A stretch of DNA of 55,128 nucleotides, filler included, from Perkinsus olseni (GCA_013115125.1; 3 parts of 3 records of this genome joined end to end with filler, not necessarily neighbours in it), one strand, 5' to 3'; shown: positions 1 to 55,128, numbered from the whole stretch's first letter. The notes: generated by a model from the letters alone, not told the origin. Numbers and translations: made by a program.

Positions 1-5
1 ATAGA

Positions 6-563
6 TCACTTAAGCCTAGCAGTAGACAATATCACAATACATTGCGTGGCGAGCGACAGCCGACACGACAACAAAGACCCTTGCGGCATGTGAGCGTGGT
101 GGGTGCGGATACTCAAGGCCTTGGGAATGAACAACTCCGTCATTCGTGCCTCGGGGCAAAGTTCATTTCTATAAAATCTGGTGTCCCTGCCCTCCTTGAA
201 CTTTGGTGATAGAAAATCAGGACTGTCTTTGTGAGTGCCGAGGAAACGGATGGAGTCCACCTCGACCGGTCCCAACCTTCTGATGAGTTCGCCGTCCGTG
301 AGGCGAATGTTATAGTAGTCGTAAGATAAGGCCTCTCCGGTATTGTAATTGACGTTCTTCTCCTTCACACCAGACGCTTCATCGGTGACATCAATAATCG
401 GCCTCGAGCCATCTTTCGGGACTTTGAATGTGATTCGCGTACACTGCCTGTCATCCAGAGAACAGCGGCAGTAGTGTCCATTCGGGTACCTCGATACCTC
501 AGCCGAGGACTGCCCCTCAAGAGCAATCGCCAAGATAAGGAGAATGCGGAGATGTGACATCAC
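6..563 (-). CDS. Putative secreted protein of unknown function (3' end may be spliced or run off the window)
   Basis: ORF starts with a signal-peptide-like segment (MMSHLRILLILAIALEGQSSA) followed by YPNGHYC, similar to the P-x-G-x-Y start of the other small secreted proteins here. No family recognised. Confidence 0.55.
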   Translation of the reverse strand: MMSHLRILLILAIALEGQSSAEVSRYPNGHYCRCSLDDRQCTRITFKVPKDGSRPIIDVTDEASGVKEKNVNYNTGEALSYDYYNIRLTDGELIRRLGPVEVDSIRFLGTHKDSPDFLSPKFKEGRDTRFYRNELCPEARMTELFIPKALSIRTHHAHMPQGSLLSCRLSLATQCIVILSTARLK

Positions 564-1186
564 GACTAGCCCACTGTAAACTAGCCAGTGGTAAAGAGCT
601 TATGATTGGGAGACGGGTAGCTATCGGGAGGCGTCGCGTCTCCGCAGCGCTGGCGTGCGCGGTTCGGGTGGAACGACACTTGGAATAACAACACGAGCTC
701 GAACGAATCGTTCGGAACGATCGATGGTGATGCTGGCGAACTCGCACACGGAAGAATTTGCAGATACGTCATGGGCATCCACTCCGACGGATCCCTACTG
801 TCTCACTAAAGCCGACCATATAGCAGCCATCAGGTCGCATGGGTCGAGATCTCCGACTCAAGGATGACGAGACACCGGGTGACGCGGGTTTCCGATTGTA
901 CAACACTTGGGGTACTTTATTTTTCTGGTGTAACAGGCAGCGGATTCGACAGTGTTGATTCTATGCCATTTTCACCTCAACTTAAAAGGGTGGGACCTCA
1001 ATTTAGATACTCTTTTCGAAATTTATAATGCGTTGCACAAGCACTTGTTCCGGCCGATGACGATCACCCATTGACGGACCTCAACAACAACACAATCAGT
1101 AAGGCGTAGAAAAAATGGTAGGAAATGTTCCCAATCGGCGAAAATAAAGAGCTACCTGAATACTATCACTAAGTCGTACATGCGAA

Positions 1187-3751
1187 TTACAGCAGATCTA
1201 CGAGGCTGCCGCTGCTCGTTGTGGTTGTAGCTGTCGTAGTCGCGGAGGAACAAGTGTGACTCGAAGGCGGCGTCCCCGCTGGGCATCTGCCAATAACAAT
1301 GATTAACAATTGAAGCCTATCCATTTCATAGTCTGTTCTGGCATAATGGACGTGATTCATGCCTTTCATTACGAAGGACGTAGGTTCAATTCCCAAAGAC
1401 ACTCAGTATTCGTTGCGAGACACTTCCACTTTCACGTTCTATTCACGGTTCACTTCTAAGCGTCGTTCCACGTATACACTCATAATTTATGAGTCATAAA
1501 TCGCTGCGGGATACTCTAACTCTAAGGACATGACAGAGCTAACAGTCCCTAAGTGATGAACACTTCCACTACTCCTCAATTTGACAGCCCAAACCCTACT
1601 TTGCCATCTCGGTGTGACTGCGGATGTCGAGAAGATCCGCACTACGGCCGGGCCGCGAACTCGCGGGTGAGCACGAGCCTTCGCTCTCCGACGTATCAAT
1701 TGTAAAGGCTGGGCGAGCGAAACCCTGTATGAAACCTGACACGCGACTCTCAGCGTTAGACCAACGACGAGACACCGTTCTCTGAGCACTGAGGGGAGCT
1801 AGAAGAAAAGAGCCCAGCGCTTTCGACCCTCATTCGAAACGAATAGACAGTGTGATCGTGTGGACAGCGTCCACTGGACATGCAATCCTCATATTTCCCA
1901 GCGCTGGTAGTAACTGTCCCTATAGTACTGAGAGGATTTAATCAGAATCACTATAGCCGTGCTCCAATGACTACATCTGGCCATCCCCACTACAAACACT
2001 TGCGGTGGGCGGTGAACAATTTACAGTCCAAATATGCGAATCGAGCAGAAGTCCATGAGCCCCAAGAAAGCCCTTAAGTACCATCTTTCAACGGTTTGGA
2101 TGCAATCGACGGACCACCATTGCTCGCCACCGTTGCTATTCCGTTCCGGTGAGGACGGACCGCAGAACCAACTGGAAGACCTGAGAGAGGCAACAAAATG
2201 GACGCTCCGTGCGGGGTGAGTCCATATAGGGGCATGTCCGTAGCATGGACGTACACATGGATGTACAGCATAAAACCATGAAGCAGAGTACAAAGCAGAG
2301 TCCGCTGGGAGTGCGTCTGAGCGCTGCATTCTTGGCACGTTGAAGTTGCTAACCAAATCCCCTCGAACCAAGAAACATCGGAACTAGTCTAACTAAGCTG
2401 ACTTCCGGCGTTAGAATTAAAATCGACACCAATGCCGCCGAGAGTCCCCCTTTTTCTGCTCAACCCCAAACAGGAAAAATTCCTATCAGACTATCAAAAT
2501 TCGCGCACGGACTCCAATTCTACCAAGTCGCGGCTCTCTACTACGACGTCAGAACGTGCGACTACTAAACTGCGTTAGCCGGCCTACACTAGACGACCGG
2601 AAAGTTCTGAAGGCGCGAAAACTTCTCCCCCAAAGTACCGCTATAGCCTTTCCTAGTTCTGGCTCCAACTGGCGAGCTCTCTGAGACACTCGATGATGAC
2701 GATGCTGGAGAGGCACCTGAGTAAAATCAGTAGCCCCACAATCACGTAGCCGGACCTTCACCACCTCCTCTGTAGAAGCCATTTCGCTTCGGCGCTGGAA
2801 TCAGCCTCGGCGACCCGTATTTTCTAATAGACTCTTCCGCAGCTCGATAGCGATCCGTGACCAAGTCTCGAACTTCCGAAGCTTTCGCTCTGATCATCCG
2901 AGTGACGCGAGGATCCTCTTTGCTGGTGAAATGGCCAAACAACTAACGAACGAAGGTTACACAATTGGCGAGAAGGTAGTCGGCCTACCACAAGACGCTG
3001 TGTGACGTCAAAGTGCGTGCCGACTGAGCACTCCTTCCAGAGCTCCTGGCTGCCGGTCAAAGCGAGAGCCTCTAGCACAAGCAGGCTAGAAAAGCTTTCT
3101 CTCCAAGAGGCTGACCGACTAAGGCCCCACGCCAGTTGCTGGGAAGAAGTAGCATAGACAAAAAGGCGCAGGTTCGATCCCTAGTACCTCCATCATAGCT
3201 TCTCTAGATCGTCTGCCCTCGTAAGAGGCCCGGCAGATCTTTTCCAAATCGTCCTTCATTTTAAGTGAGCCAATGCCCTCGAGGAAGCCCATGTGGTCCT
3301 CACAAGAAATCAGTCGCCGGACAACCTATTCAAGACGTCCCGATCGAATCACTCTCAACAAGGCCGAACTTGATCGGCCGGTTGTCAGGGCCCCTGTCTC
3401 CAGCGAAACGTAGCGGCAGTCCAATACACGGTCGGTTGAATACCCGGTGTAGTTATTCCAATATGTATAGTTATCACGATGAACTTTGCGAGAGTTGTAC
3501 TATATACCTCTGCTGAGTTGCAAGAGCACTCCCATGTCTTTCACACGCTAAAAAATCAAGGCCAAAAGCGCTCCTGAATTTCAGGAGAGGCAGCAGTGTA
3601 CTGAACGCCTCCAGAGTACCTCAGCCGTCTCCTCAGCATCGCTGTTGATATCGGCCTTATCGGCCGTTGAGATCACTCGAGCCACCGGTCTTAAAATGTC
3701 CGCCACAGTATCCGAGAAGCCTCGAGATGGACGTGTCGCTCCGGTGGGCAT
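1187..3751 (-). CDS. ENTH (epsin N-terminal homology) domain protein, multi-exon
   Basis: Hand-spliced exons from ATG 3751 give ...VVRRLISCEDHMG...DDLEKICRASYE...MMEQLAWGLSRSASWRESFSSLLVLEALALTGSQELWKE...FTSKEDPRVTRMIRAKASEVRDLV, matching the ENTH helical pattern (WR..YKxLxLxEYL..GS; VRxKAxxL). A Ser/Thr-rich tail probably ends SSGSLVDLL* at 1187. The 3' exons are less certain. Confidence 0.7.
1375..1396 (+). promoter_or_regulatory. Orphan B-box / tRNA-3'-half element
   Basis: AGGAC GTAGG TTCAATT CCCAA, no tRNA 5' half or A-box seen upstream. Probably in the last intron of the ENTH gene, antisense to it. Confidence 0.6.
3163..3192 (+). promoter_or_regulatory. Orphan B-box / tRNA-3'-half element in a 49-nt intron
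   Basis: AAGGC GCAGG TTCGATC CCTAG TACCTCC A. Antisense within minus-strand intron 3139-3187 (GT..AG); splicing restores the ENTH frame MME|QLAW. Confidence 0.75.
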
Positions 3752-4904
3752 ACGATTATTACAAAACCCTAGTACTGTGCGTGATGACTAGCGATGGACA
3801 GCCGTGGGCGGTTCCTGAGGTCAATCACTGAGAGGAAGAAGAAGATACGGGCTGTATCTTGCGCCGAAGGAGACACTTTCTCAGCAATATAATTCGACGA
3901 ATATGGTCTACCTGCGGTCACAGTATTATTCGTCATGCTTGTGAACCATATGCGCGTCGCGTGTGAAGGGGACGAAAACGATTTCAATTTTTGCCGAGCT
4001 CAGTCGCAAGCCGCGATCCGTTGCAATTTGATTCACAAGCTCTACGCAGGAGATGCAGACCAGAGAGCAACCGTGATCGCTCTTCTTCTAGTTTGCCGCC
4101 GGGGGATACCAGAGCAAGCGGCATGAACCGACTGCTGCCGCTACGACGTACCTGTACTATGCTAAGACAGAGCTACGGACGAGGAATGGCCATCCTGGGC
4201 GTCTCCCAGAGACGGAAACAGAATCGCCGCGTCTCCTGTACAGAGGAGGCCTCGAAGCTTTGTCGCGAGTTATAGAAGACGACATGCCCGCTCATTAGAC
4301 CCTGGTCTAAAGCCCTTGCGCGATGTGCTAAGATCAGTATGTTTCACCTTCAGTTGCCGTGGGCGCAACGCAACTTCAAATTGGCGTCACACGGGCCGTT
4401 CAATAGAGGTTGCGAAAAAAGTATTTCTGGAACTGGTTTTCAAAACTGGTCCTCGTACCGCGTGCGAAGAAATGAGGTTCGGAAATCCCTGAAACTGATT
4501 CAGGAACCAGTTCTCAGTTTCAGGCCCCGTCTAGTGAACGACCCGCCAGATCTTGCAGTTGGACATATTAATGCTGCCTTACGTGCCATACCCCACCCTC
4601 GAGCAAGGATTCGTACCCAAGACGCATTGTATGCGATTACAGGAGCAGATGTGGCGCAAAGCCTTGCCCATCCTGGAGCTGGTTCTCGGTAAGCTGGTGA
4701 CCGCTCGTGTATAGTTGGGAGACGCTGAGGCCCACGAAGAATCAAAAATTTGGTGTTGAGATCATGAAAGTCAAAATTTGATGAAAATTATTTATTCAAT
4801 CCGAGCAGATAGTCGTGGCCAACTGCGTCATGGACTAATCAGTGTATAGGAGAGTAAATGAGAGATCGATAAAACGGAAGAACCTACCGGGAAGATGAAG
4901 AACA

Positions 4905-6178
4905 TTTTGATCGATGAAAAAGTTCGGGTAGTGCTAAAAAACGTGATAGCACCACTATAAAACTTATTACGTATTATAATGTCGATTCTGGTATGCGATT
5001 ATGAATATATAGATAGACTCGAATCGAAACAATGCAGGGGTAATAGCTTCCCTTGAGTACGCCGCGAGCCTCGTGCCAGTGAAGATTTCACGAAGCTGAT
5101 GCTGAGCCCCGGGATTGAACCCGGGACCTCCTTAAACGTGGTAAAATGACGACTAGGATCGATTCTGAGTTCCAGGAATTGTTCATTGAACAACCGCAGA
5201 CTCTCACTTTTTCGTGCACGTAGTGCGTTATATTCGGTGTATCCCTGCGAAGCGAAGTATATCTAGCCTGGGCGGTATTGCTCTTTCTGTTCAGTGGAAG
5301 ACCCGTCGCCACCACCGGAGGCCTGGGAAATGATAGTAGGTGCTTACTATTAACCGTTTGGGAACTCATGTCCATGGCTGAGTGGAATACTGAGATTCTA
5401 CCTATCTTAAACTACACTGATAAAGTCATTCACTAGCGTCAAGCTGAGCTAAGGTTCCATAGTTGTGCACTCGCACAACTACATTTACGTCCAGCCCCGA
5501 CACAGTGAGCGTATAAGGTTATCCAAGGTACATTCAACCCTCCTTCAAGTAGCCCGGCACGAGATCTCGAGAAATGCCGAGGGGCTCTGTCCAACAGAAC
5601 TGCTTATACTTCAAGAGATGTGCAACTACGCTAGAGAACAAATGGTGAAATGCCGAGGCGAGACGCAGACCACGTTCATTGATTCGTCTCAGATGAACTC
5701 GTCAGCGCTGCCCGATTATACCCTCCCTGTGCGGCCCTTCCGGCCATGTCGATTCACTTCGCGTTATCCCGCTAACAACCGACGCCGTGAGCGGGCGTTC
5801 ACAGAAACGCAAGAATCTCCAAAGGTACGTTGATGACCTATCGGTGTGGCTCATAGATTAGAGCATTCCTCGGGGCCTAGTTGGAAACACTCAGGCCCTG
5901 GATGCACATAAGGTACCGTCAGAGCTCACGTTTTTGAGAGAACTTCTGTCCGAGGTGGGTCTGGATTCCAGATAGTCTCTCGCTACATCAACAGCGACGA
6001 CCGGCTTGAATTGGAGCTCTACGAATCCCCGGCGATCGAGTATCTTGCAGGCCCTAGTGAGCGTTCAGTGCCAGCCCCTGTCGCGCGGTATAGATGGGAC
6101 CATCAATTCTACGACGATAGCGAGACAGGTGACAATATTGACGACTACGCGCCTACCGTAACATTGAATGGTCGATAG
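4905..6178 (+). CDS. Hypothetical multi-exon protein (start uncertain)
   Basis: Coding-like segments TRIETMQ|GIDSEFQELFIEQPQ, VHSTLLQVARHEISRNAEG and a terminal exon ...FERTSVRGGSGFQIVSRYINSDDRLELELYESP...NGR* separated by GT-AG introns. No family recognised. Confidence 0.35.
5100..5129 (-). promoter_or_regulatory. Orphan B-box / tRNA-3'-half element
   Basis: Minus strand AGGTC CCGGG TTCAATC CCGGG GCTCAGC A. No anticodon or D arm upstream. Probably within plus-strand intron about 5040-5156. Confidence 0.7.
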
Positions 6179-7810
6179 AACGCCATCGGAGTGGTGGCAA
6201 CACAGTTTTACCCTCTGTGCGAAGACTTTCCCTATACTCTCAACGATTGCCGGTCGTGGCTTGTGTTTCCTAGGCTGACTGTGCTGAAACTTTCAGCACC
6301 TTTCTCCCCTTTCTTTTTTTCCAAGTCAGGAAGGGCCGCCAAGTCACCAAGTGAGTGTTATCTCGACAGGTTCTCGGTCAAGTTTACGCCAGCAGTCCAT
6401 CACAATCACATTAACGATAATTCTCACACCGAATTCTCCATAGATGTCTGTACCTGTTGTTGAATAACTGCATAAGGCTTGTTTCGTTTCGTACCAACAC
6501 GTCGGGATTCATCAAAAGCTCACCACAAGTTTTTAGGATCTTTCTCTGATTGCTGTGAGCAGCTGTCGCAGGCTGAAGGCAGTACTCGAAAAAGCGCGAA
6601 ATCTGTCACAGCGATCAATACTTTGCCGCTTGTTCTCCTGACTAGAGGCAATCCGAGTCATCTCGGACCAGGCTGGGAGTCAGAGCTGACTACGAGCTCC
6701 GTGGCGGGATGCTCACGGTCCCAGTCTCGCTCTGAACTCGCCACAGAACTGAGGTTCGCGAGCACAGCATACGGGGTCTCGATCCGGAGGCAAACGAGTC
6801 GTTTGAAACGACCGCTGCGTTTGTTGGAAAGTCATCCGTTGCAATGAGGGCGGGAGTCCCAAAGGATGATCTCTGAGGATCTCAAATGTGCACGCGTGCG
6901 GTTCCCGTAGTGCACGCACACCCAAGCTGCATTGCATACCCGATCCACTTAGCGCTGAGCCTCGATCGGACTACACCTCGGGCTGAGTAGTTGTGGATTC
7001 GAGACCCTGTACGCTGTGTTCTTCCACATGTTAACAACAAAACTCTAGCGTGTCGCACAGAAATTCCCTGCGAGAGTGGAGGTTACATCCTACACGCGTG
7101 CTACACAGTAGCACGCGAACACATCGAGTGTTGTGGGATACAGACTTATATGATGTCGCCATCGTCACATGGCCAATGCCTACGAACGATCGTCCATAAT
7201 AATGTGCTGATCCTTGATAAGCTCTGGCAATGTGGCAAGGGGACAGCTATGAGAATAGCTAAGTCGCAGAGTTACTATTTGAGTTCGTCGGACGAACTCT
7301 TACTCAATGTGTACGCATATCCGCTGGCGCGCCGAAACCGGACGGCTCTTCAACAGTCTCTCTAATGATCCAGTTCAGATAATCCCTCTCCACCAGTCCA
7401 GTGGTGCCTTCCACTACGACACTGGTCGTGGGCCCTGACTCCCTGACAAAGGTAGATCCATCTAACGTTAGTACCCGCCTACCTAAGGGAGTAGAATACG
7501 CTCGTGGTGACAAGGTGCCCTGCCCGGCCAGTTGTCCCGTTCCGCTGAGCGTCATTTCGATAGTTGAAATTAGGCCCATTGCATGACTACTCTTTGCGTG
7601 AGCGAGATATCATCGTATCCAACAATCTCGTCTACAAATCTGTACGTTACGTGCCCGACTTCACCCCCAGATGGTTCCATCCATCCAAGATAGAGTCCCG
7701 CAAGATCGGCACAGTGCTTCCGGGCGTGACGCAGAGCAGCGTGACGCGTTCTGTAAGCTAGCGCAGCGGGAAGCGTATCCATTTACCTGAAGTGCGGTTT
7801 GTGCTCTACA

Positions 7811-8563
7811 ATGAAGTCGATAGCTGTGGTTTCGTTCTTGTTGTTCGTCACCGGTGCCGCCCTCACAAGTGACTCAGCCGGGACCACAAGACGTTTGGTT
7901 CCGGGCTCTGTTGTTTATCCTAAGGGGTGCTCCAAGGACAAGAAGTCCAAAGAAGAACCTTTTTGTGTCGTGGGTACCTTTGATTTCACGAACGCCTTGA
8001 AGCTGTCCGTGACTACTTACCTTTTCGACCTCGAAGACGCACCTAAGTCCACGAGTTTACACTTCGATATGGCTATCAAAGACTCAGCCCCCGCTGGTCT
8101 GAACGTCACAGGTGGAGGTTGTGCCAAGGTTGCTGATAAGAAGGAGCTTGACGATATAGTGGAAGGAGCGGTCGTCCTCTGCACTGAAACGGTGGGGGAC
8201 GGCGTCGGGAAGTATGACCCCACAACAGGAGACTGGAGCGCTGACCTCCTAGTGAAAGCGTTTGTTGAAGCTAAGGCCTTCGGATCTGACTTCATCACAT
8301 TGCCCGCGATCTCCAAAGTCGTCACCGCTCGTATGGGCCCGAACTACGACTTCGGTGTTGATGCTTCCTTCGAGGAGTCCACTGGCGACGAGGATGACAA
8401 GGGGATGTCGATCGCTTTCGACCTCACTATGAACAACAAGGACGGGTCCATAACCACTTGGGAGCTCAATGGTGCCGCCAAGTTCCGCGTGTGGTGGGAT
8501 CCGTTCTTCGATAAACATCCCGAAGCTGAACTGTTCAGCAAAGTCTTCGACCTCAAGCTATGA
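7811..8563 (+). CDS. Secreted protein, tandem family copy 1 (about 250 aa, intronless)
   Basis: Signal peptide MKSIAVVSFLLFVTGAALT. Blocks EPFC, GLNVTGGGCAKVADKKEL, DASFEESTG, KGMSIAFDLTM, WEL, WWDP shared with copies 2 and 3. Confidence 0.85.
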   Translation: MKSIAVVSFLLFVTGAALTSDSAGTTRRLVPGSVVYPKGCSKDKKSKEEPFCVVGTFDFTNALKLSVTTYLFDLEDAPKSTSLHFDMAIKDSAPAGLNVTGGGCAKVADKKELDDIVEGAVVLCTETVGDGVGKYDPTTGDWSADLLVKAFVEAKAFGSDFITLPAISKVVTARMGPNYDFGVDASFEESTGDEDDKGMSIAFDLTMNNKDGSITTWELNGAAKFRVWWDPFFDKHPEAELFSKVFDLKL

Positions 8564-9566
8564 GTCATGGCCTATGACCGTCGAAACCTATGCGTCTTCG
8601 CGGTGGGTCTAGGGCTCATTGTCGCTAGTACTGCACCCGTCGCAGCGCTCTCCTTTTTATGTCAACGATTTTATGGACACCGTCTCAGATTTTATCGTAA
8701 ACATCTCCTTTTTCGTGGACACAACCAACAATGTCTTTTCATGAGTAGTATCCACTGGTTACAATAGCCGGCAGGTGAGCAGTTTCGTTTGATGGGAGCG
8801 TAGCAACGCTCGCTCTTTTCATATCATTGAGCTCGTACTCTGTCACCTAGAGTACCCCAGAGTCACTAGTCATTGATGGACTCATTCAGTCACTAGTCAT
8901 ATGTTAACATGGTTGAGTTTGTTACCAGTGGTTCTCGGTGTGAGAGATTTCCATCACAGCCTTCAGAGGGAGCCAATAGGCCACCGACTGAGTCCCCAGT
9001 AAGATCGACCCCGAAGAACGCCTGCGAGTTGAGGGACTTGAGCACCGCTGCAGAGCGCCCGTTCGCGAATCTGGCAGGTAGATTGGCAGGTACAGTAGAT
9101 ATCAGCTCGTTCCACTCGAGCTGGCCAGCATTGAGAATTCGCATGGAAGTCAGCAGTTCCTGGTGCCCCCGAGACTTGTCTTTGCTGAGTGGTGGGCGAA
9201 GAGCACCGCTGTGATGAAGCCCTTATGACACCCATAATGGGTGATCCATGGCAGCCTCAGCCGACGAGTTTCCGGGAATAATCACGAGGAAGTCTTCGAG
9301 CACTACGCTTTTTGATTGACACTATCCAGCCCCAAACTCGCTCCATAACTGGACCGGCACGGGCCTTGGGGGCTTATGTCGGCAAAATATCAGTTCCGCT
9401 CGCCATGTCACGACATTAGAGACACTCGCCTTGCTTGTTGATCAGCGCCCTTACCACATTCCGCACCTTACATTTCATCAATGACGACACTTGTATCGAC
9501 TTTCTTCGCGTGGCACGATCGTGCGTGCACAGCTCAGCGCAACGACGAGCTTAGAGTTTTCTCTCG

Positions 9567-10349
9567 ATGAACAACTTAACGCAGTATTTTGCAATGAAGT
9601 TGATAGCTCTGGTCTTCCTGAACTTCATCATCAACGGGATAGCTTCCGCCGACTGGCCCGCCCCAAAGATGCCCCTCAGACATTGGCCTAAGGGTCCGTT
9701 TTCCCATCCCTCGGCATGTACCGGGGAGATGAAGCCTAAAGACGAGCCCTTTTGTGTTGTGGGGACCGTCGACTCGGCGCCCATTCAGAAGGTTTCCATC
9801 GGGATATATATCTTCGACGTCGAGGACGCTCACAAGTCCACTCATTTGCAGTTTGATATGGCTATCAAAAATTCAGTTCCTATTGGTCTGAACGTCACTG
9901 GTGGAAGTTGTGCCAGGGTTGCTGACAAGAAAGAGTTACATGATGCAATGGAAGGCGTGGTCACCCTCTGCACTGAACCTGTGGGGGACGGCGTAGGCCA
10001 CTTTGATCGCAGAACTGGATACTGGAACGCTGAGTTCTCGGTGAAGGCTGACGCTGAATGTCTTGTCTTCGGGAACGAGTTCAACAAGATATCTTCCATC
10101 TCGAAGGTCGTTACTGCTCAGATTGGCCCGAACAAGAACTTCGCCTTCGATGCCTCGTTCGAAGAGTCTACTGGCGACGAGCGCAATAAGGGCATGTCGA
10201 TCGCCTTCGACCTCACTATGAAAGCGAGAGACTCCCGTTTGTCCAGTTGGGAGCTCAAGGGAGCCGCGGTGTTCCATATATGGTGGGAACCTTTACTCGA
10301 TCATCTCTTGGAAGCCGAGTTGTTTCATAGACTCTTTAGACTATCATAA
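9567..10349 (+). CDS. Secreted protein, tandem family copy 2
   Basis: Paralogue of 7811-8563 with the same conserved blocks and cysteines. Likely start at the second Met (9594, MKLIALVFL). Confidence 0.85.
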   Translation: MNNLTQYFAMKLIALVFLNFIINGIASADWPAPKMPLRHWPKGPFSHPSACTGEMKPKDEPFCVVGTVDSAPIQKVSIGIYIFDVEDAHKSTHLQFDMAIKNSVPIGLNVTGGSCARVADKKELHDAMEGVVTLCTEPVGDGVGHFDRRTGYWNAEFSVKADAECLVFGNEFNKISSISKVVTAQIGPNKNFAFDASFEESTGDERNKGMSIAFDLTMKARDSRLSSWELKGAAVFHIWWEPLLDHLLEAELFHRLFRLS

Positions 10350-11749
10350 TAAAGACTATCGTAGAATCCTCACAGGCCGCAGTCACGTGTCATTGACGCG
10401 GTGGAGCCGTCAAATCTGAGACAAGAATCTTATTATTTCAATTCTCAGAGTGTTTTCAAGGTTTGATAGAGTCTTTCAGACCGAAGTTCGACGTGACTAA
10501 GTGCGGTTGTTGGGTTGCTGAGTACAGCTCGCGGAGGAGTTTAACTGGCTAGGGGAGACAGTCATCGAAGACGACCTTCGACACGACGGTTGCAGAGTGC
10601 TCGATATGCACTCGCCTTTGATCTCGTACTGCATCCTGTAGTATTAACCACACGCCGCCAGTGCGATAAGTTATCGTCGCGTGTGTGTGCTCATAGTCAA
10701 CCACCAGTTCCGGCTCAGTTGGACTCTTGCCGGTGTTCTCAGTTAGGGGCTCCTAAGCTGTTGCCACCAAGGGTAGAGCTTTGCAAAACAAGTATTTCGG
10801 GTTCGATATAAAGTTTGGGAGCCCCGCAGCTTGAGGCGCCTCGTTTTACTGCTGGATGGTTTCCCGGGAACTGAGATCATCTTCATTTCTTTTCGTGGCC
10901 TTCCAGAAAGAATCCGAGAATCCTCTGAGCCGCTATAGTCTCTTGAAAGGATCCAGTGACTCAGATTTGTGAAGGGCACGCGAGGAGAGCTGAAAAATAG
11001 CATACGCGCGAGTGTCAGTTCGAAATTCGAAGAGCTGAGTGACGCAAATGAGTTCCGGAGTACATCAACTCGGAGGGTAAATAGAGTCTTCGTCTTTCGA
11101 GCTTATTCTTTCGAGGGGAATTCGCTACAGATATATACACAAGGAAAGATTGGCGTATGATGACCATAAGTATTCATATTGGCTCGAGCCTGGCGGGTCC
11201 TCAGGGTCCCACAAGCTGGGGACTACATGTGCAACAGTGCTAGCACAGCTACTAGCTTAGCTGCTAGTGCCCCAGCTCGATCAAGATCGATAGCAACGGG
11301 CTCTTGGGACTTAGGAGTCTTACTAAGCAGCTGTTCCGATGGTGAAAGAAAGGAGAGAGCGAGAGAACTCAGGCTTAGTGTCCCCCAATGTTCATAAACC
11401 GACTGGCGGTGGCACCACGGCTGAAGCGTCACACTGACGGTCTGTCGTGAGGTCAGCGCACTGCTCGCGTGCTGCATGCTGTGCGAATCCCTATAGAGAA
11501 TCATAACAATCCAGTTCATAATCTTCTGTCATATACGGGTGGGATATAAAAAAAGAACAGCTTAGCTTGCCCACACTCGACAGCCAGCCAGTGCGACCTC
11601 ACTTTTGTCCGAACTCCCCAGGCAAATAGTAGCGTTTTGCGAACGTACACAGGGTCGCGTTATTGATACGCAGTCAAAGCTGCTTAGTTTAGCGTGGAAC
11701 ATCAGCGTGCTCCTTTACAATTGACGATAAGACATATTTGCTTGATATT

Positions 11750-12505
11750 ATGAAGTCGACGGCCCTGGTCTTCATCCATTGCATCATCGGTTCTACCGCC
11801 CTAGTCGTTGATTCAGCGAAGCCGTCCCTCGAAGGATCGTCTAGGGCAAACTTCTCTTACCCGCCGGGTTTTACTGGCAGCAAGAGACCTAATGAGAAGC
11901 CCTTCTGCTCTGTGGGGAGTATTGACTTTTCCGAAGTTGACAAAATATCGACGACAGTCTACATCTTCGACGACGCTGACTCTTCAAAGTCCACCCATTT
12001 GCACTTCAATATGGCCCTGACGAAAGACTCAACCCCCATTGGTATGAACGTCACGGGTGGAGGGTGTGCCAACGTGGTGGACAAGAAGGAGCTAGGTCTA
12101 GTGGAGGGAGCGGTAGTGCTCTGCACTGAGACTATTGACGAGGGCGTCGGAACCTACAACATGCAAACTAAGCAAGCCGAAGTCGATTTCCTGTTGAAGG
12201 CCGACGCTGAAGCTCGTGTACTTGGGTATGACGTGATCGAAACGCCCACAGTCTCCAAAGCCGTCACTGCTCATATTGGCCCGAACAACGACTTCGCCTT
12301 TGACGCCTCCTTCGAGGAGTCCACCGGGAACAAGAAGAAGAAGGGCATGTCGATTGCTTTCGACCTCACTATGAACACTAAGGACCATTCTCTGTTCACT
12401 TGGGAGCTCATGGGAGCACTCAAGTTCCACGTCTGGTGGGAGCCGCTCTTCGATGAGCACCCCGAAGTTGAACTCTTTGACGAAGTCTTCAAAATCAAGC
12501 TATGA
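11750..12505 (+). CDS. Secreted protein, tandem family copy 3
   Basis: ATG at 11750 (MKSTALVFIHCIIG), same conserved blocks as copies 1 and 2. Confidence 0.85.
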   Translation: MKSTALVFIHCIIGSTALVVDSAKPSLEGSSRANFSYPPGFTGSKRPNEKPFCSVGSIDFSEVDKISTTVYIFDDADSSKSTHLHFNMALTKDSTPIGMNVTGGGCANVVDKKELGLVEGAVVLCTETIDEGVGTYNMQTKQAEVDFLLKADAEARVLGYDVIETPTVSKAVTAHIGPNNDFAFDASFEESTGNKKKKGMSIAFDLTMNTKDHSLFTWELMGALKFHVWWEPLFDEHPEVELFDEVFKIKL

Positions 12506-12818
12506 TTATCGAAGCAACTGGCTAGCTTTGTGAGTTCAAACCCGGTCTAGCTAGCCGTTCAGCGGCTGAACTTCAGCCTCATCGGCGCTTCACAACATTT
12601 CCCTATTATATTCACAGTTTTTAGTCTCACTCGTCAGAAGAGTCTTGGAGACTCATTTTCAAACCTAATCAGGACTTTTTGTGCTCATAGTCAACAGTGC
12701 TTGATACGGACAGCGTTTCCCTTTTCCTGGGTTACCATAATTTGGCGAGTTTCTGGTCCTCACAGATTGATAGCATGACGAACACAACGAGTACTCAGCA
12801 GAGAGAGACACATAAAGA

Positions 12819-15800
12819 TCAATTGGATTTGGTTTTTCGTTTACTCTTGGCTGTGGTCAGCGTGTAGAGAATACCACCTGCGGCGCTGAGGAGAAGGCCT
12901 GTGTAGCCGCGGACCTGCGAAAACGAGCTACCACCCCAACCAGTGTTCCGATAAGGCCAGCGATTACGTTCAGTCTTGAATCATAGAGGACTATTCCCAC
13001 GATGGTCGTGATAGCTCCTTTCACGTTTCCGCACACACCAGTCGTCAGCGGGGAGTTCCGAGTGGTACCTTGACGAACATTCCACCAGTTTTCAATGCCC
13101 TCACGAACGAAACATGAACAACGCAAGGAAAGCCATAGAGAGAGCGAAAGAAGGTTTCTACTCGGCCCCGATGACTGGGACTGGAATCGCTTCCTGCTGC
13201 AATGTCGAAGTTGCTTTTCTACAGGGCGGTGGAACTGTTCCACCACCCTGTAGATTAGCAACTTGCAATCTTCCACTGGAACATGAAGGACGCAAATTGA
13301 GACGATTGAGCTACTGGGGGTGTTCAACAGACCTCTCCCGAAAATCAGGAGCGCTCCTAGGATTGAATTCAACGTGTAAAATACGATCCCGGGAGCGTTC
13401 TTGAAACTCAGGCGAGATCTATTGAACACGCGGACTGTGACTGAGACTTAGGGTGTTGGGATTTTTGATGTTGCTTATTCCAACTCCGAGGCCCGCTCGC
13501 GACAAGCTATTCTACAGACACTTCGCGAGCCTAGTCCTGTCGTCGTTGTATGTGCGGTACCCTAACAGTAAATTTGGTAGGAATTTTCCTGTGGTTAAAT
13601 TTGTGTTTTTTCAGAAGTAACCACAACAACGATAACAGCAATGCTGGTCTCGCCCAATAGATTATAAATTGCCTTTGCATACGTTGCACCTCTACTGGGT
13701 ATTCGCAAAGGAGCTTATTTGTGTCTGAGCTTCACTTACACTCGAAAGTGACGAAGTTCAATAGTGCTCCAAGAACACAGTAAAACAGAAGCTTCACGAC
13801 GCCTTCTGGTCGGAAGCCGTCAGCCATTGTAGCTCCGCCAGAAGAGGATGACAGTAACTCGTAGAGACATACCGGACCAAAAAAGAGAGTCGCATTGTAG
13901 AACGCTGAAACGGCAACTAGATCTGTCTCGGCTGATGACAGGTAGCTCGATCACCAGTGTAGTAAAGTAACGTTGTCGTGTCCATCAGCTCAGCCTTTTC
14001 GAGGCTATCACGAGCTCTGGCGGCCATGACCTACCCAAACGCTTTCAGTGAGGTGCTGATAGTGAAGAAGAACGCCTGGTTGCCGAGGAGCTGATGGAGC
14101 GAAGAAATGTTAACTCGGGAGGATGCAGAGTTGAACCCCGCAGACTCGGACGGCGGTGAAACTACTGCAGGGCGTGATTGGAATCCGTGCTGAGCGAGGA
14201 CTCAGCAGTTTCTCGGAAAAAGAAGAAGAAGAAGAGCTGCTGCAGCAGCGGAAGATCGAACGACACTCCTTCTCGCCTCAAAAATGCACAACTTACTAGG
14301 TAACCGGACTGGCAGAGTGTTGCTGTGAGGGCTGCTGCGTAACCCCAAGGATCAAAGTCGAGATCGCCGAGACCTGATAGGCCGAGATCGATCCCTGATG
14401 GAGAACCAAGCAAGGGAACACCGATTCGATGGAAACGCTTCTTGATTACGAGCAATACATGATTTACTCCTCATCCGGTGTGCAAGTGAACAGCGGAAAG
14501 AAGACCGATCGGAGCATATTTTCAGAGAGAGACACTTATCCAAATGAAGCTGCCTCTCACCGGCGCAGATGCTGCCGAAAGTGAGCAACCCCACGGCCAC
14601 AACAACGCCTCTGGTTCGAGGCTTCTGCCCTCGGAGGGCCCAGTCGGTAAGGAGGGCGCACAAGGGGGTCAGCCGCTTGAGCACATTGTATCTGCAAATG
14701 ATATCCGAACTGGGTGGAGCCGGTCAGCTTACATTGGAAGACTCGTGAATTTCATGGCGATGAATGACAGCTGCATGTTGCCTGCTTTGAGGAGGGTCAC
14801 AGGAACCAAAGACTGCCACACCACCCTCATCCTCAAAGTCGCGCAAGGACGGTTGGCCTGACAACAGCGGGTCCATCGAAACGGAGAGAAGGAACGCCGT
14901 GACACGGGTCTTTTTGCCGTCATTTCTCAGTTGCAATTAATCAGTCTGTATGTTCAACGGTGAGACTACAGCATGCCCTCTCGCGCAGTTCGCCCTTCTT
15001 TTCTAACTGCTTCGGATCGGTATTCATGATCGACGGTTGATCTAGGAAAGCGCTTACACAGACATAGATGACCCCTCGAGAGCACGCAGGCCGCTAGAGA
15101 ACCCCGTTCTCACCAGTCCAAGTGAATAGATCATCTGCAGTCCCAGACAGGTGACAATGCATTCAACGAAGAGAATGAGTTCTGGTGAAAGAGTGGTAGT
15201 GGTGGACGATGCCAGCGACTTGTTCGTCATCGTCATCAGTATTGCCGTTACGATGTACCTGCCAATTGCTGACGATATACAAGGTAAAAGTCGATCAAAT
15301 TTTCAGCCCGGATAAAACTACATGAATATTTACCTAGATATCACGTCGAAATTTTGAACCTCAACCACAGTAACAGAAGGAACTCAAACACTACAGCTCT
15401 TGCCAGCTCTCAGACACAGAGATTCATACATTATTTTCATGCCCGTGCGATTCTAATCCATGTAAGGCTGTTATTAACCTATAGAATGTTACTATAAATA
15501 TTGATAGTCCTTTATTGTATTTCCGATATCGTTGAAGATTCTTTACGACCGCTGTTGGCAGATATGCTACTCGGAATTCTTTCAAGTAGAAAGACGAGGC
15601 TAACCGTACTGAGTACTGCTCGAGTTCTCAACGGTTACCGTTGTTAACACAGGACTTCATCAGACATACTCAGACCCGTATATTTTATTTTTGACATCGT
15701 TGGATATTATTCATGATCCTTTCGTTGACAGGCATGCCCGTCGGCCCCCTTTTAAGTAGAAAGACAGTGCTAACTGTAGTGGATACTGTATCCACTACGT

Positions 15801-16028
15801 ACATCTATCCACTAGATACTGCAGCCCTGTATACACTGTATTTCTTCGCACACGCGAGCTGTATCCTGTATAAAGCACGCGTGTGCAAGGGCATATCTCT
15901 ATCGACTCTTGATTTCGACAGAACTTGCCCCAGCATTAAACTCACGCAAGTGCCGCAGCCAAACCTCGCTCGCTTTGATCCGCCGTGCCTGGTTCGCTCG
16001 ACTCAACAGGCATCTTCTCTATCGTCAT
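12819..16028 (-). CDS. Nucleotide-sugar transporter, SLC35D/TPT-like, multi-exon
   Basis: Spliced product MTIEKMPV...LAAALAYIVTAILMTMTNKSL...SLPMYNVLKRLTP...DLDFDPWGY...LLYYTAFYN...LGALLNFVTFECTTRNSPLTTGVCGNVK...GLLLSAAGGILYT...* carries the family motifs (NK, SLPMF..LRR, CT..NS.LTT..G..K). Confidence 0.85.
14117..14145 (-). promoter_or_regulatory. Relaxed B-box element in transporter intron
   Basis: Minus strand GTCTGCGGGGTTCAACTCTGCATCCTCCC within intron about 14031-14296. Matches GGTTCRANNC but lacks the second C. Confidence 0.4.
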
Positions 16029-16136
16029 AGTCAATGGACGGGACAAACAAGCATGCACTTGCCGGAGCACTTCCCGACTAGTACAACACGATTCTATCTC
16101 CGCTCAGAAACATTCCAACAGCTCATGCAACGGTTC

Positions 16137-18320
16137 AACGGAGTGCCTCGGTGGCCTTCTGAATCTTGGCCTGCTCCTCTTCAGTGAAGGGCTTATCATC
16201 CGGCCGTATGGTCATCAGTTCTCTTAACATAGTCCGCAGCTGATCAGAAAAACTATCAACTTTTCCAATAAACGCTTTCGTGATGTAATATGACGGAATT
16301 TCACAAGCATAGTGGATTCATTTTTGCATGTGACGTAGTGGCCTCATTTTGGCGCTCAGAGTTTTTTCCGCTACAGACTGTGATTACAACTCCCACTCTA
16401 CAAGTGATAGGCGTTGTGACCACAACGGGGTGAGTCGCGGCACATCCTGTCCTTTCCGCCAATCCCTGCTACCAGTATGACAGAAGGGTCCTTCCTCTTG
16501 CTGCCAGCTCCCCTCTTAACTCGCCAGGCAATTGCCTCTGCCGTATCAACCAACAGCGACCTGTCAGTTTCCTGAAGTAGAACCTATACCGTGACCGCTG
16601 CGCCACGAAATTCAGACACTCACCGTGAGATCTCTCTCCGTAAGATGGGCAGCTACTTTCGTCATGAGCATTTCCACAGCTTCCACTTCCACCACCGGAC
16701 CACTCTCACTATATTTATAAAGACCTAACCATGGAAGTAACTACCACCGCGACGCCACTCGAAGACGCAAGTTCCCACAATATGCTGGGCATTGCTACAG
16801 TGCGTTCCATTCAGACACGCAACTCAGAAGAATCGAGATCTCTAGACTGGAACGAGTTATTCTCGCTTCCCGCGGACCCGAAACTAGGTGTAATTCAACG
16901 GAGAGCACGAACGATTATCTGACGGAACGTGGCTTTCGGAGCTGACTATTACTCTTAGCAAGCTTGCACAAACCGTCCACTCGGAAGTCGTCACGATTCA
17001 CTAACAGAAGCTCTATTTGGTCCAAGATTCGCCGCTCGTACCTGGCCAGAAGAGCAGCGTTTGACACTCGAAAATGCAGAATGACTCTCGCTGGCCCACC
17101 TCTCATTTTTGAATTTATCGTTAATGAAGCCCTCCAATGCAATACTGCAGTCATGAATTGCAAACATGGGCAATCGACGGTCCAAGCGGCCCAGCATAGT
17201 GGCCACGAAATGAGAATCGTACCTAGTACTAACGGTGAGAGGCGTGGGTCGAAGAGCTCAAGGGTTGAGCTGATGCAAGCACGGTAAAGCTTCACTCTAT
17301 TAGATTGACAGCCCCGAACCCGTCCAGTGGCAGTGGTTGGCAGCTCGCCATTTCTCAAACCGTGAATATTCATGTATAGCCATCTAAGGGTAAGAACGTC
17401 GCTGGGTAGAACATGGCATGTAGGAGTGAGACTATCCTTTACCCCCCACCCTCCCGTGGACTTGTGCTCATCATGGCCGATGATCAGCACAGTACTACTC
17501 CTACCGCACCTTCCACTACTCAGCCCACTACTACAAATAATACTACCACGACCACTACTCCTACTGCTACTACCAATCTCGCTGACTAACAGCCCGCCAT
17601 ATATAGCAAATCTCCGGCTCAGTCGTACGACACGCCAGATGCTGAGCACGCCAGACCAGCTTGTTCCATATCTCCGGTGCCCCTATGCTGTCCTTCAGGC
17701 ACTTAGCCATTATGATAGCAACCGTAGGGGCTGCAAGGAACTTCAATCGGCGTCACGGCGTCGCAAGAGGAAAATTACCGTCCATTCTTTCGGCATACAA
17801 TTCGCCTCCTCTCAGTTCAATTTTGGCAACATCCGGAAAACCCATGAAGGTGGGCGGAGCGACGCGACGTTCTCGCCACCATTCCTTGTTGGGATGTAGG
17901 TTGCCCATCCTGAAGAAAGGAGTCGCTCTCGGCAGGATTCGAACCGGCGACCTCCGTCGTGAATCAGCAATCAACGCTCGAGGCCCCCGACCAACCCACA
18001 AGATCTGTTTGAACGAAGTTGCTTCTGAGCGCTGAGCTTAAAGTGCACATAGTATAGCGAAGAGTATATAGTGAACAAAGTTTGAGTTGACGAAAATTCT
18101 CTGATTTCCCTTGGATGTTTCACGGGTTTTTTTTGTTTTTTGTGAATGTCATTCAATTTATCCGATCGCTTTTGAAGATTTGCCTTCACAGATCGAGCAA
18201 CAGTCGCCTCGAGTATTACGTAAATCTGTCCGTCAACGGCCGTGGCGTCCGGAGCTTGAGATGCTGCTTGGACCAGCTCTTGCGGCCTGGTGGGGTGTAG
18301 GGGTGAGCTCGGATACCATA
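16137..18320 (-). CDS. Hypothetical multi-exon, probably alpha-helical protein (5' end uncertain)
   Basis: Coding-like segments APTVAIIMAKCLKDSIGAPEIWNKLVWRAQHL, NAALLARYERRILDQIELL, WWEVEAVEMLMTKVAAHLTERDLT|ETDRSLLVDTAEAIAWRV and terminal ...EEEQAKIQKATEALR*. Confidence 0.4.
17924..17953 (-). promoter_or_regulatory. Orphan B-box / tRNA-3'-half element in intron
   Basis: Minus strand AGGTC GCCGG TTCGAAT CCTGC CGAGAGC G, just upstream of a polypyrimidine-AG acceptor (17910). No tRNA 5' half. Confidence 0.7.
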
Positions 18321-18443
18321 TAGGGCCACGGATGAATGTCGCAACATGACAACGACTACTGAATAGAGATTGTGACCAGATAACTCAATCAGTAGATTGG
18401 GAGAGACAATATGATAATTATGATGTATAATGGGAACGATGCT

Positions 18444-18543
18444 NNNNNNNNNNNNNNNNNNNNNNNNNNNNNNNNNNNNNNNNNNNNTTAATTAATTAAN
18501 NNNNNNNNNNNNNNNNNNNNNNNNNNNNNNNNNNNNNNNNNNN
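18444..18543. other. Assembly gap with artificial six-frame-stop linker
   Basis: N-run + TTAATTAATTAA (18488-18499) + N-run. The same linker recurs at 36833-36844. Confidence 0.95.
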
Positions 18544-19611
18544 CTCCTAGAATCAGTTTGGACCTCCTGCAATACTTCCCCGGGCTAAGGCGACGGGAAG
18601 GGCGATGTTTGAACGTGTACCAAGACCACACTCGCCTGGGAGCACGTACATATGATATTGTACGTTCCGCTGGTTCGGTGATAAATGCAGGGACTTCTCC
18701 CCCCTATAGCAGTATGCTCGGCATTCTTATGGTTGGCAGCATTCTTCATTGAAATGATGAAGTGACATGATGACTCTGTTATACGAAGTTCGTATTACGA
18801 ACACGTGCCGTGAAAACGGGCAGACTCGACATCCTAGCCAATACGGTTGTCAGTCACAACCGAATAGATTGTATTCAACTTGTGATCCATTCAGTCTCTC
18901 ATACTCGTGTCGAGTAGCTCGACTATTGTTTCACCTATAAAGCAAATCTCGCTTACTCATAGAGCCCAGTTTCACTTGCCCTTTACAAACTGCTCATACC
19001 CCCGAGCATGGTTGTCTCAGGCTGTCCAAAGGACAACTTGAGCTTTTCTCGGCAACTGCTCAGTCTTCCTCCTTTTTTTGACACCTGACGACTCTTACTG
19101 ACAATAAACTGTCCAAAGCTCTGCGTCGGCGCCTTTTCGACACTTTTGTGGTAAAGGATAAACAGTGAGCACAATGTTGGCGAAAGGTGGCCCAAGTCTC
19201 ACGTTCGGACAAACTGTCCAGAGCGGGATCCAGGGCTATCTTTGGACATTCTCCCTTGTCGAAAAGGCCGTTGACATCTCTGTGTCTAAAGTTGACTTGT
19301 CCAAAGGTCACACAATCCCGCCGCAATAATACAGTCTTCCGAAAGCTTGTGAGTGTCGGCCGTTGTAAGCAACCTTTTGGCAGCCTCTCCTATTATAGGA
19401 GTCGTTTGCCATGAGCAACTGTGGCTAAATATAGCCTTCATTGTAAGGTGCTGTACTGATACCCTCTTCGTGTTGCCGCTAGCCACTGAGCCAAGCTACA
19501 AGCCAAGCATTAACGGCTCCAGAGGGGCATTCGTTCTCTTGTTCTCTGGCTCCTGAGGTAGCATGTCTGGATACCTCCGGGCTCAGCTTTCTTCTAGTTT
19601 TATCGATTACT

Positions 19612-21223
19612 ATGCCACCCTCCTCCTCTTCCATCACTGAGTCCGAGGGAGAAGTGGAAGAAGAGGCCCTATACTTAGTCATACAACGGCTATCAGGCGG
19701 AAGGCTTCTAGTCGATGAGGATAATGATAAATGGATTAATTTATACAATCAACCTGGCTTAGTAAACTATGTTGCATTCGGCAGGAGGAAGGTTGGCAGC
19801 AGGTGGCTGTTGAAGACGCCATTGATACATTCTCAACGCCCTCTTGATGCCTCAGATCAATACATACGAATGGTGGTAAGAACACATTGACATCATCATC
19901 ATCCGAGGAGGAAGTAGGCAAATCATCATCAGCTGCTACTCCTGTATCGCCTCTGACCGAAGATAGGATGATGAAGGCGGCCAAGAGTCTCCTGACCTGC
20001 AAACTGGGTAGTATGCTAGTCAACAACACTACTGCTATTAGTAGCAATGTTAACCCTTCTCTGTCGTCAGCCACAGCTTCTGGTTGGCATGCTGATCATA
20101 GTGATGCTGAGAGTCTCGTAACACTATCATCAACGGCTATGGCTAGTCTAGTAACAATACCACAGGCGAGTCTAGTGGGTAAATGTATACCGGGGGATAA
20201 GTAGGTGTTATGAGGACAGGAATGAGGGGTAGTGATGGATACGTAGGTATATGAAGTATCACCATCAATTGGATAAAGACAGAAGTGAGGAGTTGTACGG
20301 GCAGTGGGTAACTATACTACATCATGAGGCCTTGAAACTGATCAATCCAAAGAAATATGATGATAAGAATAAGGTAGCATTATTATTATACTGCTACTGA
20401 CGAGGGATGGAAGTGTGTCGTTCAGAGAGGCATGGAGAAATACTTACGTCGAGCTGAAGAGACACTGATAGATCCAAAAGAAATGTTCAAGACTGGCGTA
20501 TACCAAGGAAAGTAGTGACAAGAAGTGCTCACGGTAGAGGCAATGGAGTTAGTGAGACGGACGGTCCTTCCACTCCCCTCCGGGGCAGGTTTCGCCAATG
20601 TGTCAGGAGATAGCCCATGGCCAGAGGGGGAAGGGGGGGCAGAGTTCACGAGCTGTATTATAGAAGCTCTTCTTTTCGGAAACTCGTGGTCGAGTGGTTG
20701 CGTCGGAAAGCCGTCGAAGAATGAGCACCGTTTGATATGTTCGACACAGGTATAGTGCATTCAACGAGGGTGGCTTCCCCTTACTGTTGGCGGATGGTTC
20801 TGATATACCAAAAAGTCAAGTGAAAAAGCTTACTAAGATATTCCAAGCACAGGAGAGGAAATGGAAAGCAGCAGAGAAAGAAGGGAAGGATAGTAATAAC
20901 AAGGGACATCATATTAACAAGGTAATGATACTACTGAACAACACTATGATAATATTGAGTAGTATATCCATTCAGGATAGTACAGAGATCATATCGAAGA
21001 ATCACGTGAGGGAAGAGCGGAGGCCCTCAGCAACATCAGCGACAACAGTTGATAGTGAGGTCATCGTGGATGAAGGGGACCTAGGTACTTAGCATGACCA
21101 TACTAAGTATACTTGTATACTGTTTCCTCAGGACGGCTTCACATGGCTAATGGAACATTCGGTGGTCGACAAGGATGGGAGATGATGAGTACAGGGCCCT
21201 TCACTCATCAACTTGTGTTCTAG
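19612..21223 (+). CDS. DTD2: ATD/DTD2-type aminoacyl-tRNA deacylase (DTD-like fold) with inserted CysRS C-terminal-like module
   Basis: Eight exons joined at GT-AG sites give one open frame: LVIQRLSGGRLLV..KWINL..PGLVNYVAF..MMKAAKSLLTCKL..IPQASLVGKCIPGDKYMKYHHQLDKDRSEELY..[IDPKEMFKTGVYQGKYSAFNEGGFPLLLADGSDIPKSQVKKLTKIFQAQERKW]..GTFGGRQGWEMMSTGPFTHQLVF*. PQASL and STGPFTH match ATD motifs (PQATL, TNGP[YF]TH) rather than DTD1 (SQFTL, NDGPVT). Confidence 0.88.
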
Positions 21224-21910
21224 ACAGTTTCTGCAGCAAACGTGTTGTGACTATATGTATCAGGCGAGATAACGATGAATAGGTTGTGGTATGGGCAGCT
21301 GCATTAGAAGATAGCCACATCAGAATTGGGATATAATTCCAGAGAGATGGCAATACATATCACACGGAGCAGCATCGCTGTTGGTACCGGACAAATCGTT
21401 GGTAAAACATAAATATACAGCGGGATGTGAAGCGTTCTTACATGCAAGTGGATGCAGACTGAAAGCAACTGGATTTTGGCTCAGGCGCGGCGGGCCTCGT
21501 CGTAGAGTAAATCTACTACTGGGGTTGAACCGTGTATTGTCACATATACCCAAGCATAGCCGAGGAGCATGCTCAGGATGTACTGGCGGTTCAACCAGGG
21601 TTGGGACAAAATCTCTACAGTACCGAGTGAGGGGTGGCAACGGACTATTCTTGCCATGCTCGCGCGTCATGTCGCAACCCAGAGGTTGAAGCGAGTCCAC
21701 GATGAATATTATGCCTTGTAACTCTTTCTCTATGTCCTGCACGTAGATCCGTGCATTTATTATCAACCCAGGGGTCAGCCCAAGCTGATGCGTCCCTCTT
21801 ACCCTGCTGGGTTCTCCAACTGACACTGATACACGACATGCTGTAAACAAATCAAGAAAAACCAGGTCAAAATGATGAATGGTACTACAACCCTACAGAA
21901 AAGCTCCTAA

Positions 21911-23522
21911 TCACCAACTGCCTCCGGCACCACCGCCCGAGGCTCCCCCTCCACCGAAGTTGCTACCACCAAACCCAGATCCACCTCCCCCTTGATGTGA
22001 TGATGGTGGTGGTGGATTGATAGATCTATCTTGGGACGGCATCGGGCATGATGAAGTTCCTGTACCGAGACTTGTCCAGCTATATTGCTGTACGAAGCCA
22101 ACTGTTACAATGCCTGGATATTGATGTCTTAAACGCATCATCTGGAAGTCCCATAACGGACCATATTCATAGCCAGGATAGAAAGGCCCAACATACGTCA
22201 TACCACCCCCCAAGCCAGTGGATGATGATGAGGATGATACTCGTTTACCTCCACCATTAGGACCACCACCGTCGTGTTCATCATCACTGTCTTCGTCCTT
22301 ATTAACATCCTTCCTGCATACGGGGCAGCGTAGACCATCACGAGTATGCCGATGTATGCCTTGCTCTTGCCACTCCTGGAGACATCCCTTATGGAACTTA
22401 TGACCACATCTTAGTAGCTCGCACTCCTGCTGACCAGTAATAAGTGGTGCCTGCTGCTGCTGCTGCTGCTCGGCACTCTCATCGTTCTTCTTATCGCTTG
22501 ATGGATGATGGAGTTCGATGAAGTCTTCCAGGCATATTGGACATGAGGTTTGACGGAAGTGTCCCTGTAGTGCCTCAGCACGCTCCTTCTCCATACGACC
22601 CAACTGCCGCCTTACTGCGGATGTACGACGATTCTGGAGGCAACCTTTGATGAAGAAGAATATAACGCATCCCCAGATGCCGAAGAATAGGGTAAAGAAT
22701 AGTATGAGGGGGAAGGTTATCCTGAAGGCACACGAATATAACGCATGGAATACCACTGGAGTGCCACTGCCACTGCTGCTGGTCATGATTACCCGCTCAA
22801 CTGTTCTCCGGTGTCAACGACTTGTCTGATTAGTTTAACCCCTTCAAAGATCCCTTCAGCATACTTGTACTCCCTCATGAAGGGCCGCATACGATCGATG
22901 ATAACAGAAGCACTGGAAGTTGACATACGGTCATTGGCAGCCTTACCAGTGCTGATGAACCTATTAATCGAACACTACCATAACAATACTGTACCACATT
23001 CTACTACATCTCACGATTGCCTATGTCCAAAGCCATGACGACACCGCTATCACAAGGGGCATGACCAACACCCCAGGCGTTATGAATCTGACGATAGGAT
23101 GTTCGAAAGGTAACGATGTTATACTCCGACTTACACTCCTAGCGAACCTCTCGACCCCTCCTACAGGCCAGGTATTCCTGCTGATGGCCACCGCTAGCTG
23201 ATAGGGCCCTGGAGGTCGATCAACCAAGAAGGGTGATCGGGACATGAGTGCCTACCGCATTCGCTATCCACAGCGAAGCCCTTCCTGAGCTCTTGGTCGA
23301 GGAAGTTGATCTCATCGCGTGAGAGGTAACGATCAGGGTCACATATCCATCCCGGAGTTGACAGACCTGAGAGACCATCAGTGACCAGCCCCTATTGGCC
23401 TCCGAAGGCTATCATCTACCGCATCTCTCGGGGTCATGCTGTGGGTCTGGGTACTCGAAAGCGGTCACCAAACTTGAAAGGGACACCAACAACAGTAGTG
23501 AGAACCCATTATGAAATATCAT
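21911..23522 (-). CDS. Signal peptide + TPM (MOLO-1-like) domain + TM helix + RING-H2 + Gly-rich tail; putative membrane E3 ligase
   Basis: Spliced N-terminus MIFHNGFSLLLLVSLSSLVTAFEYPDPQHDPERCGLSTPGWICDPDRYLS (MOLO-1/TPM signature), TM ITFPLILFFTLFFGIWGCVIFFF, RING-H2 CPIC..CGHKFH..C..W..CPVCR, and C-terminus GGGSGFGGSNFGGGGASGGGAGGSW*. Confidence 0.85.
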
Positions 23523-23535
23523 CAGGGGACAACTA

Positions 23536-23570
23536 AGGACGCAGGTTCGAACCCTGGTAAACCCATTTTT
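23536..23570 (+). promoter_or_regulatory. Orphan B-box / tRNA-3'-half element
   Basis: AGGAC GCAGG TTCGAAC CCTGG TAAACCC A followed by TTTTT. Begins about 14 nt upstream of the ATG of the TPM-RING gene, antisense to it. Confidence 0.75.
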
Positions 23571-23699
23571 CCGCTGATCACAACTCAATACAATGTGGGA
23601 GAGAGAAACGATACACTTCTAATTCTTTCCAGACACTAGACTGATCCATGGTAGTACACATAGCACCGATACTTGCGACATCTTGCTATCTTACTATTC

Positions 23700-25819
23700 C
23701 TCAACTCTTGAAGTTACATCACACTCTGTGATGACCCCCTCGGACTCATCAGATTGGATGCTGATTGCTGTTGTTGTTGCGCAAGACTGCTCTGACTGCT
23801 GATCAGCCTCGACACATCGCTTGCTGATGAGGGAGGGGGCCTTAACGTCCTAGAGGGAGTAGAGTGTTATCATGCGTGATGATGATGAGCTTACAGTGAG
23901 GATGGTCTTGGTATCTGAGTCATTGAGGACGAGGGTAAGGGTACACGGAACATATGTTGTGTTGTTGATGTTGATGATGATGGCGCTTCATAAAAGGAGG
24001 AAGAAGTCGGCCTGGGAGTAGGTGCAACCCTGGGGGGCGGTGGGGTCGAGGCGACTAAGATGAATGACGATGGGTAAGGTCCGGACGTGGGCGGCGAGAC
24101 GACGTCCCGATATGATGTTACTAGCGGTAGTACTAGGCCTACCGGACAGCACGGTTCGTGGTGAGAACTGATGAGGTTGGAAGGGCCGAGGGGGTGGTGG
24201 TGGCGGTGCGATGCAGAAGGATCGAGATTGGACCGGAGCTAGAAGACAGATGATCGTCGATGCTCCAGAACTCAGACATCATCATACTCAGAGGGATTCC
24301 CGTAGACCCCCGAAGGCCGCCACCACCACCACCACCACCACGGCTCTGCTGCTGCTGCTGCTGTTGTTGCCCAGCAATAAATCCTACACCAGTGGCAGAC
24401 CCAAATGATGCCGTCCAATGTTGGCTGCTGCTGCTGCTGTTGTTGTTGTCCCCTCCTAGATGAACAGGGTTCGATCTCCTCATGGTCTGCGGGACCTCGC
24501 CACTTCCGCCAGGACCCTTTATTCCCTCACGAGTTCTCGGAGTTAGGCCTCCTTGCGTTCGGGTTGATACATTGATGAGATTGAATCCAGAAGACAATAT
24601 CTGAATGTTGTCTGACGCACCATCAAGCCCAGCAAGCCTGTACTCACTCTGCTAGACGTGTTGCTTGGTCTATAGTCCAGTAGGCTGTTAGCCGTCCTTG
24701 GATGCTGATTTCCACTGATTTCCTGATTACCATTTCCAGAGCCGGTTGATGGCCTACTGGTAACAAGAGTAGGGGGTGGTGTTGGAGGGGGAGTGAATGC
24801 TTGCTGCTGCTGTCGATGGTATGAGGGTGATGATGTTGATGATGACACTATCGCCCTGGCAATGAATTGAAAACGGTAGTGAAAGGGAGAGGTGCGGGGT
24901 TCCATACCCATCATCCGAACCTAACGACCTTCGCCCCTCCGCTTTGCTTGGTCCTCGATATTCGATGACTCCGCCGTAAGACGCCCTCCTGTTGTTGCTG
25001 CTGACCCCAGGGGGCTTCTTGGCGGCTTTGTTCCTCCGAGGAGGAGGATGGAACGCTCTCTGTTCCATTGGTGGAGTTCTCCGGGTTGTGACGAAGCCGT
25101 TACCTAATACATCGCTCCGCTGATAGTGGGGATTATTATCACTACGAAGTGGCTCTTCAACGTCATCTTTCTTTTGCATGCTACGCCTGAGCGCATCTTC
25201 GAGCTCCTCGACTCGTTCCAGCAGCACTATTTTCTCTGCCTCTAAGTCGTGAATCCTACTCGACAAACTGCAAAAGGTAAACCAGTGCTGTTGGTGCCGG
25301 AATGCAACGCTTCGAGCCACACCCCTGTTGCATCTCGATGAATCTCGTCTGAGTTTCCTCACACAGTGTACGATACGCCGCCTCTCCTTTAACTGTCGAA
25401 CGTAGTTGGTGGTGATCGAAGCCTGAAGAAGTTTCATCCGAAAGGTCGGAGGTTCAATTCCAGGCACCTCCTACCTGAGCCTTCGACACATAACATTATA
25501 GTCTCCTCCTCATTCACATACTCCCTGTGATCTAGTCGGGCATGGGTGAGGAGATCCATCTTGCTCCATCTTGCTCACCTCGTATTTCCTCAAGCCGGTA
25601 TATTGCGGCACACCCCTCCCCCATGCGAGCTTTCTCCTCGGGTATAAAAGCATCGACCTCCACAAGGAACCTTTCGAGTATTTCCTGCGCTGGTGCTGCT
25701 GCTGCTGCACCACCGCTACGACCGCTGAGCGGCAAACCCCAGAAGCGACGACCAGGCCCCGCTCCTGGTGGCGCTGATGATGATGATGGGCCGAGGGTTG
25801 CACGGATGGATGTGGTCAT
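23700..25819 (-). CDS. Hypothetical low-complexity / coiled-coil protein, multi-exon (3' end approximate)
   Basis: ATG 25819. Splicing gives an open frame ...EIRDHREYVNEEETIMLCVEGS|GFDHHQLRSTVKGEAAYRTLCEETQTRFIEMQQ..IHDLEAEKIVLLERVEELEDAL, then Ser/Gln/Gly/Pro-rich exons encoded by CTG/CAC/GAT microsatellites. Confidence 0.55.
25443..25472 (+). promoter_or_regulatory. Orphan B-box / tRNA-3'-half element in a 52-nt intron
   Basis: AGGTC GGAGG TTCAATT CCAGG CACCTCC T, antisense inside minus-strand intron 25423-25474. The 3' part resembles tRNA-Ala 3' ends. Confidence 0.75.
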
Positions 25820-26099
25820 AATGAGGGATCCTGACTACTGACACCTGTACTGGGCATGGGCATGGCATTGAACAATGAAGAACGCAAGAGGTTGAATCGA
25901 AGGGAGTCGCTGTAAGGAAATGTTTGAGGTAAATGATAATTATTATTATTATGCAATGGAGTTGATGATGGTATGGTAGTATTTCATCCATAATGAACTG
26001 ACAGAGCAATCGGTGTAGAGGGTTGCCAGCGGCCACCTCTCGATAAAGCAACAATAACAACTACAAAAAACAATAACGGTAATTGTGCAATTTAAAAAG

Positions 26100-29000
26100 A
26101 GCGAGAGTTATCCAGCAATCCTGCTCCTGTGCCGCCTGTTTGCGATGATAAGGGTTGGTGTATCGTCAACGGCAATGTCGCTCCAGAGCACGACGAAGAG
26201 GAATTCCGACTTGCCAGATTGCCAGGAGCACCTAGAAGTATGATATCACCCTGCTAGGGGCCACTTCGGCACTCCCACTTTTCCGCATAGGAGGCGGCTG
26301 CTGCTGCTGTTTCTTGCTGCTGCTGCTGTTGCCATTCCACCGCTCATCGAAGCCGTACTGACTAGCATGCAGGTGGGGCTCGGTAGCCGAACTCGCTGAG
26401 GAAGAGAATGACCTCATCATTTCACCATGATGTTGATGATGGCCTGAGATTACCTAAGCTCTTACTAGAACCTCCTCTTGATGCTGCTGCTCCTCCTCCT
26501 TGATTCCTGGTTGAACTGATTTTGAATTGCCGCGAAGCCTTCCCTCCTTCTGCCGACACTAGTCCGCCATCACTATCAGACGACCTTTCTGATAATCGGC
26601 TGGCCATCGACAATTTACGAAGTTGCTCATCTTGCAACTTCTGATACAGCTCTTTTACTCGGCCCAAAACCTTCGCTGTGCGCGCAGCAATACCAGGGAT
26701 ACCCCCTCGGGGCACGGTCAACTTCGAAACCTGCCAACGTATGCTCCACAAGAGTTATAATCGCATGAGCTGAAAAATTAGCGACATGAATCGCTTCGCT
26801 CCGTCTCCACTCACAAAATGCTGATTGATGAACTCATTATTAAGTTTCTTATTAGCCTCTTCACCAGAAGCAGTAACCATATCTTGTTCAAGCCAGAACT
26901 TGGCGAAAGATATCATCGTATACGAGTATCTGCCGCACGAAAGAATAATGATTCCATACCACTCCATTGGTAATTCTTACAGACTTCCTGCAGCTACTAC
27001 AACATCCGACCAGAGGATAATATTATGACATGAAGGTACACGATCAGGAACGATCGTACCCCGACATGACGATGACGATGATGATACCATTGCTGTGGAT
27101 GCAGACGGTCCTTCCTGATGATGAGTAGCGGCATCACAGCTGGTGACGAGGGGACTGAGGATCATCACCTCTGGTATTGAATCTGCTGAGGATCCTCTCA
27201 TTGAAGGGAATTTATCCGCTGTTGAGAGGCGTCGAGTAACTGCAGCACTACTAGCAGCACGCCAGTAACTAGAGGTGCCAGTAGATCTCGATTTATGGAT
27301 GGATACCAACCTCTCGGGGGCAGTTACATCAGCAGCTGAAAAGAGCTAGTTGAATATCCAGTTGATCTGCCAGTTCGCAGATCAACGCAGATGATACAGA
27401 TACTCTCTCCCTCGTTTGACATGAGGAATGATGATCATTATTACTATCAATGGCATCATTGAATAGGGTAGTGTCATCTCCTGCTTCACCCGTACCTGAC
27501 CATTCCAATTAGCCCAGGTCGGCATACGGAATAGAGTTGCCCACCAGCAGATCTGCTCCATTTTAGGCCTCCTCTCGTGAAGCTGCTACTGAGGTTGCTG
27601 CTGCTCCCAAGTGGATAATCTAGTAATTGCTCCCCTTCCTGTGGTGATGATGCAGTAATACCGTCATTATCATCAGCTAGAACTTCATATCTGATCATAG
27701 ACCATACTCAAGGGCCATCAAACTGGGTTATGACCCCACCCGTAGATATCGCGACGACCTCTCCTAACACGTATGAACCTGAGAGTTGATCTGAAGAAAG
27801 GCACCCAGGTTCGAACCTGGCACCCCTACTTTTTCTCGATATCCTTTGGGAATCCCGGCGTAACCTTCGTAGCACTACTATGCAGCCACCAAGTGATTAC
27901 CGCGCTGATCAACAAAGGACATCCCTCGGCCACGATCATCTGCTTATTATCGGGATAATAATTCCCGAAGCTTACTCGAAATCTAGATTACGTTGTCGAT
28001 ACCACTCCTCGCCCACTCCATGAAAGAGCTCCGAGACCTATAGGGGAAGACGAGCTTGATGAAGTCGATCTTTGATGATACGATAAATCAACTCCAATAG
28101 TGGGAGTATCACAAGATGGCTATCTAAAATCCTGTAAAAGAAAGGTTATGTTATGGTGTTATCGGACGCAATACTCGACCAGCAATTCGTTTTCAACTTG
28201 TCTCTCATTGTCGAGCTACGAGTGAGAGCGGACTACACTGCGACGAGTCTGCGACGTGCTACTCTATTAATTACAGCTTCATAGACGGTGAACTGATAGG
28301 TCAGGGCCATCCCCAGGATGCAGTTCAGAAATATGCCCTACGGATGGTCTACTTCCCGCTCACGCTGAGCAAATTTACTCGGACAGCTCTCTATCGAGCC
28401 CCTAGAGCTGAAGTTGATAGAGAAACAGCGCCCTCAGGACATCCTGTAGCTCGTTCAAAAAGTAAGCGGATACTTTCCAGTCCAAGCGTGTATACACGTG
28501 CAGGAGTAGATGACCGTCGAGTATACACGAGGTGCTTACTCGTTGATTGGTATTCACTCGTCTACAGATATCTCTAACCCATTTGGCAGCATTAACAGCG
28601 AATAATCCAAATAGCTCTGGTGGGCTCACTGATACATTGCGTATAACCTAGAGAGGAGATCCATCCATATTTGATGATGATAGAGGACATACCTTAACCA
28701 CAACATCAGCAGCCTCATTTTCCTCTACCGCAAAAAACATCATCAGTAATAGTGCAAACATACAAGAACCAGGACGATTCAAGTCTCGACCAAGCGACCT
28801 AAGTTCCGGAAAATTTGGTATGCACACTGCGTGCATGGAAATGACTACTCAAACTCCCGCTCCGAGAATCCTAAAGCCTGCCAGTCCTCATTGACAGTAT
28901 CATCAGATGTGGAGGAAGAAGGTGAACATTCGCCTAAACAATCATGCTTGTAGACAATTGTTCTGGCGGGCAGTACCCTCTATTGATGATGACGATGAAC

Positions 29001-31400
29001 CCCTATCCTGCTTAGAGGGAGGAGGACGTCTTGGTCGTCGTAGGGATGGAGGTAGGTTGATGATATCAGCGGAGTTAGAGAAATTATGGTACTCTGTATG
29101 TAGTAGTACCACTACAAAGAACTGTGCTAGACGTGCGTCGGAATATATATGTGGGTCAAACTCCGTTGCCAAGGATAATGCCCTGATGATAGATCAGCTA
29201 CCCACCTCTGTGAACGGCCCCAGTTCATGATACTACCGTAGTATCTTGCGGATCCTTCTCGTATGAGTATCAGGTTTCCGAAGACACCTAACCTGTAATA
29301 GACTATATATTGGAATTGAATACCACACCAATAGAATATCATAATGACAGTAATACCTGTTTTCGTCGCCTACGCCTCGGTCTATGTGCCCCCGCCTTGG
29401 CAACCCACGCTAAACACTGACGCCATCCTATCCAGAGTACATGTCAACGACATGACGCATACCAGTGTTACGATACTACCTCCCTTCTGTTGGGCACTGG
29501 TGAGCCTCTGCTCGTTGGAATCCTCTCTATCAGACTCGGTACACGTCACGTAATCCATATACTGAGGAAGGAATAACCTCACAAAGAATTGAACTAGGGA
29601 CCTTTCCATTACCGAATCCCATTCCGAAGTAGGTATATCCGCACTACTGCTATCCGATAGTTCGCCCTCTGCCACTGGGCGTGGTTCCTGTAGGGCCTGC
29701 CTTACTACTGTTGGCTCATCGCAGCCTACTGTAAGGCCGAGTGTTGGGGAGTAGCAGGAGTTCGGAACTGCAGACCACAACCAGATAGGACTCGTGCTTT
29801 TGAGTGAAGATAATAATACCGCATGATCTGTTGCTCCCTGATGGTAGTAAATTATAAAAAGATCTCTGACGATGATGACCGTGGTGGCCGCTCCCCTCTT
29901 CATAACTATCGGACGAGGATGACGATGACGCCGATGACACTCGAGTATCTGGGAGGGTTAGAAGATGATATATGAGTGTACCCCCCCCCGCTACTACTTC
30001 GTCGCGTTAGAAAGTTATCCCAGCCTCTTACAGCCTCGGTCATGAATGAAGGTTGTCGTGATGTAGGTGGTTGTTGTTGCTGATGTTGACGCACTTCCCT
30101 TAGTGATACCGTAGGCATGTTACTCCCCACAGTAGCATTAGCTACCGATGACGTTGAATTGGTACTGACAATCTCATCAAAACCATCGAAAAGGCCTGAG
30201 AGCCGGCTCCTGATTACAAGTGTCATCAGAACCCTTACTACTACCATTAGGAAACTCCTCTGGGAAGTGCGCCTGTTGTTGCTGCTGATCAATGGTGGAC
30301 TGTTTAGGAATCCTTCTATGCGCGTTAGATGGCGGCACAGCGAGAGAGTTCGCGGATGACCTACTAATGAGCAGTGGTATAGAGAATGCCAATCTTAAAC
30401 CAACAAAACTTAAACCAACAACTTATCGTTCCTCCACCCCAATACTACCTATTCCCTACTTCATCCGACATCCAACCTCTAGACAGCATATCGCCATTAG
30501 AAACACTCCCCTCACCATGTGTTGATGATGAGGACGACGATGAAGCTGCTGCTGCTGCTGCTGCTGCATTCAGAGATCTCATGTCGACATAACTGATAGG
30601 GTAGACACCTCTGCCGACAGAAAGTCGTAAATGTTGAGAATAATCCTTATCGTTGAGGAATCGAAAGAATAGCAAGATTGTTGGCAGCTCTGCACGCGTG
30701 GTCATCATTTTCTTTGTGATCATCTCGACGTCATCTCTATTACGGCGCTCTCGGTGAGCGTGTTATATGATACCCGAATATCCTACCTACTTCACTACAG
30801 GAGCCACTCCGCTAAGGTCTAACACTGCTAGATCCTCAGCCTACACCAAGCTACACAGTACTACTAGTCTATCGACCGTTCTACGTTATATCCATCACTT
30901 AGGTTGCGGAAGATCCACATACAAACTAGTTATATGAAGGGTATTATTCCAGGATGGTGTAGTAGGATAGAGGAGAAGTCATCTTTCAGTACTAGTCATG
31001 CTAGGAGCCCCGATCCACGGAAATTGTGGTATCAGATGACGAGCCTACCGTAGGCAGTAGCTGCTCACCTACCAGCTCTACCCCATCAACCAAAGATTCT
31101 CCTACTATTGCCCAAGATCCAGTAGGCTGCTTGGTATTCCAGTGTGAACTTGCTGAATGAGTTCAGGTACCCGGTAAAGACGTGAAGGAAGGGATGAATG
31201 AAGCATCATCTTTGGAAGATATATCTTTCAAGTGGGCTGCTATTAAGCTAAGTCTCTTTACAGCTTGTTATTGCTGTAGGTGCCGCACGAGTGTATACCA
31301 TAACCGCCGACGACGACGACGCAGTGGATCTCCTTATAGGCCAGTAGACTGTTGAGCTCATCCCATAACCATCGGACACATCTCATTTTCATACTCAAGT
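26100..31400 (-). CDS. Large multi-exon membrane protein, tentatively anoctamin (TMEM16)-like; boundaries approximate
   Basis: Hydrophobic exons plus segments EFDPHIYSDARLAQFFVVVL, PNFPELRSLGRDLNRP and VTPGFPKDIEKKFIR in the order of anoctamin motifs (DY.EM..QFG, NxxEIR.D..K..RRP, IPD.P). Similarity is weak. Confidence 0.45.
27800..27828 (+). promoter_or_regulatory. Orphan B-box element in a 51-nt intron
   Basis: GGCAC CCAGG TTCGAAC CTGGC ACCCCTA (palindromic core CCAGGTTCGAACCTGG) within minus-strand intron 27779-27829, whose removal deletes an in-frame stop (KDIEK|KFIRV). Confidence 0.7.
29586..29603 (-). promoter_or_regulatory. Relaxed B-box element in a 51-nt intron
   Basis: Minus strand AGGTC CCTAG TTCAATT C inside predicted GT-AG intron 29562-29612. 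Confidence 0.55.
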
Positions 31401-31521
31401 ATTGCGTTTGCAGGAGTAGGTTTGAGGATTGTGTAACCTACCAGTTGTACTAACACTAGTCACCCCATGCTCCGTTCATGGTCGACGGGGAGACGGTTAT
31501 TCAGTACGCAGGTTTTCTCGG

Positions 31522-31943
31522 ATGAGAAGAGGAGGTGTATATGGAGTATTTGTAATAGCCCTCATCGTCTTCGTTTGTCAGGCCCAGTGCTCTGATTCGA
31601 TGGACTCGAACCAAGTTCTGCCCTGAGTGTGGAAAGTATAAGGTTGGAGACACCAAAGGTAGACACTAGGCCCATTGCTTTGTCTCGTCGAGTCCTTCGT
31701 ACGTCACCGTCAGAGGATATGATCAGTGCATGCGATAAAATGTGGAGAAAGTATATGAGGCTCAGTGACTCTCACTGTCCTTTGTGGACACAATGTCGGG
31801 TAGGTGCTTTGGGAACGATAATTCGTAGTTCGTAGTTCGTGGTGGCGATGGTGGAGTGTGCTACGTAGGTTAAAGTGATAGATGGGAGTGATAAGGAGGT
31901 ATCGCTGTGGGAGCGCATGCCTCGAATTATTGGCCGCAGCTGA
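31522..31943 (+). CDS. Small hypothetical protein with N-terminal hydrophobic segment (4 exons)
   Basis: Splicing at GT-AG sites yields MRRGGVYGVFVIALIVF|VGDTK|EDMISACDKMWRKYMRLSDSHCPLWTQCR|VKVIDGSDKEVSLWERMPRIIGRS*. Confidence 0.45.
31591..31620 (-). promoter_or_regulatory. Orphan B-box element in predicted first intron
   Basis: Minus strand CAGAA CTTGG TTCGAGT CCATC (perfect GGTTCGAnnCC), antisense within predicted plus-strand intron 31573-31642. Confidence 0.6.
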
Positions 31944-32078
31944 ATACATTTCAACTGATGTAATGTTTCTATGGAGTGCTACTGATGTTTCCTTGGTAAT
32001 GCAAGGTGTTTGAGTTGAAGCAGCTACTCAGTCTAAATAGTTGACGATTACTAGCCTCACCACGTGGGGCAACCCGGT

Positions 32079-32302
32079 TCGGGACCTACTGCGTGTTAGG
32101 CAGTCGTCATCATACCCAACTAGACCACTCCAGAAAGCCGAAATCCCACCATTGCAGTCCCTGGTTTCGGTGATCTGATGAAATGCCCGTCTACTATATA
32201 GGCCGTGCTCGGCAGCAGCAAGACGACTCGTCGAGGGGGCTGACTCGAGAATCAGACTCGAGACCTCTCGTCGCCAAAGCGCCGTTCTTGCCGCTAGACC
32301 AC
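32079..32302 (-). pseudogene. Degenerate copy of the tRNA-Pro / spacer / tRNA-Val unit
   Basis: Aligns as a direct repeat with 36494-36712. The Val copy lacks its T-loop and 3' end; the Pro copy has a mutated anticodon arm and T-loop. Confidence 0.85.
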
Positions 32303-32894
32303 GAGAATCTCTCTTTCACTATATCTTGATCATCTACCGAGGTTATGTGGTTGCCTGACGATTCGCCTTTGTAGCAGACTAGGCCATGGCTAGACCAATT
32401 GTAGACTTTCTCCGCGTGTAATCGTGTTTTACTGTTTTTTCTTCAGAATGAAATAGCGCATGTCTAGATTCATTTGAATTTAGCGTCTCACCGTAACATT
32501 CTATCTCACCACAAAGTTTTGTAAGGATGCGGATCATGCGCAGCATGTGCAACGTGTATTGGGACCACTGCCGGAGGAACTCAATACAAGAAGGATAGGA
32601 TATAGAAGCGGGTGCGTAACCACGCGTCACTTGAGAACAAGGCAAATGAATACTGAAATGATGACAGATTGACACTCATGCATACTAGGGATACGCTCTA
32701 ATCACCAAAATGTTTAGGAGAGTGAAGAGACAGCAGTTTCATCATCATATAGAAACTACCAGCAGATACTCATAGGTTGCGCTTGCCCATGACAGCATTC
32801 CCCCACGAACCTGGCTCTAGTGAGGAGTCAGTCATGCTAGGGTCGCAAACTGTAACCAAGAGCAGTCAGCAGAGCTGCTTGCAGTTGGAAGAGT

Positions 32895-34100
32895 TCATTG
32901 GGTTTGGCCTTGTGAGCCAGGGGTGACGGTGGAAGAAGCGCCAGGGGCGCGGTGATATTGGTTCCTGGGTGATAACCATGTCTGAGTTCGATTACTGGCC
33001 ACTGAACAACAGATCCGACACTGCCTTTGGGATCCGCTTGCCAAGCGGATGGTCAGCTTGAATGGCTGTACTTCGGCATTGATATACTTCCTGTGGATGG
33101 AGATGACATCGCCGATAGGCCTCAGTTTTGATCCTTGTAGCTCTAGTGGCTGCACACTCGCATATGACGCCGCGGTCAACGGACAGATATACTTCGCGAA
33201 GTAGAATCTCATTGGATCCTTTTCGCAGAGACAGCATATAACGTCACCGCTGCTGATGTCCTCGAGAGATATACGGGACAAGGTTCTGAGAACCGGCTCG
33301 TGGTAGTCAACACCATCGTGGGGCACCAAGTGATCACCAGATACAATAGTTGTTGAAGGCGAACCATTGGAATCACTGTCGAGATCAATTATGTAGGTGC
33401 CCGACTCAGGGTTGATGCATCTGACCACCGTAGCAGGTAAGGTCGCTTCAGTAAACCTGCTGGTCGGCTTGGAACGGGAGAATATTCGATGAACCGCTCG
33501 GTATAACCCGCGCATCAGCTGTTCGCTGTCGCTCATCGGTACCGATGCTGACTCTCTTTGGCAACCATTCATCGATATGCTTCGTCACCGTAGAGACCAT
33601 GTTCTTGAGGTCATTGAAGTGGTTGAAGTCGGCATCAGACGTGGTGGTGCTCATTTCCCCACCAAGGGGATCGAGGATGAACAAGCCGAGAGGGGAAGCT
33701 CTCATATCAGTCGCCCGGGGCGACTCACCTCCAAGGTCAGCTGGGCCGCAGTAGGACGGTCGGTAGCTATCGTGTGGAAGTTGAGAGACTGTTGGGCAAC
33801 TTTACAGAGAATATCCCGACGGTCGTAAGGGAACATGTCCAGAAATCGTCGTAGGTCTCGATTTCGATGCTCCGCAATGTTGGATTGCGGAGGATATGGC
33901 GGACAATGGGGAAGTAACTTCCCGGAAGTTTGATCCCACTGTGGGGATTCCACACAAGGACCCTAGGGCCGCCCACGCCTTACTGGAGAAGCAAGATGCA
34001 TTATCCGAGGATATGGATAATGGCCACCAATAGTTCGCGATCCAGTCGAAGTAGATGCCTCGGGCGGCTTCCACCGACGAGTAGTCCCTTACCAAACAGT
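32895..34100 (-). mobile_element. Frameshifted retroviral-type (rve/DDE) integrase remnant of an LTR retrotransposon
   Basis: VEAARGIYFDWIANYWWPLSISSDNASCFSS (..P..I.SDNG..F.S), PYPPQSNIAEHRNR (YHPQSNG..ER.NR) and a GPY/F-like C-terminal region SRFTEATLPATVVRCINPESGTYIIDL..VSGDHLVP, spread over several frames. Confidence 0.8.
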
Positions 34101-34117
34101 GACTCCGGACTCCGGAC

Positions 34118-35604
34118 TTTCACGGTACGGTACGACATTTCCCGTGACAGAGCCCGAGATTTGAGTACGGTACGGCAGTACGACAGTATGGCACGGCACA
34201 CTCCCAGGGCCAGCAGATAGTCACAATCCAACTACAAATGACCCTTCTTTCTGAACGCAGGGTCGGCAAGTCTTGATGGAAACTCTTTCTCATGATCACT
34301 ACATGGCACGATACTCGAAAAGCACTATCATAGAACTACAAAGGCAGACTAGAAGGAACGAGCGAAAAAAAAGAACTGGTATTCTTTTAATGACATAGAA
34401 AAGCGAACGGAGCATCGAGTCCGACAACCTGCTCCTTCGGTTACGGACCGTAACTTACGGTTCAAATTCCCAGACACCGAGAACATCTCGTCGCAAGCCA
34501 CCGACCCAATGGGAATGGAGAGCACCTCGAAGGCCACTCTTGACAGGGTGGGTAACTCCGGGGTAACTTTCCAGAATTCCACCAGAGGGTCCGAGGGAAC
34601 AGCCTCCGCATTCCTGGATGCTAATAACGGTTATTAGCATGAAGCTAATAACGGTAATGCTACGGTTATCAAATAACCTTTCATACGCTTGAAACTCCCT
34701 TGTCACCGTACACATGTCTTCCTGTCGAATGCACGGCTCCCTTCTCTTGACACGCTTGAGTAGATCACATCGCGACTGCAAATTGTAGGTTCCGCCCTGA
34801 TCCTCATCACGCTCGGGGAATACCATGACTCGGTCTTCAATGTCGAAGACCCCCATGCACTCTCTTACAGCAGCCTGTGCCACATCCTCACGTTCAGTAT
34901 CAGCTACTTGTGGGCTCAGATAGGCAGCGCAGGTGCAAAGTTTACCGACTATTGTGTTGTCCGCAAGGAACTCGGCGAAATACTTTCTGACGCCACCTGC
35001 CAGGCTTTGCCTGATCTTGTGTCGTCGTCCGCAACCTCCCTGAACATCTTCGAGGATTGAGAGGAGTCCAGCGATGACGGGCCTTATCATTCCCAAGGTG
35101 GAGAACTTCGTCGCTGAGAACAGTTTCGTGGCATCGACGAAGTAGGAGAGCGTCTCCGTTAAGTCCTCAACGACCTCGTAGTCCCCAGCAAGCAGCTGGT
35201 ACTTCTTGCAGTGGCTGTAGAGGCTGTCACCGCGACCTCTCTTGAGGCACTGACGCTGATAATCATCAAACACACAGCGGTTGGTTCTGTACCAGTCAAG
35301 AAGATAGTAGGTCGAATTCCATCTCGTCACCACATCTCGGAGAGCGATGGTGCACTTCTTATTCTGCTGCTCAGCACATGCACGCAGCAAGTCAGCCGCC
35401 AAATTCGACTGGCGCAGAAAACGCGAATTATTCCCGGGCCACGTCAAGTGGGCCGCTTTCGTGTTCATGAACACAATTACCACAGCGCACGCCCGCGCAC
35501 GCCCGTACCCGTGATACGGCCGAAATTACGGTACGGGTACGGCATACTCCCGTACTCGGTAATTGTAACGGGACGGCTCCGTACCGTACTGATGCCCATC
35601 TCTA
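34118..35604 (-). mobile_element. Internally deleted hAT DNA transposon with transposase remnant
   Basis: DVVTRWNSTYYLL and dimerisation-domain motif FWK..ELPTLSRVAFEVLSIPIGSVACDEMFS. Terminus TAGAGATGGGC (minus strand, at 35604), GTACGGTACG subterminal repeats at both ends in inverted orientation, and 8-bp direct repeat CTCCGGAC at 34110-34117 and 35605-35612. Confidence 0.88.
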
Positions 35605-35612
35605 CTCCGGAC

Positions 35613-35995
35613 GGTGAGCCTGGGTCGGACTAAAGCCAGTGAGAATGAATTGAGGGTACCCTTACTCCTGTCATGAAGATTTCTGCATGGCACATTGGTT
35701 GCATAGAGCGGAGTTGAAGGGCCAGGAGAGTGGTAAGCTGTTCCCAAGAGTATCACTGATGAGCACGAACAAGTTCGAACAGATTGTCAAGGCGAGTATG
35801 AAGAGGTGGTTCCCAACGAAGGTCAAGGACTGGAACAAAGACAGGATATCTGTGCACTCTTTCCGGCATAGTGGAGCTACAATCCTGGTAGATGGAGGAT
35901 ACGAGGAATCCTCGTCGAGGATAGCACGGCGAAATGTACAGGAGGTTAGAGTCAGTCGAGCAGAGGCTGGCAGGGGTACGCTGAAAGCGCCTTGA
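35613..35995 (+). mobile_element. Tyrosine recombinase fragment (DIRS/Ngaro/Crypton-like)
   Basis: With one frameshift: LGRTKASENELRVP..CHEDFCMAHWL..KLFP..RISVHSFRHSGATIL (K, H-x-x-R pattern). N-terminal part and catalytic Tyr region not seen. Confidence 0.7.
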
Positions 35996-36202
35996 CCCGG
36001 CGCACTAGGGGGACGGCCGCCGTCCGACGGCGGAGAAAATTCTCCGTTAAGCGGTACTGATGGACTGCGATAATAGGCGACACGTTGTAAGCTGAGAGGA
36101 AGTAGCTCTACTGGACTAACTTGTAATCAGATATCTATGCGGTAGGTGTGTTTCTACTAGAAAATTTCTAGTAATGCTTCCGTGTTGGGTGGATAGTGGA
36201 GA

Positions 36203-36292
36203 GGTTTGGGTGACGGGACGGACCCGTGTGAAGTCCCGGGCTGTGAACGGGGTACCAGTTAGACGGGTTCCCGTCCCGTGACCGAGGCTTTA
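36203..36292. mobile_element. Short MITE-like element (hAT-like)
   Basis: Imperfect inverted repeats 36209-36227 / 36263-36283, flanked by AGTGGAGA (36195-36202) and GGTGGAGA (36293-36300). Confidence 0.55.
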
Positions 36293-36472
36293 GGTGGAGA
36301 CCTAAGTGCCTCAGGTCCTCTCCACACCACCCACTGGGTGGCACCCAGTCGACTAAGTTTGGTAATATATCTATAGAAGAGGTTACACGTGAGGATCACT
36401 GAAGCCATAGTTGACGCCGTAGCAACTCCAACTCGACGCATGATCTAATGCATATTTCGAATGATAGTGCAA

Positions 36473-36546
36473 TACTGGGACCGAGAGTCGAACTCGGGAT
36501 CTACTGCGTGTTAGGCAGTCATCATAACCAACTAGACCATTCCAGC
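36473..36546 (-). tRNA. tRNA-Val(AAC)
   Basis: GCTGGAA TG GTCT AGTTGGTTA TGAT G ACTGC CTAACAC GCAGT AGATC CCGAG TTCGACT CTCGG TCCCAGT A. Full cloverleaf with one A-C mismatch in the acceptor stem. Confidence 0.88.
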
Positions 36547-36646
36547 AAGCTGAAGAGACATCTCATTCCGTGGTCCCGGTGAGCTCCGTGATCTTAAATG
36601 CCCGTCTACTATATAGGCCGTGCTCAGCAGCAAGACACCTAATCGT

Positions 36647-36718
36647 GGGCTGAGTCGAGAATCGAACTCGAGACCTCTCGCACCCAAAGCGAGAATCATA
36701 GCACTAGACCACACTGCC
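36647..36718 (-). tRNA. tRNA-Pro(TGG), possibly a pseudogene
   Basis: GGCAGTG TG GTCT AGTGCTA TGAT T CTCGC TTTGGGT GCGAG AGGTC TCGAG TTCGATT CTCGA CTCAGCC C. Anticodon and T arms intact, but two acceptor-stem mismatches and D-loop GG changed to GC. Confidence 0.75.
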
Positions 36719-36788
36719 ACAGCGTACTGTATGTAGCAGGGGCTTCGGTGCCCAAGGAGCAGTCGCTAGAAACCGTCCGCATTCGAAG

Positions 36789-36888
36789 NNNNNNNNNNNN
36801 NNNNNNNNNNNNNNNNNNNNNNNNNNNNNNNNTTAATTAATTAANNNNNNNNNNNNNNNNNNNNNNNNNNNNNNNNNNNNNNNNNNNN
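36789..36888. other. Assembly gap with artificial six-frame-stop linker
   Basis: N-run + TTAATTAATTAA (36833-36844) + N-run. Confidence 0.95.
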
Positions 36889-39800
36889 GCGCCTGCCGAA
36901 CTACGGCAGGCCTCGCAATTCGAGCGAAGAGGACTCACATGAGCCACTCTGCGGTGCCATCGTCATCGATGATGTCGGCGACGACGGCTTGAGGGCAACC
37001 ATTCGACTGGACAGCACCTGGCTCTCCTCAAGTGGTGCACAGTTCTATCGGTGGATCACAAAGGAACAACATACTCCAAGCAGGATGGGAATGCATGCCA
37101 ACTACTCTAAACCTCACTCTGCCAAGTCCTGGTATATGCGACAAGGTTTTCTGGCTCTACAGCTTCTCATTGGCCGCTTCTTCGAGCATCGTCATGTGGG
37201 CGACCTCAATAACCTCACAGAGAGCGATTACGTTCTTGAGTGGACCGAGCTTGACCGTTACAGATTCGTTCCCTTCCCGTCCGCACCTCACCCGTCAAAC
37301 CCTGGCCTCGAAAGTTTATTTGACCTCTACGACCTCTTGTACTGGGCGTTCGCCTTTGTTGTGGCTGTACAGGCTGGCGAGATAGTCAGAGAACGTGAAC
37401 GTAGACACTTCATGAGAATCAGTGGTGGCCTGCAAGATCGGGTGTACCACACTGCCCTGTTTGTATCAATCCTGGTCACCTGCGCCGTCGCCAGCATACT
37501 CATGACTATCACTCTCATCACCTCGGTCTTCCACAACTCCCAGTTTTTCGCAACATTCCTTCTATTGTTCCTGATCGGCCTTGCCTCCGTCGAATTCGCC
37601 TTAGCTGGCTCTGCGTTCTTCTCCTCCGAGCGACTAGCAGCTCTCATTGTGTTTCTCATTTACGGTTGCACGGCTTTTATCATCGAGGTGAGTCCTTAAT
37701 CAGCAACAGCTGAGTCACTCTCACTTGGATACATAGCTCTGGTCAGACGGTAGCCTCTTCCCTTCAGGTAGAGATAAAACCAGGCCTTTGCATTCTACCC
37801 GGAGCAGCAGCTCACGTAGCAATGAGGCTCATGGTCCACCTCGAGATAACTCAGCGAGGGGTTACCTTTCATACTTACGACGAGGAAGTGTGGGGAGTCT
37901 CTCCCGCTGGTCTCGTGTTAATCTCCCTATTGTCGGCCCTTTTGTGGTGGTGTGTCTTCTATTACGCTGAGCAAGTCATCCCCTATGCGGGAATCGCCGC
38001 TCCCACTCGGGCGTGGTACTTCCCTCTCTCACCAGCGTACTGGAGGGGTATATTCACTCGGACTTCCCGAGAGTCTCAAAGCCTATTAACGTTTCGGGAA
38101 GAGGGCGGCTTAGTCCTGAACAGCGTAACCCGGCAATACTCAAAAGGGGTCGTAGGCATCCGTTCGGTGGCCATGAAGGCCCCGCAAGGCAGGTGTACAG
38201 TCTTACTTGGCAGAAACGGTGCCGGCAAGAGCACACTAATATCATTAGTGGTGGGGACGCAGAACCCTACAGAAGGGAGCATACTGTCTCCGCCTGCTAG
38301 CCGTATTGGCTTCTGTCCGCAGCGCTCTGTCCTTTGGTCCGAGCTGACCATCGCCGAGCACGTTGACTTGTGGTGTGGCTTGAGAGGTCGGAGCTCTCAC
38401 GACGACTGCTTAGCGCTTGCTAGGGAACTCAACCTTGATGAACAATGGGAAGTCCAAGCGGGCAATCTGTCTGGAGGTCAGCGACGCTGCCTCTCCGTCA
38501 TGCTCGCTTTCGCGGGAGGCCCTGAGCTAGTGGTACTTGACGAGCCTAGTACGGGCTTGGACGAATCTGCTCGGAGGAAGCTCTCTCAGGTGGGGTTGGA
38601 TGCTCTCGACCGCTCGTGAGCTCCGGCGTATCTCCAAGTTACTTGAACGACGGTGAAACCTGGTCCTTCTACCTCAGGCTATCCTCAGAGCGAGAACTCC
38701 ATCTCGAGCGATTTTGGTATCGACGCACTACATGGATGAGGCGGAGTACATAGCGGACGAGGTGGCCCTTCTAGACGACGGACAGCTCATCGCCAAGGGG
38801 AGTGTTCCGGAGCTTACCAGCTCCCTTGACTCCTCATTGGTGCTCCGAGCCATCTTCCGGCCCGACGCAGACCCAAGTCAATGCATTACCCTGCTAGCGC
38901 GCAAGCTAGCAGCAAACGGCATTCATTCACAAACATGTGCCACCGCTGGGCGCAGTGCCTCGATTGGACTCCGCCGTGGGTCTAGTATCAAGGACCAGGA
39001 CAAAGCCCTGCGGATAGTTGAAGACTCTCTCGACGAGCTACAAATCGACACCTTCTCTGTTTCGACTGTAAACCTGGGCCATTTCTTCGACTGGGTGACT
39101 GAAGCCTTGGGGAATTCCCCAGGTTTCGGAGACGAGCGTACATTCGAGGCTTGCAAGAAAGGCTCTCAGCTCGAAGACACGGATGACTGCTCTCAGCTCG
39201 AGGCCGATCATCACCTCCCTGGACTACGGAGGCAGTTATCGGCGCTTCTCGTGCGAAGGAGACTGACGCTATATACGAGAGAGTGGATCGGGACGTTAGC
39301 TCTCCTCGCTATCCCCGCGTTAGTTATGGTCTGCCTTTTCGGTCTGATCGAGCTCGGGGAAAGAATCATATCCTGTCCACCGTATTCGGTCAGTGACTTG
39401 ACAGGAGTGGCTTCTGCCATCGAGGAACCGCTAGTCATACCGGTTGCTACCGCGGACGTTGCCTCAACCCTCCCGACAGCTACTGAGGGAAAGTTCCACT
39501 TCGATATAGTCAACTCCAGCACAAGTCAAGACTTCTCAGATTATCTCTTGAGTACGTCCCTACACTCTTCGTTGCCTTGTCAAAGCGGCATTTGATGGTC
39601 ACCTATCAGGTTCGCGGCATAGTCGTAGTACCAATAATGTCGGTGCATTCTTCCGACAGAGAAGTACATACCAAATATGGCACAACACGACCTACCACCA
39701 CAGTGCCCCTGCCTTCACATCTATTGAGGTTAATCGTCGACTGGAAAGCATGAGGGCTCCCAGGATAACCTTCGTCAACCACCCGCTGCCCATTGCCAAC

Positions 39801-42053
39801 TTTGATGGTCTACAGCTCGTCAAGGGTGAGTCCAGGCCCTGGATGCCCCTGAACCGTTCGATTCGAGTTCACCGTCGCCACCGCTTCTTCAGGAACCATC
39901 TTGGTTGTTGCAATCGGGATCGCTATGTCGTTAATCCCGGGCCCAGTTATCTCCTTCGTTGTCATGGAGCGTTATTCTGGCGTGACCGATCAGCTTCTGG
40001 TTGCAGGAGTTCGGCCTCTGTCCTACTGGAGCTCTAACTTAGCAGCGGACTTCCTCTGGGTCGGCCTCGGAGGAACAGCTGTGGTCCAGCTCATGCTCCT
40101 CGCCTTCAATTCTGAGCCATTCACCATCAGTTTAGACTGGACCATCGTCACTTTCATGTTACTGGCTAGCTTCTCTCTTTCTGTATTACCGGCTACATAC
40201 CTTCTTTCTTTCCTTTTCCTCGATCGCACAAGAGCTTTGGTCGGCACCATCGTAAGCGGTATTGTTCTCACTACCATTGTGGCGACGGGCGTCTTCGCTG
40301 TCGGCAACCTCGGGTCCGAGGATTGCGAATCCTGCTTCGATATCGCTAGCTCCGTTGCTTGGTGTCTCCATNNNNNNNNNNNNNNNNNNNNNNNNNNNNN
40401 NNNNNNNNNNNNNNNNNNNNNNNNNNNNNNNNNNNNNNNNNNNNNNNNNNNNNNNNNNNNNNNNNNNNNTGCCTTGCCGCACTTCTCGCTCGGAAACGGG
40501 CTCTTGAAAGCCGTCTTCTGGGGCACGACATACAAGATCAGTCCGTGGTCTTCGCATATCTTGAATAATTGCGAGTCCGTGAACCGCGGGAGGAAAGAAG
40601 CGTGCATTGCTGGCCCCCTCGATAATGTGCCCCTTCTGGTCATCCTGGCTCCGGTATTCTTTGTCCTTGTTCTTTTGTCTGATTATATCCGCGGTAAGGT
40701 CCGAGGTCGCCAGTCTGGTGCTTTCCTCGACCATGAAGATGATGGCTCGTCGACGGCCCTGGTACGAATGCAGAATGTATCAAAGAACTTTGGCGGCAAG
40801 GAGGTTGTCAACGAAGTGTCTCTGGACGTGGAGGCCGGAGAGGTCGTCGGATTCCTCGGGACGAATGGTGCTGGCAAAACTACCTTGTTCAAGCTGATCT
40901 GTGGGTTGGACACCCCCAGTAGCGGTGCTATATCCATATGTGGAAACAATGGGGGTACTTCGAAAGCACGCATGCACGTCGGCTACTGCTCGCAACAAGA
41001 TGCCCTATGGGACTCTCTATCGGCGAGGGAACATTTGATCATCTATAGCCGACTCCGAGGTCACAACGATGGGCGATGTATGATGGTGGTCGATAGACTC
41101 ATCGCTTACATCGGTTTGAGCGGGGAGGTTGCTGATCGTCCTTCGGGTGAACTTAGTGGAGGTGATCGTCCGGCAATCGCATTTGCTGTTCTCCCCGGAA
41201 TCGCAGGTAACCGACGTAAACTATCTATGGCGATTGCCCTGGTTGGATCACCCAGCGTGATTCTAGTGGACGAGCCCACCGCCAGGATGGATCCAATATC
41301 TCAACGGCCGATTTGGGAACTAATAGGGAAGATGGCAGCGACAAAGGACCGAGCAGTTGTGAGCCATCCGATGCGATCAACTGTTGAATGATTTGGTCCT
41401 TATGGCCCCGCATGACTCCCGCATCCTCCGTAGATACTCACCTCACACAACATGGAGGAAGCTGAAGCGGTATGCTCTCGGTTGGTTTTCCTCTCACGAG
41501 GGAGAATACAGTGCGTCGGAACTCGTCGAGTGGCTCATGAGGCACTCATAAGGCACCTCATCAACTCGAACTACATTTCTGCCTGGTAGAGCCCGTGAGG
41601 TGGCGAAGAACCCGACTCTGTACGCCCGGCAGGTACTCGCCTCAGTGCCAGGTTTGGGTTGTATGCCGATTCGCAATTGATGGTGGCGACGGTGAGGAAG
41701 TGCGAGAACTAGCGGCAAAGGTCGCTTATGAGTCGCCAAATTCGTGCCTGCGGCTCTTGGAGATTCACAACTCGATCGCTCGCTACAAGACCGCTGTGGA
41801 TGCGTTGCTCCCAATCAGCATTCTGTGGACGTGGCTTAGCGCTAACAAAGAGCGATATCATTGCCCGCAGTATGCAGTCACTCGATCGTCACTCTCCCAC
41901 GCCTTCAACGCAATGGCCGGACAATGCTCCAGTGGCCCTGCTCGAGGTTTTCGCATTATCGGGAATCACCATCCATTACTGTGTTCTAGTTGGGGTGTCA
42001 GTCGTAGAATGAGTATAATGGGTCAGCCCATGGATGGGAAAGGTAAGTTCTGA
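36889..42053 (+). CDS. ABC transporter subfamily A, full-size (TMD-NBD-TMD-NBD), 5'-truncated by gap, multi-exon
   Basis: NBD1 GRNGAGKS / LSGGQRR / VVLDEPSTGLD / STHYMDEAE. NBD2 GTNGAGKT / LSGG..RRKLS / ILVDEPT / TSHNMEEAE. TMD motifs IVRERE..MRISG and VVMERYSG..QLLVAGV..SYW are typical of ABCA. Confidence 0.93.
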
Positions 42054-42059
42054 ATTTGT

Positions 42060-43430
42060 TCTGAGAATGACTTACCGAGGCCCGTCGGCTTACGCCATCT
42101 CAGAGGGGGGATTCCTAGTAAAGTCAGATTGGTAACGGACCTGAGGAGGGAAGGACGTAAGGTAACGACCTGAGGAAGGACGATAGTGTGCTTCACTAAG
42201 CCACGTTCTTAAGGACTTACTTGAGATCACGGTGTATGATCTTGTAATAGTATCCCAGATCAAAGAACGCAGAGCCACCCAACTAGTATAGAAGCAAGTA
42301 TACGATAACCGTAGTAGCCCGCGGACGCAGAGTAGCCACAAGTGGAGTGACGGAAGGGGGAACGCCGAGAGGCGAACAACAGCTTGAGAGGCCACAAAAC
42401 TCAGATACTAACAACTGAGACGGGAATCTTCAGCCGTTTCAACGGCGGCCGTTTCCCGCAAACTCGGGCGAAGCGTCCTGGCGAGCGAATACAATGAATG
42501 GGATTGCAATAGAATGAATATACTTGAATATATGAAATGAGGTATATTAGTTATCATCAATATCATCCGATTCCACACGGTAAGGCTCGACGGATTAGCT
42601 TCACCCCGTTCTTAACCCCCCCTGAGTGAAAGTGCGTTACTACGCTTCGCTGAAATCTATACCCATGGTTCTTAGGCCGTAAAAGTACGGATCCCCCAGT
42701 ATACAACCATATAGGATTCTTCTGACGAGCCCTTTTTCGATCCCGAAGGTTCGGCAGGATTTTTGCCGAAGCCAGGGTTGAGATTTGCGCTCAACTCTTC
42801 GACTAAATCTCAAGATTGAACTTATTTTAAGCTTAATGTCTTATTCGGAGTTGTTCTTAAGGTTATTTCTGTAACAAATAAGGCTGGAGGACTCGTGAAA
42901 CTTTCTGAGAGATTCCTCGACTCGAGGGCCTCGAGGAGCCTATCGAGACCCTGTAACGACATGATGTGATGGGGAGCTCAGGTGGGCAGTGGAGGAAGTT
43001 AGACCACGTAAAGTATCTCTGTCACCGAGTAGATCAGCCAGAGCGGCAGCAGGACGCTTAGTGCGACCATGCGCCAGAGCCATAGCGAGGAGCTGGGAGA
43101 GGGTGTCGAGCCACGGAGTTTCTTGCTCAGCGGTGGCGGAGAGAGCCTGGGAACGTCGGAGGAGGAGGTGCTGTGGACCGCTGCCGCGACGTGGGCCAGC
43201 TTGCGGACGAGGATCTTGAGAGCGGGGGAGCACACATCAGAGCTGGCGCCAAACAGACTCTCAAAGGAGACGCCCCCAAGGCCTCCTTGGACTCCCTCCT
43301 CGGCAAGGAGTTGCACGTCAGTGAAGACAGTAGACGCCAAAGAGTTGCGGAGGACAAACTTTTGATGCTATGACTGCTACGCTCCGCTAGGATTCGCTTC
43401 GCTCGTCCCAGTTGCACGCGCATTGATTAG
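42060..43430 (-). mobile_element. Possible degenerate retroelement remnant (DIRS-like)
   Basis: Intronless broken Ser/Pro-rich ORFs at 42940-43423, plus a hairpin motif at 42420-42457 shared with the sequence just downstream of the tyrosine recombinase at 36008-36047. No diagnostic domain is clearly readable. Confidence 0.35.
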
Positions 43431-43912
43431 CCACTATCGATTGATGAGACGCCGTCTCATGGTGCCGTCTCAGTCTGAGGTTCTCAGAGACGGTTCGTAT
43501 ACGTATGATTTTAGTGAAACAAACCCTAGGCTTTTGCCATTCTCTGTTCGTATAAAGAGCTGGGGACCCCAGCCTGGGGTCCCTCTAAAGATCACAGCGA
43601 GTATAGCGCACTCGCGCTCGTACACATGCGTGAACGAGCGGGTCGTTCCAGGGTTCGGGCTGTAAGTGGCTGACGTTTCCCGGGCTACTGATTCGTGAGT
43701 CTAGTCAGCGACTTATAGTCACAAAGAAACCGCCCTGTTTCGGTCCTAAAGATGCTGCTTATCTTTGAAAGACAATCGTTCGACATGCGCTAATCCACCG
43801 TCACTGATAGGCGCAAAATCCTCTACAGTGCATTGCCGAAGTTATTATGGGCTGAGCCCATGAGGCGCTGTGTGACCCTGAATATGTGCGTTTTAGAGTG
43901 TAATTCGTTAAT

Positions 43913-44326
43913 ATGCGGGTCATCTTCGTACTCACGGCGACCCCGGTGATGCTGCTCTCACGAATCCAGCGCCCTGCTCCACCGAGCGGAAAGTATATCA
44001 AGAACTTCACTGAGCCATCATCCTGCTTTGAGGTTGACTTTCTCTCCGGGGAATCTGCTGACGCAAGGTTGTATTTTGATTGTGGCTACGCCGAAGGGTC
44101 AAATGCCATATACGTGAAGGAGGTCCGCCCATTCTACTACGAAATTGACGAGAAGAGTACCCAGGATTACGGGAGCTTTATATTGGATGCTATAGCCTCG
44201 TGCCCTCGGGATCTCGATGATGGAGACCTATGGACCTTCGATTACAATCACAGAGCCAACACTGTAACGGCTAACTTAGAGAAAAAATCTGTAATTTTGC
44301 GACAGGGGCATTGTTCCCCGCGTTGA
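43913..44326 (+). CDS. Small secreted protein, paralogue A (137 aa)
   Basis: Hydrophobic N-terminus, QRPAPPSGKY, four conserved Cys. Paralogous to 47102-47512 including flanking DNA. Confidence 0.8.
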   Translation: MRVIFVLTATPVMLLSRIQRPAPPSGKYIKNFTEPSSCFEVDFLSGESADARLYFDCGYAEGSNAIYVKEVRPFYYEIDEKSTQDYGSFILDAIASCPRDLDDGDLWTFDYNHRANTVTANLEKKSVILRQGHCSPR

Positions 44327-44899
44327 AGGCCGATCTTGGTTCCACGGTACGTGATCTTTATGTTGACGCTTCTTGTGAAGAACTTCTTGATGCTCTCACC
44401 CTGATCAGACTCTTTATAACCAAATTTGGTCTACTACTTAATCGAGGTCTGATGCAACATATTATGATAACGTGATTTCGAACGTTTGTAGTTATTAGTA
44501 CTTCACTACTCATCGTAGTGAGGCGATCCAGAGGCTACACGATACTTTTTGTCCTCACACCTTGCGTGGGTAGTGCTAGTGCGTGGCGTTCAGTGAACAT
44601 TGCTCAACGGGTAAAAATCCATGGTAAGGGAGTGTGGGAAGGGGACGGCACTCAATGCCCGAATGCTTGCTATCAATGGTCAATCAATGTCCCGATCAAT
44701 GGTCGAGGCATCGGTGCTGTCTTACGAATCGTAAGTTACGATAGTGTCACACCGTTAGTATGGTTGGTGAGTCAAGTTCAGGGTGAACTGTTCACCATCG
44801 TTAGACATCTCCCTACCTAGGAATTAAAAATTCTGATAGCATGAGCGCCATTGTGCTGCGTAGTTCCTTACTCATCTTTGAGTACTACGTATTTGAATG

Positions 44900-46465
44900 C
44901 ATGAACAGCAACGGCGTCTCCTCGCTGTGCGGTCGCATGATGTCACAATGATTGCACACCCACGCGCTCTCGTCCCGCGTGTTTCATTACCGTTGCGATT
45001 CTCTCCGCTAACAAAAGCTGTGGCTTTGTCTTTTTCCTTGTAGATCGCGATACTTGTAGCCCCTAGGGAAGCAGCTGCCGGTCACCAAGAGTCCAATTAG
45101 AAGCATTCCAACAGGTGGAGGTTGTATCAACGGTGATGCTGTTGCAGCATTGGATGATTATCATTATCTCAGGCACATGTGGCAAAATTGTAAATACGCC
45201 TCTTGGTAATGCAACCTAGAGTTTTTCGTACGTTCGTGCGTGAGGAGCTCAACACTGCTAATGTTGAGTTTTCCGACATCGCTTGCGTTGCTGGTACTTT
45301 GTTGTACTATTCTGCAACACTGTTGCAATCACAGGCTCATTTTTGCAACCGTTGCAGAACCACGAACTGCAAAAGTTGGGACACCCCAGGCCGAAGGCCT
45401 CCCTCCTGAGAGGGGGCTGGCAGCCCTGGGCTGCCCGATCCAGAAGATTGAGCAGTACCTGTTCGCCTTCTTGCCGGCATATACCAACCAACCGCGCAAA
45501 TGTAGATGTAGACAGTGCTAGGTCTGCAGCAACTTGTGCTCCATCGGTTGAGAAACGCATGATACTAGAAAAGGCGTTGGAGTCAGAAGCCTCACCATGA
45601 AGGACCACGGGTGAGAAAATCACTGGCCTAGCCAGAGAGGCAACAACATAAAACCTGTACCGGCGCGCTGATTCAGGTACCGAGGCGTGTGAAAGCCAAG
45701 CTTCCGCGACACGTTCAACGGCGGCAATGGACCCGTTGACCGGTGAGGATCGTTCAGTACAGTGACAACTCGTAGAAATTGCATTTGTACAAGCTTGATC
45801 CGTGCAGTTTCCACACGTACAGTCTTGGGCCATACACTCAGTGTATTACACTGGCAACTCGTGAAGTATCCAGCGGTACAGTTCCAGCCCATACACTGAT
45901 ACCTCGTACACTAACAATCCAAGTTGCCGCCATGATAATAGATTATTGTAGTTCCAGATCCCGGTAGAAGATGTAGTACTCGGTTAGACTCCGTGACTCT
46001 TGTTAACATAACACTCAGGGTAGATAGAGATAATAGGTTGGTTCCCGGACTGGGGATGGACCAAAAGATAGTCTCGAGAGACAATAGTATACTTATAATG
46101 GAACTACGCATCTCATCTAGCTCTGCTCAGCTTGGGGTCGTGCAATCGGGACAGTCATGCAGCGACGGGACAGAACCTGCGACGTCGGAATAATAGGTTA
46201 TCACAAGGACTGCGAGGGTTTGACCTTTCTCGGGGCTTGACAGAACCCTTGGGGAATGCTCGGGACATACTCAGGACCAACCAACCGAGTATAGGAGCAC
46301 CGGTAGTAGGCAATCTGCACCCACAACACTTGTTCACTCAGCTGTCATCCGCGTGGAAGTTCCCCTCGGTGTGCCAGAGCTAGAAGCCAAGGAAGCATCT
46401 TAGCTCGCCCTAAGCTGTCCCTGAGGTCACAACCTTGGGTCTTGTACCGTGCCTCGGATTATGGT
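44900..46465 (-). CDS. Cysteine-rich protein, probably multi-exon or frameshifted (boundaries uncertain)
   Basis: Repeated Cys motifs QCMGWNCTAGYFTSCQC and DCTCGNCTDQACTNAISTSCHC lie in different frames across about 45835, with further Cys clusters downstream. Confidence 0.35.
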
Positions 46466-46497
46466 CATATGCGTTGGAGTTCGCACTTAACCCGGGC

Positions 46498-46527
46498 CCC
46501 GGGTCCCGGGGTTTGAACCTGGGACGA
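46498..46527 (-). promoter_or_regulatory. Orphan B-box element
   Basis: Minus strand TCGTC CCAGG TTCAAAC CCCGG GACCCGG G. No tRNA 5' half. Just upstream of the Cys-rich gene. Confidence 0.6.
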
Positions 46528-47101
46528 ACGCGCTGCTCGGCGTCCAGCTTGACGTCGTAGCGCCGTCGCAGCTTAGTTGAAGGCTCAAGAGATCAAAGCG
46601 AGAAGGGCTATAGAAGCGGGGCGAAGGCCCGCGATAAACTCTCAACTTGAGAGTCTTGAGAGTCTCAAGCCTCTTCCGTAAATGCTTTTCCTGCATTCGG
46701 AGCGCTTTCTACCACCGTTTTGACCTCTGAGCATCTCATGGATGCGGGCTGATGAATCCGTCGTTCGATTTAGAAGGAAACAGAAACCCCGCCTAAAGCA
46801 GCTCCATGCTGTTCCCAGGGGATGGAATGGTTACCGAAACAATGGTGGAGCCGATCCTGTAGGAATAACCATTTCGCTAAGCAAGTTGCGGACCAGCAAC
46901 TCAAAAGCTTGGAAGATATTCAGAGTACTCGGCTACTAGAGTTGCTTTTCCTACTCTCAGCGTGAAGGCTCAACTGCCAATTCCAATGCGTTGTGTCATT
47001 GATAGTCAATCGATAATCAGTCATTGATGGTCAACTACAGTCGTGAGTTATCTCGTATAACCCTGAACATGTGTATGAGGTTTAGAATGTAACTTATTGA
47101 T

Positions 47102-47512
47102 ATGTGGGCCTCCTTCTCGCTCTGCGTCTTCCCAGTAATGCTCCAATCAGTAGCCCAACGCCCTGCACCGCCGAGCGGGAAGTATTCCACCATCGTCTTC
47201 GAGCCGACGGACTGCATCCAAGTTGACTTTCTCCCTGGTGAAGCTGCTGATGTGAGACTACTTGTTGACTGTATAGGCCACGATGTGGCATCCCCTGACT
47301 TATCCGTGGTCAAGATTCGGCCATTCTACTACCAAGTTGCTACGAACAGTGCCCAGGCCTACGATAACTTCATATCAGAGGTAGATGTTGAATGCCCTTA
47401 TGACGTCGAAGATGGAGATCTGAAGTCGTTCGATTCTGACTACAAAGCCAATAACGTGACGGTCAAGTTTGAAGGGAACCTGGTAACTTTGAACTCGGGA
47501 GACTGTCCTTAG
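47102..47512 (+). CDS. Small secreted protein, paralogue B (136 aa)
   Basis: QRPAPPSGKY, VDFL.GE.AD.RL..DC, RPFYY, CP.D..DGDL shared with 43913-44326. Confidence 0.8.
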   Translation: MWASFSLCVFPVMLQSVAQRPAPPSGKYSTIVFEPTDCIQVDFLPGEAADVRLLVDCIGHDVASPDLSVVKIRPFYYQVATNSAQAYDNFISEVDVECPYDVEDGDLKSFDSDYKANNVTVKFEGNLVTLNSGDCP

Positions 47513-48516
47513 CGTTAAAGGCCGAGCTAGGTTACACGGTACGCGTTCTTAATCTCGACGATTTCTGATGGTTTTCACTGCTTCTTCCGTACTCCAGTGG
47601 GCCACTCAGATTCACCAGTACCACCGATCATACTTTTTAATAAGAAGTTTTTATACTCAGTTGACTCCTTATGTGGCATATTACAGCGGAGCATTGTAAA
47701 ACGTTCGTTGTCATTTATACTCCTCAACTCATGATGAGTGATGATTGTTAAGATAAGATTCAGACGTGGTATAGACTTTCTGATTGAGAGAGTTTGATGG
47801 TGGTTAAGACATCTCTGTGTCCTCACATCTGACGTGACCAACGCTAGTGCCCGAGGCTCCCTGTGAAGCTCTGATTCTATTGCTCTTTTCCTTCGCCACA
47901 CTTGTCTACTTCAGAGAAGCACTGGTCGGTCACCGAAAGTCTACTAATATTCCAACATTGTTAGAATATTAGTATTATTCCTCTTGTCAAGAGTAGGTTG
48001 TGTTAGGAACCGAGTCTCGGATTCCCAAAGAGGGCAAATGGTCGTCTCAGCGTTGTGTCACCGCTGAAGTTGGACAGATGACAGATTGCCAGACTGGCAA
48101 TGCCAGTGACAGTCCCTCACCGTCTCCACATCGACACGTTTGTATGAAACGTTCGTACGGAGGCACAGTGTTACCTCCTGATAACGATGTATCCCAGGTA
48201 CCGTCGTGTAGTTTCCAGCTGACCTTGACGAGTAGCTCTTCACAGAGTATCGTAGATCCCGCTGAAGCGCCGATCAGGAATAACGTAGATCGTGTGGACA
48301 TACATAGCCTTGGGAGATATGAGAATGCCAACACTGCGGTCATTAGAATACTAACAAGCTGAGCTTGTCAAGCTATCAGGCTATTCGAGTCGCCCCTCCG
48401 CTCAGAACTCAGCACGCTACGAAAGTGAATGTAAGTGTCCAAACAAAATACGGAAGACTGGATCTTCGGATCTTCGGATCTGGTGTTGCTCTCTTATGCA
48501 TAATAGCCAGCCACTC

Positions 48517-48855
48517 TCAACTGGAAGCGGCGAGGGAGCATTCCGTATTGCCCTCACAAATGACTTTGATGTCACCCAGCTGGTCTGCTACCGCTAGCAG
48601 GAATTTGTGCAGCGTTCTTGTCGGTACCGTTGCTTCGCTAGTCTCGACTATCTGTATTTTGATGGCGTCTAGGGTCTCGACTTTGACACGCGCGAGAAAT
48701 TGAGGAACACCGCGGCACTCCTCGGGAAGCATATCGAGGGTGCAACCAGCATCCCGTAGCATTGCTGGGAGGTCGCGGACATCTATCATGGTCGAGTCAG
48801 TCATGCGTTCGATGCTGATGAGACTCCGGCCATCTGCAAGCTGCTCATTCATCAA
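48517..48855 (-). CDS. Hypothetical protein
   Basis: 112-aa ORF with protein-like composition directly downstream of phnA on the same strand. No family recognised. Confidence 0.4.
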   Translation of the reverse strand: MMNEQLADGRSLISIERMTDSTMIDVRDLPAMLRDAGCTLDMLPEECRGVPQFLARVKVETLDAIKIQIVETSEATVPTRTLHKFLLAVADQLGDIKVICEGNTECSLAASS

Positions 48856-48930
48856 GGAAGAGCCCAGAAAAACTAAATGCCCACGACGAGGCTACCCGAG
48901 AGTGTTAACGCAAAAAGTTCCCTACAAATA

Positions 48931-51330
48931 TCATGATTTACTCAAACTGCTCGCGTGTACCGAATCATCGAGTAAGATGCGGAAAAGGTCGAAGTTTCGA
49001 CCATTTCCAGACTCCAGATGGGCTCTAGCCTTCGGACTCACGGGCCTGTTGATGATAAACGGGACAAGCTCTTCGTAGCTAGAACCATGGGAACGCAATT
49101 TGGGTACCTGATGAAGGTTTGAGCTACAGACGTTCATGATGGACCGAACCGACAGACCTGGGAGAGATCGTGAAAATCAGGGGTTTTCCCAAAGACGCTT
49201 CTCCGACCTCCGTCAAGTACGAAGTCGCCGAGTCGATCGGCTGGAAGGTCGAATAAATCTGCTGCAACCTCACGTCGGTAAACCTGCTACGCATGGTGAT
49301 CGAAATGGGGAGCCGTCAAGCTTCCGAAATGCGCCGCAATGCGAAGCTACTGATGTGAGTGCAAGCATGTTCACCGTGAAAGGTGTGGTATCGGACTTCC
49401 CCAGATCTTCCAGCGCGCTTCGGCAACGCTCGAGGGACTCGGGAGGGACGTACACAACTGCATATCCCCCCAGCGCGCCGTGGTGACGAACCTTCATATA
49501 GAATAAGTGAGTCTCAACATGCACGGGCGCCTCTTGCGTCCCTACATAAGGATCGGTTATCGGCAGAATACACCTGCCGCCAGCAATTCCGTGTGCAGCC
49601 AGTGCAGATTCGATGTAAACCACATTAGGCTGAAGACCCGTTTCCTGCTCGGTCTGAAATAGGATGTCCGAGAGTGCCTTGCCTGGACCCGGACCAAATA
49701 TTGCGGACCATATAACGACATGGATAGGCCGGCAATGAGCCACCTGCTGTAGGGTCTATACCTTGTCACTCATGCCGTGATCAGCAGTAATGCCAACCAC
49801 AGCCCCACGGTCGTTTAGGGCCCCGAGACGTTTGTCGAGCTCTTTGTAGAACGTCACCGGCTCGTAGTCAAATGGTGCATGCTTATGCTGAACCTGAACC
49901 GAGCGCTCTGATTCAGGTCGGAACGACGGCACTCCCCTTCTCCTAGCCTTAAGAGGTACGACTTACGTAGTCTGTCGTCGAAAAGTATGCCAAGACACGC
50001 TTCTCTGGCTGTGTCCGGCTTATGAAATCTAGGAGACCAACGCCAAGGTCGAGCATGAAGAGGGACGATTCTGCCGAGTAAACACTCGGGACTTGCATCC
50101 ACTCGTTCGACAAGTCTCTGAATGATTGCATCTCCCCGTTGGAGAACCTGGCACCATTTTTCGAGGGACCATTTCAGTACACCAGGCCACCGAGGGCTTC
50201 AGAAAAGCAAAGAATTAGCGCCAATGGTAGTCGCAGGCATCGGGAGGATACTCGCTTCATCTAGTGTACTTTGCCAATGCCGAAGAAGATGTCTCATCAT
50301 CTGCTCGTTCTGCTGAGAGGCCAATCCAACGCCCCTGGGTATCGGACGGCAAGCCAGCGGTAAGCATACTCAAGAGCTGAGAACGGTCGTCGCTGACGGA
50401 CACCACCAACATCACACATGTACTTTGTGCTTGACCGTTAAGATCACAACGACGGTGTCCGGCGTATTGACAAACTCCGAGAATATGGTTGGGCAGCGTA
50501 GCAGTTCCGGGCGGGTCATCATCACCTGCTCTCGCACAGGTTGATGGTACTAGAAGTATATCGGCTTACTTCCTCGCCGGTGCTTGCGTCTAGGTAGTAG
50601 TTACCGGAGATGCCGTGATGGGCCGGCGAGACACCAGTAACGATCGACATGTTGTTAGGATTCGTCAGGGTCGGCATGGCACTCCGGACGATGCTAAGGT
50701 GCCCACTAGACCTGCCAGGGGAAGCCACGCCATGAACAGGTGAATATGCCATCAGGCGATGCGGAGGAAAGAGCAATACTTAGCCAGCATCTTCTGGTAT
50801 AAGTTGGGCATATGGAACTTGGCAGATTTGAGATATTCCGGACAGCAGCCATCAATGCAAATACCGACGACATGCTGACCATAGTCCGGCACACAGTAAC
50901 GGTGGCCATTCACCTGATCGCAGGCGTGAGTGCAGCCGGGGCTCACGAGCTCGCATGATGACCGATCGAGTGCACGAACGAATATCAGCTTAATTAGGGG
51001 AATGCTCCCATTTTACGAAGAAAGAGATATGCTATCGGATACAAGGCTCCGGCTACCTGGAAGTATTGAGTGGTGACAGCTCGAGTGACCGTTCGCTGAT
51101 GGGAGAGGATCGAGGACGTCTTTCGGCTGAATCCGATGAGCATCGATAAGGGTAAACTTGAGCTCAGAACTCGAAGGGTTACTCATGACCAGACCTGAGT
51201 CGTGACTGACCACATCATGGGCCGGAACCTCGCGGATTCCCATTTAGTGTGAATCTAGGGTCGCAAAGGATACTCACGAGGTGGCACAGCGCCTGCTAGA
51301 GTCCGTCTTTTTGAAGCTGACGCGAGACAT
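48931..51330 (-). CDS. phnA: Phosphonoacetate hydrolase (alkaline phosphatase superfamily), multi-exon; 5' exons uncertain
   Basis: VNGHRY..VVGICIDGC, MPTLTNPNNMSIVTGVSPAHHGISGNYY, VPSVYSA, STTDYVQHKHAP, ITADHGM, LPITDPYVRHHGALG, LPADRLGD and LRSHG..E..VPFIINR occur in the order found in bacterial PhnA. Confidence 0.93.
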
Positions 51331-51414
51331 TCATGAATAAGGGAGAGAAGGTAGAGCGAGTTTGAGACGAGCGAGAAAAATCACGTAGTCGGCGACCCCT
51401 GACTCCAGTGGGAA

Positions 51415-51443
51415 ACCACCGGCTCGGGTCGAACCCGAGCTCC
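51415..51443 (-). promoter_or_regulatory. Relaxed B-box element upstream of phnA
   Basis: Minus strand GGAGC TCGGG TTCGACC CGAGC, also a perfect 7-bp hairpin. Confidence 0.4.
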
Positions 51444-51694
51444 TAACATTAGGGTCCGTCGGCCATACTTCTGTCATGATAATGTTCTGAAGCACCCTCC
51501 CTGCGCGCCAAATGCGGCACGTAGCAGTGTCATCGCACGATAGACCTCCACGCAAAGGCTGACGCAGCAACCATGTGAGGTTGCGCCTCTGTGGATCGAC
51601 TAACACAACTACCTGCCCTCAACCGATGAGAAAAAATCCCTACACCGTGAGACAGCAGAAAAATCATCATAAGTCAGCGACACGCCGAGTATCC

Positions 51695-53208
51695 TCACGG
51701 GAAAGGCATCAAGGTTGCCTCGACTCCGATCTCCTCTCCTGAAGGATGACAATTGACTCAGTTATCCATCGAGTGGAGTGTTGTCTTGAAACATGTCTCC
51801 CTCATCCCTCACCGAGTCTCGACAACTCTTGTTGCAAGTCCTCTGTCGCCGAATCCTCCCCGACAGGAATGCCGATGGTCAGCGTCGTATCGAACACGTC
51901 ATATCTGTGAACGACGCGGATGGCACGTCAAAGCCTCGAACTGAGCTTAGAGTTAACCGGACGAGGGCGAGACGTAAATGCTACCCGATATGGGATCCAG
52001 ATAAGACCTCAGACTTCAAGTCGAGAATTTCGATGTCCTTTTGAGCTAGATATCTGAGGCCGGGGCGCTGGCTGTAGAGCTGGTGAATTGATCGGATAAG
52101 ACGCACTCGCAAAACCTGCCAAGGATGTTGCGTTCATCTGGGCCGCATACTCGTAGCTGTTTCTGCAGCCTTGGTGCTGATGGGGAGGCGGATGCAGTGG
52201 CAATAACAGAAGTTTCTGTGGTCCTACCTCCGGCGGCTTGGAGCCCAACCGAGCCACCCGCTGTGCGCTTGACTCCTACCAAGTAGCTGAGAACGCGATT
52301 CCAGTGACCTTTCTCGGGTCTTGAGTTGGAGGCAAGCCATCCGATAGGCAGACGACAGAAGCCGAGTCAATACGAGACAAGCAGAGCTCGCGACAGACAG
52401 ACCAAGTTGGGAAGGAATGCCGCTAGGAGAAGTCGTGAAGCTCACTCGGGAAACGCGTCGGTGAGCTTCTGTTTGAGCTCGTCAACTCGACCACTCTGAA
52501 GATTGACCTGAAGTACTGCCAAATATCTTTTCTAAGAAGACTGCAGCTCCATCATCCATAGTAAGCACAACAGCCTATACAGATGCATTTAGCAGCCAGT
52601 AGATCATCCGTACAATACCACTACAAAATATAAGCCGGTTTAGCTTAGTGGTAGAGCGTCAGTCTTGTAAACTGAAGATCGGCGGTTCGATCCCGCCATC
52701 TGGCTACTATCAACGCTTCTCTTGATTACTTTTGGTAAGATACTCACCTCGGCGATTACACTGAAGTCCTGCCCCAGAATGGCCATACGAGTCCTCCCTA
52801 GGCTGCCATCAACTGGATGTATGCAATCACTGCACAAATCGCGGACGAAGCCGACTCTATTGGTCCCTGAGAAAGAGAGAACATATGGAATCGCTTATAT
52901 AACGCGCGCAAACACCGAAAATCCACAACGGTTAGTATCCATTCATCAACCGTAACCCGTGACGCACCCGAGACACAGACGATGACAGACTCGTAGGGAG
53001 TGGCAGTTTCCGAAGACATGTGCCTCAATCCTGGCGCTCCGAGGAGGCCTCCAACAGCGCGACTTGAGAGGGCTGCGATAACGGNNNNNNNNNNNNNNNN
53101 NNNNNNNNNNNNNNNNNNNNNNNNNNNNNNNNNNNNNNNNNNNNNNNNNNNNNNNNNNNNNNNNNNNNNNNNNNNNNNNNNNTGGTTTGAGCGTGCGAAG
53201 GACAACAT
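51695..53208 (-). CDS. GcvR-like double ACT-domain protein with putative mitochondrial presequence
   Basis: MLSFARSN..(gap)..ALSSRAVGGLLGAPGLRHMSS presequence. ACT1 VIVCVSG|TNRVGFVRDL..GSLGRTRMAILGQDFSVIAE|V (compare GcvR G.DRPGIV..SR.A.LG.EF). ACT2 LRVCGPDERNILGRF..LAQKDIEILDLKSE..FDTTLTIGIP..EDLQQELSRLG|EEIGVE. Confidence 0.8.
52634..52705 (+). tRNA. tRNA-Thr(TGT) with G4-U69, intronic antisense
   Basis: GCCGGTT TA GCTT AGTGGTA GAGC G TCAGT CTTGTAA ACTGA AGATC GGCGG TTCGATC CCGCC ATCTGGC T, inside intron 52508-52747 of the ACT gene. Confidence 0.93.
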
Positions 53209-53503
53209 TGACAAGATGAGAAGTCCTGGCAAGCACACCTCCGTACGGAGAGATATGTGGGCATCATTTCAAAGAGTGATTCGACCGGTACAAACTACTG
53301 CCATGTGCGACGCAGGCTATTGGCACTTCTCTGGATGAAGCGGAATTGAGAGCGCTCACAACGACAATACAGTGAAACTGAATCTGCTGCGTGGCTGCAT
53401 CCAGCAAGATGTTTGAAACGCGACCCCGAAAATCATCAGCGGATACACCTTTAAAACCTTTGCCAATGCTATGCATGAAAGTAAGAGTCCCCTTATGGGA
53501 GCG

Positions 53504-55128
53504 TCAATTATCGGGGACGTTCTCATCTCCCGAGGTGTTAAATGGTCCAGCAGAGGGCCATCTCTTGCGTACCTGAGAAGGAAGCCCACGACCTCTGTGA
53601 ACGGTCGCGCCTGCACCACAATCCATGAGCATCATGTTGTCAGCTCACTCCCTGCTCCCATTCTCCTTCATATGTGATCCCCGCTGCAGTGGCGTAAACG
53701 CCGCGTCCATGCTGCCTCCCTTTAGACCATTGTCCGTTGTATGTACGCCCATCTGGCCACTTGAAAGTTCCGAAGCCTACAACAGCTGCAGTCGGTGGCA
53801 CATGAAGCCCTCGATGCTACCATCTCGGCAGTCATCGGCAAAGCCTCCTTCGTAGACTCTACCGTCTGGCCAGGTATACTTCCCATAGCCGTGCTTGCGA
53901 TTGCCTTTCCAGCTACCGCGGTATCTACTCCTAAAGCATCGATCACCGTTGCCGATTGATGATCAGTTGATACGGAGTCGTGTATTGAGCGATACAACTT
54001 ATCAGGAGCGGAGGGTGGTTGCGCATCGGCTGTTCACAGGTCATGCCATGGTCCTGCTCACATTCTTCCATCCGGCCATCGGAGCTCTCCCTGTCCCTCC
54101 ACGTCATTCATATGAAACTGGCCCCAGTAACAAGATTTATCCGGCCACGTGAAGCAGCCGATCCCGTGTTTGCGGTCGTCCACGTACCTGGAAGAGGTGC
54201 CGAGGCTTTGCTTCGGAACTAAAGACACAGTGTTTCAAAACATTACAGCTTTGAAAACCCAAATTTTAAAAATAAGCCTAAAGCCAAGCCTGCAAAAATA
54301 TTCAAGCATAAGCCTTCTTAGCTTAGTTGGTAGAGCACCCGCTTAGTAAGCGGGAGGTCGTCGGTTCAACTCCGGCAGAAGGCTTCTCCATAATAGCAAC
54401 TGACCTTACTGTCCCGCGTAGCGGCAACCGTCGGCCCATTTCTCTTCACCATCTCCATGCTTCAGGTCGTTCATCCAGCTTCCTCGGTATCTATCAGTGA
54501 CAGCTTGTTGCTACACCACCAAATCACGCACATCCTAAATTCTCAGCTACGAAATTGACAAGAAAAAAACCATCACAGTCTATGTTAACTTGAGGCGAAT
54601 CGCGATAACTGTGAAACAAACATGAGTGGAACGCCAGTAGAAAATGAGAAACCTTCCCATCCACCTGCTCCGTTTGCACTTGTACGTTCCACGTCCGTTA
54701 GCCATTCCACCTGCCCACTGCCCTTCGTAGGAAGCGCCGTTTCTGAAACCTAGGATAGATATAATTGCCTGGGCTCAGCGAATTCCAATGCCACAGCGAT
54801 CCTCAGGGAGGTTATCAGCCCCAGTAGGGTCTCACGGGTATTGCAGCCTTCCCCAGCCATGCGCGATACCGTTACATACCTGCCCTTCATACCAAGACCC
54901 ATTAGCATGCTTCATCCGGGTGACCTCGACCCTGCCAGCAACGATGCTTGGAACCAAAACCATGCATCGACCAAATAAATTGCCCGAGAGATTCCGAACA
55001 CTCACGCTACTGCGGTTCTAATGCTCCCCTCTCCTCCGGCCTTTTCCGATCGCCGAATAGCTCCTCGCCGCATTCGACTTCTCGAAGCCCCAGCGGAACC
55101 TTCCATCCAGAGTTCCCATCTGTTGGGG
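53504..55128 (-). CDS. MORN-repeat protein, multi-exon, 5' end outside window
   Basis: Repeats such as YEGQ, GEEKWADGCRYAGQYVDDRKHGIGCFTWPD, YRGSWKGNRKHGYGKYTWPDGRVYEG and YNGQWSKGRQHGRG. Stop at 53504. Confidence 0.9.
54312..54384 (+). tRNA. tRNA-Thr(AGT), intronic antisense
   Basis: GCCTTCT TA GCTT AGTTGGTA GAGC A CCCGC TTAGTAA GCGGG AGGTC GTCGG TTCAACT CCGGC AGAAGGC T. Complete cloverleaf inside intron 54188-54409 of the MORN gene. Confidence 0.96.

Follow-up and report, generated by a model that had tools for sequence, protein, structure and literature searches.

Orphan B boxes with tRNA-like flanks in short introns and other non-coding DNA of Perkinsus olseni

We describe a family of orphan B boxes in the nuclear genome of Perkinsus olseni and consider them, with a probability of roughly 55%, to be the recognizable remains of dispersed tRNA-gene-derived fragments lying in non-coding DNA. 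The family comprises six exact matches to the B-box pattern GGTTCRANNCC (at 1383, 3171, 5111, 17935, 23544, and 25451) and two relaxed ones (27808 and 29586). They were found in the window, i.e., the whole 55-kb stretch of P. olseni DNA that was analyzed, and all counts below refer to this one window. Each element is about 40–45 nt long and corresponds to tRNA positions ~33–73 (variable loop, T arm, and acceptor 3′ strand).

Orphan B Boxes Exceed Chance and Share tRNA-Like Flanks

The pattern GGTTCRANNCC has 11 exact matches on both strands of the window, whereas 0.83 are expected (mean of 100 dinucleotide-preserving shuffles). None of the 100 shuffles reached 11 matches, the maximum being 4. 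Two of the matches lie inside real tRNA-Thr genes (52684 and 54363) and the other nine are orphans. A sequence-only reading of this DNA had reported nine exact orphans and fewer than one exact match expected by chance; we recovered all nine at precisely the positions it gave, the shuffles agree with its expectation, and the enrichment over a background of matched composition that it proposed to look for is present. One-mismatch B boxes gave 26 matches, three of them palindrome duplicates, leaving 23 distinct loci vs. about 20.8 expected. The relaxed sites at 12530, 14117, and 51425 belong to this class, which barely exceeds chance.

A profile was built from the eight family copies and run on the window and on 10 shuffles. 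In the window it matched only its eight seeds (19.8–30.3 bits), the four real tRNAs (9.4–15.8 bits), and the site at 46509 (10.5 bits), while the best score per shuffle was 4.8–7.9 bits. The copies, the other sites, and two tRNA genes used for comparison are as follows (coordinates, strand, description):

1331–1404, plus: apparent decayed, near full-length tRNA-like pseudogene; B box 1383–1393; 24.4 bits
3153–3192, plus: copy at 3171; variable loop, T arm, and acceptor 3′ strand TACCTCC-A; 25.9 bits
5100–5140, minus: copy at 5111; T arm the best paired in the family, −13.1 kcal/mol; 24.6 bits
17924–17964, minus: copy at 17935; 23.4 bits
23535–23565, plus: copy at 23544; TTTTT directly after; 30.3 bits
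25432–25472, plus: copy at 25451; tRNA positions ~33–73; acceptor strand CACCTCC; 25.3 bits
27794–27827, plus: copy at 27808; near-palindromic CCAGGTTCGAACCTGG; one mismatch to the pattern; −8.3 kcal/mol; CTTTTT directly after; 19.8 bits
29574–29605, minus: copy at 29586; two B-box mismatches; sense within its intron; 20.7 bits
46504–46525, minus: marginal member at 46509; T arm only; 10.5 bits vs. a shuffle maximum of 7.9
21521–21531, minus: exact B-box match; flanks not tRNA-like; absent among the profile matches
31602–31612, minus: exact B-box match; flanks not tRNA-like; absent among the profile matches
52633–52707, plus: real tRNA-Thr(TGT) gene, for comparison; 67.9 bits (tRNA model)
54311–54386, plus: real tRNA-Thr(AGT) gene, for comparison; 67.2 bits (tRNA model)

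The orphan copies align with the four real tRNAs across the variable loop and T arm. In pairwise local alignments of ±200 nt, similarity between copies covers only the stretch from about −28 to +28 around the B box, and their pairwise likeness, judged by eye, is ~60–75%. The longer tRNA-like context that the sequence-only reading attributed to most sites was borne out for six of the nine exact and two of the five relaxed sites (27808 and 29586); it does not extend to 21521 and 31602, which have no flank similarity, nor to 12530, 14117, and 51425, which are chance-level one-mismatch matches. The site at 46509 lacks an AGGTC-type variable loop and adjoins a GC-rich palindrome.

An origin of the matches in chance or base composition is extremely improbable, and for the eight family members it is already refuted: these have mutual and tRNA flank similarity and score 19.8–30.3 bits against the shuffle maximum of 7.9, and the total of 11 was never reached in 100 shuffles. 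About one exact match is expected by chance, and the two exact orphans and three relaxed sites that lack supporting context could be of this kind; the match at 21521 is probably due to chance or else decayed past recognition.

The Copies No Longer Fold as tRNAs

Variable loops of the copies are 5 nt long, and the acceptor strands vary; CACCTCC in the copy at 25451 is one that we take to be tRNA-Ala-like. Four copies have GNAGG at positions 49–53, and we take this as a hint of common masters, not of independent decay. A T run directly follows two copies and CCA follows none, which points to a gene or primary transcript, rather than a mature tRNA, as the presumed template.

We searched with the Rfam tRNA model (RF00005, gathering score 29 bits), which matched only the four real tRNAs (48.3–67.9 bits); no orphan was matched at E ≤ 10 in the 55-kb search or in a second search of 6.3 kb. 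Only 26 of 40 possible T-stem pairs are formed across the eight copies, vs. 5/5 in each tRNA-Thr gene, in agreement with the earlier remark that the T stems often cannot pair. The copy at 25451, for instance, forms two of five pairs, and T-arm hairpin energies range from 0.0 to −13.1 kcal/mol.

In a tRNA gene, a consensus A box is expected at positions 8–19 together with a B box at 52–62. The statement that no site has an A box is correct for seven of the eight family copies, in which the best candidates have 3–5 mismatches, the background level; these seven carry a B-box consensus without an A box or Pol III transcription unit. The copy at 1383 departs from it. Its A-box-like sequence TGGCATAATGG has one mismatch and the canonical spacing of 44, and a match as good anywhere in the allowed range was found at only 16 of 1,973 random positions. 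ARAGORN, at an 80% threshold, draws this copy as a 74-nt pseudo-cloverleaf with five of seven acceptor pairs, and by its sequence it looks like a decayed full-length tRNA gene. The copy at 17935 has a complementary acceptor 5′ strand, and with it a decayed cloverleaf may reach as far as 18005.

The copies have lost the tRNA fold, and none is a tRNA gene. That they function as halves of split or permuted tRNA genes, or as other small Pol III RNA genes, is very improbable. Such genes would share with the copies a tRNA-like 3′ portion with an intact B box, the one feature that speaks for them. The broken T stems, the lack of any orphan match to the tRNA model even in 6.3 kb, and the missing A-box-like sequence in seven of eight copies all argue against it, as do the acceptor strands, which are unlike between copies. 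Furthermore, four copies lie within introns of protein genes (three in antisense), and their surroundings showed no matching 5′ halves. Beside the intron copies exons fill the space that a 5′ half would occupy, and the 5′ parts adjoining the copies at 1383 and 17935 are decayed.

Copies in Short Introns and Other Non-coding DNA

All four introns named in the sequence-only reading were confirmed by colinearity with annotated Perkinsus proteins:

3139–3187, minus: intron of an ENTH-domain gene; 49 nt, GT..AG; mostly the copy at 3171, in antisense; colinear with the ENTH protein P0127 of P. chesapeaki across ...ME|QLAWGL
25423–25474, minus: 52-nt intron consisting of GT, the antisense copy at 25451 (41 nt), and CTTCTTCAG; after splicing, the translation is identical to P. 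olseni protein P0122
27779–27829, minus: 51-nt intron with the copy at 27808; P0124 with 0 mismatches; P. chesapeaki P0125 identical and gap-free across KDIEKK|FIRVRRGR
29562–29612, minus: 51-nt intron consisting of GTAATGG, the sense copy at 29586, and TTCCTTCCTCAG; P0124 with 0 mismatches; P. chesapeaki P0125 gap-free across TSEWDS|Y

Within these introns, which belong to three genes, the element makes up 31–41 of the 49–52 nt, so that copies do fill introns of about 50 nt; they do so in either orientation, the copy at 29586 being sense and the other three antisense to their host genes. Splice sites follow the usual GTA/GTG...YAG of the species, and the lengths of 49, 52, 51, and 51 nt compare with a median of 51 nt for all verified introns. 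This counts against insertion into pre-existing introns, which should add ~40 nt. The claimed avoidance of exons agrees with the counts: across 8.7 kb of exact gene models, none of four copies falls in the 5,869 nt of exon and three fall in the 1,728 nt of short introns. The description of the sites as dense holds in a relative sense, with 8 or 9 family copies per 55 kb and a copy present in 4 of the 32 homology-supported short introns.

Of the copies placed in non-coding DNA, four lie in introns, one shortly before a gene start, and one in a 3′ flank. The last is the copy at 1383, which follows the stop codon of the minus-strand ENTH gene at a distance of about 200 nt. The copy at 23544 is antisense to a RING/TPM gene and lies between two tandem genes, shortly upstream of the second, 14–46 nt before a Met that opens a signal-peptide-like stretch. 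This agrees with the location near a start codon proposed for it (23536), with the qualification that one annotated model ends a 610-nt intron here; the copy immediately precedes the acceptor AG at 23532–23533 that model P0122 uses. The copy at 5111 possibly sits in a candidate 49-nt GTC..AG intron on the minus strand.

These placements raise the question of whether ~40–45-nt tRNA fragments inserted into exons and were spliced out from the start, giving 50-nt introns in an introner-like manner. We regard this as distinctly unlikely. The share of the element in four confirmed introns of three different genes fits such an origin, as do intron lengths that are typical rather than typical plus ~40 nt, and in two introns (25423–25474 and 27779–27829) the donor GT complements the two bases that immediately follow the tRNA-like 3′ end. 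On the other hand, both orientations are found; the donor site varies, being after position 73 in two introns and within the acceptor strand at 3187; and the junction repeats (2, 1, and 5 nt) resemble those of other introns. Copies that are only ~60–75% alike (by eye) indicate no recent burst, and the element was sought without a trace in the other 28 verified short introns. The ENTH intron and its element are also found in a related Perkinsus sequence (P0126), and thus that intron is not a recent gain. Finally, copies also occur outside introns (1383 and 23544).

Retention of the B Box

Extra-TFIIIC (ETC) sites are known from yeasts and mammals and are defined by TFIIIC occupancy. Like them, the copies have a B box without an A box or a recognizable Pol III gene and lie among or near Pol II genes; unlike them, they have tRNA-like flanks (variable loop and acceptor strand) that betray a tRNA-gene origin, and four lie within tiny spliceosomal introns. 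Selection could have kept the B boxes as A-box-less TFIIIC sites in introns and at gene starts; such candidate sites would act on chromatin or Pol II transcription, and the tRNA flanks would only mark their origin. We consider this unlikely, though less so than the intron-birth scenario above.

Several observations would fit selection. The B box is intact in six of the eight family copies, while the stem positions next to it have undergone heavy change; one-mismatch B boxes are not in excess, so that the window holds no pool of decayed ones; RNA structure is not retained; and the copy at 23544 occupies the gap between two tandem genes, a short way before the second. In addition, P0126 retains the B-box core in the orthologous ENTH intron. 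Its ORF reads through this intron and keeps TTY-GAR-CCN, the antisense B-box core. Five of the first eight codons are identical to the ENTH intron and three differ by single-base changes. Past these codons the intron is of another length and mostly of another sequence, and the read-through translations of the intron that follows have nothing in common. This cross-species case, however, is a single intron seen via protein translation, in which third codon positions are not visible.

The variable-loop motif AGGNC is not part of the B-box consensus and yet is retained as well as the B box, so a recent common origin fits as well as selection. Part of the apparent conservation is also ascertainment, since the copies were found via the B box. 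If the T stems were once paired, 14 of 24 outer stem pairs are now broken, or about one change per three sites, and at that rate the B box should be decayed in most copies; yet the 23 one-mismatch loci barely exceed expectation. This leaves two possibilities: stems that were unpaired in the sources from the outset, or selection on the B box. A combined scenario, in which tRNA-gene fragments gave rise to new tiny Perkinsus introns and the B box was then selected as a putative intragenic TFIIIC landing site, is a long shot.

Proposed Origin and Comparison With Known Systems

For the dispersal of tRNA-gene fragments that we favor, the shape of the copies is suggestive. All retain the tRNA 3′ end and their 5′ reach varies, with one near full length and bearing an A-box-like sequence and most beginning at the anticodon-loop or variable-loop region. 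Such a 3′-anchored, 5′-ragged shape would be expected from premature reverse-transcription stops on a tRNA or pre-tRNA. In this reading the copies persist in non-coding DNA only; in the four introns the fragment forms most of the intron body. Around the copies we found only flank repeats of 6–7 nt, at the chance rate, and no target-site duplications beyond these; no copying machinery was identified in the 55-kb window.

In a tRNA-derived SINE, a tRNA-related head precedes an unrelated body and tail that all members have in common. The copies resemble such elements in their tRNA-related sequence, conserved B box, lost cloverleaf pairing, and dispersal; unlike SINEs, they end at the tRNA 3′ end without a common downstream body or tail, and seven of eight lack an A-box-like sequence. 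A classical SINE was ruled out, as nothing is common beyond ~28 nt on either side of the B box. The earlier suggestion of a relic of a tRNA-derived element fits the data: alignment to real tRNAs and the near full-length copy at 1383 support it, while the marks of a classical SINE or of an introner are missing.

A study of P. marinus reports more than 500 copies of five tRNA gene types (PMC3706591), which makes tRNA-gene amplification a known trait of Perkinsus. The copy at 1383 resembles a decayed full-length copy of such genes, present by the hundreds in the same genus. The sections consulted count intact Ile, Leu, Gly, and Tyr tRNA genes, targets of Dada transposons, and describe no 3′ fragments or intron copies; the fragments described here differ from those types in their 5-nt variable loops and presumed Ala-like acceptor strand.

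Introners of Micromonas, Aureococcus, and Amoebophrya, as described in PMC7789003, likewise form most of short introns in unrelated genes. Unlike those, the copies have no inverted or direct terminal repeats, occur in both orientations, have variable splice-site positions, are far more diverged, and in some cases lie outside introns. Full-text literature searches turned up no report of tRNA-like introns, or of introners, in Perkinsus.

Implications

Many eukaryotes are known to contain dispersed tRNA-derived sequences and orphan B boxes. In P. olseni, a protist whose introns are very short, such fragments constitute the body of spliceosomal introns of the normal size of 50 nt, and the B box is retained where tRNA structure is lost. 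In annotation, the elements could pass for tRNA genes or B-box promoters. If TFIIIC binds these B boxes, they would amount to extra-TFIIIC sites carried in the introns of an alveolate; if introns arose from the fragments, these would represent a new source of intron gain; and if both intron birth and selection on the B box apply, Pol II genes would have acquired one of their features from a Pol III promoter element. Otherwise, the elements would still be useful as markers for dating insertions among Perkinsus species and haplotypes.

Orphan B Boxes and tRNA-Derived Fragments

The orphan B boxes and the introns that bear them are real, and the surrounding elements are fragments derived from tRNA genes rather than tRNA genes, a classical SINE or a typical introner. 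The pattern GGTTCRANNCC has 11 matches in the window, compared with a mean of 0.83 in shuffled sequence, and none of 100 shuffles reached 11. Four real tRNA genes (Val-AAC, Pro-TGG, Thr-TGT, and Thr-AGT) were identified concordantly by ARAGORN and Rfam:

36472-36718, minus strand: tRNA Val-AAC and Pro-TGG pair, 100 nt between them
52633-54386, plus strand: tRNA-Thr pair, 1.6 kb between them

Two of the matches lie inside the Thr genes. This leaves nine orphans, and a pattern search of the window placed all nine where the sequence-only reading had located them.

Eight sites (1383, 3171, 5111, 17935, 23544, 25451, 27808, and 29586), taken in tRNA orientation, align both among themselves and to the real tRNAs across the variable loop (AGGNC), T arm and acceptor 3' strand. 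When the window was searched with a profile of these sites, scores were 19.8-30.3 bits for the seeds, 9.4-15.8 bits for the four real tRNAs, 10.5 bits for site 46509 and 6.2 bits for the next match, against best scores of 4.8-7.9 bits in ten shuffles. Directly after the marginal T-arm-like site 46509 there is a GC-rich palindromic run, CCCGGGACCCGGGGCCCGGG (46480-46510, minus-strand sense). The longer tRNA-like context proposed earlier for most orphans is thus present in the eight family sites and missing at 21521 and 31602, where only the 11-mer is found. Three relaxed sites that had been counted with them (12530, 14117, and 51425) are one-mismatch matches, a class that is barely enriched (26 matches, three of them palindrome duplicates, vs. 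~20.8 expected), and we dropped them from the family. Copies resemble each other over no more than ~28 nt to the left and right of the B box, so that the unit is 40-45 nt long and corresponds to tRNA positions ~33-73. Whereas a SINE has a shared body or tail, the P. olseni copies have no such body or tail.

None of the orphans matched the Rfam tRNA model at E<=10, and narrowing the search to 6.3 kb did not change this. Across the eight copies 26 of 40 T-stem pairs are formed (vs. 5/5 in the Thr genes), and hairpin energies range from 0.0 to -13.1 kcal/mol. The claim that no copy has an A box holds for seven of the eight; the copy at 1383 has an A-box-like TGGCATAATGG at the canonical spacing of 44, with one mismatch to the consensus, and an equally good match anywhere in range occurred at 16 of 1973 random positions. 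A weak cloverleaf of 74 nt, with 5/7 acceptor pairs, can be folded from this copy, and in the copy at 17935 the acceptor 5' strand is complementary to the 3' strand. Thus, at one extreme the family has decayed tRNA genes of almost full length and, at the other, fragments that retain the 3' part only. Relaxed ARAGORN calls (12 at 85% and 41 at 80%) were rejected as evidence, carrying no weight alone because calls are similarly frequent in shuffles (1-13 and 19-32, respectively). Four copies have GNAGG at positions 49-53 in common, which suggests common masters, and the acceptor strands CACCTCC and TACCTCC presumably resemble that of tRNA-Ala. Because the copies are 3'-anchored and 5'-ragged, we infer from their shape that they would have been copied by reverse transcription with an early stop. 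For P. marinus, >500 copies of genes for five tRNA types are known (PMC3706591). A literature search, in which papers were mostly judged from their listings, found no description of tRNA-like introns in Perkinsus.

Gene Models and Element-Bearing Introns

Three observations identify the window as P. olseni nuclear DNA: its long ORFs are interrupted by short GT..AG introns; one ORF, of an ABC transporter, shares 78% identity with a Perkinsus olseni protein; and 14 exactly identical blocks place the annotated P. olseni protein P0122 (836 aa) on the minus strand. The following genes were recognized:

~1600-3750, minus strand: ENTH-domain gene, ortholog of a P. chesapeaki protein (P0127)
7757-12505, plus strand: three DUF6740 protein paralogues in tandem
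36845-42053, plus strand: large ABC transporter gene with two ABC_tran and two ABC2_membrane_3 regions, introns 47-80 nt

The ENTH-domain gene was not seen in the long-ORF view because its exons are short. The DUF6740 paralogues were considered as a test of site 12530, and their 3' flanks were too diverged for alignment. The P0122 model (21914-25819, minus strand) contains a 610-nt "intron" (23532-24141) that probably joins two genes; its second part opens with a Met and a hydrophobic, signal-like stretch, and the P0123 model spans the first of the two genes only. The P. chesapeaki model P0125 fuses three neighboring genes. A weak C/D-box snoRNA-like match at 28698-28757 (minus strand; SNORD74, 18.9 bits, E 1.7, far under the gathering score) is probably due to chance.

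Intron calls rest on protein colinearity. Between 21914 and 30570 we verified 33 introns, 11 by the exact mapping of P0122 and 22 by mapping another P. olseni protein, P0124, with 0-2 mismatches. All but two (31/33) are 42-109 nt long, with a median of 51; of the 33, 23 end in CAG and 10 in TAG. An unusual feature is the donor, which begins with GTAG in 12 introns and with GTAGTA in six. Three of the four introns said to be filled by copies, 25423-25474 (52 nt), 27779-27829 and 29562-29612 (51 nt each), are among those mapped by proteins, and P0125 is gap-free over the junctions of the latter two. The fourth, 3139-3187 (49 nt), was borne out by the ENTH-domain protein P0127, which is colinear over the junction between ...ME and QLAWGL. 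The element makes up 31-41 nt of each of these four introns, and is in sense orientation in 29562-29612 and antisense in the other three.

In the 8.7 kb for which gene models are exact, three of four copies fall in short introns (1728 nt) and none in exons (5869 nt). The core GTTCRA or its complement occurs six times in these introns and seven times in the exons, an intronic excess mostly due to the known copies. Intron 29562-29612 has no in-frame stop, and its retention would add 17 residues; being in frame, stop-free and divisible by three is nothing special, as it applies to 3/31 short introns including this one.

Gene structure was also approached from the sequence alone. Enumeration of introns from ORF flanks was too noisy (1811 and 2724 candidates) and codon-usage scoring was weak. 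A dynamic-programming gene finder (penalty 14) called 94 introns in the window vs. five in a shuffle and recovered three of the four element introns, missing 3139-3187; it served as a guide only, since adjacent genes were merged into chains and re-training ran away.

Outside the confirmed introns, the copy at 23544 lies 14-46 nt upstream of the Met that begins the signal-peptide-like stretch, at the extreme end of the 610-nt "intron" of the P0122 model, and the copy at 1383 lies on the downstream side of the ENTH gene, ~200 nt away. Pfam searches with ORFs around 1383, 5111, and 17935 gave no match. A plus-strand antisense intron noted by eye at 17935 (GT..AG, 46 nt) was rejected, as its flanks have no open frames.

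Possible Intron Generation or B-Box Protection

Intron birth from the fragments and TFIIIC binding at their B boxes are candidate readings. An element that itself makes introns is argued against by several observations. Both orientations are found in introns, and donor placement varies, lying after element position 73 in two introns and within the acceptor strand at 3187. Repeats at the junctions resemble those of other introns, and a search for target-site duplications gave flank repeats at chance level. Scored against the element, the remaining 28 verified short introns reach no more than 2.2 bits, and their p-values are uniformly distributed, so most introns are not recognizable decayed copies. 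In addition, the ENTH intron is common to the window and a relative. Since the donors GTAGG and GTAGGG conform to the usual GTAG donor of the species, their apparent agreement with the tRNA end may come from splice-site consensus rather than from tRNA sequence.

The ENTH intron also bears on whether the copies are neutral relics. A related Perkinsus ORF, P0126, whose exons share 83-87% identity with the ENTH gene of the window, reads through the orthologous intron (VLRFEPVPSDCYSQ in P0126 vs. VLGIEPAPFCLCYFFP in the window) and retains the B-box core (TTY-GAR-CCN). The first eight codons of the read-through span the tRNA-like part and agree at 13/16 of their first and second positions, whereas the remainder is mostly different sequence and differs in length (42 vs. 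49 nt overall). Read-through translations of the next intron of this gene have nothing in common between P0126 and the window. Being a single locus viewed through a translation, this comparison is suggestive only; two metagenome scans yielded no orthologous loci.

Two further observations likewise speak for more than neutral relics. Element-bearing introns are as long as usual, without an extra 40 nt. Moreover, 14 of 24 outer T-stem pairs (three per copy) are broken, yet there is no pool of one-mismatch B boxes; this would mean either that the stems were unpaired in the sources from the start or that the B box is protected.
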